Positions 1 to 64,000 of a stretch of DNA of 64,000 bases are shown here, in pieces (position 1 is the first letter of the stretch; every line of letters begins with the position of its first letter). The notes under the pieces are model-generated. The model was not told the DNA's origin. It saw nothing but the letters and a program-made list of their open reading frames with translations, and made no database searches. The stretch spans positions 1-64,000 of the forward strand of contig CBDUPA010000026.1 in NCBI GenBank assembly GCA_965368975.1. Reading direction: 5' to 3'. Source of the DNA: an uncultured bacterium (lineage in GTDB: Bacteria > Acidobacteriota > Thermoanaerobaculia > Multivoradales > JAHZIX01). A program made the position numbers and the translations under genes.

Positions 1-144
1 TCGTCCAAGGCCGCGGATGTGTGGATGATCGAGAACTTCGGGCGTCTGGTGGTGGAGGGGAGCGAGGCTGAGCGTCGGGAGCAGGTGCGGGTGTCGATAG
101 AGACGCAAGTGCTCCTGGATGCCGTCTGGTCGGCATGTGAGTGA
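1..144 (+). CDS. 3' end of a CDS entering from the left edge (possibly Gfo/Idh/MocA-like oxidoreductase C-terminus)
   Basis: Frame 1 is open from base 1 to TGA at 142-144 (...WMIENFGRL...SIETQVLLDAVWSACE*), ending 12 bp before the next ATG. The family guess is weak. Confidence 0.4.
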   Translation, partial: SSKAADVWMIENFGRLVVEGSEAERREQVRVSIETQVLLDAVWSACE

Positions 145-156
145 GGATCGAGATCG

Positions 157-1164
157 ATGCGGACCCCACTGTTGAAGAGCCCAATTCCGTTCCTACTCAC
201 CCTTGCCGTTGTGGCGGTGCTGTTCTGCTCGGCTTGCGCCGCACCCCCGGGCGAAGAAGCCTCCGCAGGCGAAGCGTTTGTGTCTCCGGATGCTGACGAG
301 GCGAGCCAGCCCGAAACGACCTCTCTCCTGGGCACTCCGCTCTATCGTCCCACGCTGCCCGACGACTTCCGCCACCAACAAGAAGTCTTGCTGTCTGAAG
401 CCGAGACCCGCCGCAACGCCGCTCCCACTGACCCGGAAGCCTGGATTTGGGTAGGTCGTCGCACCGCCTATCTGGGGCGCTATCGCGAGGCGATCGACAT
501 CTACTCGCAAGCCCTCGAAGTCGCGCCGGACGACCCGCGCCTCTATCGCCACCGAGGTCACCGCTATCTCACCCTGCGTCGTCTTGACGAAGCCGCCGCC
601 GACCTCGAGCGCGGCGCTCAACTCGTCGCGGGCCAACCCGACGAGATCGAGCCGGATGGCTTGCCCAATGCGCAGAACATCCCGACCAGCACCCTCCAGT
701 CCAACATCTGGTATCACCTCGGCCTCGTACGCTACTTACAAGGCGACTTCGAAGCCGCTGCGGTCGCCTATCGCGAGTGCCTGGACGTCTCCGAGAACCC
801 GGACATGCTGTCGGCGACGACCTACTGGCTCTACCTGATGCTGCGTCGCCTGGGCCAGAACGAAGAAGCCGCGGTGATCCTGGAACCAATCACCGCGGAC
901 CTCGAACTGATCGAGAATGAGGACTACTACCGTCTCCTACGCCTTTTCCAGGGCGACGGAAACGTCGAAGCGTTGTTGCAAGAGGCCTTCGCTGCCGAGG
1001 ATGGCGTTGCCTCGGCGACGCTGGCCTATGGCCTCGGCAGTTGGCTGCGACTCAACGGCGAGCCGGAGCGTGCAACCGAGGTGCACCGACGCATCGTCGA
1101 GTCGGAGTCATGGGCGGCGTTCGGGTACATCGCGGCGGAGGCGGAGTTGGCGAGGGGGCGCTGA
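157..1164 (+). CDS. TPR-repeat lipoprotein
   Basis: Signal/lipobox-like N-terminus (LFCSAC). TPR helices (AYLGRYREAIDIYSQALEVAPDD; WYHLGLVRYLQGDFEAA). Confidence 0.85.
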   Translation: MRTPLLKSPIPFLLTLAVVAVLFCSACAAPPGEEASAGEAFVSPDADEASQPETTSLLGTPLYRPTLPDDFRHQQEVLLSEAETRRNAAPTDPEAWIWVGRRTAYLGRYREAIDIYSQALEVAPDDPRLYRHRGHRYLTLRRLDEAAADLERGAQLVAGQPDEIEPDGLPNAQNIPTSTLQSNIWYHLGLVRYLQGDFEAAAVAYRECLDVSENPDMLSATTYWLYLMLRRLGQNEEAAVILEPITADLELIENEDYYRLLRLFQGDGNVEALLQEAFAAEDGVASATLAYGLGSWLRLNGEPERATEVHRRIVESESWAAFGYIAAEAELARGR

Positions 1165-1170
1165 TTTTCC

Positions 1171-3708
1171 TCACTCCTCCCGCAACGCCACCAAAGGATC
1201 CATCCTCGACGCTCGCCGCGCCGGTAGCCAGGCTGCGGTCAGAGACGTAGCCAGGAGCACCACCGCGACGCTGGCGAAGATCCACGGGTCCGCGCTGCCG
1301 ACGCCGTAGAGGAAGCTGTGCAACAGGCGCATGCCCCAGGCGGCGCCGATGGCTCCCAGGGCGATGCCGGTGATGGTGAGGAATAGGCCACGACGCAGGA
1401 CCAGCCAGCGGACGTTCGGGCCATCGGCGCCGAGAGCCATGCGGATGCCGATCTCTCGGACGCGACGGCTCACGTGGTAGGCGAGGACGCTGCCGGTGCC
1501 GATGAGGGCGAGTAAGAGGCCGAAGGTGGCGAAGAGGGCGAGGGATTGGCTGCGGATGCGCTCCAGGACCAGGAAGGCGCGTCGTGTTTCGTCACCGGTG
1601 CGGGTGTTCTGCAAGGCGAGAGTCGGATCGAGCTGGCGCAGGCGATCGCGCAGAGCGGGGAGGTGGGCGTAGGGATCTCCAGAACTGCGCAGCAACAGGG
1701 TGAAGCCGGTACGGAAGCGCTGCTCCGCGGAGAAGTAGAGGATCGGCTGCGATGGCCGCCTCAAGGAGTCCTGGCTGGTGTCGGCGGCGACGCCGATGAC
1801 GCGATGGTCGGGGCCGTAGTCTTGTGGTTGCCTCGGCGGCAGGCGCAGGATGCGGCCGATCGGATCTTGGCCGGGCCACAGCAGGTCGGCGAGGGCTTGG
1901 CTGATGATGACGGTGCCGGCGCCGCGGTTTTGGGCTTCGTCGGCGACGGTGTCGGGACGTAGTTGCGGATCACGGGTGTCGAAGGTGCGCCCCCGCGCGA
2001 TCGGGATGTGCAAGACATCGAAGAAGTGCTGGTCGACGATATTGATGCGGGTGGTGTAGGCGGTCTCGGGATCCTCGGGGAGGTGGATGTCGACGGTAAC
2101 GTCGACCAGAATGGGGGGCAGGAAGAGGGCGAGACTGGTCGCTGTGACGCCTGGGAGCGAGGCTGTGCCGTCGAGCAAGCGTTGGTAATAGGCGTGACTG
2201 ATGGCCTGGGGATAGCCGTTGCGAGCGATGGTGGGGCGCGTGGCGAGGATGCCCGTGGCGTCGAAGCCGGCGTCAGCGTGCCACAGGTTGCGTAGGCTCT
2301 GGGTCAGCAAGCCCGTGGCGGTGAGCAGCACCATGCACAGCGTCACCTGGGCGACGACGAGTGCATCTCCCGCCGAGGCGCGTGCCGTCAGGCGGCCCAG
2401 GAGATGCGAGTGCGCGGCGCCGCGCGCGGCCGTGCTCGAGCCGTCCTTGAGTGCGGGCACGAGACTCGTACGCCAGGCGCGGACCATGGGCGGAAGGGCA
2501 CACAGCACGGCGCAGGTAAGGGTGCACAGCGTGATCAGGACGAGGAAGCGCGCGTCGAAGTTCAGCTGCGCGCCGAGCATTGCGGAGACGGTGTCGAACT
2601 GCCAGGCGACGAGTCGACGCAGGCCCATGGCCAGCAACAGGCCGAGCAAAGCGCCACCGGTGGTCAGCAACAGACTCTCGAAGAGTAGGGGGCGCAGCAC
2701 ACTGGCGCGACTGGCACCGAGGGCCGCACGGATAGCGAGTTCCCGGCCGCGCGCCGTGCCGCGCACGAGCAAGAGGTTGGCGGCGTTGGCGCAGGTGAGC
2801 AGTAAGAGCAGGGCGACGCCGACGGCGAGCAAGCGTAGGCTGGGCAGGAAGTTGTTCTGATCCAGCGGATGCATGTAACTGACCTGCACGATGGTCGTTT
2901 GTCGTCGTCGTCGTGGGTGTGGGTACTCGGCTTCCAGACCGTCGGCGAGCAGCTGCAGCTCTTGACGCGCCTGCTGTAGCGGGACCTCTGCACGCAGCCT
3001 GGCGAAGATGGACATGCCGGGGCGATCCCGCTGGCGCAGGATGGAGATCTCGTCGAGATGCTCTTCGAGCAGCAGCCACAGGTCCACCACATCGCCGGCG
3101 GAGGTACCGTCGAAGCCCTCGGCGGCGACGCCGGTGATGGTGTAGCTCTGACCATCGAGCTGGACCGTGCGGCCGAGAACCCGTGGGTCACCTTGAAAGA
3201 GGTGCAGCCACAGCTGGTGGCTCAGAATGAGTCGACGCGAATCGCTGGCGTCACTACTTGCGCTTCTTGTGTCTTTTTCCTTGCCGTTCCCGGGTAGATA
3301 CCCGAGCGCTGCCGGGACACCGAGCACTTGGAAGTAGCTTGCGGTCACCAGGTCGGCTTGCACCAACTCGGTCTGATCGCCGAGATCGAGGCTACGGTCG
3401 ACCCGGAAGCTCCCGGCCAGGTCTTCGAACGAGACCGCGGTCGCGCGATAGTCCACGAGATCCGGATACGACGTGCCGCCGTAGGCGCCCACCCAATCCA
3501 TGTGACTGCGGGTGTGCAGACGTACTAAGCCCTCGGTAGCCTGCAGCCCCGGTGCCTGTCGCCACAGCGTCAGATTGAGCAGGTCGAACACGACGGCGGT
3601 AGCGCCGATGCCGAGGCTGAGGGTCCAGATGACAATCAGCGAGAAGCCGGGACGTCGACGCAGGCCGCGCAGAGCTTGGCGCAGTTCTTGGAGCAGTTGG
3701 GACAGCAT
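1171..3708 (-). CDS. Duplicated MacB/FtsX-like ABC permease (acidobacterial ADOP type)
   Basis: Start MLSQLLQELRQALRGLRRRPGF. Two permease halves (CANAANLLLVRGTARGRELAIRAALGA; RRVREIGIRMALGA). C-terminus PARRASRMDPLVALREE. The ORF-track extension to 4182 is judged spurious. Confidence 0.9.
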   Translation of the reverse strand: MLSQLLQELRQALRGLRRRPGFSLIVIWTLSLGIGATAVVFDLLNLTLWRQAPGLQATEGLVRLHTRSHMDWVGAYGGTSYPDLVDYRATAVSFEDLAGSFRVDRSLDLGDQTELVQADLVTASYFQVLGVPAALGYLPGNGKEKDTRSASSDASDSRRLILSHQLWLHLFQGDPRVLGRTVQLDGQSYTITGVAAEGFDGTSAGDVVDLWLLLEEHLDEISILRQRDRPGMSIFARLRAEVPLQQARQELQLLADGLEAEYPHPRRRRQTTIVQVSYMHPLDQNNFLPSLRLLAVGVALLLLLTCANAANLLLVRGTARGRELAIRAALGASRASVLRPLLFESLLLTTGGALLGLLLAMGLRRLVAWQFDTVSAMLGAQLNFDARFLVLITLCTLTCAVLCALPPMVRAWRTSLVPALKDGSSTAARGAAHSHLLGRLTARASAGDALVVAQVTLCMVLLTATGLLTQSLRNLWHADAGFDATGILATRPTIARNGYPQAISHAYYQRLLDGTASLPGVTATSLALFLPPILVDVTVDIHLPEDPETAYTTRINIVDQHFFDVLHIPIARGRTFDTRDPQLRPDTVADEAQNRGAGTVIISQALADLLWPGQDPIGRILRLPPRQPQDYGPDHRVIGVAADTSQDSLRRPSQPILYFSAEQRFRTGFTLLLRSSGDPYAHLPALRDRLRQLDPTLALQNTRTGDETRRAFLVLERIRSQSLALFATFGLLLALIGTGSVLAYHVSRRVREIGIRMALGADGPNVRWLVLRRGLFLTITGIALGAIGAAWGMRLLHSFLYGVGSADPWIFASVAVVLLATSLTAAWLPARRASRMDPLVALREE

Positions 3709-3810
3709 GACGAACTCCGTGAGTGCTGGGGTAGGCTTGCAGGGTGTACGGGCCAGCGAGCCGTGCTGTCCACTGGATGGTCTTGCAAGGCCCCATGCTA
3801 GGCTGCCGAC

Positions 3811-4263
3811 ATGGACGCATCGCAGGCTTCCGGCAGCACCCCGAGTTCTCCCGAGTGGGTCTTCTACGATGGCCACTGTGGCCTGTGTCACCACTCGGTG
3901 ATCTTTCTCCTGCAGCGCGATCGGGACGGCAGCCGCTTTCGCTTCGCCCCCCTCTTCGGTGCCGCCTTTGATCGTCACGTCCCCGTCGAGGAACAAGCTG
4001 GGCTGCCGGATAGCATCGTCCTGTCGACGGCAGACGGACGGTTGCTCATCCGGTCCGACGCGGCGCTGCACGCCGGGGCCAGACTCGGCGGGCTTTGGCG
4101 TCCGCTCTCCAGGATCGCGCGACTCGTGCCCCGCTTCCTGCGCGATTTCGTCTACGACGTCATCGCCCGCATCCGCCACCACCTCTTCCGCCGTCCCGAG
4201 CAGGCGTGTCCTCTGATCCCGCCCGAGCTACGAGATCGTTTCGATCTCACGCCGCGGGCTTGA
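3811..4263 (+). CDS. DCC1-like thiol-disulfide oxidoreductase (DUF393)
   Basis: FYDGHCGLC (DxxCxxC) motif, RSDAAL, PRFLRDFVYDVIARIRH. Confidence 0.9.
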   Translation: MDASQASGSTPSSPEWVFYDGHCGLCHHSVIFLLQRDRDGSRFRFAPLFGAAFDRHVPVEEQAGLPDSIVLSTADGRLLIRSDAALHAGARLGGLWRPLSRIARLVPRFLRDFVYDVIARIRHHLFRRPEQACPLIPPELRDRFDLTPRA

Positions 4264-4288
4264 CGTGCCGCGGCTGAGCTACTACACT
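4260..4288 (+). promoter_or_regulatory. sigma70-type promoter of tRNA-Phe
   Basis: TTGACG (4260-65), 17 bp spacer, TACACT (4283-88), 12 bp before the tRNA. Confidence 0.7.
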
Positions 4289-4300
4289 TTCGCTCCTCGT

Positions 4301-4376
4301 GCCCAGGTAGCTCAGGTGGTAGAGCACCTGACTGAAAATCAGGGTGTCGGCGGTTCAACTCCGTCCCTGGGCACCA
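4301..4376 (+). tRNA. tRNA-Phe(GAA)
   Basis: Acceptor stem GCCCAGG/CCTGGGC plus ACCA. D-arm GCTC-AGGTGGTA-GAGC. Anticodon arm CCTGA-CT-GAA-AA-TCAGG. T-loop TTCAACT. Confidence 0.97.
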
Positions 4377-4764
4377 TTCCTTCCTTCCCTCAATCCCAGA
4401 CCCGAGACGAGACGCCCCACCCGGACGATGCCGGATGGGGAGACGTGCGTTCAGTCGTACGAAGCGGCATCAGGGCGGGACATTTCGCGGGACTTAGCGC
4501 CTCTGCGCGGGCCGTGGAGGTTCCGTGGTGGTAGCTATTCTTGCCGCCTTCCGCTACACTGCCAACTCCAAGCGGTTCTTCGTCCTGAAGAACCCACCCC
4601 CGCGAGATTTTCCTCTCCTCAAAAAGCTGGCGAATCTCACCCAACCGCGCCGCGGCTGGTCTGGGTTCGAGCCTAGCTCTGTACCTCAGAGCCTTTAGTA
4701 CACACGTACCTTGAGCCCTTCCTGCAGGTTCGCTGCGCATATTGAGAAAGTACATATCGATTTC

Positions 4765-6069
<1,305 letters not shown>

Positions 6070-6107
6070 GAGCGTCGCGCGTCTCGCGTGATCTCCGCAA
6101 CTCGACG

Positions 6108-6140
6108 CGCTCGGCATCTTCACAGGTGCCGAGCGTTTTT
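6108..6140 (+). terminator. intrinsic terminator after the helicase
   Basis: CGCTCGGCATCT-tcac-AGGTGCCGAGCG followed by TTTTT. Confidence 0.8.
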
Positions 6141-6201
6141 GCTGTTTGTGGTGGTAGGTGTCTTCGGCAGGTTGCATGACAAGTTCTGAGCGGAGCCAGC
6201 A

Positions 6202-6220
6202 TGGTAAAGTGCATTGCACT
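6202..6220 (+). promoter_or_regulatory. extended -10 element overlapping a palindromic operator of the vapBC operon
   Basis: TG-g-TAAAGT (6202-10) overlaps the perfect inverted repeat AGTGCA-T-TGCACT (6208-20), ~40 bp before the antitoxin ATG. Confidence 0.45.
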
Positions 6221-6262
6221 GCAACGCAGTTCGTCACTCAGGCTTCGTCGAGGATCAGCACC

Positions 6263-6514
6263 ATGCCAAGTCAACTGACCGTCCGACTCGCAGATGAACT
6301 CGACCGAGCGCTCACCCAAGCTGCCGCACAATCGCAGCGCAAGCGTTCGGAGATCGTCCGTCTGGCGCTACAGCAGTACCTTGGGTTCCAAAGACCCGGC
6401 ACGCGCCCCGCAGATCGAGTTCGTCACCTCTTCGGCTGTATCGAGTCGGGGGTTCCGGATCTGGCGGAGAATCATCGAACCCATATTCTGAAGTCGCTCG
6501 CGGATGGCGACTAA
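6263..6514 (+). CDS. Ribbon-helix-helix (CopG-like) antitoxin, VapB
   Basis: MPSQLTVRLADELDRAL...KRSEIVRLALQQYL is an RHH pattern. The gene overlaps the PIN gene. Confidence 0.85.
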   Translation: MPSQLTVRLADELDRALTQAAAQSQRKRSEIVRLALQQYLGFQRPGTRPADRVRHLFGCIESGVPDLAENHRTHILKSLADGD

Positions 6515-6923
6515 TACGCTGCTGCTCGACACAGGAGCTCTGGTCTCGCTCCTCGACCGAAGTCAGCGACTGCATGCGGCGTGTGTCGAGGTGTTTGAAG
6601 CCTGGACGGACGCGGTGGTGAGTACGGAAGCGGTGCTCACGGAAGCGACCCACTTGATGGGTCGCAAGCCTGGCGGTAGAGAAGCGTGTGCCGAGTTCTT
6701 CCTAAAGGGCGGTGCCACGCTGGTCCCCACCGTACCGGCTGCGCTGCTGCGCTGCCGCGAACTGATGGAGAAGTACGCGGACCTGCCGATGGACTATGCT
6801 GACGCGACGCTCGTGGTGCTGGCCGAGGAAGTCGAGTCGGACCTGGTCTTCACGACAGATCGTGATTTCTTGGTGTATCGGCACAAAGGCTGGCGAACGT
6901 TCCGGATCGTGCCGGAGCTCTAG
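6504..6923 (+). CDS. PIN-domain toxin, VapC
   Basis: LLDTGAL, TEAVLTE, MDYADATLV and FTTDRDF supply the PIN acidic residues. Confidence 0.9.
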   Translation: MATNTLLLDTGALVSLLDRSQRLHAACVEVFEAWTDAVVSTEAVLTEATHLMGRKPGGREACAEFFLKGGATLVPTVPAALLRCRELMEKYADLPMDYADATLVVLAEEVESDLVFTTDRDFLVYRHKGWRTFRIVPEL

Positions 6924-7056
6924 TGGAGAGTACTGGTGGGCACATTGCGGACTTCCGGAACTTGAGGTGCTCGGCACCGTCCAAGGTGTCGAGCGTTTTT
7001 CTTTCTGAAGTTGCCAGGTCTCAGTTCTAATCCAGAACTCTAGCCTGCGGGTGCTT

Positions 7057-8016
7057 CTAGGCGTCCTGCTGCTGCGCCTCCCATCCATAGTCGACATACC
7101 GCCAGCTGACCTCGTCCCCGCGGAACTCCAGCATCGTATAGCCCTCCTCGAAGCCGTCCCGTACCCCCTGCCACCAGTTCCCTGACACTGCGCCGACGTT
7201 GGCGAATTCGATACCCTTGAACTTGAAGGTCTCGACGACGTGCAGGTGACCGGCGAGCACGAGCTTGACGTTGTGCTGCAGGAGGACCTTGGCGACTTCA
7301 TGCGAGTTGGTGACGGCGTAACCAGCAGGGATGCCTTGGGTGGTGCCGGCATTCCATTCGACGTAATTGGTGAACAGCGGGATGTGACCGACAACGACGG
7401 TGGGTTTGTTGTTGGCGGCGAGATCGTCGGCGAGCCAGGCGAGTTGTTCGGCGTCGACGTGGCCGATGTAGTGGCGCTCTTCGAGGCCGATGGTGTCGAG
7501 GATGACGAAGTGCCAACCTTCGTGGTCGAAACTGCGGTAGGTCGACTCCAGGCCTAAGCGCTGGCGGAACAGTTCCTTGCCGTACATGGGATCGTCGGGC
7601 GAGATGCCGCTCGATTCGTAGACGCCGTAGCAGTCGTGGTTGCCGATTGTGTGATGGATCGGTACCTGGATTGGAGCCAGGGCGGTATCGAGCAGGTCGA
7701 ACTGGGCGTCGGCCGCTTCTCGATCAGTTTCCAAGACATCGAAGACCAGATCACCGCCGGTGATCACGGCTTCGGGGGCTTGTGGCTGCGCCAGCATGTG
7801 CTCGACGGCCTTGGCCGTGCCGGTGGGGGCGTCGAGTTCACCATTGATGTGCGGGTCGCTCAGAAAGCCGATGGTGAAATCCGGTGCGTCGGGTTTCGGT
7901 GCTGGCGCGTCGTTGGCGGACGGTCGGGCGCAGCCGTTCAAGGTGCCGGCAGTGATCCCGCCGAGAGCGAGACCTCCGAAAGTGAAGGTGCGAAGCAGGT
8001 CGCGTCGGTTGAGCAT
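7057..8016 (-). CDS. Tat-exported calcineurin-like metallophosphoesterase (probable lipoprotein)
   Basis: MLNRRDLL twin-Arg signal with LNGC. SDPH, GGDLV, GNHD, GHIP and GHLH motifs. GGAGA RBS. Confidence 0.9.
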   Translation of the reverse strand: MLNRRDLLRTFTFGGLALGGITAGTLNGCARPSANDAPAPKPDAPDFTIGFLSDPHINGELDAPTGTAKAVEHMLAQPQAPEAVITGGDLVFDVLETDREAADAQFDLLDTALAPIQVPIHHTIGNHDCYGVYESSGISPDDPMYGKELFRQRLGLESTYRSFDHEGWHFVILDTIGLEERHYIGHVDAEQLAWLADDLAANNKPTVVVGHIPLFTNYVEWNAGTTQGIPAGYAVTNSHEVAKVLLQHNVKLVLAGHLHVVETFKFKGIEFANVGAVSGNWWQGVRDGFEEGYTMLEFRGDEVSWRYVDYGWEAQQQDA

Positions 8017-8228
8017 CGGTTCTCTCCGGGGGGCAGTTGGCTGGATGAACTTGCCGGAGCTTACCACTGGCCGCGAGGAGTAGGGAGGCCAGAGTCTGCT
8101 ATTCTAGATTGATGTTTTGACATAGGGTTCTGCTATGCACGCACAGTATTAATATGTTGTTGCGTGCACGAGTTCAGCCTGGGCGCATCGTCGTGGCTTG
8201 GGCGTTCTACCAATCAGGAGATAGGAGA

Positions 8229-9722
8229 ATGAATATGATGAAGACAGCAGAGCGCTGCTGTACCTGGCTCGGTGCCGCACTGGCGCTGAGCCTGACGCTA
8301 ACCCCGACTCTTGCCGCCGAGTCGGCCGAAGACATCTGCAGCGCCGTGCCGAAGTCCGAGGACGGCCAGGCGGTGCAGGTCGGTGAAGAGGTCATGCTGA
8401 GCCTCGACTCACCCGCGGTCACGCTTGCCGGCAAGGAAGAGCAACTGGTCTGGAGTGAGGAGATCCAGGACCCGGAAGGTGCCTACATCGCACCGCATTT
8501 CGATGCCTTCCAGTTGCCGGAAGGTGCACGTCTCGTCGTGCGCTCTCCCGAGGGTGAACGCTCGTGGGAGTACACGGGCAGTGGACAGGGCGAAGGTGAC
8601 GGATTCTGGGGTATTCATATCCATGGCGATACGGCCATCGTGGAGCTGTATTCCAGCGTCTCGCTGCTGGGTGGCGAGGTGAGCATCGACAGCTATGCTC
8701 GCGGCTACGATCTGCCGATGGACTTCGAGGCGCTGTGCGGCACGGACGATTCGGCGTGGGCCAAGTGCTACCAGACCAGCCATCCGCAGGTCTACAACAG
8801 CTCACGTGCTGTGGCCCGCTTGCTGATCGGTGGTACCAGCCTGTGCACGGGGTGGTTGGTCGGCAGCGACGGCCACCTGATGACCAACAACCACTGCATC
8901 AGCAATGCCAGCGAGGCCAACAGCACCACGGTGGAGTTCATGGCCGAGGGGGCCACCTGCGGGACCAACTGCGCTTCCGCACTGGGCTGCCCTGGCACTG
9001 TCGTGGCCACCAGCACGACCTATGTGCAGTCGGATTTCACGCTCGACTACGCGCTGGTCAAGCTGCCGACCAACCCGACGACGACCTACGGCTTCTTGCA
9101 GATGCGGGATCGTGGTACGGCAGCGGGTGAGCGTATCTACATCCCGCAGCATCCTGCGGGTTGGGGTAAGAAGATCGCTCTCTTCTCGACCCACTCGGAC
9201 GACGAGACGGGCTTTTGCCAGGTCGAGAGTACAACGCGACCGCCCTGCAGCGGTGGTGCCGGCAACAATGACGTGGGCTACTGGTGCGACACGCAGGGCG
9301 GCAGCTCCGGTTCGCCGGTCCTCGGCTTGTGTGACCACGTCGTGCTGGCGCTGCACCACTGTGGCAGCTGCCCGAACCGCGGCGTGCCGATCGAGAAGGT
9401 GATCCGCGAGCTGCGCGATGCTGGCAACCTGCCGCCCAACAGCATCGCCAGTACCTGGGGGTGCGGCGATTGCGGTCCGGGGTATTGCGACGGCACGCAG
9501 TACTGCGACGATCTCGGCTGCTACCCGGCGGGTAGTCCGCTGTCGCGGGCCATCTGCGAGTGTGGCTGGTTGGCGCCCCAGTGTGGAATTGGCGGCTGTG
9601 TCGGCGATAGCTACTGCGACGGGGCCAACTGCCAGTACCCGGTGTGCTGGATCGACACGTATCCCGGCTCGCAGGTGATGTGCCAGGGCCGTGAGGTCGA
9701 CGCCGCCTGCAACGTGATCTGA
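8229..9722 (+). CDS. Secreted trypsin-like (S1, lysyl-endopeptidase-like) serine protease with N-terminal pro/CUB-like region and Cys-rich tail
   Basis: Signal peptide. CTGWLV, TNNHC (His), LDYAL (Asp), DTQGGSSGSPV (Ser). AGGAG RBS before the ATG at 8229/8235. Confidence 0.9.
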   Translation: MNMMKTAERCCTWLGAALALSLTLTPTLAAESAEDICSAVPKSEDGQAVQVGEEVMLSLDSPAVTLAGKEEQLVWSEEIQDPEGAYIAPHFDAFQLPEGARLVVRSPEGERSWEYTGSGQGEGDGFWGIHIHGDTAIVELYSSVSLLGGEVSIDSYARGYDLPMDFEALCGTDDSAWAKCYQTSHPQVYNSSRAVARLLIGGTSLCTGWLVGSDGHLMTNNHCISNASEANSTTVEFMAEGATCGTNCASALGCPGTVVATSTTYVQSDFTLDYALVKLPTNPTTTYGFLQMRDRGTAAGERIYIPQHPAGWGKKIALFSTHSDDETGFCQVESTTRPPCSGGAGNNDVGYWCDTQGGSSGSPVLGLCDHVVLALHHCGSCPNRGVPIEKVIRELRDAGNLPPNSIASTWGCGDCGPGYCDGTQYCDDLGCYPAGSPLSRAICECGWLAPQCGIGGCVGDSYCDGANCQYPVCWIDTYPGSQVMCQGREVDAACNVI

Positions 9723-9758
9723 CGTTCTGGGTCGACTCTCACAGCGTCAGCTCTAGAT

Positions 9759-9802
9759 AGAGGAACCGCCGCGGTGCTCGTGCGCCGCGGCGGCTCCTCT
9801 TT
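9759..9802. terminator. hairpin terminator between convergent genes
   Basis: AGAGGAACCGCCGCGGTGC-tcgt-GCGCCGCGGCGGCTCCTCT-TT. Confidence 0.75.
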
Positions 9803-9817
9803 GGGTGAGTCGCCGGA

Positions 9818-11632
9818 TCAGCGAGCGGATTCGCGGATCAGGCGCAGCTGGTAGGCACCCACCTCGCCGGGCAGCGCGGAGGTCATCGCGACGCCGTAGT
9901 CGCCGTTCTCGGGCAGCGTGGCTTCGATGTAGGCATTGGTGCCGGTGCCGCCATCATCGTCTTCGGCGATGCGGTCACCCTCGAAGCGGTCGAGCATCAG
10001 GTAGGTGTCGAAGTCTTCGGAGGTTGCTTCCAGTCGGATGGTTTCCCCCTTGCGGCCGTGGAAGTAGTAGACGTCCAGGTACTCGCCGTCGTCGAGGGTC
10101 TCATCTCCCGGCAGCAGGTAGGCATGGGTTGGGCGATCGTCGCTCAGGATGGCATCGAAGCGAGTGAACATCTCGTCGTCGCCGCCCTGGATGAAGTGTG
10201 GGGCACGGCGGGCAAGGGCGCACTGCATGGGGCTCAGCTGGCCGCCGAGGCTACTGGTATCCGCGTCTTCGGCCATCAGGTTCTGCGTTGTGTCGTTGTT
10301 GGGGTCGCCATCGCCTTCGGTGGGATCGGGCAGGCCGAGCATCTCACCGATCTGACGCGCTAGCTCCAGTTCCAGCTCGCGTTCGTGCAGCGCTGCATCG
10401 CTGAGAATGATGCTGACGCGGCTGGGGGCGAAGGTGGTGGACGAGAAGTGGGTGCTGTACGGACCACCGCCTTCGATGCGGGGCACGACGAAGACAGTCA
10501 GGATACCCTCGGTCGGGCCGACGCGTTCGGGAAGCTCTTGCAGGGCGAGTTCTTCGTCCGTCCAGCCTTCGTCGGCAATCTCCAGGGCGTCTTCGACACC
10601 CGGAACCTCGACCGGAGGTCGGGGTTCGTCGCTGTCGAGCAGGATGCCGATGCCGCACTGCTTCCAGACGTCACGGCTGCGCTCGACCACGCGCAGAACC
10701 TGATCTGTGGTCGCTTGCGATCCGCCCTTGCCGTTCTCGCCGTGCACGCGCAGCAGGCGCAGCTGCAGCGTGGCGCCATCGCGCTCAGGGCCCGGGAAGG
10801 GCGCGGCGGTGAGCTGGTACTGGCCACCGCGCAGTTCGCTGGTCGAGCTGACTTCGATCACCACCTCGCTACCCTCCGGCGTGGTCTTGGACGGCTCGAG
10901 GTACACCAGGGGGCGCAAGTCGCCGGAGGACAGGCTGATGTCATCGGCCCAGTAGACCAGCTCGCCGGAAGGTGAATTGACCCACAGCAGCAGGTCCAGC
11001 TCGCGGGAGGTGGCCAGGACCGCCACCGGGTGGGGCGGCATTTCGAGGCGCCAGACGTCTTCGTAGCTGTCAGCGGCGTTGATGGTGTCCCCTGGTGCCA
11101 GCCAAGCGTCGACGGTGTGGCCGACCTGCAGCTGTGAATGGCCTTCACGTACGCTCTGGCTCTTGACCGAGATGGTGTACATGCCGGTGCTCACCTCGAC
11201 AGAGTTGGCCCAGGCCTGATAGGTGCCCCGGAGGCTGGGGAAGAACTCGATTTGGGAGGAATCGCCACGCGCAAAGTTCTCATCGTCGTTGATCTCGAGC
11301 ACGAAGCCATCGGGATCGATCAGCATCAAGACCGGGTCGAAGTCGTCCGAGGCGAGCTGAATCGTGACCAGATCACCGGGCTCTCCGTCGAAGGTATAGA
11401 TGTCGAAGTAGGTTTCGTCGAACAGCAGTCCGTCCCTGCTGGACAACTTGCCGGTCGTCGCTTCGCCCAGGGGCAGCGGCGTGCGGCTGTCGGGCCAGCG
11501 CTCGGCCTGGTCGGTGGCGCGCAGGCGGTCTTCGCCGCCTCCTTGAGCGTTGGCCGGGAGGCACGGCACGAGTAGCGCCGTGAGAAGTACCGCGAGCAGT
11601 ACGAGGGGGAGACCGAGACGATGGGAATGCAT
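9818..11632 (-). CDS. Secreted protein with three PPC (pre-peptidase C-terminal)-like domains and a degenerate zincin-like domain
   Basis: Signal peptide. Repeated FDIYTFDG..GD.VTI.L.SDDFDP.L.L / LDVYYFHG..GETI.LEATSEDFDTYL..EDDDGG. Central LARQIGEMLGLPD...NLM. Confidence 0.75.
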   Translation of the reverse strand: MHSHRLGLPLVLLAVLLTALLVPCLPANAQGGGEDRLRATDQAERWPDSRTPLPLGEATTGKLSSRDGLLFDETYFDIYTFDGEPGDLVTIQLASDDFDPVLMLIDPDGFVLEINDDENFARGDSSQIEFFPSLRGTYQAWANSVEVSTGMYTISVKSQSVREGHSQLQVGHTVDAWLAPGDTINAADSYEDVWRLEMPPHPVAVLATSRELDLLLWVNSPSGELVYWADDISLSSGDLRPLVYLEPSKTTPEGSEVVIEVSSTSELRGGQYQLTAAPFPGPERDGATLQLRLLRVHGENGKGGSQATTDQVLRVVERSRDVWKQCGIGILLDSDEPRPPVEVPGVEDALEIADEGWTDEELALQELPERVGPTEGILTVFVVPRIEGGGPYSTHFSSTTFAPSRVSIILSDAALHERELELELARQIGEMLGLPDPTEGDGDPNNDTTQNLMAEDADTSSLGGQLSPMQCALARRAPHFIQGGDDEMFTRFDAILSDDRPTHAYLLPGDETLDDGEYLDVYYFHGRKGETIRLEATSEDFDTYLMLDRFEGDRIAEDDDGGTGTNAYIEATLPENGDYGVAMTSALPGEVGAYQLRLIRESAR

Positions 11633-11776
11633 GTGGTGTCCTTCCTGAAGTCCATCCCTGAGACGCCGCGAACCGGGGGGGGAGCCAAGCCGGCCCGGGG
11701 ACGCCTCGAAGAAACAAAGGTCCTGGGGTGCAGGACCTGTATAGTTTATCTCTTGGTTCGACGGCCAAGTAGGGGA

Positions 11777-11814
11777 GAACCTCCGGCGGCCTCTGTGAGG
11801 CTCGCCGGAGGTTC
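11777..11814 (-). terminator. hairpin downstream of the small Cys-rich peptide gene
   Basis: GAACCTCCGGCG-GCCTC-tgt-GAGGC-t-CGCCGGAGGTTC, 23 bp past the stop codon. Confidence 0.65.
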
Positions 11815-11837
11815 AGACTCGATTCGCTCGACCTGCT

Positions 11838-12068
11838 TCAGGCGCAGCCGGCGAAGATGCAAGTGACGCAGGAGATGCAGATCGAGATCTCGTTGGTCTG
11901 GCCCAGGCAGCGATCCGGGTTGCAGGTCTCGCAACTGCAAGTACATGGTTTCGGTTCGTCGACAGCGATGGCGACCGCGGCGCCGTTGGCGTGGCGCAGG
12001 CTGCTCTGATCCATGAACTGGATGGTCTCCCGGTTCAGTTGCAACTTGTTCGTCTTACGCTTGCGCAT
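11838..12068 (-). CDS. Putative RiPP precursor (class I lanthipeptide-like leader, Cys/Ser/Thr-rich core)
   Basis: Strong RBS GGAGGAGGAG. Leader MRKRKTNKLQLNRETIQFM (KLxLxRET) ending ...ANG/A. Core has 9 Cys and 7 Ser/Thr. Has its own terminator. Confidence 0.75.
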   Translation of the reverse strand: MRKRKTNKLQLNRETIQFMDQSSLRHANGAAVAIAVDEPKPCTCSCETCNPDRCLGQTNEISICISCVTCIFAGCA

Positions 12069-12209
12069 AGGTACTCCTCCTCCGTGTTGTGCGAGCGCGG
12101 GTTCGCGCTGCGGACCTCGCGGCTCGGCAGATTGAGATGTAGCCCTACTCTAGCGCTTGACGCCAAGGGTCGCCAGGGCTGGATTTGCTTCCTCCGCTCT
12201 CGGGGTACC

Positions 12210-14408
12210 TCACAGCCGGAACAGGTACGTCATCTTGACGATCACCTGGCGGTCGCGGGTTTCCAGGTCGGAGAAACTGGGGGAGTTCCAGTTCTCATTG
12301 TAGACCACGTAGAGGTCGGAACCGGGGCGGTAGGTCCAGCGCAGGCGCAGGTTGGCACCGAAGACTTCACTGACGCTGTTGTACTGCAGGATGCCGTTGA
12401 GCGACAGGTCCGGGGTGAACGATAGCTCCAGGCGCTGGCGCACGACATCGAAGTCGAAGTCGCCGACGGGCAGGCTGACGTCGCTGCGCACCCAGGTGGT
12501 CTCGGTACGGAAGTAGCGGGAGGCACGCACGCTGACGGAGGCTGTGAAGGCGGTGCTGGAGCCGTCGTAGAAGTCCCCGGCGGTGAGCTCGAGGAAGCCG
12601 AAAACGCGGCGGGCGTCGGAGGTGGACAGCTGGAAGCCGCCTTCCCACCAGTCGTAGTCACCGGCCGGCAGGGTGACGCCGGGGAAGATCGGGAAGTCGT
12701 TCTGCAGGTTGTCTTCCTGGCGGCGGGCGAAGAAATGGAGCTCGTCTTCGGTATGCCAGCGCAGGCCGAAGAACTCGAGCTGGACCAGCGAGGTCTCGGT
12801 GCCGCCGCCGTCGCGCTCGTACTGTTCGGCGATCAGGCCGGAGCGGTAGTTGCGGATCCTGGGGTGGTCGACGGGGCGAGGCTCGTAGACGCCGGAGCCG
12901 CGGTAGCGGCGCACGCCGCGACGCAGCAGGAAGCCGGCATCGGGGTTGAAGTCCTTGCCGATGTCGATGGCGGAGAGCGAGAAGTCGTAGAGCGCGCTGT
13001 CGTAGTTGAAGCCGGCGCCGGCGTTCCAGGGCTCGTCTTCGTCGACCTCGGAATCGTCACTACGCGAGGCGAAGGCCCAGACGTTGGTTTCGTTGGTCGG
13101 CTTGAGATCGAGGTCGATACCGTAGACTTCGTTGAGATTGCCACCGTCGGTGTCACTGCGGGTGTAGATCATGCCGATGCTGGAGCGTTCTCCCAGGTTG
13201 CGCTTGACGCGCACGACGCCCCAGTCGTTTTCAGGGACGGGCGCGCCGTTCTGACTACCCAGACTGTCGGTGCGCACGTTCATCAGGCCGAGACTCCAGC
13301 CACCGGCGCGTCCGGTCAGGCGACCGCCGAAGTCGATCGGCACTTGACGCCCATCGTCCGAGATGCCGACACGACGCGAGAAGAAGACCTTGAACAGCGG
13401 CACGTCGGCGAACGACGGGCCGAACTCGAAGATGCCGGCGCTCTCCAGGAAGAATTCCCGCTTCTCTTGAAAAAACAGTGGGAAGCGCGTCAGGTTCACC
13501 TGCTGGTCGTCGACTTCGGCTTCGGCGAAGTCGGTGTTGGCGGTGACGTCCAGCGTCAGGTCTTCGTTGATGCCCCATTTGAAGTCCAGGCCGGTTTCCC
13601 AATCCTCTTCCGAGCCGGTTCCGGCTTGCTTGCTGGAGGAGAAGCTGGCGTAGGGCTTGATCTCGATGTTGAGGCCGCGGCGGAGCTCGAAGGGGCCGAA
13701 GTGGCCACCCTTGGAGATGCGGAAGACGTTGTCTTCGAGCCCCAGCGGTGACCAGTACGTCTCTTCGTTCTTGCGCTTGATGATGCGCCGCACCTGCATG
13801 CCCCAGGTCTCGTTGTTGGGGTCGAAGCGCAGGGTGGAGAAGGGGATGGCGAATTCTGCCGACCAGCCCTCGTCCGAGATGTGAGTCTTGACGTCCCACA
13901 CGGCACCGTCCCAGGAGACGTTGAAGTCGCGGCCTTCGTCGGTCAGCAGTGCGTCGGTACGGGCGCCGTTGGGATTGGTTTCGAAGAAGAAAGCGTTGCG
14001 GTGGTCGTGGAAGGTGTCGAGGAAGATGCCGATCGAATCGTCGCGGAAAAGGAAGGCATCGCGTTCCATCTCATTGGCGATGATCTCGGACGGCTCCGAG
14101 TCGTAGGCCATGATGCCGATGTAGAGATGGGTGTTGGTGAAGACCGCGCGGAGCACCGTGCGCTCCGTGGCCGGGGCGCCTACCTGGGGCTCGCGCTGGC
14201 GGAAGTCACCGGATGGCTCGGCCTGCTGCCAGGCGTCGTCGTCGAGGTGACCATCGACGCTGATGCTCTCGTCGATGAAGAGTGGCCGCAGCTCGGGGAC
14301 GCTGGAAGCCTCGGTGTGCGCGGAGGCCGGAGCGGCCGCGCTCAGGCAGGCGGTGGCGGCCAGCAGGGTGCTGGCCAGCAGACGGTGGGAAGGTATCGGC
14401 GACAACAT
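12210..14408 (-). CDS. CBM9-like/DUF5916 outer-membrane protein
   Basis: Signal peptide. VDGHLDD.AW..A, IFLDTFHD.RNAFFF.TNP.G, WSAEFAIPFSTLRF, NTDFAEAEVD.QQVNLTRFPLFFQEKREFFLE. Beta-barrel C-terminus KMTYLFRL. AGGAG RBS. Confidence 0.85.
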   Translation of the reverse strand: MLSPIPSHRLLASTLLAATACLSAAAPASAHTEASSVPELRPLFIDESISVDGHLDDDAWQQAEPSGDFRQREPQVGAPATERTVLRAVFTNTHLYIGIMAYDSEPSEIIANEMERDAFLFRDDSIGIFLDTFHDHRNAFFFETNPNGARTDALLTDEGRDFNVSWDGAVWDVKTHISDEGWSAEFAIPFSTLRFDPNNETWGMQVRRIIKRKNEETYWSPLGLEDNVFRISKGGHFGPFELRRGLNIEIKPYASFSSSKQAGTGSEEDWETGLDFKWGINEDLTLDVTANTDFAEAEVDDQQVNLTRFPLFFQEKREFFLESAGIFEFGPSFADVPLFKVFFSRRVGISDDGRQVPIDFGGRLTGRAGGWSLGLMNVRTDSLGSQNGAPVPENDWGVVRVKRNLGERSSIGMIYTRSDTDGGNLNEVYGIDLDLKPTNETNVWAFASRSDDSEVDEDEPWNAGAGFNYDSALYDFSLSAIDIGKDFNPDAGFLLRRGVRRYRGSGVYEPRPVDHPRIRNYRSGLIAEQYERDGGGTETSLVQLEFFGLRWHTEDELHFFARRQEDNLQNDFPIFPGVTLPAGDYDWWEGGFQLSTSDARRVFGFLELTAGDFYDGSSTAFTASVSVRASRYFRTETTWVRSDVSLPVGDFDFDVVRQRLELSFTPDLSLNGILQYNSVSEVFGANLRLRWTYRPGSDLYVVYNENWNSPSFSDLETRDRQVIVKMTYLFRL

Positions 14409-14426
14409 CTTGACTCTCCTCAAGGA

Positions 14427-15836
14427 TCAGGAACGTCGGCGTAGCAAGCTCAGCAGCGCCAGTAGGGCGGCTCCGAGTCCCACGCCGCGCAGGATCTTCT
14501 CTTGTCTTTCCGCCCGGGCGACGGCATCGGCGTAGGGCATCGTGGTGTGGGCGACCAAGCCATAGAGGGGTTTCCACAGCTCTGGGAAGAGCCGATTCAA
14601 CCACACGTCGGCCTTCTTGCGCAGCAGGAAGGGCAGTGAACGGAGGCGTTGGCTCAATTCCAGGAAGTTTTGCTTCGACAATTCAGCCAGCGTGTCCGTG
14701 TGGACTTTGCGGCTCAGCTGGAACTGGTGGAACAGAGCGCGCCAATCGAGATCGAATTCGGTGGCGCCGCCTCGGCACCCCAGCAGAGCTTCTTGCAGGA
14801 GGTCGTCGAGCACGACACAGTCTTCGAGCGCAGCGTTCATGCCCTGGCCGAAGAAGGGATAGACCGCGTGCACGGCGTCGCCGATCAGCACTGCCCAGTC
14901 CTCGTGATACCAGGGCGCGGTGCGCACGGTGACCAGCCGGCCGACGGGATGGCTGAAGAACTGTTCGGTCAGCTCGGGCATCAGGGGCAGCAGATCTGGG
15001 AAGTAGGCTTCGAACAGCTCGCGTACGGCCTCGGGTGTCTGAATGTCGTCGAAGCAGAAGCGGCCGTCCTCACGCGCGACGGGCATGAAGAGCGTGACGG
15101 TGTGCGAGCCGTCGCGGTTCGAGTGAGTGACGATCAGAGCGTCACCGCGCGGCCACACGTGCAGGGCGTCGAGCTGAATCTGCGAGCTGCCGTCGCGGGC
15201 CGCGGGTAGGGTCAGTTCCTTGTAGCCCCAAGGAAGGTATTCCTGGTGGAAGTTCGCGCGAATGCCGGCGTGCAGGTGCTGGCGGACCACGGAGAAGGCG
15301 CCGTCGGCACCAATGAGCAGGTCCGCGTGCACCTTGTGCTCGGTCTCTTGATCCTGGTCGAGAAATGTCAGGGTGCGGGCGTCTTTGTCCAACTCGACGC
15401 AGCGCTGGCGGAAGTGGAAGCGGATCTGACCCGTGGCTTCGGCGGCGTCCAGCAGCACGCGGTTCAGCTCGGTGCGGTCGATCGAGTTGAGTGCTTCGCT
15501 CGGGTTCTTGCCGTAGGCATGGTAGGTGACGCTGCCGTCGAGGGCATGGACGGCGCGCCCGTGCATGACAACGGCACGGTCGAGCATGTGCTGGTCGAGA
15601 CCCGCGCGGCGCAGCGCGCGCAGGCCACGGGCGGTCAGGCCGAGGTTGATCGAGCGGCCGGCCATGCCGCCGGTCTGCCGTAGGTCGCCGCGGCGCTCGT
15701 AGACGTCGACCTGGAAGCCGGCGCGTGCCAGGTAGATCGACACCATCGAGCCGGCCAGGCCGGCTCCGACGACCACGACTGTCGGTCGTGCCGACGTGGA
15801 GGCGGCCTGTTCGTGAGGAGGCTGTGAGGTGGACAT
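14427..15836 (-). CDS. Kynurenine 3-monooxygenase-like FAD-dependent monooxygenase
   Basis: GAGLAG, GRSINLGL, GADGAFS, YKELTLP, LHVWPRG and GDAVHAVYPFFGQGMNAALED motifs; C-terminal hydrophobic anchor. Confidence 0.85.
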   Translation of the reverse strand: MSTSQPPHEQAASTSARPTVVVVGAGLAGSMVSIYLARAGFQVDVYERRGDLRQTGGMAGRSINLGLTARGLRALRRAGLDQHMLDRAVVMHGRAVHALDGSVTYHAYGKNPSEALNSIDRTELNRVLLDAAEATGQIRFHFRQRCVELDKDARTLTFLDQDQETEHKVHADLLIGADGAFSVVRQHLHAGIRANFHQEYLPWGYKELTLPAARDGSSQIQLDALHVWPRGDALIVTHSNRDGSHTVTLFMPVAREDGRFCFDDIQTPEAVRELFEAYFPDLLPLMPELTEQFFSHPVGRLVTVRTAPWYHEDWAVLIGDAVHAVYPFFGQGMNAALEDCVVLDDLLQEALLGCRGGATEFDLDWRALFHQFQLSRKVHTDTLAELSKQNFLELSQRLRSLPFLLRKKADVWLNRLFPELWKPLYGLVAHTTMPYADAVARAERQEKILRGVGLGAALLALLSLLRRRS

Positions 15837-15872
15837 GGGCCAGGATCTCCGAGGGAATCGCGCTCGGGCGCG

Positions 15873-16988
15873 TCAGTGTGGCCGCCGGGCCACGAGTAGG
15901 TGGTCACCGGTCGATTCGAGTACCGTGCAGGTCTCGATCTGCAGGCCGCTCTGTTCGAGCCAGCCGCGGACCTCGGCCAGGGTGTAGGTGCGCCCGCCCA
16001 GCAGATGGAAGAGGTTGAGGCGAAAGATGCGATGGAAGGCTTCGGCGACGGCGGGCAGTTCGGGCCGCTCCTCGCCCGCGAGCTGTTCGAGCACGACCAG
16101 CCGGCCTCCCGGCCGCAGCAGGGTACGCACCCGGCGTAGCAACTCCAGGTTGGTTTCCGCGGGAAAACTGTGCACGATGCTCAGTAGATACGCGACGTCG
16201 TAGCCGTCGCTGCTGGCGGACGCGTCGTCCCTGAGGTCGTCCTCCAGGAAGTTGGCTGCCCGGAACTCGACGCGCTCGGCCAGACCCGCGGCTTCGGCGT
16301 TCTCGCGCGCGACTTCCAGCGAGCTGGGTAGATCGACGACGGTGGCAGTGGCGCCCTCAATGCGGCGGCAGAAGGCCAGGGCGTGACGTCCGTGGCCACC
16401 ACCGATATCGATCAGCCGCGGTGGCTGATTTGCCGTCGAGGTCGAGACGTCCAACTGCAGATGCTCCAGAATCTCGTCGCCGTTGAGTTCCGCCAGTTGC
16501 CCGAGCATGGTCTGGAACACACGCTGCGCCGCCGGTCGCTCGTCGAGCCAGCTGTAGAGATGCAGTCCGGGCTGGCCACTCCGGATGGTCCCTTCGAGGT
16601 CGTGCCACAGCTCGAACAGCTGCAGTGACCAGAACTCGACGACGGCGGTGAAGTCGAAGCCCTCGCCTTCTGGGGGCCGCAGCCAGCGACGGGCAGCTTC
16701 GCTCAGGGTCCAGATCGGGTCCGGTTGCTGGGCTTCCAACTGTTGGGCATACCCGAAGCTCTCCAGTGCTTCGAGCAGGAAGCCGGTGGCGGCGGGATCC
16801 GTGTCCAGGCGCGCCGCCAGCTCGGTGGCGGGGGCGTCGCCCTCGGCCAGAGCTTCGAACAGGCCCAGGCGCAGCGCTGCCGCGGCGGCACGGAAACCGG
16901 CGGTGGCGAGCAGGTCGAGCTGCGGCGCCGGGGCATCGGCACTGTCGAAGAAGGCTCGGGTTTCTTCGTCGCTGAGACGGATCGGCAT
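15873..16988 (-). CDS. SAM-dependent O/N-methyltransferase (dimerisation domain + Methyltransf_2)
   Basis: AALRLGLFEALA..P.TELAARL N-terminal domain; IDIGGGHG, VDLP, LRPGGRLVVLE. Confidence 0.88.
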   Translation of the reverse strand: MPIRLSDEETRAFFDSADAPAPQLDLLATAGFRAAAAALRLGLFEALAEGDAPATELAARLDTDPAATGFLLEALESFGYAQQLEAQQPDPIWTLSEAARRWLRPPEGEGFDFTAVVEFWSLQLFELWHDLEGTIRSGQPGLHLYSWLDERPAAQRVFQTMLGQLAELNGDEILEHLQLDVSTSTANQPPRLIDIGGGHGRHALAFCRRIEGATATVVDLPSSLEVARENAEAAGLAERVEFRAANFLEDDLRDDASASSDGYDVAYLLSIVHSFPAETNLELLRRVRTLLRPGGRLVVLEQLAGEERPELPAVAEAFHRIFRLNLFHLLGGRTYTLAEVRGWLEQSGLQIETCTVLESTGDHLLVARRPH

Positions 16989-17003
16989 GTCGACTCCTCG
17001 GCT

Positions 17004-17828
17004 TCAGATCTCTGCGGCGTCCGATGGGAGCGGCGGTCTTGCTGGTGGTATTTCCTGCGGAGCCAGACCTCGTAGCTCGATCTCGGCTTCCACCAGGGCG
17101 TCGATGGCACGGTCGAGACGCTGCTCAGAGACGGACTGACCGAGGCGCCGTAGGTAGGCGCGCAGGAAGCCGACTCGGGCACCCGCGGTGTCGCGGGGGC
17201 GCGAGAGGAAGGGTAGGTCGGTCTCCACCATGTGACGGATCACCAGCATGGGGATCGGACTGCGCAGCGGCCGGATCTTGTCGCTGCGCAGGCCCGGCGT
17301 CTGATTCTTGGCGTGGAACTCACCGAGCATCAGGCCGCAACGGGTGAAATCCTTTTTCAGCGTTGCCTGGACGCCGTCGATCAGTTCCGGCACGGCTGCT
17401 TCGTCGATGTCCGGGAACAGCATCAAGAGGGCCTTGTTGACTGACTCATCGCCGTAGCGTGGTTCCTGGTGCAAGAAGACGTCGCGGTACTGGCTGGCGA
17501 TCTTGCCGACGTGCTCCGGCGCGGCGTCTGATTTCAGGTGGATGCACGTCAGGAACAACGAGTCGAGTTTCATCGCGATCGGCATGAAAGGACACACGGG
17601 GCCGGTGCGGCCGAGATCCGGGTGCGGCTGACACAGGAAGTCGCGCATCCAGGTGACGATGACGCACAGTGGCCCGAGATCCTCGGCGACGGGTTCTCCC
17701 GACTCGATCTGTGAGATGCGGTAGAGGGATGTCGGCGGCTGGGTAGCGTCATCTTCGCTGGGATTGCAGCCCTGGCGCAACGCGTCTTGCAGGCCCACGG
17801 CGGCGGGGGCGGTTGGTTTCTCGGTCAT
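17004..17828 (-). CDS. DUF6875-like protein (CPF...FH...RSPxP family)
   Basis: WMRDFLCQPHPDLGRTGPVCPF; GLMLGEFH; LRSPIPMLVIRHMVETDLPFL. Overlaps the MFS stop codon (ATGA). Confidence 0.7.
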   Translation of the reverse strand: MTEKPTAPAAVGLQDALRQGCNPSEDDATQPPTSLYRISQIESGEPVAEDLGPLCVIVTWMRDFLCQPHPDLGRTGPVCPFMPIAMKLDSLFLTCIHLKSDAAPEHVGKIASQYRDVFLHQEPRYGDESVNKALLMLFPDIDEAAVPELIDGVQATLKKDFTRCGLMLGEFHAKNQTPGLRSDKIRPLRSPIPMLVIRHMVETDLPFLSRPRDTAGARVGFLRAYLRRLGQSVSEQRLDRAIDALVEAEIELRGLAPQEIPPARPPLPSDAAEI

Positions 17829-19225
17829 GGTAGGTCCTTTGCTGTCTCTGCTCCAGGGGATTCGATGTCGAGCGGCGCGTCGGCTCGCGATGGTTCGAGG
17901 GCGTCCGGGATCTCATCTTCCAAACCACGCAGGCGCGGATAGAGAAGGCCGACACCGGCGACCAGGATGACGCTGGCACCGCCGAGGATGAACATGAAGG
18001 CGATTCCGCGGCCCGGGCCGGTGCCGATCAGTGCACCGACGCTGGTGGCCAGAGTGCCGCCGGGGGCCAGCAGGGGTTCGAAGACGTGGTCGGCCAGCGG
18101 TCCCGCCAGCACGTAGCCGAGCGGGACCGTGGCACGGGTCAGCATCTGGCGGGCGGCGAGGACCTTGCCGAGCACCCCGCTGGGCACCTTGGTCTGCCAG
18201 ATGATGTCGTTGCAGGCGAAGATGAAGGGCAGGGTGGCGAAGAAGAAGAAGGCGCAGACGCCGATCAGCAGCGACGATGGTCGCAATCCGTGCAGCATCA
18301 GGGCGATGCCGGCCAGCGCCAGGAAGCCGAGCACGCCGTGGATGCGCCGTGCCGGTCCGCCCCAGCTGCTCATCAGCATGCCGCCCACCAGCATGCCGAC
18401 GCCACCGATCGAGGTCAGCAGGCCGAGCATGGCGGCGCTGGTGAACTCCAGGATCATCGGGGTGATCAGCGGGCCGATGATGGCCAGCATGAAGCTGAAC
18501 CAGCCGATCACCGCCAGGATGCCGAGCAGCCCGGGATGGCGGAAAATGTAGGACAGGCCGAAGGTCAGCTCCTGCCGCAGGCCACCCTCACCCTCGTCAC
18601 CCGCCTCGGCAAGCCGCGGCGGGCGTGGGATGCGCACCGCGAGTAGCGTTGCCAGCGCGACCAGGAAGGTGACGACGTCGATGCCGACCACGCCGCTGAG
18701 GCCGACCTCGAGCAGCAGGTAGCCAGCCAGTGCCGGTGCCAGCACCTGGCGGATCGCCACCGCGGTCTGCGCCAAGCCGTTGGCGTGACCCAACTGCTTG
18801 CGGGGCACCAGCAGCGGGATCGACGCCAGGTAGGCGGGCTCTTGGAAGGCGTTGCCGAGAGACGAGATCGCGACCACCAGGTAGATGTGCCACACGTCGA
18901 GCTGGCCGCTGAGGGCCAGCAGCAGGACGGCCAGGCTGCCCAGACCGGCCATCAGGTCGGCAGCGATCATCATGGTGCGGCGGTCGTGGCGGTCGACCAG
19001 CGCACCGGCCAGCGGCGCGATCAGCAGACCGGGCAGTTCCAGGAAGAGGAAGATGAGGGCAAAGCTGGTCGCCGAACCGGTCTGCTGGTAGACCCACACG
19101 CCGAGGGCAAAGGCGGTCAGGCCGGTGCCCACCTGCGATACCACCTGACCGCTCCAGATGGTGTAGAAGGGCTTCATGTTGGCACGTTGTACTGGTGCTT
19201 CTTCTTGGCTCATAGGGGGGCTCAT
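17825..19225 (-). CDS. MFS exporter (DHA3/macrolide-efflux type)
   Basis: IWSGQVVSQVGTGLT.FALGVWVYQQTGS; GALVDRHDRR; about 12 TM helices. ATGA overlap with the NRPS stop codon. Confidence 0.92.
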   Translation of the reverse strand: MSPPMSQEEAPVQRANMKPFYTIWSGQVVSQVGTGLTAFALGVWVYQQTGSATSFALIFLFLELPGLLIAPLAGALVDRHDRRTMMIAADLMAGLGSLAVLLLALSGQLDVWHIYLVVAISSLGNAFQEPAYLASIPLLVPRKQLGHANGLAQTAVAIRQVLAPALAGYLLLEVGLSGVVGIDVVTFLVALATLLAVRIPRPPRLAEAGDEGEGGLRQELTFGLSYIFRHPGLLGILAVIGWFSFMLAIIGPLITPMILEFTSAAMLGLLTSIGGVGMLVGGMLMSSWGGPARRIHGVLGFLALAGIALMLHGLRPSSLLIGVCAFFFFATLPFIFACNDIIWQTKVPSGVLGKVLAARQMLTRATVPLGYVLAGPLADHVFEPLLAPGGTLATSVGALIGTGPGRGIAFMFILGGASVILVAGVGLLYPRLRGLEDEIPDALEPSRADAPLDIESPGAETAKDLP

Positions 19226-22200
19226 GCGGGAGGTACCGAGGTCTTCAGAGGTGGAAGTTTCAGCCTCGGCGTTTCGGGGCGCGTGCGGCGCAGGAAGCCG
19301 GTGCGTTCCAGGTAGTCGAAGTAGGTGGTGAGCAGGGTGTCGTCCGCGGGCGGGCAGACCAGGCCGGCAGCTTGCAGGCGGGCCTGCGAGTGGTGCTGCT
19401 CAAAAGTCGGCTGGCGGTCTTCCTCGAGCGTGTCGCCGAACAGGGCCAGGAAGGAGGCGAGGGCGTTTTCCTGCTGCGCCGCCACGGCGCTGCGCAGGGC
19501 CGTGACCCACTCGCCGTAGGGCACCAGGCGCAGCGGCTGCACATGGACGTTGACCCAGCGGGCCAGCTCGCGGAAAGGCAGCGTCCGGCGGTTGTAGAAG
19601 TGGTAGGCGCGGCCGAGTGTGCCTGTTCCGAGGTTGCCGCTATCGAGGTCCGTCGCCAGATCCGCCGCCAGGCAGACGATCGCCTTGGCCAGGTAGTCGA
19701 CGGGCATCAGGTCGATGGCGTGGGCGATGTCGGGCGCCAGGCCCAGTTGCACGCAGCCCTTGATCCAGCTGTAGAAGAGATCCTGGGTGTTGGCGGCGCC
19801 GCTGGACGCCGCACCGGAGACGCGGGCGGGACGCAGGATGTTGACCGGCAGACCGCGCTCGCGCGCTTGTTCGCACAGCTGCTCGGCGACCCACTTGCTC
19901 TGCTCGTAGCCCTTGTCCAGGCCATCCGGGCTCGGCGCGTCGTCTTCGGTCACCGTCGTGCCTTCGTAGGCTGGTTGCAGGAACAGGCCGAGCGTCGAGA
20001 CGAAGTGCACCGGTCGCGCGCCGTCGAGGGACGCTAGGCGCAGCACTTCCTCGGTCCCGTGGACATTGATGGCTTCGAGCGCGCTATAGGGGCGCACGAA
20101 GTCGACCGCGGCGGCGTTGTGGTGCAGTTCGCCGAGCTGGGCTGCCAGGCGCGCGAAGGCGGCGGCGTCGAGGCCCAGGCGCGGCTGGCTGAGGTCGCCG
20201 AGTACCGGCACCAGGCGTGCTGCATCCTTGCGCCCGGCGTCGCCCCGAGACTCGATGTCGCTCCACAGGTCATAGGCTTCGAGATTGCGCTGGATGCGCT
20301 GGCGTCCGGCCTCGATGGTGTCCGCGCGCACCAGGATGTAGATGTCACCGTTGCGGGCGCGCAGCAGCTCGTCGATCAGGTAGGCGCCGAGGAAGCCGGT
20401 GCCGCCAGTGACCAGCACGCCGGTGCCGGTGGGTCGGTCCTTCTCCGGACGGGGCTGCCCGGGACGGGACTCCCTCGGCTGGATCGCCGGGTCGAGGACG
20501 GCGCGAGCGCGCAGGTCGAGGGTTTGTGTCTCGCCCGCCCGCAGCGCCTCGACGACGCGAGCGAAGGCAGCGACGGTCGTGGCCTCGAACAGCTTGGTCA
20601 GTGGGATCTCCAGGAGCAGCTCCAGCTGCATGCGGCTAGCCAGCTGCATGGCGAGCAGGGAGCTGCCACCGGCGGCGAAGAAGTCGTCCTCGACCCCCAG
20701 TTGCGGCGCGGACAGCAGCTCGCGCCAGATCTCCAACAGCTGTGCCTCTAGCGGTGTGCGCGGTGTCACCGGCTCGGCGGTACCGACGGTCGGCGCTGGC
20801 AGAGCGCGCAGGTCGACCTTGCCGTTGGGGGTCAGCGGCAGGACTTCGAGCGGCACGATCGTCGACGGCACCATGTAGGCTGGGAGGTGGTCGGCGAGGA
20901 AGGTGCGCAGGGTGTCGAGGGCGGGTGGGGTGGTCTCTGTCGACTTCGCGACCACGTACCCCACCAACTGCGCCGCTGCTCCCTCACCGAAAGCCACCAC
21001 GACGGCCGACGCCACCTCTGGATGTCGCTGCAGCGTGGCCTCGATCTCACCCAGCTCGATGCGGAAGCCGCGGATCTTGACTTGACGGTCTCGGCGGCCG
21101 AGGAATTCGAGCACGCCTTGTGTGCTGGTGGCGTGCTCTCCGGAACGAACCGGTAGCCAGCGCGCCAGGTCGCCGGTGCGGTAGAGGCGCCCTCCGGGGT
21201 TTCCGCCGACCGGGGAACTGCCTTCGCCGCGGGCGAACGGATCGGGCACGAAGACCTCGGCGGTGCGCGCCGGCAAGCGCAGGTAGCCGAGTGCGATGCC
21301 GGCACCACCCAGGCACAGCTCTCCCGCCACGGACGCTGGCTGCGGCCGCAGATGCGTGTCCAGCACGTAGACGCGCACGTTGGGCAGCGGTGCACCGATC
21401 GGTAGGGCTGGACGCGTCACTTCCGAGCCGTCGCGCGTCGGGTAGGAGGTAGCGCAGACGGTCGCCTCGGTGGGGCCGTAGTGGTTGAACACGCGGGCCC
21501 GCGGCGATGCCAGCTGGGCCCAGGTTGCCAGCTGGTGCGTGTTCACTGCCTCGCCGCCGACCATCATGACTTCCAGGTCCGGCAACACGAGCTGGCGGTT
21601 GCGTGCCCTCCCCTGAGAGGCCAGTTTCTGAGAGACTAGCCAGTCGTCGAGCCAGGCCTTCCACAACGCTACCGCGGTGTCGATCACAGACACGCGGCGG
21701 CGCGTGCAGAAGCGGTCGAGCCGGTCGCCGGTCAGGCGGCCCGGTGCCGGGTGGAAGATCAGGCAGGCGCCGGCCGCCCAAGCGGGGAAGAGGTCGCCCA
21801 CCGAGGCATCGAAGTGCAGTGGCGGTATGGCCAGGAAGCGGTGGGTCTCGCGCAGTCCGTGGTGCTGGACGAAGGCGTACGCCAGGTTGACCGCGCTACG
21901 GTGGCTGACGGCGACCCCCTTGGGGCGGCCGGTCGAGCCTGAGGTGGTGATGACGTAGGCCGGGTAGTCGGGGCTAAAGCCGGCGCTCGAGCTGGTGGGC
22001 AGCGGCGTGGCCGGTGCTGAGTGGCCGCGCGGCGGCACCAGACGGCCTTTGTAACCGGTCAGCCGGGCCGTGCCGATCAGCACGCGGCAGCCGTTGTCTT
22101 CGAGGATCTGGCGCTGGCGCTCGGCCGGGGCGCCCGGATCCAGGGGGAGGTAGGCGGCGCCCGCCAGGTGGATCGCGACGATGGCGACCATGGCGTTGCA

Positions 22201-25200
22201 AGAACCCGGCAGCGCCAGCCCGACCAGGTCGCCGGGGGCGACACCGGTGCGTCGCAGGCGCGCGGCCAGGGCCCGTGCGTGGCGCACGAGGTGACCGTAG
22301 CTCAACCGCCCGTCGGCCGCCTCCACGGCAATCGCATGGGGGCGCCGCGTGGCTTGACGCAGCACCAGGTCGTGCAAGCAGTCGTGCGGTGTCGCCTCGG
22401 GAACGGCGAGGGACTGCCGCCAGTCGACCGTCGTGGCGTTCCACTCGACCACCACGCGTGTGGCCTCCGCCGGGCTCATCACTGGCAGTGCCGCAACATC
22501 AATGCCATCGGCTTGCGACGCGACCGCCGCCAGCAGCGTCTGGAAGCCGTCGATCAAGCGCTCGATGGTGTCGGTTTCGAACAGGTCGGTGCTGAAGTCG
22601 ATGAGGCCAGCCAGCTGGCCATTGCCCTCCTTGGTCCCTGCTTGCGGCGCCTGCTCCTCCAGAGAGAGGGTCAGGTCGAAGTGCGAAGTCTCAGAGTCGG
22701 GTTCCAGCATCTCGAAGGGGATGCCGGCGAAATCGTCGCCCACGGGCGGCGTGTTGTGGAACACCAGCATCACCTGGAACAGCGGGTTGACGCCCGCGTC
22801 ACGCTGTGGCCGCAGCTCGCTGACCAGGCGCTCGAAGGGCAGTTCCTGGTTGGCGAAGCCGCCGGTCACCACTTCTTTGACCCGCGCTACCAGACGTGCG
22901 AAGTCGGAGTTCGGATCGATCACGGTGCGCAGCACCACGGTGTTGACGAAGAAGCCGATCAGTTCCTGCGTGCGCGGCTCTTCGCGGTTGGCCACCGGCG
23001 TGCCGACGCACACGTCCCACTGTCCGCTCCAACGCGCCAGCAGCAGCTGGAAGGCGGCGAGTACGACCGGGAACATCGTCGCTTTGGCTTGGCGGGCGAG
23101 CGTGCGCAGGCCGGCGAGGACGGAGCCCGGCACGCTGAAAGTGAGGCGGCGGCCTCGGAAGCTGTGCACGGACGGGCGGGCGTGGTCGAGCGGCAGTTCG
23201 AGGATCGGTGGCGCACCCGCCAATTGCCGGCGCCAGTACTCCAGCTGAGGCGCCAAGCCGTCCTGGCCTGGCGCGCTCGCCTTGCCGGCTTCATCCAAAC
23301 GTCGACGTTGCCAGACGGCGTAGTCTGCGTACTGGATCGGCAGCTCGGGCAAGCGTGCCGCGGCGGTGTCGTCTGTCCCGGATTGCTGACTGTACAAGGC
23401 CGCCAGGTCGCGGAACAGGACGCGGCCGGACCAGCCGTCGAGGATCGAGTGGTGCATCGTCAGACCGAGGTAGCAGGCCTCTTGGCTCTTGCTCTTGCTC
23501 TCGTCATCATCCGCGGCCTCTTCCCGGACGTGCCACAGCCGAGCTCGCCACAGCGGTGCCCGCGCCAGGTCCATCGGCCGTGCCAGGTCGCGCAGCGTCT
23601 GCTGGCGCACGAAGGTCTCGGCGCCACGAATACGCCGCAGGTCGATCACCGGTAGCTCGACGGGGCCGGGCTCTTCGATTCGCTGTACCGGCTTGCCGTC
23701 GTCGAGCACGAAGGCGGTGCGCAGCACTTCGTGGCGGCGCGCCAGCTCGGCCAGCGCGCGCCTCAGGGCGCCGGCGTCGAGCCGCCCGTGCAGGTGTAGC
23801 ACTACCGGCAGGTTGTAGGCCGCCGAGCCGCCGTCTCCATCCCCGTCGGCACCCAATTGTGCGAGTAGCCACAAGCGTTCCTGGCTGTCCGACAGCGGTA
23901 GCGGTTGGCTGCGGGGTGCCGGCGCCAGCTCGCCAGTCATCGGCCGCCGGGCGTCGATCAGGGCTGCTTGTTCGGCGACCGTCGGTGCCTTGCCCAGGAT
24001 CTCGGTCGCTCGAACCTCGACGCCGAAGCGGCGACGCAGAAGGTGCGCCAGCTGCGTGGCGAGCAGGGAGTGGCCACCGAGGTCGAGGAATTCGGCGTCG
24101 GGATCGACGGTCTCGAGGCCCAGTAGCTCGCGCCAGGCGTCGGCGACGGCTGCCGTCGTCCCCCCGAGGGGTACTGCGTCGGGCGTGCGAGCGGGCTCGG
24201 CTGGCCCAGGCCCGACATGCCCAGGCCCGACAGATCCAGGTGCGGCATCCTCCGCTGGAACCATCCCAGGAGTCGTGGCGCCGCGCCGCCCCGGCTCGAT
24301 CCAGCAGCGCTGGCGTTCGAAGGGGTAGGTCGGCAGCACCACGCGGCGCCGTTCCTGGCCGGCCCAGAAGGTGTTTGGATCCACGTCGACACCAAGCAGC
24401 CACAGCCGGCCGACGGCTTCCAACACCTGCGCCAGGTCCGACGTCTCGTCGCGTGGATGCGGCAAGGTGCGGATGACGGGGTGATTCGTTCCTTGCGACT
24501 CGTTGCGGCGCACCAGGGTCGACAGCGTGTGCCCGGGGCCGAGCTCCAACAGCACGATGCCGCCCGGCTCGCTCTGGTGCAGCTCGAACAGGCGTTGCAG
24601 GCTGTCGCCGAAGCGCACGGCGTGGCGCAGGTGACGCGTCCAGTAGTCGATCGACGCGGCCTCGGCGGGCTCGATCCAGCGGCCGGTGATGCAGGAGACG
24701 AACGGACGCTCGGGGGTCTTGGGAGCGGCGTGCTCGACCTCGGCGCGGTAGGCGTCGAGGATGGGTTCCATCAGCAAGGAGTGGGCGGCGGTGGTCAAGT
24801 GTAGGCGCCGGGTCTCGATCTCCTCCGCGGCCAACGTGGTCTCGAAAGCCTCGATGGCCGCGACCGTGCCGGCCACCACACAGTCGGATGGGCTGTTGAC
24901 GGTCGCCAGGGACAGCGTTTCAGCCATCCCGGTTTCGCGCAGCCGGGCCTCGACCTCGGCTGCCGGCCGGGTGACGGCGAGCATGGCGCCCGTCGGTGTC
25001 GCGGCCATCAGGCGACCGCGCGCGGCGACCAGTCGCAGTGCCGTGTCGCGCTCGAAGACACCGGCCAGCGTTGCGGCCACCAGCTCGCCCAGGCTGTGGC
25101 CGAGCATGGCTCGCGGCTCGATGCCCCAGCTTTGCCACAGCTGCGCCAGCGCGTACTCGACCAGGAACAGGGCCGGCTGCCCCAGGTCGAGTGTTGCCAG

Positions 25201-28200
25201 ACGGCGCTGGGCGTCCTCGGCTGTGTGTTCGGAGGTATCACCGGTGGCCAGGATCAGCTCACGCAGGTCGAGGCCGAGCAGTGGCTCGAGCAGCGCGCAG
25301 CCTTCGTCCAGCTGGCGGCGGAAGACCTCTTCGTTGGCGTACAGCTGGCGCGCCATGCCGGCATGCTGGGTGCCCTGTCCTGCGAAGAGAAACACCACGG
25401 ACGGTGGGCTCGGCGGTAGCTGGCCGAGCTGGCGCGCGCGCGGAGTGAGACCCCGCAGCTGCTGCACCGCCTGCGCCGGATCAGCCGCATCGACGATGGT
25501 CGTCAGGCGATGCTCGAAGTCCTTGCGACCGCGGTGCAGGGTGAAGGCGATGTCGGCGAAGTCGAGGCCTGCTGGTGATGCCGGCTGTTCCTCGAGGTGC
25601 TGGGCCAGACTGGCAGCATTGGCTTCCAAGGCTGCGGCCGTGCGGGCCGACAGGCGCAGCAGTTGCATGGGGTGACCCGGCCTGTCTGCGGCGCTCTCGG
25701 AAGCTGCCTCTTCCAGGATCACATGCGCGTTGGTGCCGCCGATGCCGAAGGCCGAGACCGCGGCGCGGCGCGGCGTCTCGCCCGCCGGCCAGGGTCGCGC
25801 CTCGGCTGGCACGTAGAAGGGCGAATCTTCGAGGTCGAGTTCCGGGTTGGGTGTCTGGAAGTGCAGGTTGGGTGGGATCTGCCGGTGCTGCAACGACAGC
25901 GCGGCCCGGATCAGGCCACCGACGCCGGCCGCGGTGTCCATGTGGCCGACCTGCGTCTTGAACGACGACAGCGCGATCGACTGCTCCTCCACGTGGGTTT
26001 GCTGTGTGTACGCGCGACGCAGCGCGTCGACCTCGATCGGGTCGCCGAGCACGGTGCCGGTGCCGTGACACTCGACGTAGCCCAGGCTGGCCGGTGCCAC
26101 GCCGGCCCGCTGCAACGCCTTGACGATCACCCGCGTCTGCCCCTCGATGCTGGGCGCCGTGTAGCCAACCTTGGCGTCGCCGTCGTTGTTGATCGCCGTG
26201 CCCTTGATCACGGCCACGATCGGGTCGCCGTCGGCGCGCGCGTCGGCCAGGCGCTTGAGCACCACCATGCCGGCGCCGCTCGACTCGACGGTGCCGCCGG
26301 CACGGGCGTCGAAGGCGCGGCAGTGACCGTCCGGCGAGGCGATGCTGTCGGCCACGTGCAGGTAGCCGACGCCGTGCGGGATCTGCAGCGTGCAACCGCC
26401 CGCCAGCGCCATGTCGCAGTCGCCGGAGAGCAGGCTCTGGCACGCCAGGTGGACCGCCACCAGTGAGGTCGAGCAGGCGGTCTGCACCGATACCGCCGGG
26501 CCGCGCAGGCCGAGCTTGTAGGCGACGCGCGTGGCGGTGAAGTCCGGGCCGGTGGCGATCATCGATTGCACTTCGCCCTGCTGGTGCAGGATCTCTGGCC
26601 GCGTCAGCAGGTGCTTGACCAGATAGCCCGGCCCGCCTATCCCGGCGAAGACGCCGACTTCGCCGGGATAGGTGTCGCCAGCCCAGCCGGCCCGTTCGAG
26701 CGCTTCCCAGGCGCACTCGAGCAGCAGGCGCTGCTGCGGGTCGGTGAGCGCGGCTTCGCGAGCCCCGAAGTCGAAGAAGGCTGCGTCGAAATCGCGGATG
26801 TGGTCGACCTTGGTCCCGGCCGGCACGTAGTCCGGGTCGTCCACCCGCGCCGGATCTTCGCCCGCTTGCAGCAACTGCTCGCGGTCGAAGCGCTCGATCG
26901 CCTCGACGCCGTCGGTGATGCACCGCCACAGCGCGTCGATGTCCGGGGCGTGCGGGAAGCGGCCGGCCACCGCGACGATGGCGATGTCACGCCCGCTCGC
27001 GCTACCTGCTGCCGCCGTCGGGTGCCGTTCTGGTAGGAGCTGTTCTGGTGAGTGGACGGGGCGAGCGGATGCCGACTTGTCTCCCCCCGGCGCGCCGAGG
27101 AACCCCGCCAGCCGTCGTACGGTCGTGTGTTGGAGCAAGTCCAGGATGCGCACGCGCGGCCAGCGCTGCTTGAGGCGCAAGTGCAGGCGCGGCAGCAGCA
27201 GCGAATGGCCGCCGAGGTCGAAGAAGTTCTTGTCCGCCGGCACCGCGTCGAGGCCGAGTACCTGCCGCCAGAGTTCGGCGACGAACGCCTCCGCCTCGTC
27301 GGCCGGTGGCGCTCCCGCGGCCGTCTCGTGCTGCTCGTCTGGCAGCGGTCGCAGTGCCAGCGCCTTGCGGTCGATCTTGCCATTGGGGGTCAGCGGTAGT
27401 TCGTCGAGGCGGTCGAAGACCGCCGGCATCATGTAGCCGGGCAGGCGGGCGGCGGCGAAATCGCGCAGATCGGCGTCGGAGACGGTGGTCCCCGCTCCCG
27501 CGATGACATAGGCCACCAACCGCTGTCCGCGCACCAGCACTGCCGCCCCCGTCACCGATGGATGACGGCGCAGCGCGGCTTCGACTTCCCCCAGCTCGAT
27601 GCGATACCCGTGCAGCTTGACTTGGTGGTCCAGTCGGCCGAGGAGCTCCAGCTCGCCATCGGCCCGCCAGCGAGCGCGGTCACCGGTGCGATAGAGCCGC
27701 TGACCGGCCTTGCCGAAGGGATCGGGCAAGTAACGCTCGGCGGTCAGGCCGGGCCGGCCGAGGTAGGCGCGTGTCACGCCCTCGCCCGCCAGCATCAGCT
27801 CGCCGAGGACGCCGATGGGCACCGCCTCGCCGCGCGCGTCGAGCACGTGGACCTGGGTGTTGTCGATTGGACCACCGATCGTCGGCTCGGCGTCACGGCC
27901 GCGCGATAGCAGCTTGCCCGATAGCAGCTTGCCCGGCACCAGCGAATACGTCGAGTAGGTGGTGTCCTCGGAAGGACCATAGAGGTTGTAGACCTTCACC
28001 GCCTTCGATGCCGCGTACACCTGGTCGACCAGCGCCCGCCGCAGGGGTTCGCCGGCCAGGTTGATCACCCGTGCGGAGTCTGGGATGCCTTCGGCGGCGG
28101 CGAGCTCGGCGATGGCCGAGGGCACGGTGTTGAGCAGCGTGACGCGCTCGCGGGCGGGGTGTTCGAGCAGATGCAGCGCGTCGCGAGCCAGGATCACCGT

Positions 28201-31200
28201 GCCGCCTTGGGTCAGCGGCAGGAACAGCTCGTAGATCGACAGGTCGAAGCACACCGAGGTCACTGCCGCCACGCCCGCCAGCTCGTCCGGCGGGAAGATA
28301 CGCGCCGCCCAAGTCAGCATGGCGACGGCGTTGCGGTGGCTGATCTCGACACCTTTGGGGCGGCCGGTCGAGCCGGAGGTATAGATGAAGTAGGCGCGCT
28401 GCCGCGGGTCGACGCGGGACGCTGCCGGGGCTGCCGCTGCGTCTGCTGTCGGCGCCGCGAGGTCCAGCTCGTCGAGGAACAGCAGTTCTGGCCCCTTGGC
28501 CGTTTCGTCGGAGGGCTTGTCGACCAGCTCATCGAACAAATGGGCCAGCGCGCGGTCGGTGAGCACGCGTCGAGCACGCGTGTCCTGCACCATGAAGGCG
28601 AGGCGCTGCGGTGGGTAGGTGGGGTCGAGGGGCAGGTAGCTGCCACCCGCTTCCAGCACCGCCAGCAGGGCGACGACCAGTTCGGGCGTGCGCGGCAGGC
28701 AGACCGCCACCGCCTCCTCGGGCGCCACGCCGCGCCGACGCAGTAGCGCGGCCAGTCGGTGTACCCGCTGCCACAGCTGGGCGTAGGCCAGGGTCTCGAC
28801 CGCCTCGGAGGTTCCTCCGGAGGTCCCCTCGGCGACTCCTTCGGCGATCAGCGCCGTCTGCGCTGGCGTCTGTGCCGCCTGCTGGGCCACCAGAGCGTGC
28901 AGCGTCACATCGGGCGGCAGCGGGCGCTCGGTGCGGTTGACCAGGTCGATCAGCTGGCGGTCGGCGGCCGGTACCAGCGGTAGTCGCCAAAGCGGCAGTT
29001 CGGGGTGGTCGAGCACGCCCTGGAGCAGCAGTCGATAGGCCTCGAACAGGCGTTCGATGGTGGTGGCGTCGAACAGTGCGGTGGCGTACTCGACGGACAC
29101 GCGCAATCCCTCGGCGCGGTCGAAGATGGTCACTTCGACGTCGAACTTGGCCGTGCCGCTGTGGCCGTGGAGCGGGCGCTGGTCGAGCCCGGGAAGCGAC
29201 GGGGCCAGTTCCATCGCCAGCACCTGGAACAGCACCTGGAAGAACGGCGTGCGTGCGGCATCGCGCGTCGGTTCGAGCTCCTGCACCAGCCGCTCGAAGG
29301 GCAGCGCCTGGTGGATCTGCGCTCCCACCACCGTCTGGCGCGTGTTGGCCAGCAGATCGGCGAAAGTGCGGTTGCCATGCTCTGCAGCGGCCAGGTCGAG
29401 GCGCAGTACCAGGGTGTTGGCGAACAGGCCCACCAGGTTCTCGAACTCGGTGCGGTAGCGGCCGGCCGACGGCGTGCCTACAGCCAGGTCGTGGTGGCCG
29501 CTGAAGCGTGCGAAGAGGACGTAGAAGGCAGCGAGAAGTGCCGTGAACAGCGTCTCACCGTGCTGGCGGGCGAGGCCACGCAGGCCCTCGGACAGCTCGC
29601 CGGGCAGGGTCACTACATGCAGTGCGCCGTCCGCCTGCTGCACCCTCGGCCGTGGTCGGTCCGCGGGCAGGTCGGCCGGCTCCAGACCATCGAGCTGACG
29701 GCGCCAGTAGGTCACCAGTCGCTGCTGCTCGGCTTCCTCCAGCCAGCTCGCCTGCCAGGCGGCGAAGTCGGCGTACTGCAGCTCGGGCTCGGGTAGCGGT
29801 GACGCTTGCCCCTGGTGGAAGACGTTGTAGAGCTGCGACATCTCCTTGGCGATCAGGTCCTGCGACCAGCCGTCCGTGGCGATGTGGTGGATGTTGAGGA
29901 TCAAGACGTGCAGCTCGGCACCTGCCCTCAGCAGACGCGTGCGCCATACCGCGTCGTGCTCCAGGTCGAAGGGCGCGCCGGCTTCTCGCGCCACCAAGTC
30001 CCTGGACTTGCGCTGGCGGTCGGCGTCCTGGAGGCCGCTCAGGTCGACGATCTCGAGGTGCCAGGGCCGTGGCGGATCGACCAGCGCCACCGGCTCGCCG
30101 TCGCGACTGCCGTAGCGCGTGCGCAGCACGGCATGGCGGCGGGCGACATCGGCCAGGGCGCGGTCGAGGGCCTGGATGTCGAGGGCACCGTGTAGCTCGA
30201 AGGCGGAAGGGATGTTGTAGAGCGCCGAACTCAGCTCCAGCTGGTGTAGGAACCACAGTCGCCGCTGGCCGAAGGAGAGCGGTGCTGGCCGCGTCGGGTC
30301 GAGGCGCGGAATCGGTGGCAGCGCCGCCGCCGTCGAGGTGCCGGCCGCCTGGACCTCTTGGATGCGCCGCGCCAGCGCGGCGACGGTGGGGTGCTCGAAG
30401 ATCTCGTGCAGCGACAGTTCCAGGCCCAGGATGTCGCGCACGCGAGCCAGCAGCTGGGTAGCCAGCAGCGAGTGACCACCGAGGGCGAAGAAGCTGGTCT
30501 CGACGCCCACCCGCTCGGCGCCCAGCACCTCGCACCATAGCGCCGCGATTTGTCGCTCGAGATCGTTGCGCGGCTCGACCAACTCAGCCTCGCTGACGCC
30601 AGCGTGTTCGAAGTCGAAGGCCGGCAGGGCTCGCCGATCGACCTTGCCATTGGCGTTCAATGGCAGTTCATGAAGGAACTGGAAGCCGGTGGGGACCAGG
30701 TACTCCGGCATGCTCTGCCCGAGGAACGACCGCAGCTCTTCGACGCTCGGTGCCGCGACCTCGGCTCCAATCACGACGAAGGCCACCAGCCGCTTGGAGC
30801 CTCGGCCGTCGTCCTGCATCACCACCGCCCGCTCCTTGATCGCCGGGTGCTGACCCAGCTGCGCCTCGATCTCACCCAGCTCGACGCGGAAGCCGCGCAC
30901 CTTCACCTGGTGGTCGATGCGGCCGATGTAGTCCAGCACCCCGCTGGGTAGCCAGCGCACCAGGTCGCCGGTGCGGTAGACGCGCGCGCCAGGCTGCTCG
31001 TGACCCACGCGTGCCGAGCAGGGATGGGGGATGAAGACGCCCGCGGTCAGCGCCGGTCGCCGGTGGTAGCCCTGCGCCAGACCGGGGCCACCGACCACCA
31101 GCTCGCCCGCTGCACCAATTGGTGCCGGCCGTTGCCAGCGGTCGAGCACCAGTACCTCGGTGTTGCCGACCGGCTCGCCGATCGGTACCGACGTCGCGCC

Positions 31201-32973
31201 CGGCGGCACCTCCGGTACCCGGTAGCAAGTGGTGAAGGTGGTCGCTTCGGTCGGGCCGTAGCCGTTGATGTGCACCGTCGGACCTTGGGCCATCGACGCG
31301 CGCACGGCGTCCGGATCGCAGCGCTCGCCGCCGAACATGAGCGTGCCGACGTGGGCCAGCAGGTCCGGCACCTGGCGCGCATACTGGTGGAACAGCGACG
31401 CCGTCAGCCACAGCACGGTCGGTCGCAGGCGCTCGAGGGCCGTGCGCAAGCGCTCGGCGGACAGCAGCGTCTCGCGCTCGATACCCAGGAGGTGGCCGCC
31501 GTGCAGCAGTGAGCCCCAGAGTTCCAGTGTGGCGACGTCGAACGAGGTGTTGGACGCCTGTACGATGCGCTCCTCGGGGCCAAACTCGTAGTAACGGCCG
31601 CCGAACACCAGGCGCACGACGGCTCGTTGCGGAATTACCACACCCTTCGGCCGGCCGGTCGAGCCCGAGGTGTAGATCACATACGCTGGGTACTCCGGGC
31701 CGACGCGCGGTAGTGGTGGTTCTTCCTGAGAGGCTAGTTCGCCCTCAGCAACTGGCGCCGTGAACAATTCTTCGTCGACATACAGCACGCGGCAGCCCTG
31801 CGCCGCCAGCTCGTCGAGCGGCAAGCGTGCCGCCTGCACCTTGTCGGTGATCAACACCGGCGTCGCGGTGTCTTCGGCCATCCACACCAGTCGCTCGGCT
31901 GGATAGGCGGGGTCCAGCGGTGCGTACGCCGCGCCCGCCAAGATGATCGCCACGAAGCTGGTGATCAGCTCTGGCGAGCGTTCCAGGCAGACCGCCACCA
32001 GGTCGCCCGGTCGCACGCCGTGCGCGCGCAGATGGTGCGCCAGGCAGCGCGCTCGCTCGTCCAGTTGCCGGTAGTTCAGACACACTTCGCCGTAGCTCAC
32101 CGCCGGCCGTTCCGGGTACGTCTCGACGGCGTGCTGGAACAGCTCCGTGAGACCGCGGTCGAGCGGTGCCTGCGTGCGCGCCGCACCGTTCCAGGCGTCG
32201 AGCAACTGCCACTGGCCGTCGCTCACCATCTCGAGCTCCGTCAGTCGCGACGACGGCGTCGCCGCCACGGCCGCGAGCAAGCGGGCAAAGCTCGCCAGCA
32301 GGTTCTCGATCGTCGCGGGATCGAAGAGCTCGCTCTCGTAGACGGCGCTCAGATAAGGCTCGGTGTCCGAGACCGTCACCAGCGTTACCGCCAGATCGTG
32401 CGCAACCGGCACCGTGGTTTCACGATCGACGCCGCGGTGCTCGAACAAGACCTCGGTGAACGGATTTCTTGTCCCAGCGTGGGCCTCTGGTCGCAACGCG
32501 GAGACCAGGTCTGACCACGGAACCGCCTGCTCACGAGTCTTCCGTGCGAGGGTCCGAACGTGTGTGAGCAACTGGGCGAAGCTTGGCTGCCCGCCGACTT
32601 CGGCCGGGACCTCGACCGGGACCTCGACCGGGACCTCGACCGGGGCTGCCGTCAGCTGCACACGCACGACGGTCAGGTCGTCGTGCATCCACCCTACCGC
32701 CAGGTCCGTATGCCCTGTCAAGCGGCTGAGCCAAGCCGAGAACGCGGCGAGGCCCGCGACTGACAGATCTGGGTCCAGGTCTCGTAGCCGCTCGATCAGC
32801 GCCGCCGACAACGCACGAACTTGCCGTCCCGGTTTGCCTAGGGACGTCTTCGTTCGCGTCCGGTCGATCGGCAACTCCAAGCGTCCCGGCTCGGCGCCCG
32901 CTAGGCGGTCACGCCAAGCTTCGATCAGTTCCGCCTCGGGTTCACTGCGGCCGCTTGGTTGACTCGGTGGCAT
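19222..32973 (-). CDS. Hybrid NRPS-PKS-NRPS: truncated C-A1-T-C-A2-T-KS-AT-ACP-C-A3-T-R (terminal reductase)
   Basis: Three (Y/T)TSGSTGRPKG A domains. Carrier motifs GGHSL x3 and GGSSL. C domains HHIATDG and HHSILDG. KS TACSTS/HGTGT/GHMD. AT GHSLG. R domain TGGTGFLG/ST/YEQSK. AAGGA RBS before the ATG at 32973. Confidence 0.95.
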   Translation of the reverse strand: MPPSQPSGRSEPEAELIEAWRDRLAGAEPGRLELPIDRTRTKTSLGKPGRQVRALSAALIERLRDLDPDLSVAGLAAFSAWLSRLTGHTDLAVGWMHDDLTVVRVQLTAAPVEVPVEVPVEVPAEVGGQPSFAQLLTHVRTLARKTREQAVPWSDLVSALRPEAHAGTRNPFTEVLFEHRGVDRETTVPVAHDLAVTLVTVSDTEPYLSAVYESELFDPATIENLLASFARLLAAVAATPSSRLTELEMVSDGQWQLLDAWNGAARTQAPLDRGLTELFQHAVETYPERPAVSYGEVCLNYRQLDERARCLAHHLRAHGVRPGDLVAVCLERSPELITSFVAIILAGAAYAPLDPAYPAERLVWMAEDTATPVLITDKVQAARLPLDELAAQGCRVLYVDEELFTAPVAEGELASQEEPPLPRVGPEYPAYVIYTSGSTGRPKGVVIPQRAVVRLVFGGRYYEFGPEERIVQASNTSFDVATLELWGSLLHGGHLLGIERETLLSAERLRTALERLRPTVLWLTASLFHQYARQVPDLLAHVGTLMFGGERCDPDAVRASMAQGPTVHINGYGPTEATTFTTCYRVPEVPPGATSVPIGEPVGNTEVLVLDRWQRPAPIGAAGELVVGGPGLAQGYHRRPALTAGVFIPHPCSARVGHEQPGARVYRTGDLVRWLPSGVLDYIGRIDHQVKVRGFRVELGEIEAQLGQHPAIKERAVVMQDDGRGSKRLVAFVVIGAEVAAPSVEELRSFLGQSMPEYLVPTGFQFLHELPLNANGKVDRRALPAFDFEHAGVSEAELVEPRNDLERQIAALWCEVLGAERVGVETSFFALGGHSLLATQLLARVRDILGLELSLHEIFEHPTVAALARRIQEVQAAGTSTAAALPPIPRLDPTRPAPLSFGQRRLWFLHQLELSSALYNIPSAFELHGALDIQALDRALADVARRHAVLRTRYGSRDGEPVALVDPPRPWHLEIVDLSGLQDADRQRKSRDLVAREAGAPFDLEHDAVWRTRLLRAGAELHVLILNIHHIATDGWSQDLIAKEMSQLYNVFHQGQASPLPEPELQYADFAAWQASWLEEAEQQRLVTYWRRQLDGLEPADLPADRPRPRVQQADGALHVVTLPGELSEGLRGLARQHGETLFTALLAAFYVLFARFSGHHDLAVGTPSAGRYRTEFENLVGLFANTLVLRLDLAAAEHGNRTFADLLANTRQTVVGAQIHQALPFERLVQELEPTRDAARTPFFQVLFQVLAMELAPSLPGLDQRPLHGHSGTAKFDVEVTIFDRAEGLRVSVEYATALFDATTIERLFEAYRLLLQGVLDHPELPLWRLPLVPAADRQLIDLVNRTERPLPPDVTLHALVAQQAAQTPAQTALIAEGVAEGTSGGTSEAVETLAYAQLWQRVHRLAALLRRRGVAPEEAVAVCLPRTPELVVALLAVLEAGGSYLPLDPTYPPQRLAFMVQDTRARRVLTDRALAHLFDELVDKPSDETAKGPELLFLDELDLAAPTADAAAAPAASRVDPRQRAYFIYTSGSTGRPKGVEISHRNAVAMLTWAARIFPPDELAGVAAVTSVCFDLSIYELFLPLTQGGTVILARDALHLLEHPARERVTLLNTVPSAIAELAAAEGIPDSARVINLAGEPLRRALVDQVYAASKAVKVYNLYGPSEDTTYSTYSLVPGKLLSGKLLSRGRDAEPTIGGPIDNTQVHVLDARGEAVPIGVLGELMLAGEGVTRAYLGRPGLTAERYLPDPFGKAGQRLYRTGDRARWRADGELELLGRLDHQVKLHGYRIELGEVEAALRRHPSVTGAAVLVRGQRLVAYVIAGAGTTVSDADLRDFAAARLPGYMMPAVFDRLDELPLTPNGKIDRKALALRPLPDEQHETAAGAPPADEAEAFVAELWRQVLGLDAVPADKNFFDLGGHSLLLPRLHLRLKQRWPRVRILDLLQHTTVRRLAGFLGAPGGDKSASARPVHSPEQLLPERHPTAAAGSASGRDIAIVAVAGRFPHAPDIDALWRCITDGVEAIERFDREQLLQAGEDPARVDDPDYVPAGTKVDHIRDFDAAFFDFGAREAALTDPQQRLLLECAWEALERAGWAGDTYPGEVGVFAGIGGPGYLVKHLLTRPEILHQQGEVQSMIATGPDFTATRVAYKLGLRGPAVSVQTACSTSLVAVHLACQSLLSGDCDMALAGGCTLQIPHGVGYLHVADSIASPDGHCRAFDARAGGTVESSGAGMVVLKRLADARADGDPIVAVIKGTAINNDGDAKVGYTAPSIEGQTRVIVKALQRAGVAPASLGYVECHGTGTVLGDPIEVDALRRAYTQQTHVEEQSIALSSFKTQVGHMDTAAGVGGLIRAALSLQHRQIPPNLHFQTPNPELDLEDSPFYVPAEARPWPAGETPRRAAVSAFGIGGTNAHVILEEAASESAADRPGHPMQLLRLSARTAAALEANAASLAQHLEEQPASPAGLDFADIAFTLHRGRKDFEHRLTTIVDAADPAQAVQQLRGLTPRARQLGQLPPSPPSVVFLFAGQGTQHAGMARQLYANEEVFRRQLDEGCALLEPLLGLDLRELILATGDTSEHTAEDAQRRLATLDLGQPALFLVEYALAQLWQSWGIEPRAMLGHSLGELVAATLAGVFERDTALRLVAARGRLMAATPTGAMLAVTRPAAEVEARLRETGMAETLSLATVNSPSDCVVAGTVAAIEAFETTLAAEEIETRRLHLTTAAHSLLMEPILDAYRAEVEHAAPKTPERPFVSCITGRWIEPAEAASIDYWTRHLRHAVRFGDSLQRLFELHQSEPGGIVLLELGPGHTLSTLVRRNESQGTNHPVIRTLPHPRDETSDLAQVLEAVGRLWLLGVDVDPNTFWAGQERRRVVLPTYPFERQRCWIEPGRRGATTPGMVPAEDAAPGSVGPGHVGPGPAEPARTPDAVPLGGTTAAVADAWRELLGLETVDPDAEFLDLGGHSLLATQLAHLLRRRFGVEVRATEILGKAPTVAEQAALIDARRPMTGELAPAPRSQPLPLSDSQERLWLLAQLGADGDGDGGSAAYNLPVVLHLHGRLDAGALRRALAELARRHEVLRTAFVLDDGKPVQRIEEPGPVELPVIDLRRIRGAETFVRQQTLRDLARPMDLARAPLWRARLWHVREEAADDDESKSKSQEACYLGLTMHHSILDGWSGRVLFRDLAALYSQQSGTDDTAAARLPELPIQYADYAVWQRRRLDEAGKASAPGQDGLAPQLEYWRRQLAGAPPILELPLDHARPSVHSFRGRRLTFSVPGSVLAGLRTLARQAKATMFPVVLAAFQLLLARWSGQWDVCVGTPVANREEPRTQELIGFFVNTVVLRTVIDPNSDFARLVARVKEVVTGGFANQELPFERLVSELRPQRDAGVNPLFQVMLVFHNTPPVGDDFAGIPFEMLEPDSETSHFDLTLSLEEQAPQAGTKEGNGQLAGLIDFSTDLFETDTIERLIDGFQTLLAAVASQADGIDVAALPVMSPAEATRVVVEWNATTVDWRQSLAVPEATPHDCLHDLVLRQATRRPHAIAVEAADGRLSYGHLVRHARALAARLRRTGVAPGDLVGLALPGSCNAMVAIVAIHLAGAAYLPLDPGAPAERQRQILEDNGCRVLIGTARLTGYKGRLVPPRGHSAPATPLPTSSSAGFSPDYPAYVITTSGSTGRPKGVAVSHRSAVNLAYAFVQHHGLRETHRFLAIPPLHFDASVGDLFPAWAAGACLIFHPAPGRLTGDRLDRFCTRRRVSVIDTAVALWKAWLDDWLVSQKLASQGRARNRQLVLPDLEVMMVGGEAVNTHQLATWAQLASPRARVFNHYGPTEATVCATSYPTRDGSEVTRPALPIGAPLPNVRVYVLDTHLRPQPASVAGELCLGGAGIALGYLRLPARTAEVFVPDPFARGEGSSPVGGNPGGRLYRTGDLARWLPVRSGEHATSTQGVLEFLGRRDRQVKIRGFRIELGEIEATLQRHPEVASAVVVAFGEGAAAQLVGYVVAKSTETTPPALDTLRTFLADHLPAYMVPSTIVPLEVLPLTPNGKVDLRALPAPTVGTAEPVTPRTPLEAQLLEIWRELLSAPQLGVEDDFFAAGGSSLLAMQLASRMQLELLLEIPLTKLFEATTVAAFARVVEALRAGETQTLDLRARAVLDPAIQPRESRPGQPRPEKDRPTGTGVLVTGGTGFLGAYLIDELLRARNGDIYILVRADTIEAGRQRIQRNLEAYDLWSDIESRGDAGRKDAARLVPVLGDLSQPRLGLDAAAFARLAAQLGELHHNAAAVDFVRPYSALEAINVHGTEEVLRLASLDGARPVHFVSTLGLFLQPAYEGTTVTEDDAPSPDGLDKGYEQSKWVAEQLCEQARERGLPVNILRPARVSGAASSGAANTQDLFYSWIKGCVQLGLAPDIAHAIDLMPVDYLAKAIVCLAADLATDLDSGNLGTGTLGRAYHFYNRRTLPFRELARWVNVHVQPLRLVPYGEWVTALRSAVAAQQENALASFLALFGDTLEEDRQPTFEQHHSQARLQAAGLVCPPADDTLLTTYFDYLERTGFLRRTRPETPRLKLPPLKTSVPPA
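32604..32644. repeat. in-frame 12-bp tandem repeat (PVEV x3) in the NRPS N-terminus
   Basis: CCGGGACCTCGA x3 plus a partial copy. Confidence 0.9.
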
Positions 32974-33302
32974 CGGGTTCCTTTTCAAGGCAACAGCACA
33001 AATCAACCGCAAGGCAGCGCTTAGGCTGCCACGGTACTCGTTGCCCTGTGACCTGGCGACTGTGTTCAGTCTTTAGTGAAGAGGAACCCGGATGTCCTGT
33101 GATCAGAGCATGCAGACGCTCGGGAGACGACCTTCGCCGAGCCCAAGCTGAGAGGTCCAGTATAGACCAGCTTCGATTTCGAGTGGTTGGGTTAGTACTG
33201 AGGTGCTCACGGTAAAGGTCTTCGCGCGGACTCTGTCTGGTTGTCGCGTCGGTGGCCGGCGCGTGATCGCGGATCTCGCTGAAGTAGTCGGCGGTCCGAG
33301 TG

Positions 33303-33375
33303 ACTCAGGACTTGGTACTCAGGACTTGGTACTCAGGACTTGGTACTCAGGGCTTGATACTCAGGGCTTGATACT
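33303..33375. repeat. intergenic 14-bp tandem repeat (5 copies)
   Basis: ACTCAGGACTTGGT x3, then ACTCAGGGCTTGAT x2, then ACT. Confidence 0.95.
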
Positions 33376-33381
33376 GGCACC

Positions 33382-33606
33382 CTACCTGTTCGGCGTGCCT
33401 GCGGGAGAACGAACGAGGATGAACCCTTCCCGCCGCGCCGCTTCCGTCAAGCGTTGGTCGAGCGCGAGAAACTGATGCCCGTCCGGTTGGTTTTCCGCCC
33501 AACGCAGTGCGGCGCCGAGCTGGAAGGCGTCCGCCGTGCGAAGAGGATGCCGCAAGAGCAAGCGCTCCGCATTCTGTCGGACTTGCTCGGAAGGAAGGAT
33601 TTCCAC
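33382..33606 (-). pseudogene. C-terminal remnant of a PIN/VapC toxin
   Basis: AERLLLRHPLRTADAFQLGAAL...FLALDQRLTEAARREGF is the second half of a PIN domain. The N-terminal DTS motif and the antitoxin are absent; an unrelated gene ends 10 bp upstream. Confidence 0.75.
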
Positions 33607-33616
33607 CGATGTGGCC

Positions 33617-34300
33617 TTACCCGGTTCCTGTCAATCCCATGAACAAAGTGTGCCGGTCCCCCTTGCCTCCCGCGCGTGCCCGCACGCGGTAGGTCTTGGT
33701 CTGGAAGCCAGCACGTTGCAGGCGATCGCTGAAGCGGGGGTCGTCGCTGGCGGACCAGACGGCGAGCACGCCTCCTGGTTTCAGTGCTCGCTGCAGGCGC
33801 TGCAAGCCGGACTGGATATACAGCCGTTCGTTGCCGTTCAGCGTCAGCGCGGCGGGGCCATTGTCGACATCGAGGAGGATGACGTCGTAGCGTGCCTCGA
33901 CACCTAAGAGATCCTGGACGTCGGTGACTTGTAGGTCGGTGCGCGGGTCGTCGAGAGGATGGTCGGCGAGGTGACCGAAGTAACGCTGGTTCCAGTCGAC
34001 GACGGCGGGGAAGACCTCGGCGACGGTGACAGTAGCGCTCTCGAAGGCGTCGAGGCTGTCGAGGGCTGCGCGCAAGGTGAAGCCCATACCGAGACCGCCG
34101 ATCAGGACGTGAGGAGACGGGATTGAGGTTCCCAGGGCTGAGAGCGCCAACCGTGCTAGCTCTTCTTCGGAGCCATGGGCTCGACTGGACATCAGGTCGT
34201 AGGTGTCGATCTCGATCTGGAAGCTGTCGCCGTGCTGGTAGAGCACTAACTCGGAGCCGTCGCGGGTGACCACGCTGTCGAGGATGCGGCGCGGTTTCAT
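33617..34300 (-). CDS. Spermidine-synthase-like SAM-dependent protein
   Basis: LMSSRAHGSEEELA; VLIGGLGMGFTL; YDVILLDVDNGP; LKPGGVLAVWS. Confidence 0.85.
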   Translation of the reverse strand: MKPRRILDSVVTRDGSELVLYQHGDSFQIEIDTYDLMSSRAHGSEEELARLALSALGTSIPSPHVLIGGLGMGFTLRAALDSLDAFESATVTVAEVFPAVVDWNQRYFGHLADHPLDDPRTDLQVTDVQDLLGVEARYDVILLDVDNGPAALTLNGNERLYIQSGLQRLQRALKPGGVLAVWSASDDPRFSDRLQRAGFQTKTYRVRARAGGKGDRHTLFMGLTGTG

Positions 34301-34303
34301 GTG

Positions 34304-36271
34304 TTACGAACTCGCCTCGGCGATGGCTTCGAGCTCTGTCCAACGCTCGTAGGCTGTCGCTAGCTCGCACGCGGCAGCTTCCAGCCGCGCCTTGACCTCG
34401 ACCACCTTGCCGCCATCGCCATCACGGTACAGCGTAGGGTCAGCGAGCGTCGCGTGCAGTTCTTCTTGCTCGGCTTCCAGCGCCTCGATGTGTGCCGGTA
34501 GGGCTTCGAGTTCCTGCTTCTCGCGGTAGCTGAGATTCCGTGGTCTACTGCCGTTCGCGGTCTCTGGCCGCGATGGGTCCTGCTTGGATGCTCTCTTGCC
34601 CTTCGCGGGCGTACCCTTCGTCGTGGTGCCGGCTTCGGGCTTTGGACGCTGGGCCAGCCAATCCTCGTAGCCACCGGCGTAGTCCCCGACCTTGCCGTTC
34701 CCTTCCATCACCAAAGTGCTGGTGACCACGTTGTCGAGGAAGTCACGGTCGTGGCTGACCAGCAGGAGGGTGCCTTGGAACTCGACCAGCAAGGACTCGA
34801 GCAACTCCAGCGTCTCGACGTCGAGATCGTTGGTCGGCTCGTCCATCACCAGCAGGTTGCACGGACGGGTAAACAGGCGCGCCAGTAGCAGGCGGTTGCG
34901 CTCGCCGCCGGACAGCGACTTGACGGGACTGCGTGTTTGCGCCGGCGGGAACAGGAAGTCGCTCAGGTAGCTGATGACGTGGCGCGTCTTGCCGCCGACC
35001 GTCACCTTGTCGTTGCCGCCCGCGACGTTGTCCGCCACCGTCGCCTCTTCGTCCAGTTGTTCGCGATGCTGGTCGAAGACGGCGATTTCGAGCTTGGTGC
35101 CGTGCTTGACGTGGCCGGCGGTCGGCGTGAGCTTGCCGAGCAGCAGCTTGAGCAGCGTGCTCTTGCCCGAACCGTTGGGCCCCAGGATGCCGACTTTGTC
35201 GCCGCGGGCGATGGTCGTGGTCAGGTCTCGAATCAGGAAGTCGGGTGCTGTGGCTTTGGCGTTGGCGTCGGTGTCGTAAGCGAAGCTCAGCCCTTCGACT
35301 TCGATCACCTTCTTGCCCGAGCGCTCCTGGTCGTCCAGCCGCAGGCGCGCCGACCCGGCCAGCTCGCGACGCTGCCGGCGTTGCTCGCGCAGCCGTTCGA
35401 GCGCCCGCACCCGACCCTCGTTGCGCGTGCGCCGGGCCTTGATGCCCTGGCGGATCCACGTTTCTTCCTGCGCCAGCTTCTTGTCGAAGCGCGCATTCTG
35501 CTCCGCCTCGACCTCCAGCTCATGCGCCTTGCGCTCCAGGTAGCGCGTGTAGTCGCCGGGCCAGTCCCGGAGGTGCCCGCGGTCGAGTTCCAGGATGCGC
35601 GTTGCCAGGCGGCGCAGGAAGGCGCGGTCGTGGGTGACGAAGATCAGGGTGCCCGGGTAGCCGAGCAGCAGTTCTTCGAGCCACTCGATAGCTGGGATGT
35701 CGAAGTGGTTGGTCGGTTCGTCGAGCAGCAGCAGGTCCGGCTCGGCGACCAGCGCGCGCGCCAGCAGGGCTCGACGCTTGAGGCCGCCGGACAGCGTCTC
35801 GAACCGTGCGTCACTGCCGTGCGGTGGTGCGTCGAGCTGGAGCTTGGAGATCGCCGTCTCGACGCGCTGCTCGTGCTGCCAGGCACCGGCCGCGTCCATC
35901 CGCTCTTGTAACGTCGCCAGTCGTGCCAGGTCGGCGTCGCCGTGCAGGTTGTGGCTCAGGTGATGGTAGTCACTGAGTAGCGCACCCAGGTCAGCCAGAC
36001 CGGAGGCGACGATGTCGAACACCTCACCCTCGATGTCCTGCGGTACCTCCTGCACCAGGCGCGTGATGCGCGTGCCGGGCGAGGTGATCACCTCGCCGCC
36101 ATCCGGCTGCAACTCGCCCGCCAAGATCTTCATCAGCGTCGACTTGCCGCAGCCGTTGCGTCCCACCAACGCGACGCGCTCGCCGGGGTCGACGTGGAAG
36201 CTGATGCCGTCCAGAATCGGTGCATCCGCGCCATAGCCGAGGGTCAGATCACGCGCACCGAGCAGGGCCAT
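34304..36271 (-). CDS. uup: ABC-F ATPase Uup
   Basis: Two ABC domains (GRNGCGKST, LSGG, DEPTNH; GPNGSGKST, DEPTND). Linker WIRQGIKARRTRNEGRVRAL. C-terminal LSYREKQELE coiled coil. Confidence 0.93.
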   Translation of the reverse strand: MALLGARDLTLGYGADAPILDGISFHVDPGERVALVGRNGCGKSTLMKILAGELQPDGGEVITSPGTRITRLVQEVPQDIEGEVFDIVASGLADLGALLSDYHHLSHNLHGDADLARLATLQERMDAAGAWQHEQRVETAISKLQLDAPPHGSDARFETLSGGLKRRALLARALVAEPDLLLLDEPTNHFDIPAIEWLEELLLGYPGTLIFVTHDRAFLRRLATRILELDRGHLRDWPGDYTRYLERKAHELEVEAEQNARFDKKLAQEETWIRQGIKARRTRNEGRVRALERLREQRRQRRELAGSARLRLDDQERSGKKVIEVEGLSFAYDTDANAKATAPDFLIRDLTTTIARGDKVGILGPNGSGKSTLLKLLLGKLTPTAGHVKHGTKLEIAVFDQHREQLDEEATVADNVAGGNDKVTVGGKTRHVISYLSDFLFPPAQTRSPVKSLSGGERNRLLLARLFTRPCNLLVMDEPTNDLDVETLELLESLLVEFQGTLLLVSHDRDFLDNVVTSTLVMEGNGKVGDYAGGYEDWLAQRPKPEAGTTTKGTPAKGKRASKQDPSRPETANGSRPRNLSYREKQELEALPAHIEALEAEQEELHATLADPTLYRDGDGGKVVEVKARLEAAACELATAYERWTELEAIAEASS

Positions 36272-36290
36272 TCTGTTCTCGACTGCTGCG

Positions 36291-38684
<2,394 letters not shown>

Positions 38685-38786
38685 GGTGTTCTCCGGTTCG
38701 AGTTGGATGGTGCTCCGACGGGGCGGAGGAGTGAGCGTATAGGAAAGCGTCGGTGAGGGGCAAAGGTTCTGCGGTAGGGTGATGGT

Positions 38787-39320
38787 ATGAAGCCTTCTAA
38801 GCGTCCCATCGTCGGCGTCATGGGCTCCGGTAGCTCGACGCATCCAGACCGTACTGTGCCCTTGGGCCAGCTCCTGGCTCGACTCGGAGTCCACCTGCTC
38901 ACCGGCGGTGGCTCAGGCGTGATGGAGAGCGTCAGCGCGGCGTTTGCACGGGAAGATCGCCAAGGAAGTGTGATCGGTATCCTGCCGTGCCGGGTGGACG
39001 ATCCGTTGCTTCGCCCCAAGTCCGGCTACCCCAATCGCTATGTCGAAATCCCGATCCGCACGCATCTTCCTCTCAGTGGCCTCGACGGTGCCGACCCGCT
39101 GTCGCGCAACCACATCAACGTTCTCACTGCGGATGCTGTCGTGGTGCTACCGGGAAGTTCGGGAACCTCGAGCGAGGCGCGGTTGGCGGTGCAATACCAG
39201 CGTCCGGTGATCGCGTATCTCGGGGCACGGGACGAGGTGCCGGATCTGGATGAAGCGATCGAGGTGGTCAACGAGCTGGCGGAGGTCGAGACTTTCTTGC
39301 GGCGGGCGCTGAGGATGTAG
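38787..39320 (+). CDS. LOG/SLOG-family (TIGR00725-like, Moco-carrier-like) protein
   Basis: [45 protein letters not shown]. Confidence 0.8.
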
Positions 39321-39321
39321 A

Positions 39322-41862
39322 TCAGATTTCGCGGCGCCGTAGGCGGCTGGCCAGGAAGACCAGGCTCAGAACACCCAGAAGGCTGGCCAGCAACGCCTGG
39401 TGGAGCGGCCGCCGGTCGGTTTCGATGCGCACCACATGACGACCGGGCGGCGTCTCGACGGCGATCCGGTGCAGGTTGGCGACGCGCACACGGACGTCCT
39501 CGCCGTCGATGGTGGCGCGGTAGATCGGCAGGTGGACGCGTTGCCAGACCAGGGCTCCGGAGCCGACCGCGTCGACTTCGGCTTCCAGGTGTTCGGGGCC
39601 CTGGCTGAGGATACGCACGCGACCGGCGTTACTGCGTGCCGGGGAGCCAAGGGTCGGCGATCCGCCAGGTGGCCCATCTCCGGGTAGGACGACGGCGGAG
39701 CGCGGATCGAAGTCAGCGCGCAGTAGATGCTCGACGGCGGCGTTCAGATGTGGCGCGTGGTGGACGGTACTCGCATAGAAGACGTCTGGTGTCGTTCTGG
39801 GCAACTGGTACACGAAGACGTCAAGCTCGAAACGGTGCTCGTGTGCCAATTGCCGGGCGTTGGGCGCGGCGATGGGGCCGAGGGCAGCGGTGTCGAGCGG
39901 GCGGTTGAGGATGATGTGCGTGACGCCCCAGGACTCGAGCAGGCGCAGACGCTGGGTGTCGTCGAGTTGTGGCATCAGGTCGTGCGCGGCGCGGGTGAGG
40001 AAGGACGAAAGGCCCTCGGGGGACATGTTCAGCTCGTAGCGCCGGCCGTGGAAGACGCCGCTGACGCTGTACAACTCGTAGAACGCCCGCCGCTGTTGCC
40101 AGGCAGCGGTGGGTTCAGGGTAGACGCCCGGATAGTTGCGCCGGCCGAAGGTTCCGTCTTCGGTGCCGTGGACGACGCGCGCATTCGTCGGCACGTAGCG
40201 CAGCAAGGGCGGCGGCGTGCGGTAGGCGTCGGCGTCGTCGGTGGGCATGGCCGGCCGTAGCAGGGTGAGCTGCGCACCGGCGTGCACCAGCAGCAGCAGT
40301 GCCGCGCCCAGCCGAGGACGCTTGCCCAGCACGGCGACGGCGGCCAGCAGCAGCGCCAGCACGCCCAGATTGAGCAGCGCCAGGCCAGCCCAGCGCAGGC
40401 GCTCGTGGCTCACGAAGTCGTCGGGAAAGTTGGTCGGCACCCAGCCGCGCAGCAGGCCGAAGGCGGCGTCGGGGGCGAAGGTGAGCCACGCCCAGGCGAG
40501 TAGGTAGCCGAGCGTCAGCAGCAGCAAGAGCAAGCGCAGACGCTGCCGGACGTCGTCGCTGGCCGCTAGCACGCGCTCGAACCCCAGCCCGGCGAGCAGC
40601 GCGGCGCCGATGGCTACCGGCAGCATCAGCTTGACGGGATAGCGCAGCATGTCGAGGCCCGGCAGCCCGAGCAGGAAGTCGGCGATCGGGTTGTGGCGCC
40701 CCATCGAGAAGAACAGGCCGCCGGCCACCAGCAGCCAGGCCCACAGCCGTGAGGCCCACAGGGTGCGCTGTGCGGAGCGGCGCCAGCCCGAGACAGTGAT
40801 CAGGGCGAGGGTCAGTAATCCGGGGTAGAGGCTGAGGAAGAAGGGCGGTAGCTCACTATAGAAACGGCCACCCCAGAAGCTGCCGTAGCGCAGCAGGTCG
40901 AAGCGGCCGAAGCACATCGGCAGGAACCAGTCCAGCGTTTGGGCGGGGTGGAAGCTCGACAGCGTGCGCGTGTCGGCCGAGTAGCCCTGGTGACCACGGT
41001 AGGAGATGGGCAAGATGCGCAACGTCTCGACGATCTGTGGCAGCGCGATCAGCGAGCCGCACAGCACGACCAGCACCAGTGGTGCCCAGCCCGAGGTCCA
41101 GGCACCGGAGAGCCAGGTGCTGGTCTCACTCTCGCTCAGTCCTAGACGCTGGCGCCAATGACGCAGCGTCCAGGCTCCGCGTCCTTCGCGCACCAGCACG
41201 CCGGTCGACGCCAGCGCCAGCGCCAGCACCGCCAGCACGGGTTCTCCGCCGAGCAGTAGCAGCGCCCACAGCACGCCGAGCACGGCGGCGTAACGGGCCC
41301 GGCGAGGGGCCCGTCTAGGTGCCGGCGTGTTGCTGTCGGCGGGCTCGGTCAGGCGCAGCGCAGCGGCGCACAGGGCGGGCGTCAAGGTGGCGACGGCGAT
41401 CAGGTTGGTGAAGTTGAGGTGTGATACCAGGAAGCCGCTGAAGCCGTACGTGACCCCCGCCGCCCAGGCTGCTTCGCGTCGCAAGCCCCAGGCTCGGCCC
41501 AGCCAGAAGAAGGCCCAGGGGGCCAGAAGCCAGTGCAGCCAAAGGTGAGTGTTGAGCGCCCACAGCACCGGGGCGAAGAGGTAGAGCAGCTGCGTCGGGT
41601 AGAGCGGCACGCTGTTGGGATTGCCCAGCAACGGTTGCCCGCCGGCCAGGCCAGGTGCGATCAACGGCAAGGCCGGCCCCTGCGCGCCGTCCTCGGCACT
41701 CTGGAGTGCACGTGCCTGTTCAGCCTTCATCGCCAGGTGGACGTTGAACAGGTCGCGCAAGAAGAGCGTGCGCTGTCCCAGGGCCAGCGGCAGGACGGTC
41801 AGCGCCAGCAGGACCAGCACCGGCACTGTGAGCGGTAGCATCTCGCGAGCCGGTCGCTTCAC
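39322..41862 (-). CDS. YfhO-like GT-C membrane glycosyltransferase (paralog 1)
   Basis: TLFLRD, GQPLLGNPN..PLYP, multi-TM core, C-terminal YRATIDG...IAVETPPGRHVVRI. GTG start with GGAGG RBS, overlapping the upstream stop. Confidence 0.75.
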   Translation of the reverse strand: MKRPAREMLPLTVPVLVLLALTVLPLALGQRTLFLRDLFNVHLAMKAEQARALQSAEDGAQGPALPLIAPGLAGGQPLLGNPNSVPLYPTQLLYLFAPVLWALNTHLWLHWLLAPWAFFWLGRAWGLRREAAWAAGVTYGFSGFLVSHLNFTNLIAVATLTPALCAAALRLTEPADSNTPAPRRAPRRARYAAVLGVLWALLLLGGEPVLAVLALALASTGVLVREGRGAWTLRHWRQRLGLSESETSTWLSGAWTSGWAPLVLVVLCGSLIALPQIVETLRILPISYRGHQGYSADTRTLSSFHPAQTLDWFLPMCFGRFDLLRYGSFWGGRFYSELPPFFLSLYPGLLTLALITVSGWRRSAQRTLWASRLWAWLLVAGGLFFSMGRHNPIADFLLGLPGLDMLRYPVKLMLPVAIGAALLAGLGFERVLAASDDVRQRLRLLLLLLTLGYLLAWAWLTFAPDAAFGLLRGWVPTNFPDDFVSHERLRWAGLALLNLGVLALLLAAVAVLGKRPRLGAALLLLVHAGAQLTLLRPAMPTDDADAYRTPPPLLRYVPTNARVVHGTEDGTFGRRNYPGVYPEPTAAWQQRRAFYELYSVSGVFHGRRYELNMSPEGLSSFLTRAAHDLMPQLDDTQRLRLLESWGVTHIILNRPLDTAALGPIAAPNARQLAHEHRFELDVFVYQLPRTTPDVFYASTVHHAPHLNAAVEHLLRADFDPRSAVVLPGDGPPGGSPTLGSPARSNAGRVRILSQGPEHLEAEVDAVGSGALVWQRVHLPIYRATIDGEDVRVRVANLHRIAVETPPGRHVVRIETDRRPLHQALLASLLGVLSLVFLASRLRRREI

Positions 41863-44450
41863 GCGATCCTCCCGACGGATGGCCATCGCCACAGCAGGAG
41901 CAGGCTGAGCAGACCGAACAGTGAACCGATCAGCGACAGCTGCAGCGGTCGACGGTCGGTCTCGATGCGCACGATGTGCCGCCCCGGCGGTGTCTCGACC
42001 GCGATGCGGTACAGATTGGCGACGCGCACCGTGGCCGGCTCTCCATCGACGGTGGCGTGGTAGAGCGGCAGGTGGGCTCGCTGCCAGACCAGGGCGCCGC
42101 CGTCGCCGGTCCCGCCTGGACTCTCGGGGACCACCACCTCGACCTCCAGGTGCTCGCGTCCCTGGCTCAGGATGCGTACGTTGCCGGACATCCCCGTGGC
42201 TGCCGGGCTCGACACGAGGCCGCCAGGTACCACGACGGCGGTGCGCGGATCGAAGTCGGCGCTCAGCAGGTGCTCGACGGCGGCGTTGAGGTGGGGTGCG
42301 GGCAGGATGGTGCCGGCGTGGAAGACTTGCGGCGTGGTGGCGGGCAGGGAGTAGACGAAGACGTCGACGTCGAAGCGTCGCTGGTGGCTGATCAGCTCGA
42401 CGCGCTCGGCCGCGGTTACGTCCAGCGGACGGTTGAGGATCAGTCGCTCGACTCCCCAAGCCTCGAGTAGCCGCAGTCGCTGGGTGTCGTCGAGCTGCGG
42501 CATCAGGTCGTGGGCGGCGCGCGCCAGGAACGAGGACAGACCTTCTGGCGACAGGTTCAGCTCGTAACGCCGGTCGTTCAGGATGCCAGCGGCGCTGTAC
42601 AGCTCATGAAAGACGCGTCGCTGCTGCCAAGCGGCGGTCGACTCAGGATAGACGCCCGGCACGTGTTCTTGGTCGAAGGCACCGTCTTCGCTACCGTGCA
42701 ACACACGGGCACCAGGTGGCACGACTCCCAGCAGCGGCACCGCCTCGGTGTAGGCGGCCACTTCGTCGGTCGGCATGGCCGGCTGCAGGAAGAAGAGCTG
42801 CGAGCCAGCGTGGAGGCCGAGCAACAGCGTGGCGCTGAGCAGGACTACCCGCGGTTGCTGACGCATTCGGGCGGCCAGGAGGGTGAGGGCGAAGTAGAGC
42901 ACCAGCAGACCGAGGCTGAGCACGCATAGCGCTTGCCAGCGTTCCACCTCGTTGAGCACGAAGTCGTCCGGAAAGCCGGCCGGTACCCAGCCGCGCAGCA
43001 GTGCGAAGGCTCTGTGCGGTAGTAGGTCGAGCAGCAGCCAGGCGCCGACGAAGACGGCGAGCAGGACTCCCAAGGCTCGGCGCAGTGCTGGCATTCCTGG
43101 GGACGGCATCCCGAGGGACGCTCCGGAAGCTTCCACGGACAGCCAGCAGCGCTGGAAGCCGAGGCCGGCGAGCAGCGACGCGCCGAGCACCACCGGCAGC
43201 ATCAGCTTGATCGGGTAGCGCAACACCTGCAGGCCGGGTAGGCCGAGCAGGAAATCGGCGACCGGGTTGTGACGGCCGAGCGCGAAGAACAGCCCGACGG
43301 CGATCAGCGTCCAGGCCCACAGACGCAGGCGTCCGTATCCGTCACCGTATCCCTCGCTGAGTGCGCCTTTGGACCGCCGCCCCCCGCTGGCGCCAACCAG
43401 GGCGAAGATCAGCAGCCCCGGGTAGAGACTGAAGTAGAAGGGCGGCATCTCGTTGAAGAAACGGCCGCCCCAGAAGCTGCCGTAGCGTAGGAGATCCATG
43501 CGCCCGAACGCCGACGGCAGCAGCCATTCGAGCATCTGCGCGGGGTGCAGGCTGGTGGCCGTGCGCGTGGTTTCCGAGTAGCCTTGGTGCCCGCGGTACG
43601 AGATCGGCAAGATGCGCAGCGTTTCGACGATTTGCGGCAGGGCTACCAGGCTGCCGGCGGCCAGCGCCAGCACCAGTGGCAAGCTGCGCGAGCGCCAGTC
43701 GCCGCCCCGCAGGTGCTCGCGCCAGAAGTCGGGCCTCACCACCGTGTGTCCTTCGCGCGCCAGCACCGCCGTGACCGCCAGGCCGAGCGCCAGCACCGCC
43801 AGCAGCGGTTCGCCGCCCAGCAGCAGGAGCGCCCACAGCAATCCACTGAGAAGCGCGTAGCGGCCCCGTGGTTGAGTCGGCGGTTCAGGGGCTGCCGACG
43901 CGGACGCTGTGGACGATACCGGTTCGGTGACGCGCAGCACCGCCGCGATCAACGCCGGAGTGAGCGATGCGACGGCGACCAGGTTGGTGAAGTTGAGCTG
44001 CGAGATCAGGTAACCGGAAAAGCCGTAGGCGACGCCGGCCGCCCAGGCTGCTTCCCGGCGCAGGCCCCAGACGCGCGCCAGCCAGTAGAAGCTCCAGGGC
44101 GCGAGCAGCACGTGTAGCCACAGGTGGGCGTTGAGCGCCCAGAACAGCGGCGTGAACAGGTACAGCACGTTGGTGGGGTAGAGCGGCACGCTGTTCGGGT
44201 TGCCGAGCAGCGGCTGGCCACCCGCCATGCCCGGCCCGACCAGCGCCAGCGCCGAGTCACCGCCGTCTGTGCCCAGCAGCGCTCGTGCCTGTTCGGCTTT
44301 CATCGCCAGGTGAACGTTGAACAAGTCGCGCAGAAAGAGGGTGCGTTCGCCACTGATCAGCGGCCAGAGAGCCAGCAGCAGGAGTAGCAACGCCGGTGCG
44401 GCGAGCAGCAGCAGCTTGCGCTGCTCGGCCGTGAGTCGAAGTCGAATCAT
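41859..44450 (-). CDS. YfhO-like GT-C membrane glycosyltransferase (paralog 2)
   Basis: Same motifs as paralog 1. The true start MIRLRL overlaps the upstream stop (ATGA). The ORF-track extension to 46526 is judged spurious. Confidence 0.75.
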   Translation of the reverse strand: MIRLRLTAEQRKLLLLAAPALLLLLLALWPLISGERTLFLRDLFNVHLAMKAEQARALLGTDGGDSALALVGPGMAGGQPLLGNPNSVPLYPTNVLYLFTPLFWALNAHLWLHVLLAPWSFYWLARVWGLRREAAWAAGVAYGFSGYLISQLNFTNLVAVASLTPALIAAVLRVTEPVSSTASASAAPEPPTQPRGRYALLSGLLWALLLLGGEPLLAVLALGLAVTAVLAREGHTVVRPDFWREHLRGGDWRSRSLPLVLALAAGSLVALPQIVETLRILPISYRGHQGYSETTRTATSLHPAQMLEWLLPSAFGRMDLLRYGSFWGGRFFNEMPPFYFSLYPGLLIFALVGASGGRRSKGALSEGYGDGYGRLRLWAWTLIAVGLFFALGRHNPVADFLLGLPGLQVLRYPIKLMLPVVLGASLLAGLGFQRCWLSVEASGASLGMPSPGMPALRRALGVLLAVFVGAWLLLDLLPHRAFALLRGWVPAGFPDDFVLNEVERWQALCVLSLGLLVLYFALTLLAARMRQQPRVVLLSATLLLGLHAGSQLFFLQPAMPTDEVAAYTEAVPLLGVVPPGARVLHGSEDGAFDQEHVPGVYPESTAAWQQRRVFHELYSAAGILNDRRYELNLSPEGLSSFLARAAHDLMPQLDDTQRLRLLEAWGVERLILNRPLDVTAAERVELISHQRRFDVDVFVYSLPATTPQVFHAGTILPAPHLNAAVEHLLSADFDPRTAVVVPGGLVSSPAATGMSGNVRILSQGREHLEVEVVVPESPGGTGDGGALVWQRAHLPLYHATVDGEPATVRVANLYRIAVETPPGRHIVRIETDRRPLQLSLIGSLFGLLSLLLLWRWPSVGRIA

Positions 44451-47065
44451 GTCTCTTCGTTCTCCCCAGAGCGCTGTGTCTTCTCCCCAGAGCGACCGCG
44501 GAGCAGCAGCAGCAAGCAGAGGAGCGCCGCGCTCAGGGCGACACCCGCCGCCGCCTTCTCCGGTGTCGCCGACGCCTCGACCACCACGCGATGCCGTCCC
44601 GGAGGCACTTCGACGCCGAGCAGCAGCAGGTGGACGGGAAGGGTCCGCAAGCGTCGGCTGGCTCCGGGATCGGCGGCTGAATCCGACGCGACTGCGGGCT
44701 CTGACGAGACTGCTGGCTCTGACGAGACAACCCGGGCTTCGAACAGAGGATGGTGCGCACGCCGCAGTACCGCGACGCCGCCTTCGCTGTCGACCTCGAA
44801 CTCCAGTCGATCCGGCTCGGCGCGCAGGAGGCGCACACGTCCGGCGCCCTGATACCCACGACCTCGAGGCTCGTCCGCCTCGGCGAGCGGCGGTACCTGC
44901 ACCTCGGCCAAGGGATCTGGACTGCTGTAGAGGCCCTTCAGAGCGGCGACCGGGTTGGACGCCACGTGCACCCGCTCGGGCCACCAGGCCGGCGGGGCAC
45001 TGCCGTGGATACGCAGCAGATGACTCTCGACGCTCAGCCGGCGCGCCTGCGCGATCGGTTCGAAGCCGGGGAGCAGCGTCAACTCCGAGGGCAGCGCTCC
45101 ATAGAGCACCAACGCTTCGACGCCGAGCACGCGCAGTTGATTCAGCCGAGCCGCCCACGACGCGCGTGCCAGGTTGACGTCCGCGAACACCGTCAAGGCT
45201 GGCGCCATGCCTTCCAGGTTCGGTGCCAGTGGGTAGTGCAGGCCGTGCAGCTGACCGGGCGTCGGGTAGAGATCGCGCGCGCGCGCTCGCTGCTGCTCGC
45301 CCTGCGTCGCATCGGCGTAGTACGCCTGCGGCTTCCACAGCTCCAACAGTGTGTCCTGGTTGAGCACACCGGGACCGAGACCCAGTTGCTCGGCCGTTGG
45401 ATCGCTTGTGTCCGACGCGTGCTGTGCCAGCACTTGCCGTGTCCAGGGCGGCACCTCGCGGTACGGCTCGATCTTCTCGGTCAGTAGCAGCGGCGCCAGC
45501 GGCAGCAGCGCGACCACCTGGAGTGCCACCACTGCGACCTTGCGCAGGTGTGCCGACCCGACCTTGGTGTCCGGCAGCCAGCGTTGACTGCACAGTCCCG
45601 CGATCACCGCCAGGATCAGCGTACTGAAGGCCAGGTAGAAGCACGGCATCAGCCAGCGGAGACTGAGCGCTGTCTGCAAGGCTTCGTCCTCGGCCAGCCG
45701 CCACGGCCGCAGCGTCAGGACGGCCAGCACTGGTAGGAAGAGCACCGCCGCCGCGCCCAGGCAGCGACGTACCCAGGCCGCCGGCGCCGCGCACAGACGA
45801 TCGAGCCCGAAGCCGGCGAGCAGTGGCAGCGCCAGCGCGAACCACACCAGGAAGCGCTCCGGGAAGCGGAAGACGCCGAAGCTCAGCTGGCCTAGAAGGC
45901 CACTCAACCAGCCACCGGTCATCGCCAGTAGCAGCGACGTCAAGGCCAGTCCGGCCCACAGTTTGACGGCTTGCTTCTGTCTTCGAATGCCGACCAGAGT
46001 CACGAGGGCGAGCAGCAGAGCGACGATGCCGAAGTGCAGTGAGAAGAAGTACGGCATCAGCCGCTGGAGCTCGAGCACCCAGGTGCCCAGCAGGTCGTCG
46101 CGGAACGGCCAGCCGAAGGGAAAGGCCACGATCAGCTCCAACAAGCGCCACGGCTGGAGCGCGTAGCTGCTCACCACCGACTCCGGATTGCCGTGCGCCC
46201 CACGGTAGCTGACCCCCAGAACACGCGCCGTCGCCACCACCTGCGGCAGCGCGATCAGCACGCCCGTCAGGCCGATGCCGAAGGTCACGCCAAGTCCGTG
46301 GCGCCAGCGCCGCCACCAGCTCAGCTGTGCACCTGTGCTCGTCGAGGGAGGGGCGCTCAGTGGTACGGCCAGTAGCAACAGCGGCACCACGCCGAGCAGT
46401 GCCGTCAAGGGCTCTCCGCCCAGAAGCGCCAGCCCGCACGCCAGGCCTCCCACTGCAATTCCGGACATGACCGCGTGCCGCCCGCTCGCGCGGGCCTTCA
46501 CCGCTCCCACCAGTACCAGCGGCCACCAGGCCGCCACGGTGATCGTGTTGTAGAAGGTGAACAGGGTCAAGAACCAGCCGCTGCCCGCGTACGTCACTCC
46601 CGCCAACAACGACGCCGGCCGGCTCTGTCCGAGTGAGCGTGCCAGCCAGGTGAAGGTCAGCAGCGCCAGCAGCCAGTGCAGCACGAAGTGCAGGTTGAAG
46701 GCGTTCCAGAACGGCAACAGCAAGTAGAGCAGGTTGTCCGGATAGAACGCTTGGTAGGCCGGGTTGCCACGGTAGGGGTGACCCAGACCCCAGGTCGGAT
46801 CGAAGGCCGGAATCTTGCCCTGCCGCAGTTGCTCGGCACCGAAGGCTTTATGCGGCAGCAGATTCGAGAACACGTCGCGCAGGAAGACCGTCTCCTGCCC
46901 GAGCGCCAGCGGCAAGCTGACGATCAACCAGACCAGCAGCACCCCCACCCATAGCCAGCGCAGTGGCGACCAGCCCTGCAACGGCCAGCCCAGCAGCCGA
47001 GGCTGTTGCCGGTCCAGAGTGGAGGACTCCGCGTCGAGATTCAGATCGGGATTTGCTGGCTCCAT
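44447..47065 (-). CDS. YfhO-like GT-C membrane glycosyltransferase (paralog 3, divergent)
   Basis: VFLRD, GKIPAFDP..GLGHPYRGNP.YQAFYP, FRFPERF, LGVEVPPGRHRV. Confidence 0.75.
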   Translation of the reverse strand: MEPANPDLNLDAESSTLDRQQPRLLGWPLQGWSPLRWLWVGVLLVWLIVSLPLALGQETVFLRDVFSNLLPHKAFGAEQLRQGKIPAFDPTWGLGHPYRGNPAYQAFYPDNLLYLLLPFWNAFNLHFVLHWLLALLTFTWLARSLGQSRPASLLAGVTYAGSGWFLTLFTFYNTITVAAWWPLVLVGAVKARASGRHAVMSGIAVGGLACGLALLGGEPLTALLGVVPLLLLAVPLSAPPSTSTGAQLSWWRRWRHGLGVTFGIGLTGVLIALPQVVATARVLGVSYRGAHGNPESVVSSYALQPWRLLELIVAFPFGWPFRDDLLGTWVLELQRLMPYFFSLHFGIVALLLALVTLVGIRRQKQAVKLWAGLALTSLLLAMTGGWLSGLLGQLSFGVFRFPERFLVWFALALPLLAGFGLDRLCAAPAAWVRRCLGAAAVLFLPVLAVLTLRPWRLAEDEALQTALSLRWLMPCFYLAFSTLILAVIAGLCSQRWLPDTKVGSAHLRKVAVVALQVVALLPLAPLLLTEKIEPYREVPPWTRQVLAQHASDTSDPTAEQLGLGPGVLNQDTLLELWKPQAYYADATQGEQQRARARDLYPTPGQLHGLHYPLAPNLEGMAPALTVFADVNLARASWAARLNQLRVLGVEALVLYGALPSELTLLPGFEPIAQARRLSVESHLLRIHGSAPPAWWPERVHVASNPVAALKGLYSSPDPLAEVQVPPLAEADEPRGRGYQGAGRVRLLRAEPDRLEFEVDSEGGVAVLRRAHHPLFEARVVSSEPAVSSEPAVASDSAADPGASRRLRTLPVHLLLLGVEVPPGRHRVVVEASATPEKAAAGVALSAALLCLLLLLRGRSGEKTQRSGENEET

Positions 47066-47095
47066 GCCGGTGCAACTCTACACCGGCCCTGGGTC

Positions 47096-48217
47096 CTAGA
47101 AGTAGGACTCCAGCTCGCCACTGCGGCGCACGTCGAGGGTAGCGCAGTGGAAGGAGCCGCCGAAGTCGTTGAAGTTGAGGAAGGGCAGGGTGAGGACTTC
47201 GAAGCCCCAGTCTTCCAACATCTCGATGAGCGGCGTCTCATTCTCCTCGACCACCACGCGCTCGGCATCCAGCGACACCAGGTTGATGCTCACCCAGCGG
47301 CTGCAGAACTTGAACGACCCGCGGTCGCACAGCGCGGGGGGCGGGGCTGGACGCACGTCCCAATCCTTGAACATCTCCGGCACCTCTGGCACGCGCTCCG
47401 GGTTGATCAGGAGCTTGCCCGGTGCCAGCGGCGTGAGGGAGGCGTCGATGTGCATGGGGTGCTCGTCGTAAAGGTCGACCTCGTGCACGCGCAGGCCTTG
47501 CGTCTCCAGGTGCCGGCGTAGCCATTCGAAGCCGAGACGGTTGGTGACGTGGCTGAGTTGGCCGAAGATGTCGCGACCGCAGCGGATGAAGTCGGCGGCG
47601 TCGAAGACGGGTTCGTGCTCGGTGACGACCGAGGCGAAGGGACGACCGTCGGTGGGCTCGGGCACCTGGGCGTGGAAGGCGGCGTCGGTGAGCAGCGGCG
47701 ACGGGGCGGCGGTCCAGCGGGCGCCGGCACGGAAGTACTCGGTGAGCAGTGGCCGGTAAGCCTCGATCTCAAAATATCGGCTGCGCCAGGCCATCGGTAC
47801 CTCGATCAACTCGTCACCGATCACCAGCAGCAGGTCGCGCGGCATGGCGGCGTACAGGCCGCCCGGGCTGGACCAGGCGGGCGTGGCGAAGGGACGGCTG
47901 AAGTCGACGCGCTCGGGGCGGCGCACCGTGATGCCCTCGCGTTCCAGCAGGGCGACGAAGCCATCGAGTTCGCGCTTGGCGGCGTCGACCATCTCCTGCG
48001 GGAATGGCTGGCCGGCGTAGCGGTCGAAGAAGGCTTTCTGCTCGGGGCCGATGGTGGCTTCCAGGGCCACATCCCACTGGGGGACGGCTGAACCTTCGAC
48101 GATGCCGACGATCACTTCTTCGAGCGGATCCCACTCGGTCCAGGCGCTGACAGTCGGGTCCGAGTTCGGGGCCGAGTTCGAGTTTCGGGGCTGCGGGGCC
48201 TTGGCTTGAAGGGTCAT
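47096..48217 (-). CDS. Amidinotransferase (glycine/inosamine-phosphate amidinotransferase family)
   Basis: EWDPLEEVIVG, MPRD, FDAAD (Asp), MHID (His), GGSFHCAT (Cys); catalytic triad intact. Confidence 0.92.
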   Translation of the reverse strand: MTLQAKAPQPRNSNSAPNSDPTVSAWTEWDPLEEVIVGIVEGSAVPQWDVALEATIGPEQKAFFDRYAGQPFPQEMVDAAKRELDGFVALLEREGITVRRPERVDFSRPFATPAWSSPGGLYAAMPRDLLLVIGDELIEVPMAWRSRYFEIEAYRPLLTEYFRAGARWTAAPSPLLTDAAFHAQVPEPTDGRPFASVVTEHEPVFDAADFIRCGRDIFGQLSHVTNRLGFEWLRRHLETQGLRVHEVDLYDEHPMHIDASLTPLAPGKLLINPERVPEVPEMFKDWDVRPAPPPALCDRGSFKFCSRWVSINLVSLDAERVVVEENETPLIEMLEDWGFEVLTLPFLNFNDFGGSFHCATLDVRRSGELESYF

Positions 48218-48323
48218 ATCTGCTTCTCCAAACGAGTTCGACAGAGAAAAGTTGCAGGCTGATCAGCTTTCGCGCGTCAACTGGCCTGGGTCGGTGGCCG
48301 CGAGCGAGTACAATACCCGTCCC

Positions 48324-49193
48324 ATGCATCCCCTGCTACGAGCTCTCCGTCCCGCCCAGTGGACCAAGAACCTCTTTGTCCTGGCACCTTTGGTGTTTGC
48401 GCGCGGCCTGCTGGACGGCGACTTGATCGCCCGCTCCCTGATGGCCTTTGCCGCCTTCTGCGCCGCGGCAAGCGCGGTGTACCTGCTCAACGACCTGCGC
48501 GATCGCGACGCCGACCGCCAGCACCCGCTGAAAAAGAACCGGCCGATCGCCTCCGGGGCCCTGTCCACTGGCACGGCAGCTGTCGCGGCCGCTGTCTTGG
48601 CCGTAGCGGCGATGGCCTCCGGGGCGGTCTTGGGCTGGCACTTCGTGCTGGTCGTCGCGGTGTATCTGCTGCTCAACATCGGCTATTCCCTGGGGCTCAA
48701 ACGCGTGGTGATCCTGGACGTTATGATCGTCGGCATGGGTTTTGTGCTGCGCGTGCTGGCGGGCGGCGTGGCGGTGGATGTCGCACTGTCGCGCTGGTTG
48801 CTGCTGTGCACCATCTTTGTCTCGCTCTTCCTGGTGCTCTCCAAGAGGCGCCACGAGCTGGTGCTGTTGGCGGACGAAGCGGCGCGCCAGCGGCTGGTGC
48901 TGGAGCACTACAGCGCCACCTTCCTTGATCAGATGATCAACGTCGTCACCGCTTCGACGGTCGTCTGCTACGCACTCTATGCGGTGGCGCCGGAGACCGA
49001 TCAGAAGTACGACACCAACTACCTGGTCTACACCATTCCGCTGGTGCTCTTCGGCATCTTCCGCTACCTGTACCTGACCTACCAGAGCCGCAATCCACGC
49101 AATCCCACCGAGGCGATGCTGCGCGACGTGCCGTTCCTGGTCAACTTGGCGCTGTGGGGGCTGGCGGTGACGGGGATCGTGTATGCGACCTGA
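48324..49193 (+). CDS. UbiA-family decaprenyl-phosphate phosphoribosyltransferase-like protein
   Basis: RPAQWTKNLFV, YLLNDLRDRDADRQHPLKKNRPIASG, KRRHEL, FGIFRYLYL. Confidence 0.88.
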   Translation: MHPLLRALRPAQWTKNLFVLAPLVFARGLLDGDLIARSLMAFAAFCAAASAVYLLNDLRDRDADRQHPLKKNRPIASGALSTGTAAVAAAVLAVAAMASGAVLGWHFVLVVAVYLLLNIGYSLGLKRVVILDVMIVGMGFVLRVLAGGVAVDVALSRWLLLCTIFVSLFLVLSKRRHELVLLADEAARQRLVLEHYSATFLDQMINVVTASTVVCYALYAVAPETDQKYDTNYLVYTIPLVLFGIFRYLYLTYQSRNPRNPTEAMLRDVPFLVNLALWGLAVTGIVYAT

Positions 49194-51909
49194 ACGGGCA
49201 CCCGACACACCGGTGCGTCAGCGCTTGCCGGTGCGTTCGCTCGCGGTCTTGGCGCTGTTTGTCCTCTCGGGTGCCGGCTCGTTGATGGACCAGGTAGTGT
49301 GGCTGCGGTACCTGAGCCTGAGCTTCGGCAACACGACCTACGCTGCCGCGACGCTGCTCGCCGTCTTCATGGGCGGGCTCGGGCTCGGTGCGCTGCTCTT
49401 CGGTCGCTTGGCTGATCGGCTGCGGCGGCCCCTGGCGGTCTTCGCCGCGGTACAGGTCGGCGTGGCGCTGTTCGCCATGGCGTCGCCCTGGCTGTTCGAC
49501 GGTATCGACGCCGGCTACGTCTGGCTGTACCGCACCTGGGGCGCGCAGCCGCTGCTGTTCGCCGTGGGGCGCGCCGTCCTGGCCGCGTTCTTCCTGCTGC
49601 CGCCAACGTTGTTGATGGGCGGCACCTTGCCGTTGATCCTACGCGCAGTCACAGCGGCACCGGCGAGCGACAATGGAGTGGCGGGTACAACCGGAACCGT
49701 GCGCCACGATGTGGGGCGCGTGACGGCGCTGGCCTACGCCCTCAACACGCTGGGCGCCGTGTGTGGAGTCGCGCTTGCGGGTTTTCTCACCATTCGGCTG
49801 CTCGGCCTCTACGCGACCTTGCTGCTGGCCGCTGGCTTCGACCTGACGGCGGGCCTCGGCTGCTTGTTGCTGTCGCGGACGGTCGGACGTGAGGAGGAGC
49901 CGGCTCCAACCGACGCTGCATCGATCTCTAGCGGCCCTCCGGAGTCCGGCAACAAGCCTGCTCCGCCATCTCGACGCCTACGCTGGGCACTGCTCGGCCT
50001 GTTCTTTTTCATGGGTGCATCGAGTCTGGCGCTGGAAGTGCTGTGGACGCGCATTCTGGTCTTCTTCCTCGGCTCGAGCGTCTATGCCTACAGCCTGATG
50101 CTGCTGCTCTTCCTGCTCGGCGTCGGTGCCGGCAGCCTGCTCTTGACGCCGTGGGTCGACCGGCTACGCTCGCCTCTCGTCGCCCTGGCGGTACTGGAGG
50201 CGGCGCTGGGCGCCTGGGCGCTGGCGCAGGTCGGCTTGTTCCAGCACCTCAACGACCTGCTGGCCTGGACCGCTGAGCGCTCGCCCTGGCAGGAGGGCTT
50301 CTCCGCTCTGGTTCTGACCCAACTCGTTGCGCTGCTACCCGTGTTGTTGCCGCCGACGCTGCTGATGGGCGCCTCCTTCCCGCTGGCGGTGCGCGCCCTG
50401 CATCAGACGGACCCGGAGCGCGTCGGCTGGGACGTTGGCAGGGTGTATGGCGCCAACACCCTCGGTTCCGTCGTCGGCTCGCTGACCGCCGGCTTCCTGT
50501 GCATCCCGCTGCTCGGTACGCAGAACAGCCTGGTCGTCGTCGGTGCCGTCAATGCGCTGCTGGCGGCGGTGGTGCTGTGGATGCTGGTGCCCCGATCCCT
50601 CTCGAGCACGTGGCTACCTCGCGGCGCGCGCTGGGCTGCCGTGGCGCTGCCGGTCTTGATCGTCGCCTCGATTCTCTGGCTGCCACCCGATCGCGTGATC
50701 CTGAGCGCTGGCCTGTTCGCTGCCGACCGTCCGGGCGACCTGCTCTACTTTCACGAGGACGCCTCGGCAACCGTCACGATTCGCCGTCAAGGCACCGACC
50801 AGAACCCGTACGAGGTGCTGGAATTGAACGGTGTCAACGTCGCCGGCACCAGCTCCGATCTCTACGCGGTGCAGAAGATGCAGGGACACCTGCCACTGAT
50901 CCTGGCCGACGCGCCGAAGCGCGTGGCACACATCGGCTTCGGCAGCGGCGGCACCGCCTGGGCCGTGTCGCGCCACCCGGTGGAGGAGATCCGCATCATC
51001 GAGATCAGCCAGGCGGTGCTCGATGCGTCGGGCAGCTGGTTCGGGCACATCAACCACGACGTGCTCAGGGATCCGCGCGTGGTGCGCGAGATCAACGACG
51101 GTCGCAACTACCTGCTGGCCAGCGAGCGTACCTTCGACGCGGTGCTCTCTGACTCGATCCACCCGCGCTACTCGGGCAACGGCTCGCTCTACAGCCTCGA
51201 ATACTTCCGCCTGCTGCGCGCGCGCCTGGAACCGGGTGGCGTCGCGTCCATGTGGTTGCCCACCTACGCCCTGACGCCGCGCAACTTTCAGATGGTGGTC
51301 AAGGCCTTCGCCGAGGTCTTCGCCGAGCCGACCGTATGGTACGAACCGTCGGCGCTCAACTCCTTTACCATCGTCACCGGCCGCGTCGAAGACACGGACG
51401 GCCGCGTGCGTCCCTGGAACCCTCGGCAGCTGCAGCGGGTCTTCCACGACCCACGGGTGAGCGGCGAACTGGCCGACCTGGGTGTACACGGTCCGGCGGA
51501 AGTGCTGGGGTGTTACGTCTTGGGTGGCGATCGGCTGCGTGCCTGGCTGGCCGACGTGCCGCCGCACACGGACGACCTACCGGCGGTGGAGTACGAGAGT
51601 GGCACCCTGGTGCTGCGCGACTTCACCTGGCTCGTCACCTTCACCAAATTGCTCGAACAGCGACCGGCGTCAGTACCGGCGCGCTACTTGGAGGGTCTGG
51701 ACATCGCTGAGCAAGCCCGCGCCCAAGAGGTCTACGATGCCTACGGTCGACGCATGCAGGAACACCGCGAGCTGCTGCTGAGTGGCATGGCCCGCGCTCT
51801 TGGGCTGCGTCGTGACCAACTACCGGTCGAGCTGTTCGGAGAACCTGCTCTCTTGGATTCCGGACAGCCGGGGCTCTTGGGTGAAGCCGGGCCGAGTGTG
51901 AGAAACTAG
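49183..51909 (+). CDS. Fused MFS-like/spermidine-synthase-like membrane protein
   Basis: Two repeats of the L..FG/GS..YA / PTLLMG..P / YA.NTLG membrane unit, then IGFGSGGT, EIS, NDGRNYL and FDAVLSD. Confidence 0.85.
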   Translation: MRPERAPDTPVRQRLPVRSLAVLALFVLSGAGSLMDQVVWLRYLSLSFGNTTYAAATLLAVFMGGLGLGALLFGRLADRLRRPLAVFAAVQVGVALFAMASPWLFDGIDAGYVWLYRTWGAQPLLFAVGRAVLAAFFLLPPTLLMGGTLPLILRAVTAAPASDNGVAGTTGTVRHDVGRVTALAYALNTLGAVCGVALAGFLTIRLLGLYATLLLAAGFDLTAGLGCLLLSRTVGREEEPAPTDAASISSGPPESGNKPAPPSRRLRWALLGLFFFMGASSLALEVLWTRILVFFLGSSVYAYSLMLLLFLLGVGAGSLLLTPWVDRLRSPLVALAVLEAALGAWALAQVGLFQHLNDLLAWTAERSPWQEGFSALVLTQLVALLPVLLPPTLLMGASFPLAVRALHQTDPERVGWDVGRVYGANTLGSVVGSLTAGFLCIPLLGTQNSLVVVGAVNALLAAVVLWMLVPRSLSSTWLPRGARWAAVALPVLIVASILWLPPDRVILSAGLFAADRPGDLLYFHEDASATVTIRRQGTDQNPYEVLELNGVNVAGTSSDLYAVQKMQGHLPLILADAPKRVAHIGFGSGGTAWAVSRHPVEEIRIIEISQAVLDASGSWFGHINHDVLRDPRVVREINDGRNYLLASERTFDAVLSDSIHPRYSGNGSLYSLEYFRLLRARLEPGGVASMWLPTYALTPRNFQMVVKAFAEVFAEPTVWYEPSALNSFTIVTGRVEDTDGRVRPWNPRQLQRVFHDPRVSGELADLGVHGPAEVLGCYVLGGDRLRAWLADVPPHTDDLPAVEYESGTLVLRDFTWLVTFTKLLEQRPASVPARYLEGLDIAEQARAQEVYDAYGRRMQEHRELLLSGMARALGLRRDQLPVELFGEPALLDSGQPGLLGEAGPSVRN

Positions 51910-51915
51910 CCGACG

Positions 51916-53760
51916 ATGCCGAACCGTTTCCCCGGAACCTTGGGCGGAGGTGGCGATACCTCCACTGGACTGGTCGCGCCCCCCGCTGGTGGCGCGCTGC
52001 CGGAACGCTATGGCCTGCGCGAGCAGGAAGAGGCACGTTTCCTGTACTGCAAGGAGACGCCGAACCTGAGCGTTGGCATCGACCGTAGCTACAGCGTCTC
52101 CGAGGCCGACGCGCGCAAGCTGGGCAGCCACGTCATCCTGCTCGACGGCGCCGGCCGCTTTCAACCGCTGCTCGACGACAACCAGCATCTCTACAACCTG
52201 GACCACCACAAAGGCTGCCTGCGCGCCTTCACCCTGGCGACCTGCGAGCAGGCGCTGGTACTGGTGCTCAAGGGGCTGGAACTCGAATCCGGTGACTGGA
52301 AGCTGTGGGCCAACGAGCCGGACCTGGACACGGTCTTCTCGATCTGGGTGCTGCTCAACCACCGACGTCTGCGCACGCTGCGGCCGGAAGCCTTCGACGT
52401 CATCGCGCCGCTACTGCGCCTGGAAGGCGCGATCGACGCCAACGGCTACGAAGTGGCCGAGTTCTGCGGCTTGCCGCGGCGCGTCTATGAGGACACCAAG
52501 GTGCTGCTCGACTCGCTTTTTCGGCGCGAGCAGGAGGTCAAGAACGCCGGCGAGTGGGAGAGCCAGGACCTGATGGCCTACACCGTCGACATGCTCGATC
52601 GCATCGATCACCTGGTCTACGAGCGCGCCGACTTCGAAGATTTTGTCAGCGTCGAGAAGGAATACGGGCACGTCGAGATCGGTGGCGGTAAGGTGGCGGT
52701 CGTGTGCCGCGACGAGGGCGGTATCTACGACGTCGAGAAGCGACTCAAGAAGGTGTGGGGCGACCGTCTGGGCGTGGTGGCGCTGGAGAAGAACAGCGGT
52801 CACTACACGCTGCGTCGTACCGCTTCGCTGTCCGGCATCGACCTGGAGCAGGCGTACGAGAAACTCAACTTGCTCGACCCGGCGGTCGACGGGCGGCCGG
52901 CGGAGAAGCGCTGGGGCGGCTCGGACGATATCGGCGGCTCGCCGCGACCCAGCGGCTCCAAACTGAGCCCCAACCAACTCGGCCGCATCCTGCGTCTGGC
53001 CTACAGCACGCCCGGAGCCTGGGCCGAGCTGAAGCACATCGCCATGACCACCCTGGTGACCGCCGTCTTGCTGCTGGCGCCGGGTCTGGTGCTCTACCTG
53101 TGGAACCGTTTCGATGGCGCCGCCGAGATTCCGATGGGATTGGCCGGTCGCTGCGCTGTCACCGCGCTGCTGATGCTCGCCGGAACCGTGCTACTCAGCC
53201 GCGAGTTCTCCAACCGGCGGCTGTGGCTGTTTGGCTGGCGCCACTTTGCCGGTCGTGACTGGCTGGTACTGGTGCCACCGTTGCTGCTCAGCGTGCTGGC
53301 CGGCGGTGCCTGGTGGCCGGGCCGTCTGCAGATCGGGGCCGAGGGGGGCGCTGTCGGTGTGGGTGGCAATGGCGTCGTGGCTTCGATCTTCGGCGTGCTA
53401 CTGCTCTTCGCCCTGGTGCAGGAGCTGGCTTTCCGTGGCCTGGTGCACGGCATGCTGCTGCTCGACGCGCGCGTGCAGCGAGTGGGCGGTGGCTGGTTCG
53501 TCTCCGGTCCCGTGTGGTTCGCCGCGCTGCTGTTCGCCATCGCCACCCTGGGCCTGAGCTTCTTCGACTTCGCCGGCGCGGCGCCGAGCGTCGCCGCCGT
53601 TCTCGACCTGGAATCGCTCGGCAGCGCGGTTGTCGCCGCTCTGGCGGCGCTGCTCACTGGCCTGCTGGCGGGGCTGATCCGCGAGCGTAGCCTGAGCTTG
53701 TGGCCCGCTCTGCTGACCGTTCTGACCGGCTACCTGCTGCGCTGGTGGCTTACGGGCTGA
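51916..53760 (+). CDS. DHH-like phosphoesterase domain fused to a degenerate CPBP (CAAX/Abi) membrane domain
   Basis: NLDHH, NEPDLDT and WGGSDDIGGSPR, then TM helices with QELAFRG and RERSLSLWPALL. Confidence 0.6.
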   Translation: MPNRFPGTLGGGGDTSTGLVAPPAGGALPERYGLREQEEARFLYCKETPNLSVGIDRSYSVSEADARKLGSHVILLDGAGRFQPLLDDNQHLYNLDHHKGCLRAFTLATCEQALVLVLKGLELESGDWKLWANEPDLDTVFSIWVLLNHRRLRTLRPEAFDVIAPLLRLEGAIDANGYEVAEFCGLPRRVYEDTKVLLDSLFRREQEVKNAGEWESQDLMAYTVDMLDRIDHLVYERADFEDFVSVEKEYGHVEIGGGKVAVVCRDEGGIYDVEKRLKKVWGDRLGVVALEKNSGHYTLRRTASLSGIDLEQAYEKLNLLDPAVDGRPAEKRWGGSDDIGGSPRPSGSKLSPNQLGRILRLAYSTPGAWAELKHIAMTTLVTAVLLLAPGLVLYLWNRFDGAAEIPMGLAGRCAVTALLMLAGTVLLSREFSNRRLWLFGWRHFAGRDWLVLVPPLLLSVLAGGAWWPGRLQIGAEGGAVGVGGNGVVASIFGVLLLFALVQELAFRGLVHGMLLLDARVQRVGGGWFVSGPVWFAALLFAIATLGLSFFDFAGAAPSVAAVLDLESLGSAVVAALAALLTGLLAGLIRERSLSLWPALLTVLTGYLLRWWLTG

Positions 53761-53767
53761 TACCGTG

Positions 53768-56700
53768 ATGTTCCGATCTCCTGCTGTCTGGTCCCTTCGC
53801 CGATCATCTCTATCGGCGGCACGTGCTGTACTGATAGCTGTATTGGTGGGCATCGTTCACCTGCCAACCAGCCCGGCCGCCGCCCAGGCATGGGATGAGT
53901 TTCCCGTGCCCGCCGATGGTCAGCGCCTGGCCGTGCCGTCGAGCCTGGACGGCCCGCAGTACAACTTCTTGCGCACCTGCCTGCGCGACAAGAACTCGAT
54001 CTCCGGCGCCAGCTACTGGGGCGCGGTGGTCAACAACAGTTCGCGCCGCGGTGATCCCGACGACGGCGAGGCGACGCCCTATGTCGACGCCCTGTACCAG
54101 GATTGGCGCCGTCGTGGCGTTGGTATCGAGCCACAGCGCCACATCCTGATCTTGATCGCGCTCGAGAATCGTGCTGTCGCCATCCACCCGGGAAGCTCTT
54201 GGGCTGATCAAAACTTCGATCCGAACCGCGTCGACATGGGCAAGTTCGGTGACTACATGCGCGACGGCAACACCGATCTGGCGGTGTGCAACCTGGTCGA
54301 GGCGATCGACACCTACCTGACCACCCTGGACACCGCCGGTCAGCCGCCGCTCAGTGTGCCGCAGCGCGGCGAGCGCCGACCCGCTCAGCCGGTCGGCGCT
54401 TTGCCCGCTACGGCCGCGGCTCCGGCCGAGTTGCCTGGTGGCTGTGTTTGGGGGCTGTTCTTCCTGGTGCTGCTCTTCGGCCTGCTGCTGGTGCGCGGTC
54501 GGCGTAAGGCGACAGCCAGGGAACGGGCCGAGATGGAGGCCGAGCTGGCACGCTGGCAAGAGCAGATCAACGCCGCCGGTCAGCGTCTGCTAGAGCTGGA
54601 GAACCAGCATCCTCTCTACCTACAGTCGGGCTCACAGCGTTGGGAGGGCGAAAGCGCCGAGCTAGACCAGGAATGCGCCGACGCCGTCAACCACCTCTTC
54701 CTGCTCTACTCAAAGGCTTTCGAGTTGTTGCAGGATGCTCAGAATCAGGCCCAACGTGCCAAGGGGGGCTGGTCCGCCAAGCCCTACAAGGACGTGTTGA
54801 AGACCCTGCGCGAGACCGTCGTGCGTTTCGAGACCGGCGAGGCCGAGCCGAACCGGCGTATCTTCCTGCCGCTCACGCGGGACTACGAGAACACCGCGCC
54901 TGGGTTGCTGCAGGATCTGGACAGCGCTTACGCCGAAGCGCTCGAACACCTGGAGTTCGTCGCCGAGGTTCAGCTACAGGCTGGCGCCGCCGCCGATGCT
55001 TGCAGCCGTGCTGCCGAAGCGGCCATGGCGGCGGCCGAAGCCCGCGGTGCACTCGAGTTGCCGGTCGAGCCGCTGATGCAGGAGCTGGAGCCGCTGCTGG
55101 CCCGGCGCGACGAGTTGCGTGCCCGCCTGGGTCGCGACCCGCTCGGCATCGGCGATGCCTTCGCCGAGGTCACCATGCAGCTGGACGCCGTGCGCGTGCG
55201 CGGCGAGCAGGGCAACGCGACGGTCGAGCAGCTGCGCGGTCCGGTCAGCGAGCTGGGCAGCCGGCTTCGCGCGCGCGTCGAGCACCTGCGCGGCCAGGGC
55301 GTGGCGCTGCGCGAGCCCGGCTTCGAGCCCGAAGTGCGACTCGACCACGGTAGTGCCGAGGCTGCACGGGCGATCGAAGAGGTGGCGGCTGGCCAGGAAG
55401 CCTCCGCCGTCGAACGCTTGCAACGCTTGCAGGAAGGGCTGCAGGAGCTCGAAGGGGAGATCGAAGCCTGGCACCAGGCACCCGAGACGCTGCCGCGGCT
55501 GCGTGCTGACCTGCAGCGCGACCGGGCGCAGGTGGAGCAGCGCGTCCCGAACGGTCGCCGCATCCTCGACGAACTTGCCGAAGAGCACGCCGCTGACGCC
55601 TTCCGTCGCGAGGCTGACAACCTGGACGAGCTCAGCCAGCTACTGACGCGGTTCGACGATTGGCAGGCGCAGATTCTGAAAGCCGAGGGAGCCCATCACT
55701 ACCTCGCGGCGTTGGCGGACGCCGAGGGGTGCCGCGGCTTGCTGGCGCAAGGCAGCGTCCTGCTCGACGAGATCGACAGCATTCACCAGCGACTCGAAGA
55801 TGCCCGCTCGCTGGCACTCGGCGATCTCGATACCCTGCGGCGTCAGCGTGGCGATGTGACGAACGCGAGCGGTCCAGGCGTCGACAGCGAGCTGCGTCGG
55901 CAGCTAGAGCAGCGGGCGTCCGAGGTCGCCGGTCTGCTCGACGCGGCCGACGAGGATCGCCCCAACTGGCTGCAGGTCGCTGCCGCTGCCGCTGCCACCC
56001 GCCAGGACCTGGAAGAGCTGCTCCAGCAGGCCGCCGAGCAGCGCGCGCTGCACGCGCAAGCGCGTGAACAGGCAGCGCAACTCGAGAACCGTTTGCGAAC
56101 CCTCGACCAGCAAGTCGAGAGCGAGCGGCGCGATCGCCCGCACGTGGCGCGCGCCGTCGTCGACGTACATCAGCGCTTCGATGATCTCGACCGTCAGCTC
56201 GACAGTCCAGAGGTTGCCGGCGACGAGCAGCTGCACGCCGTGCGCGATGCCGCCTCGGCCCTGGAGTGGGCCGAAGGGGTGCTGCGCAGCGAACTGCAGG
56301 CGATTCGCCTGGCCGAAGCCGAGCTGGACTCCGCGCGCGATGCCGTGCGGGCTCTCGGGTATCAGCACTTTGGCCACGGCGTCGCGGCCAACACCTCGGG
56401 ACCGAGTTCCGAGCTGCGGCGTGCCGAGAGTTCGGCGGCGTCCAACGATTGGGACGAGGTCCTGAGCGCGTCGCGGCGCGCCAAGGCCGAGGCCGAGGCC
56501 GAGTCACGACGGGCGCAGAGCGAAGCGCGCCGGCGCGAACAGGAACAACGCCGCCGGCTGCGCCAGCAGCGGCTGCAGCAAGCTGCCACCGCGGCTGCAG
56601 CGGTGGCGGCCATCGCCAGTTCCCAGCGCGCCTCCGCGGCGCCGTCGTTCACCATCAGCAACCCGTTCGGTGGTTCGTCGGGGGGGGCGTCGCGGCGTTC

Positions 56701-56809
56701 CAGCGGCTCCAGTCTGTCCACGTCGCGTTCCAGTTTCGGAGGCGGTGCGTCGAGCAAGGGTGGCTGGACACAGAGCAAGACGTCGCGCTCGTGGAACGCT
56801 CGCTGGTAG
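53768..56809 (+). CDS. TPM-domain membrane protein with long cytoplasmic coiled coil
   Basis: Signal peptide; ILILIALENRAVAI (TPM-like); one TM helix; ~700 aa of helical heptads; Gly/Ser tail SFGGGASS. Confidence 0.65.
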   Translation: MFRSPAVWSLRRSSLSAARAVLIAVLVGIVHLPTSPAAAQAWDEFPVPADGQRLAVPSSLDGPQYNFLRTCLRDKNSISGASYWGAVVNNSSRRGDPDDGEATPYVDALYQDWRRRGVGIEPQRHILILIALENRAVAIHPGSSWADQNFDPNRVDMGKFGDYMRDGNTDLAVCNLVEAIDTYLTTLDTAGQPPLSVPQRGERRPAQPVGALPATAAAPAELPGGCVWGLFFLVLLFGLLLVRGRRKATARERAEMEAELARWQEQINAAGQRLLELENQHPLYLQSGSQRWEGESAELDQECADAVNHLFLLYSKAFELLQDAQNQAQRAKGGWSAKPYKDVLKTLRETVVRFETGEAEPNRRIFLPLTRDYENTAPGLLQDLDSAYAEALEHLEFVAEVQLQAGAAADACSRAAEAAMAAAEARGALELPVEPLMQELEPLLARRDELRARLGRDPLGIGDAFAEVTMQLDAVRVRGEQGNATVEQLRGPVSELGSRLRARVEHLRGQGVALREPGFEPEVRLDHGSAEAARAIEEVAAGQEASAVERLQRLQEGLQELEGEIEAWHQAPETLPRLRADLQRDRAQVEQRVPNGRRILDELAEEHAADAFRREADNLDELSQLLTRFDDWQAQILKAEGAHHYLAALADAEGCRGLLAQGSVLLDEIDSIHQRLEDARSLALGDLDTLRRQRGDVTNASGPGVDSELRRQLEQRASEVAGLLDAADEDRPNWLQVAAAAAATRQDLEELLQQAAEQRALHAQAREQAAQLENRLRTLDQQVESERRDRPHVARAVVDVHQRFDDLDRQLDSPEVAGDEQLHAVRDAASALEWAEGVLRSELQAIRLAEAELDSARDAVRALGYQHFGHGVAANTSGPSSELRRAESSAASNDWDEVLSASRRAKAEAEAESRRAQSEARRREQEQRRRLRQQRLQQAATAAAAVAAIASSQRASAAPSFTISNPFGGSSGGASRRSSGSSLSTSRSSFGGGASSKGGWTQSKTSRSWNARW

Positions 56810-56859
56810 CTACTGTGTCCCTGGTCGCCAGCTAGGCCACTAGGCATGGGACTAGCAAA

Positions 56860-58887
56860 TCAGAGCGCCTGGACAACGCCCAGGCGCCGGGCCAGCCAAT
56901 AGACCAGCACGAAGTCGACTCCTGGTGGTCGGATGCCGATGTCCCGCGGTACCGCCAGGTCGCCGACGAGCTTGAACGGTGACCGCTGCCACAGGAAGTC
57001 CGTGCTCGGTCGCGCATCGACGGGCAGGGGCTGGCGGCTGATCCGCTCCTTGCCGCCGCCGGACAAGCCTGGATACCGTACCGTCTCCAGGCTGGTGTCG
57101 CCGCGGTGATCGAACGGTTGGAAGATCCTCGAGCGCTGCAGCCACAACGCCAGCTGCCCGCGGACCTCGTGCTCCAGCTCGGAGCGGGGCCGGCTGAGCA
57201 GTGCGGGTGTCTCGCCGAACAAAGCCAGTTCCACCAGGTTGAACCAGGCGTTGTCGTGGTAGCGCAGTGCCCGCCGCAGGACGCGCAGGGGTAGGGCCAT
57301 CTGCGCCCTCTGTTCTGGGTTGTCTTCGGCCAGCAGCAGGAGGGCGAGACCGTGCTCCAGATTGAACTTGTAGTACCTGTTGTGCGGGTCGAGCGTCTGC
57401 AGCCACGAGAACCACCACAAACACGGCGCCGCGTCCGCGATCCGCCCGTACGCGTCGGCGAAGGAGTCAGGGTCGAGGCGCTGGGCCAGGTGCAGAATGT
57501 AGAGGACCTGGGTCGGAGAGAAGCCGTAGGTGACGCTACTGCTCGGTGGTTCGTCGGCGTCCAGGCGCACCTCGGCCGGGGACCAGCCGTTGTTCAGTAG
57601 ATAGCCGGCCATCGCCAGTACCAGCTGCCTCGCTCGCTCGCGCAGCTGCGTGATGTGGTCGTCGGGTTCTCCTGGCTCGAGCAGCAAAGCTGCCAGGCCG
57701 GCGCCGAGGAAGGCGCCAGCGTACTGATCGCGAGTGATGTGCCCGAGGGCGCGAACGGAGTCCCCGGGGTCGACGATCGAGCTGGTCGCCAGCGAGCCCC
57801 CGCCGGTCACGGGTTCGCGGCTGTTGAACAACCATTCCGCCTTGCCGCGCCGTTCGATGTCCAGCTCCAAGGCTTCCAGTACCGGTGAGGCCAGCGGCAC
57901 ACGGACACGGCAGAGCTGGCCGGGGTCGACGGTCAGTCGGGTCAAAGTCTCCAGGCCGTCGAGCGCCCGCTCCACCGCACTGGCGGCCTCGTCCTCGCGC
58001 GTCACCACGAAATGCAGCACCTCCGCGGCCAGATAGTGTCCGGTCCAGATGGCACTGTCCTGAAACTGTACGAACGATGCCGGCGCTGCCTTCACCCTGG
58101 GAGCACTGAGGCGCAGTCCCAGCACGGTATTCCACGGCATGTGCTCGGCCAGGATGTGGGCCGACAGCGTGCGGGCGGTTCCCTCCAGGTCCACGGGCAA
58201 AGCGGGGTCGGCCACTGCCGGTGCTGCGGGTGCCAGGCCGAGTTGCCGGATCTCCTCGGCTTCCGGGTGTGGCAAGAGTTCCTGCAACGCCGCTTCGGCC
58301 TGTCCGCGCGCTACGTGCCGCGCCACCAGTTCCGCCGTTTCCAGCAGAAGCTGGAGCAGGGGAGTCTTGCTGCCGGAGTCGGGTGTCTCCAACTCGACCT
58401 CGAAGTCGACATGCAGCCGACTGTGCCGCAGCAGCTCGGCTTCTGTTCGCCGCGTCCGTCGTGCCTGCAGGGCCGCGTGGATGCGCAGGTCGCGCAACTG
58501 GATCGCCAGGGTGTGATGGTTTCCGAGCAACGGCAGCGAGCGCTCCACCTCGACCTGCACCGCCAGGCTCCAGGTTCCCTCGAGTGGCAGGCAGATTTCC
58601 AGCTCCTCTTGCGCGGCCGCTGGCAGATTGGTGCACCGGAGTCCGGGGGGCGGTTGTAGCTCCAATCGCAGTTCTCGGAAGCCCCGGATCCACTCCGTTT
58701 GCCGGCGCAGTTCGTCCAGGGCCAGGCTGGCTCGCTCGACCAGCTCACGCTGGCGCGCCGCCCAGACGCCTGCCAGAAAGTGGTTCAGCGCCGCGCTGGC
58801 TGCGGCCTGTTCGCTGTCGTTCACCGAGTGTTGGAGAAACGAAGAGGTTACTTGCTGCTCTCTGTGAAACAGGTCTCCGTCAGGCAT
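56860..58887 (-). CDS. Hypothetical protein with probable (alpha/alpha) toroid enzyme-like C-terminal domain
   Basis: Long ORF with typical codon use; DSAIWTGHYLAAE, RDQYAG, DFLWQRSPF and PGVDFVLVYWLAR motifs. Confidence 0.55.
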   Translation of the reverse strand: MPDGDLFHREQQVTSSFLQHSVNDSEQAAASAALNHFLAGVWAARQRELVERASLALDELRRQTEWIRGFRELRLELQPPPGLRCTNLPAAAQEELEICLPLEGTWSLAVQVEVERSLPLLGNHHTLAIQLRDLRIHAALQARRTRRTEAELLRHSRLHVDFEVELETPDSGSKTPLLQLLLETAELVARHVARGQAEAALQELLPHPEAEEIRQLGLAPAAPAVADPALPVDLEGTARTLSAHILAEHMPWNTVLGLRLSAPRVKAAPASFVQFQDSAIWTGHYLAAEVLHFVVTREDEAASAVERALDGLETLTRLTVDPGQLCRVRVPLASPVLEALELDIERRGKAEWLFNSREPVTGGGSLATSSIVDPGDSVRALGHITRDQYAGAFLGAGLAALLLEPGEPDDHITQLRERARQLVLAMAGYLLNNGWSPAEVRLDADEPPSSSVTYGFSPTQVLYILHLAQRLDPDSFADAYGRIADAAPCLWWFSWLQTLDPHNRYYKFNLEHGLALLLLAEDNPEQRAQMALPLRVLRRALRYHDNAWFNLVELALFGETPALLSRPRSELEHEVRGQLALWLQRSRIFQPFDHRGDTSLETVRYPGLSGGGKERISRQPLPVDARPSTDFLWQRSPFKLVGDLAVPRDIGIRPPGVDFVLVYWLARRLGVVQAL

Positions 58888-59004
58888 GGTGAGCGTCTCC
58901 TGAAAAAAATCAGAGATCGGAGTTGCTGTGCCAAGGGTTGTCTTCAGCCTAGCATGGTGTGCTGAAATCTGAGGTGGAGGGATGCGGGAGGACGCTGGAT
59001 CTCC

Positions 59005-61248
59005 TCAGGGCCTCGACTCTCGCCAGCGCCGCGCTCCCTCGGCATCTCCCAAGCGCTCTGCTGTCGCTGCCGCCAGTTCAACGACATCCGGCTCCGGCCG
59101 CGCCCGGACCATCGCTTCGAGCAACGGCTCAATGGCGGCAAACCGTTGCTGCGACGCATAGAGCACTGCTAGGTTCGCATAGGCCTGGCTGTTGCCGGGG
59201 AAGCGCTGGATCTCTTCCTGGAACGCGGCTTCCGCTTCCCGCGGCCGTGCTAGTCGCGCCAGGGTGTCGGCGCGCAGGAAGCAGAGCGTAGGCACCGGTT
59301 CCAGGCTGCCGCTACGGACCCGTGCTTGCAGTGCGTCCAAGTGCTGCAGTGCCTCCGGCAGGCGCTGAGCCTCGATCAGTAGTCGGGCCAGTAGCAGCAC
59401 CGCCTCGGGACGTGCCACGGCGTCGGCGTCGACAGCGGCACGGGCGGCGGCGAGAGCATCGGAGGTATCGCCGGCTCGCTCGGCGATGCGCGCCAGCAGG
59501 GCTTGTGCGGGGCCGGGCGTGGGCCCGACGGCGGCTTCAGCGTGCTCGCGAGCTTCCTCGAGGCGGTCGAGGGCGAGCAGGCTGTGGCCCATGTCGACAA
59601 GCAAGCTGCCAGCGGCGGCGGGACTGAGCTCCAGGGCCTGGCGGTAGCTGGCCAGGGCCTCTTCGTGACGGTCGAGTCGTTGCAGGCAGCCGGCACGCTG
59701 GACGTGGGCGTCGAACATGGCGGGGAACCGAGCGAGGACGCGGTCGAGAGCTTCGACGGAACCGGAACAGTCGCCTTCGGCGGCGCGAGCGTAAGCAGCC
59801 TGGACATCCTCGAGCACGGGGAGGGCGTCCTTGGGGTCGGGCAGGTCACCATCCGTCGCGGCGGAGGGCGTGGAGAGGTAGCCCAGGGCGGCGAAGCGGG
59901 CGGCTTCTTCGTCGCTGACGGCGGCGGGACCGGCGAAAGTGTCGGGGTGTTGCTCGGCGAGCTCGTCGCGCAGGGTGAAGTAGGCTCGGCGCGGGGCACC
60001 GGAGGGGGCGTCGGTCAGTAGGTTGTGCCGCTGGGCCGGGTCTGCGGCGAGATCGTAGAGTTCGGGGCGCGGGGCCTCGATGTACTGGTAAGGCAAGCCG
60101 ACCAGGGAGCGTAGCGGGCTCCAGCCGAGATGGAGACGAGCGTAGTAGCTCTCGGCGTAGAGTGGGCGCGCCTGGCCGCTCGCGGGCGCGGGTGCGAGCA
60201 GGGAGCGGCCAGCCAGGGTATCCGTACCGGGGCCAGGAGGGGGTGTCGCGGAAAGTGGCAGGTCGAGGACGTCCAGCACGGTGGGCAGGATATCGATCAG
60301 CCCGACCGGCTGCTGGAGTATGGTGCCGGCGCGCAGGTTGGCGCGTTGCTCGGTGGGTAGGTTGACGGGTAGCTTGAGGAGGAGTGGCACGCGTAGCGTT
60401 TCGCGGTAGAGGAAGATGCCGTGCTCGGCTTCGCCATGGTCGCCGAGACCTTCGCCGTGGTCGGAGAGGAAGATAATCAAGGCGTCATCGTAGAGGTCGA
60501 GGGTGCGCAGGTGGTCGAGCAGTTGACCGATTGCCGCGTCGGCGGCGGCGATCTCGCCGTCATAGGCGTCTGGGTAGCGACTCCGAAAAGGTTCGGGTGG
60601 CGTGTAGGGTGTGTGCGGCTCGAACAGGTGGACGAAGAGGAAGAAGGGCTGATCCGGCCGGTTTCGGTGCTGCGTGTCGAGCCAGGCGCGGGCTGCAGCG
60701 ACGGTCTGGAGCCCCGCGCGCTGCAGATCCCCCATGCCACGGTTGGCGCCATAGTCGACGCCGTCATCGTAGTGCTCGAAGGCCTCGCCGAGGCCGCTGT
60801 CGGCGCGCAAGACGTAGGCCGAGACGGCGGCGGCGGTGGCGTAGCCGGCACTGCGCAACCGCTGTGGCAGCAGGGGGTGCCCTTCGGCGGCCAGACGCTG
60901 CGCGTCCAGGCGGTAGCCGACGTTGTCGCGCACGCCGTGCTGGTAGGGATGCAGGCCGGTGAACAGGCTGCTGTGAGCGGGCAGGGTCAGAGGAGCCGAG
61001 GTGAAGGCGTTGTCGTAACGCACGGCGTCGGCGGCCAGGCGGTCCACATGCGGGGTGTCGACGCCGTCGTAGCCGTAGACCGGCAGGCGGTCGGCACGCA
61101 GAGTGTCGACAGAGATCAAGATCACCGGTGGCGTGCTCGTGGGCGTGGTGTCGGCTGGCGAAGTAGCTGACGGTGCGTCCGGTGATGGGCTACAGGCGTG
61201 CAGCCAGAGCGGCAGGAGCAGGGCAAGGAGAAGATGGCGGTGCTGCAT
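59005..61248 (-). CDS. Sulfatase-like hydrolase/transferase lipoprotein with C-terminal TPRs
   Basis: Lipobox LHAC; LISVDTLRAD, PLTLPAHSSLFTG, HLFEPHTPY, SDHGEGLGDHGE.EHG; TPR tail. Confidence 0.88.
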   Translation of the reverse strand: MQHRHLLLALLLPLWLHACSPSPDAPSATSPADTTPTSTPPVILISVDTLRADRLPVYGYDGVDTPHVDRLAADAVRYDNAFTSAPLTLPAHSSLFTGLHPYQHGVRDNVGYRLDAQRLAAEGHPLLPQRLRSAGYATAAAVSAYVLRADSGLGEAFEHYDDGVDYGANRGMGDLQRAGLQTVAAARAWLDTQHRNRPDQPFFLFVHLFEPHTPYTPPEPFRSRYPDAYDGEIAAADAAIGQLLDHLRTLDLYDDALIIFLSDHGEGLGDHGEAEHGIFLYRETLRVPLLLKLPVNLPTEQRANLRAGTILQQPVGLIDILPTVLDVLDLPLSATPPPGPGTDTLAGRSLLAPAPASGQARPLYAESYYARLHLGWSPLRSLVGLPYQYIEAPRPELYDLAADPAQRHNLLTDAPSGAPRRAYFTLRDELAEQHPDTFAGPAAVSDEEAARFAALGYLSTPSAATDGDLPDPKDALPVLEDVQAAYARAAEGDCSGSVEALDRVLARFPAMFDAHVQRAGCLQRLDRHEEALASYRQALELSPAAAGSLLVDMGHSLLALDRLEEAREHAEAAVGPTPGPAQALLARIAERAGDTSDALAAARAAVDADAVARPEAVLLLARLLIEAQRLPEALQHLDALQARVRSGSLEPVPTLCFLRADTLARLARPREAEAAFQEEIQRFPGNSQAYANLAVLYASQQRFAAIEPLLEAMVRARPEPDVVELAAATAERLGDAEGARRWRESRP

Positions 61249-61301
61249 GAGGCCTTCTGTGTGTGGTGGCGAGAAGGGGGCTGGGTATCGAGGGTGGGGT
61301 T

Positions 61302-62948
61302 TCAGGCGGCGTGCGCCTCGAAGTCGTCACGCAGGTCCTCGACCGCCTTCGGGTTGCCGCAGACGAAGACGCTGTCCCCCTTCTCGAAGACGAAGTCGGT
61401 GCCGAGGTTGGTCTTGGCCTCGGCGCCACGCTCGACCGCGACCACGGAGCAGCCACTGCGCGCGCGCAGGCGCAAGTCGCCCAGCCGACGGCCAGCGAGG
61501 TTGCCGACCGGCAGGCGCAGCACCTTCAGCTGCGGGTACAGCGACACCGCGTCTTCACCCAGCAGGCGGCGGCCGAGGATCTGTCCCGAAACCTGGCTCA
61601 TCGACAGGGCGAACTCGGCGCCGGCGGTGTGGATGCGCAGCACGTTCTGAGCCTTGTTGACGCGCGCGATGATGGGCAGATGGGGGCACATATCCTTGAG
61701 GATGACAGTGGCGAAGAGGGTCGCGCTGTCGGAGTCGAGCGCGAGGATGAAGCTCTGCGCCTCTTCAAAGCCGGCCTGGTGCAGGATATCCGGGTCGAGC
61801 ACGTCACCGACCAGATCGACTTCGCGGCCGGGATTACGGTCGATCAGCAGGACGTCTTCGCCGGCGTCGCGCAGCAGGTGCGCTACCTTGCGACCCACCT
61901 CGCCGCCGCCGCCGACGATGAAGCGCCCTTTCTGACGCAGCGCGAACGCGGTACCGGCAGCCAGCTCGATCAGCCGGTCGACGTGCTGCTCGGTGCCGAC
62001 GACCACCAGGAGGCCGTCGGCTACCAAGAGGGTGTCGGGTCCGGGTTGACTATCCAGCCGTCCGCGGTGCCACTGGCCGATGACATTGACGCCAGTTCGC
62101 CGGCCGATATCGGCATCGGCCAGGGATTGGCCAGCGAGGGGGCTCTCCGGGCGGATGCGGACCTCGGTGACCCGCAGGTGTTCTCCTAGCGCTTCGACGC
62201 CCGCCACCGGCGAGGCCAGGCGCCGACTGGCACGTGCGGCGAGAGCGGCGCCGAGCATGTGGCGGGGAGTGTAGACAGCGTCGGCGCCGGCCAGGTGCAG
62301 CGGCTTGCGGTGTTGCGGCTCCTCGACCAAGGCCAGGATATCGTGCTCGAATCCGGCCTGCCGTGCCGCCAGGATGACGTTGGCATTGCGGTCATCAGCG
62401 GCGTTGGCCACCAGGGCGCTGGCGCGCTCCAGGCCGGCGGCGGGTAGGGCGTCGTCGTCGAGGTCGCGGAACACGACCGTCACTCCTTGGTCGATCAGGC
62501 GGCGCGCACGGCTTTCCTCCTCTTCGATCACCACGACCTGGCGGCCAGCAGCCTGCAGCTGCTCGATCAAGGTGGTCACCGAGGTGCCGTAGCCGAAGAT
62601 CAGCACGTGGTTGTGCACTTTGGGGGGAAGGTTCCGCGGCAGGCGGCTCTCGAAGCGCTCTTCGAGAAAGGGGATCAGATAGATCGGGATGATCAGGAAG
62701 ACCAGGAAGACCCCGAGGAACTGGACAGCGGCGACGTAGACCGACATCAAGGGGTGGGTCCAGACGGCATCCTTGCCGTACCCGGTGGTCGTCAGAGTCT
62801 CGACGGACCACTCGAAGGCTTGCCAGAAGGTGCGCGTCTCGTTCTCGAGTGTGGCCATGCCCCACTGGTAGACAACGGCCAGCAGTATGACCAGCAAGGG
62901 GAAGGACAGCAACAGTAGAAACAGTCGGCGGCGGGCTCGCGAGACCAT
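61302..62948 (-). CDS. Potassium channel protein with tandem TrkA-N/TrkA-C (RCK) domains
   Basis: TM-pore(TLTTTGYG)-TM; IFGYG and VGGGGEVG Rossmann motifs; two TrkA-C domains. Confidence 0.88.
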   Translation of the reverse strand: MVSRARRRLFLLLLSFPLLVILLAVVYQWGMATLENETRTFWQAFEWSVETLTTTGYGKDAVWTHPLMSVYVAAVQFLGVFLVFLIIPIYLIPFLEERFESRLPRNLPPKVHNHVLIFGYGTSVTTLIEQLQAAGRQVVVIEEEESRARRLIDQGVTVVFRDLDDDALPAAGLERASALVANAADDRNANVILAARQAGFEHDILALVEEPQHRKPLHLAGADAVYTPRHMLGAALAARASRRLASPVAGVEALGEHLRVTEVRIRPESPLAGQSLADADIGRRTGVNVIGQWHRGRLDSQPGPDTLLVADGLLVVVGTEQHVDRLIELAAGTAFALRQKGRFIVGGGGEVGRKVAHLLRDAGEDVLLIDRNPGREVDLVGDVLDPDILHQAGFEEAQSFILALDSDSATLFATVILKDMCPHLPIIARVNKAQNVLRIHTAGAEFALSMSQVSGQILGRRLLGEDAVSLYPQLKVLRLPVGNLAGRRLGDLRLRARSGCSVVAVERGAEAKTNLGTDFVFEKGDSVFVCGNPKAVEDLRDDFEAHAA

Positions 62949-63034
62949 GGAGCTATTCTAGCGTGCTGGCATGGGGCTGTGCCGGCCCAGAGGCAAGGCG
63001 GGGCGGTGCTAAGCTGAGGCCGGAGGGAGTCTCG

Positions 63035-63427
63035 ATGAGCAGCGGTGCGGACAAGGAAGTACGGATCGACAAGTGGCTGCAGATCGCCCGGGTTTTCAAG
63101 TCGCGCAGTCAGGCGACTCGAGCGTGCGAGTTGGGCCGCGTCAAGGTCAACGGCTACGTTACCAAGGCGCACCGTCGCCTGCAGCTAGAGGATCGCATTG
63201 CGGTGGAGAAGGGGGAGTGGACGCAGGTCGTGGTGGTGAAGGAATTGCGTGACAAGCCGCTTCCCAAGGCCGAAGCTGCGCGTCTGTACGAGGATGAGAG
63301 CCCACCGAAGCCGGCACCGGATCCGCTGCGCAGGCTGATGCGGATGCCCGCTGCCAAGCGCGAGCGCGGCGCTGGCCGGCCGACCAAGAAGCAGCGGCGC
63401 GAGATGGACCGTCTCCGCGGAGACTGA
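63035..63427 (+). CDS. hslR: Ribosome-associated heat shock protein Hsp15 (S4 domain)
   Basis: VRIDKWL..ARVFKSRSQA..AC..GRVKVNG; GAGRPTKKQRR; GGAGG RBS. Confidence 0.92.
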   Translation: MSSGADKEVRIDKWLQIARVFKSRSQATRACELGRVKVNGYVTKAHRRLQLEDRIAVEKGEWTQVVVVKELRDKPLPKAEAARLYEDESPPKPAPDPLRRLMRMPAAKRERGAGRPTKKQRREMDRLRGD

Positions 63428-63541
63428 TTTCCGCGGAGACTGATCTCCGCTGAAATGGAGCTGGCGACCGGTTGGGCGATGGGGCTGCCTGGTGAAACGG
63501 GGCTGTCGAGGAGATCCCGCGGACATGCTTGCGCTCTTGGC

Positions 63542-63575
63542 AAAAAAATGCGTCGGGAGCTGCTAGCTCCCGACG
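63542..63575 (-). terminator. intrinsic terminator (U-tract on the minus strand)
   Basis: Stem CGTCGGGAGC(T)/(A)GCTCCCGACG (63551-75) with A7 at 63542-48 on the + strand. Confidence 0.8.
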
Positions 63576-63764
63576 GCAGAGGACAGCCGGTTACGGCTTC
63601 TGTTTCGAGTTGTCACCGAGTCGCTGGCGCTCTAGGGCCAGCTCAGCCATGGGGGCCAGCGGGTATGGAGGCCCATTCAGTGGTGCGAGGTCCGCATCTC
63701 AGTGGTAGAGGAGGAACTGTGAGATGACCCACTGAGATTGTGCGTGCGGTGCGGTTTCCTCACG
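63542..63764 (-). ncRNA. candidate ~220-nt small transcript (sRNA or micro-peptide mRNA)
   Basis: Bounded by a consensus promoter (63771-99) and a terminator (63542-75). Contains a 10-bp stem with a CCUCCU loop. No long ORF. Confidence 0.45.
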
Positions 63765-63770
63765 ACCCGG

Positions 63771-63799
63771 AGTCTAGGCACTAGATCTTGAGTTGTCAA
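63771..63799 (-). promoter_or_regulatory. leftward sigma70 promoter
   Basis: Minus strand: TTGACA (63799-94), 17 bp spacer, TAGACT (63776-71). Confidence 0.7.
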
Positions 63800-63834
63800 G
63801 GTGATGTCCATGTTCTGTTGACCAAATCTGGACA
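63794..63834. promoter_or_regulatory. CarH-type operator: TnnACA repeats at 11-bp spacing
   Basis: Minus strand TTGACA/TGGACA/TCAACA at 63794, 63805 and 63816; plus strand TTGACC/TGGACA at 63818 and 63829. Confidence 0.55.
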
Positions 63835-63846
63835 GGCTGGTACAGT
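63818..63846 (+). promoter_or_regulatory. rightward sigma70 promoter (leaderless start of the MerR gene)
   Basis: TTGACC, 17 bp spacer, TACAGT with extended TG; ATG 6 bp downstream. Confidence 0.7.
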
Positions 63847-63852
63847 CCCGCA

Positions 63853-64000
63853 ATGTCCAGTAAGCTGATTCACATGCCACTCCCTCGCTCGCTAGAGTCC
63901 GCGGTCCAGCAAGACGACGTTGCGCGCCATCCCATTGGGATTGTTGCACGCCGTACGGCGCTTAAGCCTGACCTGATCCGGGCCTGGGAGCGACGCTACC
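63853..64000 (+). CDS. MerR-family regulator, CarH/LitR-like (5' part, runs off the window)
   Basis: Translated by hand: MSSKLIHM...ARHPIGIVARRTALKPDLIRAWERRY. WERRY is the CarH/LitR-type HTH signature. Not in the ORF track. Confidence 0.8.
   Translation, partial: MSSKLIHMPLPRSLESAVQQDDVARHPIGIVARRTALKPDLIRAWERRY

Follow-up and report, generated by a model that had tools for sequence, protein, structure and literature searches.

A megasynthase operon of an uncultured acidobacterium that probably builds a hybrid peptide-polyketide around oxygenated tryptophan

The window analysed here is a 64,000-nucleotide stretch of DNA from an uncultured bacterium of the Thermoanaerobaculia (Acidobacteriota; GenBank assembly GCA_965368975.1, contig CBDUPA010000026.1, positions 1 to 64,000). 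Its minus strand carries an intact operon of six genes, from about 32973 to 12210, which encode an NRPS-PKS-NRPS-reductase megasynthase, an MFS exporter, a DUF6875 protein, an O-methyltransferase, an FAD monooxygenase and a DUF5916/CBM9 protein (Table 1). ATGA overlaps join the megasynthase gene to the MFS gene and the latter to the DUF6875 gene, and the other gaps measure 3-36 nt. The original prediction for this locus, read from the DNA letters, had placed the cluster at 14427..32973 with a coupled exporter. The genes in that interval are real and the overlap with the megasynthase stop bears out the coupling, but the DUF6875 gene had been left unnamed and the co-transcribed DUF5916 gene, which probably closes the operon, had been missed.

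Table 1 Genes, megasynthase domains and other features of the operon. Residues are numbered from the codon at 33012.
Feature	Position	Strand	Evidence and remarks
Megasynthase gene, NRPS-PKS-NRPS-R	19222..32973	minus	Open frame; Pfam; AAAGGAA before ATG
Half-C, C-terminal half of a condensation domain	32203..32916	minus	Residues 33-270; lacks HHxxxDG
A1	30643..32139	minus	Residues 292-790; code DVLWMGGTFK
T1 carrier	30361..30552	minus	Residues 821-884; GGHSL
C2 condensation	28951..30285	minus	Residues 910-1354; HHIATDG
A2	27376..28887	minus	Residues 1376-1879; code DLYNNALTYK
T2 carrier	27097..27282	minus	Residues 1911-1972
KS	25858..26991	minus	Residues 2008-2385; Cys-His-His triad C2178, H2316, H2357
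AT	24385..25395	minus	Residues 2540-2876; GHSLGE
ACP	23956..24150	minus	Residues 2955-3019
C3 condensation	22507..23904	minus	Residues 3037-3502; HHSILDG
A3	20818..22359	minus	Residues 3552-4065; code DAGDMGHVCK
T3 carrier	20554..20742	minus	Residues 4091-4153; GGSSL
R, thioester reductase	19291..20418	minus	Pfam residues 4201-4445; GGTGFLG, YEQSK; TIGR01746
MFS exporter, Mef/EntS-like	17825..19225	minus	Pfam; ATGA overlap with megasynthase stop
Cytochrome P422 (DUF6875, PF21780)	17004..17828	minus	ATGA overlap with MFS stop
O-methyltransferase	15873..16988	minus	Methyltransf_2 and dimerisation domain
FAD monooxygenase, kynurenine 3-monooxygenase family	14427..15836	minus	Pfam; PfKMO alignment
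DUF5916/CBM9 protein	12210..14423	minus	3 nt after monooxygenase gene
Terminator-like hairpin, T-rich tail	11718..11738	minus	3' of DUF5916 gene; consensus match only

The megasynthase occupies an uninterrupted frame (19222..33012) of 4,596 amino acids counted from a TTG; the ATG at 32973, preceded by the Shine-Dalgarno-like AAAGGAA and followed by 4,583 codons, appears the likelier start. Pfam searches with the full-length protein and with eight overlapping fragments give the order half-C, A1-T, C-A2-T, KS-AT-ACP, C-A3-T-R within this one gene, in agreement with the earlier reading of a line that runs from a truncated C domain to R and has no KR, E or TE. The E-values, as low as 1e-230, leave no concern about chance matches. 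Two full C, three A and four PP-binding domains are present, HHxxxDG occurs at residues 1042 and 3187 only, and the four carrier serines lie in three GGHSL motifs and one GGSSL. Pfam reported no KR, DH, ER, E, TE or MT family in the megasynthase, and none of the interdomain stretches is long enough to accommodate one. The catalytic residues of the KS lie in TACSTS (C2178), HGTGT (H2316) and GHMDTAAG (H2357). With no KR, DH or ER between AT and ACP, the β-keto group should be retained; the AT carries GHSLG and an atypical TAAH where HAFH or YASH is usual, so that its extender unit has no secure prediction. The R domain scores 296.9 bits against TIGR01746 (cut-off 213), has the myxochelin reductase MxcG region as its best NCBIfam equivalog and keeps both GGTGFLG and YEQSK intact; it looks redox-competent, as expected for the reductive release first suggested.

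Specificity codes extracted by alignment are identical, letter for letter, to the three read by hand in the original prediction. That of A1 differs at one position from the valine code DALWMGGTFK (PMC3943440), which makes the domain Val-like, as had been proposed. The pocket stretch of A2 aligns without a gap to McyA2 (PDB 8jbr), where the nine code positions it covers read DLFNNALTY vs DLYNNALTY in A2, a change of F to Y at position 3. Since McyA2 prefers L-Ala in the assays described in a preprint (bioRxiv 10.1101/2023.11.13.566838), A2 is Ala-like, again as proposed, and a 'Cys-type' assignment was rejected on the same alignment. In full-text literature searches DAGDMGHVCK matched no paper, and six other codes returned a match for DALWMGGTFK only; none of the codes occurs in the text or supplement of an A-domain signature paper (PMC12283262).

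The identity of the DUF6875 protein is central to the reading of A3. A preprint (Ma et al., bioRxiv 10.64898/2025.12.11.692455) describes this family as cytochrome P422, heme-thiolate hydroxylases of free L-tryptophan, with the heme and free-tryptophan motifs RxGxVCP, Rx(M/L)x3Dx2F, Dx2(Q/H)x3K and MxGxF. The window protein scores 192.5 bits against PF21780 (cut-off 24.5) and carries all four, as RTGPVCP (heme ligand), RHMVETDLPF, DGVQATLK and MLGEF (SBR1-3); several of the motif residues are invariant in four of four aligned kin, and by family and motifs we assign the protein to P422. A sequence search of the PDB returned no match for it, and the operon encodes no ferredoxin or reductase partner. 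Family and motifs are shared with Mc170, Ba855, Ss890 and ThnD of Ma et al. and with ZigI. The latter pairs with the methyltransferase ZigH, as the window P422 does with an O-methyltransferase, whereas the pairing with a kynurenine 3-monooxygenase (KMO) homologue sets the window apart from ZigI and from the enzymes of Ma et al.

Assignment of the FAD monooxygenase as a KMO homologue rests on 280-285 bits against the Pseudomonas fluorescens KMO (PfKMO) structures and on retention of all four carboxylate binders, R84, Y98, N369 and Y404 (PMC6376250; PfKMO numbering). The aromatic pocket retains L213 and F238 and has a conservative Val for I224; His takes the place of L226, Leu that of M222 and of M373, and Phe that of H320. 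Its best NCBIfam hit, VioC, reaches 207.9 bits, far under the cut-off of 760. The best solved relatives of the O-methyltransferase are the small-molecule methyltransferases of the MfnG and SibL type. The DUF5916 protein had no match in the PDB sequence search and retrieved only DUF5916 clusters from a protein atlas; its gene also lies next to the monooxygenase gene in the relatives G018 and G027 and in several Oxalobacteraceae loci, and the synteny MFS-P422-monooxygenase-DUF5916 is common to the window, G018 and G027.

The ten-letter code of A3 travels with these two oxygenases. We gathered 80 NRPS loci via a neighbouring P422 gene, and in 41 of them, from several phyla, DAGDMGHVCK occurs exactly. 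The same ten letters recur in Pseudomonadota, Actinomycetota and Acidobacteriota, in A domains that are 42-47% identical overall. Within these 41 loci a KMO homologue is found in 40, an MFS gene in 41 and an R domain in 38, while the 22 loci that have neither the code nor a KMO homologue, and whose A domain was recovered, use other codes such as DIEFIGHICK. The control set comprised 240 large synthetases chosen irrespective of P422 (the best 120 from each of two regional searches); the code is absent from their 925 A-domain hits, the nearest differing at at least four positions. In 29 of the 41 loci the DAGDMGHVCK domain is accompanied by a Gly-like A domain and no other. Because P422 and the KMO homologue have each retained residues that accommodate a free aromatic amino acid, their products would have no route into the peptide of these commonest relatives other than the DAGDMGHVCK domain. 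This tie between code and cassette suggests that A3 most likely loads tryptophan oxygenated by P422 and the KMO homologue.

A relative of the megasynthase is encoded in G027, a genome of the same taxonomic order (contig 5, 12524-28762; 5,413-aa open frame), and reads Ala-Val-x-KS-AT-ACP-DAGDMGHVCK-R. Its collinearity with the window protein sets in midway through its first full C domain and extends through R (44.4% identity over 4,627 columns), and it shares the KS-AT-ACP module without KR and the terminal code. It differs in having a complete first C domain, one more N-terminal Ala module (DLFNNALTYK) and a canonical HAFH where the window AT has TAAH; its MFS-P422-KMO-DUF5916 cassette lies on a different contig, and no methyltransferase was found in the 38 kb examined. 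Relatives from the same taxonomic order are labelled Thermoanaerobaculia or Acidobacteriota, consistent with the claim that the cluster comes from a poorly explored phylum. Simpler orphan clusters with no known product, typically C-A(Gly-like)-T-C-A(DAGDMGHVCK)-T-R followed by MFS, P422 and KMO homologue in the same order as the window and, in some, by the DUF5916 gene, occur in Lysobacteraceae, Janthinobacterium, Rugamonas, Duganella and some Acidobacteriota. Their terminal C-A-T-R is 42-47% identical to that of the window; unlike them, the window places Val and Ala modules and KS-AT-ACP ahead of it and an O-methyltransferase between P422 and KMO homologue. Five actinomycete loci (L079, L082-L084 and L087; Saccharothrix, Melissospora and Actinosynnema) share with the window the KMO homologue, P422, MFS, an O-methyltransferase (36-39% identity) and an R-terminated DAGDMGHVCK module, and four of the five begin with a Val-like code, the stretch of L083 ending short of that position. 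Unlike the window, they split the synthetase over several genes, lack a PKS and place a Gly-like module before the terminal one.

No KS or AT lies within 10 kb in any of the 80 P422-anchored loci. In the two regional homologue searches, ranked by summed score, the closest sequences among the matches listed are at most 43-54% identical, and no protein among the best 120 of each search combines KS, C, A and R families. KS-AT pairs at 50-54% identity occur in 47 of 401 genomes of the class, so that a KS-AT alone is no marker of the family. The original prediction could match the architecture to no known cluster. That holds insofar as no characterised product is attached to it, but not for the architecture itself, given the collinear synthase in G027 and the widespread terminal module and cassette.

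Likened by domain order, the first part of the line corresponds to CorA, the coralinone synthetase of Corallococcus exiguus (A-T-C-A-T-KS-AT-ACP), which likewise has no reductive PKS domains. For CorA, PMC13691573 describes a dipeptidyl β-keto thioester that cyclises spontaneously to 5-alkyl pyrazinones, so the precedent originally invoked stands; that intermediate has a free amine, as proposed for the window. The CorA line stops at the ACP, its product arising by hydrolysis and decarboxylation, whereas the window continues with C3-A3-T3-R. AusA-type dipeptide-aldehyde pyrazinone synthetases (A-T-C-A-T-R) were rejected as a model: NF047350 gives 90.2 bits against a cut-off of 2500, in the R region only, and a PKS module and a third module intervene in the window. 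Reductive release after an aromatic residue is known from LtxA/TleA (Val-Trp-R, lyngbyatoxin/teleocidin) and from saframycin-type Ala-Gly-Tyr*-R lines, and in saframycin the modified aromatic amino acid comes from dedicated enzymes, among them a heme enzyme and methyltransferases. These systems, likened by description, use other building-block enzymes and have no PKS module.

Based on these comparisons, we propose that the operon makes a small peptide-polyketide hybrid with a modified tryptophan at its core, from Val, Ala, a C2 unit and oxygenated Trp, a reading to which we assign a probability of roughly 0.7. P422 would hydroxylate free L-tryptophan on the indole, by kinship most likely at N1, with C6 or C7 as possible sites, and the KMO-family flavoenzyme would put a second oxygen on the free amino acid. 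A1-T1 would start the chain with valine, the half-C ahead of it being a dead remnant of a deleted module, and C2 would attach alanine. One unreduced C2 unit added by KS-AT-ACP would then give Val-Ala-CH2-CO-S-ACP, in which the alanine carbonyl has become a ketone. C3 would couple this chain to the oxygenated tryptophan loaded by A3, and R would use NAD(P)H to free it as either an aldehyde or an alcohol. The O-methyltransferase would work after loading or after release, since clusters that have such a methyltransferase and clusters that lack one share the A3 code. The free valine amine could close onto the ketone to form a (dihydro)pyrazinone head as in CorA, a plausible step by that analogy, at slightly less than even odds; an alternative closure would be a Knoevenagel reaction of the β-ketoamide onto the aldehyde. 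Lastly, the product would be exported by the MFS pump, perhaps also with the help of the DUF5916 protein.

More tentatively, and with the balance leaning somewhat against it, P422 and the KMO homologue may together make an undescribed doubly oxygenated tryptophan that DAGDMGHVCK reads, such as 1,7- or 6,7-dihydroxytryptophan or a metal-binding cyclic hydroxamate of the N-hydroxy-oxindole type, so that the operon would build a new scaffold. If so, the product would be a pyrazinone-headed, O-methylated, PKS-extended peptide aldehyde, and the products of the many Gly-X-R relatives would form a family of secreted metabolites as yet unknown.

Four other readings have to be weighed. A3 could take a residue of the kynurenine type, such as 3-hydroxykynurenine, with the KMO homologue acting as a true KMO and P422 either supplying 7-hydroxytryptophan for ring opening or modifying the ring later. 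The strong KMO match with its conserved carboxylate binders fits this, as does SibL among the solved relatives of the O-methyltransferase, a methyltransferase that acts on 3-hydroxykynurenine. The genome also holds a second KMO-like gene (39% identity) and a kynureninase-like gene, split across two frames, and 7-hydroxytryptophan with TDO is presented as a bypass into the kynurenine pathway by Ma et al. Against this, no tryptophan 2,3-dioxygenase (PF03301) was found in the 99.3%-complete assembly, in a search whose control gave matches in 2 of 14 genomes; searches of the source genome for the IDO and 3-HAO families matched no control genome and are uninformative. Neither a dioxygenase nor a formamidase is encoded in the operon, such a route would leave P422 redundant with KMO, and the L226 to His change alters the pocket. 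We consider a kynurenine-type residue unlikely.

The cluster could also be a decaying remnant, in which a deletion of the first module, together with half of the first C domain, has abolished proper initiation, so that no product is made. The half-C covers only positions 198-454 of the 456 of the Pfam Condensation profile. In the longer synthase of G027 its counterpart is internal, the second half of a full C domain, beginning some 60 residues past that domain's HHLFTDG. The missing N-terminal half was not found upstream in any frame (tblastn, E<=10). The half-C is thus best read as the deletion scar of a lost upstream module, and initiation may be impaired. The G018 relative is full of frame changes, and the distribution among kin is patchy, a P422 gene being present in none of five genomes of the same family and in 11 of 401 of the class. 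However, all catalytic motifs are in place in an open frame of some 4,590 codons with 70% G+C, the coupled downstream genes are intact, and A-T initiation modules work without a C domain. A dead remnant therefore seems quite improbable.

The original prediction had suspected that A3 takes a basic residue. On that reading A3 would load Arg, Lys, Orn or a cyclic guanidine, the product would be an isopropyl/methyl-pyrazinone acetamide whose basic tail has been reduced, and the oxidase and methyltransferase would serve for decoration only. The code has Asp at position 4, shared with CmnG, an A domain for capreomycidine, a basic residue; among solved A domains CmnG comes nearest to the A3 pocket stretch, at 54 bits, and is the only one to match it below E=1e-8. 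CorA in turn favours the pyrazinone head. The association of the code with P422 and a KMO homologue, its absence from the control synthetases and the loci in which an oxygenated aromatic would otherwise have no entry all argue against a basic residue, which we now regard as very unlikely. We reject, with scarcely any residual weight, a non-reductive Dieckmann cyclase of the fungal PKS-NRPS R* type releasing a 3-acyl tetramic acid: the predicted β-ketoamide followed by an aminoacyl thioester would be a tetramate precursor, but R* domains generally lack the catalytic Tyr, which is present here together with the NADPH motifs, the TIGR01746 score and MxcG equivalog speak for a reductase, and in 38 of the 41 relatives R follows the DAGDMGHVCK domain where there is no PKS and hence no β-keto group.

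We conclude that the cluster is real, intact and orphan, and that it represents an uncharacterised family in a variant with a PKS module and an O-methyltransferase. The guess of a basic residue gives way to a concrete hypothesis, an oxygenated tryptophan read by an odd A domain, with oxygenation proposed for a heme enzyme family first described in 2025. The code DAGDMGHVCK offers a simple genome-mining marker for P422/KMO-linked chemistry, and the simpler form of the cluster occurs in Lysobacter, Rugamonas and Janthinobacterium strains that can be cultured. The comparison with G027 shows an assembly line changing by module loss, with half a condensation domain left as the scar. The operon is a new variant of a widespread P422/KMO-linked pathway whose product nobody has described.

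The megasynthase gene and the genes that follow it lie on the minus strand and form an operon, the surroundings of which are listed in the table. We count the DUF5916 gene within it because the order MFS-DUF6875-monooxygenase-DUF5916 recurs in two genomes of the same order (G018 and G027) and in seven Oxalobacteraceae loci among the best 80 of 285 relatives of the DUF6875 protein. The original prediction had placed the system at 14427..32973; the operon reaches beyond this interval, to the DUF5916 gene. The likelier start of the megasynthase is an ATG at 32973 with AAAGGAA seven bases ahead, and the tandem array upstream of it may be a candidate binding array for a regulator. Further away, the glutaminyl-tRNA synthetase has an architecture also found in Deinococcus, and the three long overlapping frames have no Pfam match.

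Features of the megasynthase operon and of its surroundings in the window
Feature	Position	Strand	Remarks
Megasynthase ORF	19222..33012	minus	4,596 codons counted from TTG
MFS	17825-19225	minus	ATGA overlap with megasynthase stop
DUF6875 (P422)	17004-17828	minus	ATGA overlap with MFS stop
O-methyltransferase	15873-16988	minus	downstream of DUF6875
FAD monooxygenase (KMO homologue)	14427-15836	minus	downstream of O-methyltransferase
DUF5916/CBM9 protein	12210-14423	minus	3 nt beyond FAD monooxygenase
Candidate terminator hairpin	11718-11738		after DUF5916; consensus match only
Tandem array	33303-33375		14-nt unit repeated 5.2 times (96% matches), within the 435-nt gap ahead of the megasynthase start
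Glutaminyl-tRNA synthetase	36291-38894		C-terminal GatB/YqeY domain
Three overlapping very long ORFs	39322-47065	minus	1,045, 1,555 and 872 aa; marked positive AT skew
MFS transporter domain + spermidine-synthase domain	49183-51909		one protein, 908 aa

Pfam searches with the whole megasynthase and with eight overlapping pieces give the order partial Condensation-A1-T1-C2-A2-T2-KS-AT-ACP-C3-A3-T3-thioester reductase, the last domain scoring 296.9 bits with TIGR01746 (cut-off 213). The N-terminal Condensation match (residues 33-270) is limited to profile positions 198-454 of 456, and HHxxxDG is confined to C2 and C3, in agreement with the predicted truncated first C domain devoid of this motif. 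The predicted absence of KR, E and TE also holds: these families, as well as DH, ER and MT, give no Pfam match in the protein or its pieces, and the linkers leave no room for such a domain. Four carrier serines, the KS triad (Cys2178, His2316, His2357), GHSLG in the AT and GGTGFLG and YEQSK in the reductase are present. HAFH usually marks malonyl and YASH methylmalonyl selectivity in AT domains; the megasynthase reads TAAH at this position, so that the extender unit is not secure. G+C is 0.68-0.705 across the gene, versus 0.62-0.66 in the 14 kb below and 8 kb above.

To read the specificity codes, 138 A domains from related loci were aligned with the three window domains, the ten Stachelhaus positions being anchored on A1 by what we take to be the PheA spacing. 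This gives DVLWMGGTFK (A1), DLYNNALTYK (A2) and DAGDMGHVCK (A3), letter for letter the codes originally read by hand. A1 differs at one position from the valine code DALWMGGTFK (PMC3943440), as expected for the Val-like domain proposed at first. Of the solved structures, 8jbr (442 bits), the C-A-PCP of McyA2, gives the best match to A2 in a single stretch; it is reported to prefer L-Ala in adenylation assays (bioRxiv 10.1101/2023.11.13.566838). Because the pocket stretch aligns gap-free, with DLYNNALTY in the window versus DLFNNALTY in McyA2 at the nine covered code positions, A2 is predicted to be an alanine domain, as originally suggested. A Cys-type assignment of A2 is not supported by the same alignment.

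The DUF6875 family (PF21780) has been renamed cytochrome P422 and described as cysteine-ligated heme proteins acting on free L-tryptophan; 84 soluble members are reported to include 41 yielding 1-hydroxy-Trp, 18 yielding 7-hydroxy-Trp and 15 yielding 6-hydroxy-Trp, while two form the C-S bond of thienodolin (Ma et al., bioRxiv 10.64898/2025.12.11.692455). A methoxy group installed by a DUF6875/methyltransferase pair is also described (JACS, PMC13307353). The window protein holds the heme motif RxGxVCP and the three substrate motifs of Ma et al. (RTGPVCP, RHMVETDLPF, DGVQATLK, MLGEF), several residues of which are invariant across its three closest same-order kin. Its closest relatives among the best 80 of 285 are NRPS-linked Pseudomonadota proteins (45-53% identity); since the NRPS-linked subclade of Cyanobacteriota and Pseudomonadota is stated by the same authors to perform N1-hydroxylation, N1 of tryptophan is our first guess, at slightly better than even odds. 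In genome G036, a single fusion protein combines a P422 with a YbaK/ProX-type aminoacyl-tRNA editing domain (L007 9352-10935; PF21780 + PF04073), a hint that tRNA can be mischarged with the modified tryptophan, making proofreading necessary.

The FAD monooxygenase matches structures of Pseudomonas fluorescens kynurenine 3-monooxygenase (KMO) with 280-285 bits. The four residues binding the substrate carboxylate in KMO (R84, Y98, N369 and Y404; PMC6376250) are all kept in a pairwise alignment, as are L213 and F238 of the hydrophobic pocket, in which I224 is conservatively replaced by Val, and L226, M222, M373 and H320 become His, Leu, Leu and Phe, respectively. The match and the kept carboxylate residues thus point to a free alpha-amino acid of kynurenine-like shape as the substrate. 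Tryptophan would be nearly isosteric with kynurenine, indole C7 being, we infer, the counterpart of kynurenine C3.

To see how the two enzymes relate to A3, an alignment of four P422 proteins was used to scan 185,579 species genomes; this gave 285 relatives, the best 80 loci being kept with 10-kb flanks. The exact code DAGDMGHVCK occurs in 41 of these 80, spread over Lysobacteraceae, Janthinobacterium, Rugamonas, Ahniellaceae, Chitinophaga, Acidobacteriota and actinomycetes, in A domains only 42-47% identical to window A3. These 41 loci carry a KMO homologue (40), an MFS (41), an R domain (38) and, in four actinomycetes only, an O-methyltransferase; none has a KS or AT, and in 29 the sole other A domain reads DILQxGxxWK, which we take to be Gly-like. 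Among the 39 loci devoid of the code, 17 have a KMO homologue, and in most of these the upstream region is cut short or the NRPS extends past the flank, while L058 has a KMO homologue and no NRPS at all; in the 22 KMO-negative loci, the A domain beside P422, where present, has another code, such as DIEFIGHICK. As a control, 925 A-domain hits (81 fragmentary) from 240 large synthetases among the matches listed in two regional homology searches contain no DAGDMGHVCK, the nearest codes differing at at least four positions. A full-text literature search found the code in none of the papers covered. The simplest reading is that A3 would recognize what P422 and the KMO homologue make together. As the code does not vary with the presence of a methyltransferase in the locus, methylation probably comes after loading.

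A minority rival, judged by the search for supply genes, is that A3 loads hydroxykynurenine. The window's own genome holds a kynureninase-like gene in two frames of 174 aa (N-terminal) and 279 aa (C-terminal) adjoining NAD synthase (contig 21, L092 8543-9897), and a second KMO-like gene (39% identity) among unrelated neighbours on contig 14. However, its 99.3%-complete assembly gave no match to PF03301 tryptophan dioxygenase in a search positive in two of 14 control genomes; searches for IDO and 3-HAO matched neither this genome nor any control and so carry no weight. The basic residue originally suspected, presumably because of Asp at code position 4, fares worse against the linkage of the code to P422 and the KMO homologue. 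One point does speak against the oxygenated-tryptophan reading: at E<1e-8, the pocket stretch of A3 matches a single solved A domain, CmnG (54 bits), presumably the capreomycidine domain, which shares this Asp.

Variants of the module were also seen. In Lysobacter and relatives (L060, L056, L059) the DAGDMGHVCK module occupies an internal position, and that of L060 comes after a domain with DMENMGAVDK, which we take to resemble hydroxy-ornithine codes, an order that fits a metal-binding peptide. In seven Acidobacteriaceae loci (L063, L070-L074, L078), the flanks of which show no KMO homologue or MFS match, P422 adjoins a single A domain reading DIEFIGHICK or DILFIGHICK. These codes have G-H-x-C-K in common with DAGDMGHVCK, and their pocket may accept singly hydroxylated tryptophan.

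Three same-order genomes were searched with A3 as query. Contig 5 of G027 encodes an A domain 54% identical to A3 within a 5,413-aa open frame (DLFNNALTYK, DAFWLGGTFK, DIFNGALVYK, KS-AT(HAFH)-ACP, DAGDMGHVCK, R), residues 1018-5401 of which are collinear with window residues 33-4574 (44.4% identity, 4,627 columns). In the first full C domain of this frame HHLFTDG lies at residue 957, about 60 residues before the window alignment starts, so that the half-C would be the scar of a deletion that took an Ala module together with the catalytic half of the C domain after it; no remnant of either was found upstream of the megasynthase in the window. The MFS-P422-KMO-DUF5916 cassette of G027 lies on contig 1 (L006 8481-14312) with no adjacent NRPS, and therefore precursor genes and synthetase can be unlinked. 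In the third genome, G405, a larger NRPS-PKS line comes with an embedded P422, as well as with an MFS and a KMO homologue; a DAGEVGHVCK domain there precedes KS-AT. In G018 (L005 + L008), the homologous NRPS ahead of MFS-P422-KMO is split into many frames, through either assembly error or gene decay. P422 occurs in four of 41 close relatives (own genome counted), in none of five same-family genomes and, at no more than 47% identity, in 11 of 401 class genomes; the cluster is patchy among kin.

Starting from the established gene order, domain order, intact motifs and families of the accessory proteins, we propose a route in which free tryptophan would be oxygenated by P422 and the KMO homologue, the megasynthase would assemble Val-Ala-CH2CO-X (X, the A3 residue), and the reductase would release an aldehyde or alcohol. 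The methyltransferase would act late, and the product would be exported by the MFS, perhaps also by DUF5916. Since the free Val amine would lie six atoms from the ketone, a dihydropyrazinone ring would be the easiest closure. The precedent is CorA, the beta-keto thioester of which is described as cyclizing and oxidizing spontaneously (PMC13691573). The CorA line ends at the ACP, whereas that of the window continues past it. A competing closure is Knoevenagel condensation of the beta-ketoamide onto the aldehyde, as in fungal PKS-NRPS systems. We put a pyrazinone head group at roughly 40-50%.

The cluster thus appears to operate like a hybrid NRPS-PKS with reductive release. The G027 frame alone shares its Val-Ala-PKS front end and single-frame layout, while the likeness of G405 is limited to a PKS step that follows its X-like residue. 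By its gene content, the cluster belongs to an apparently orphan family whose marks are the P422/KMO/MFS cassette and the DAGDMGHVCK module; new relative to the common Gly-X-R form are its Val-Ala-PKS front end, methyltransferase and single-gene layout.
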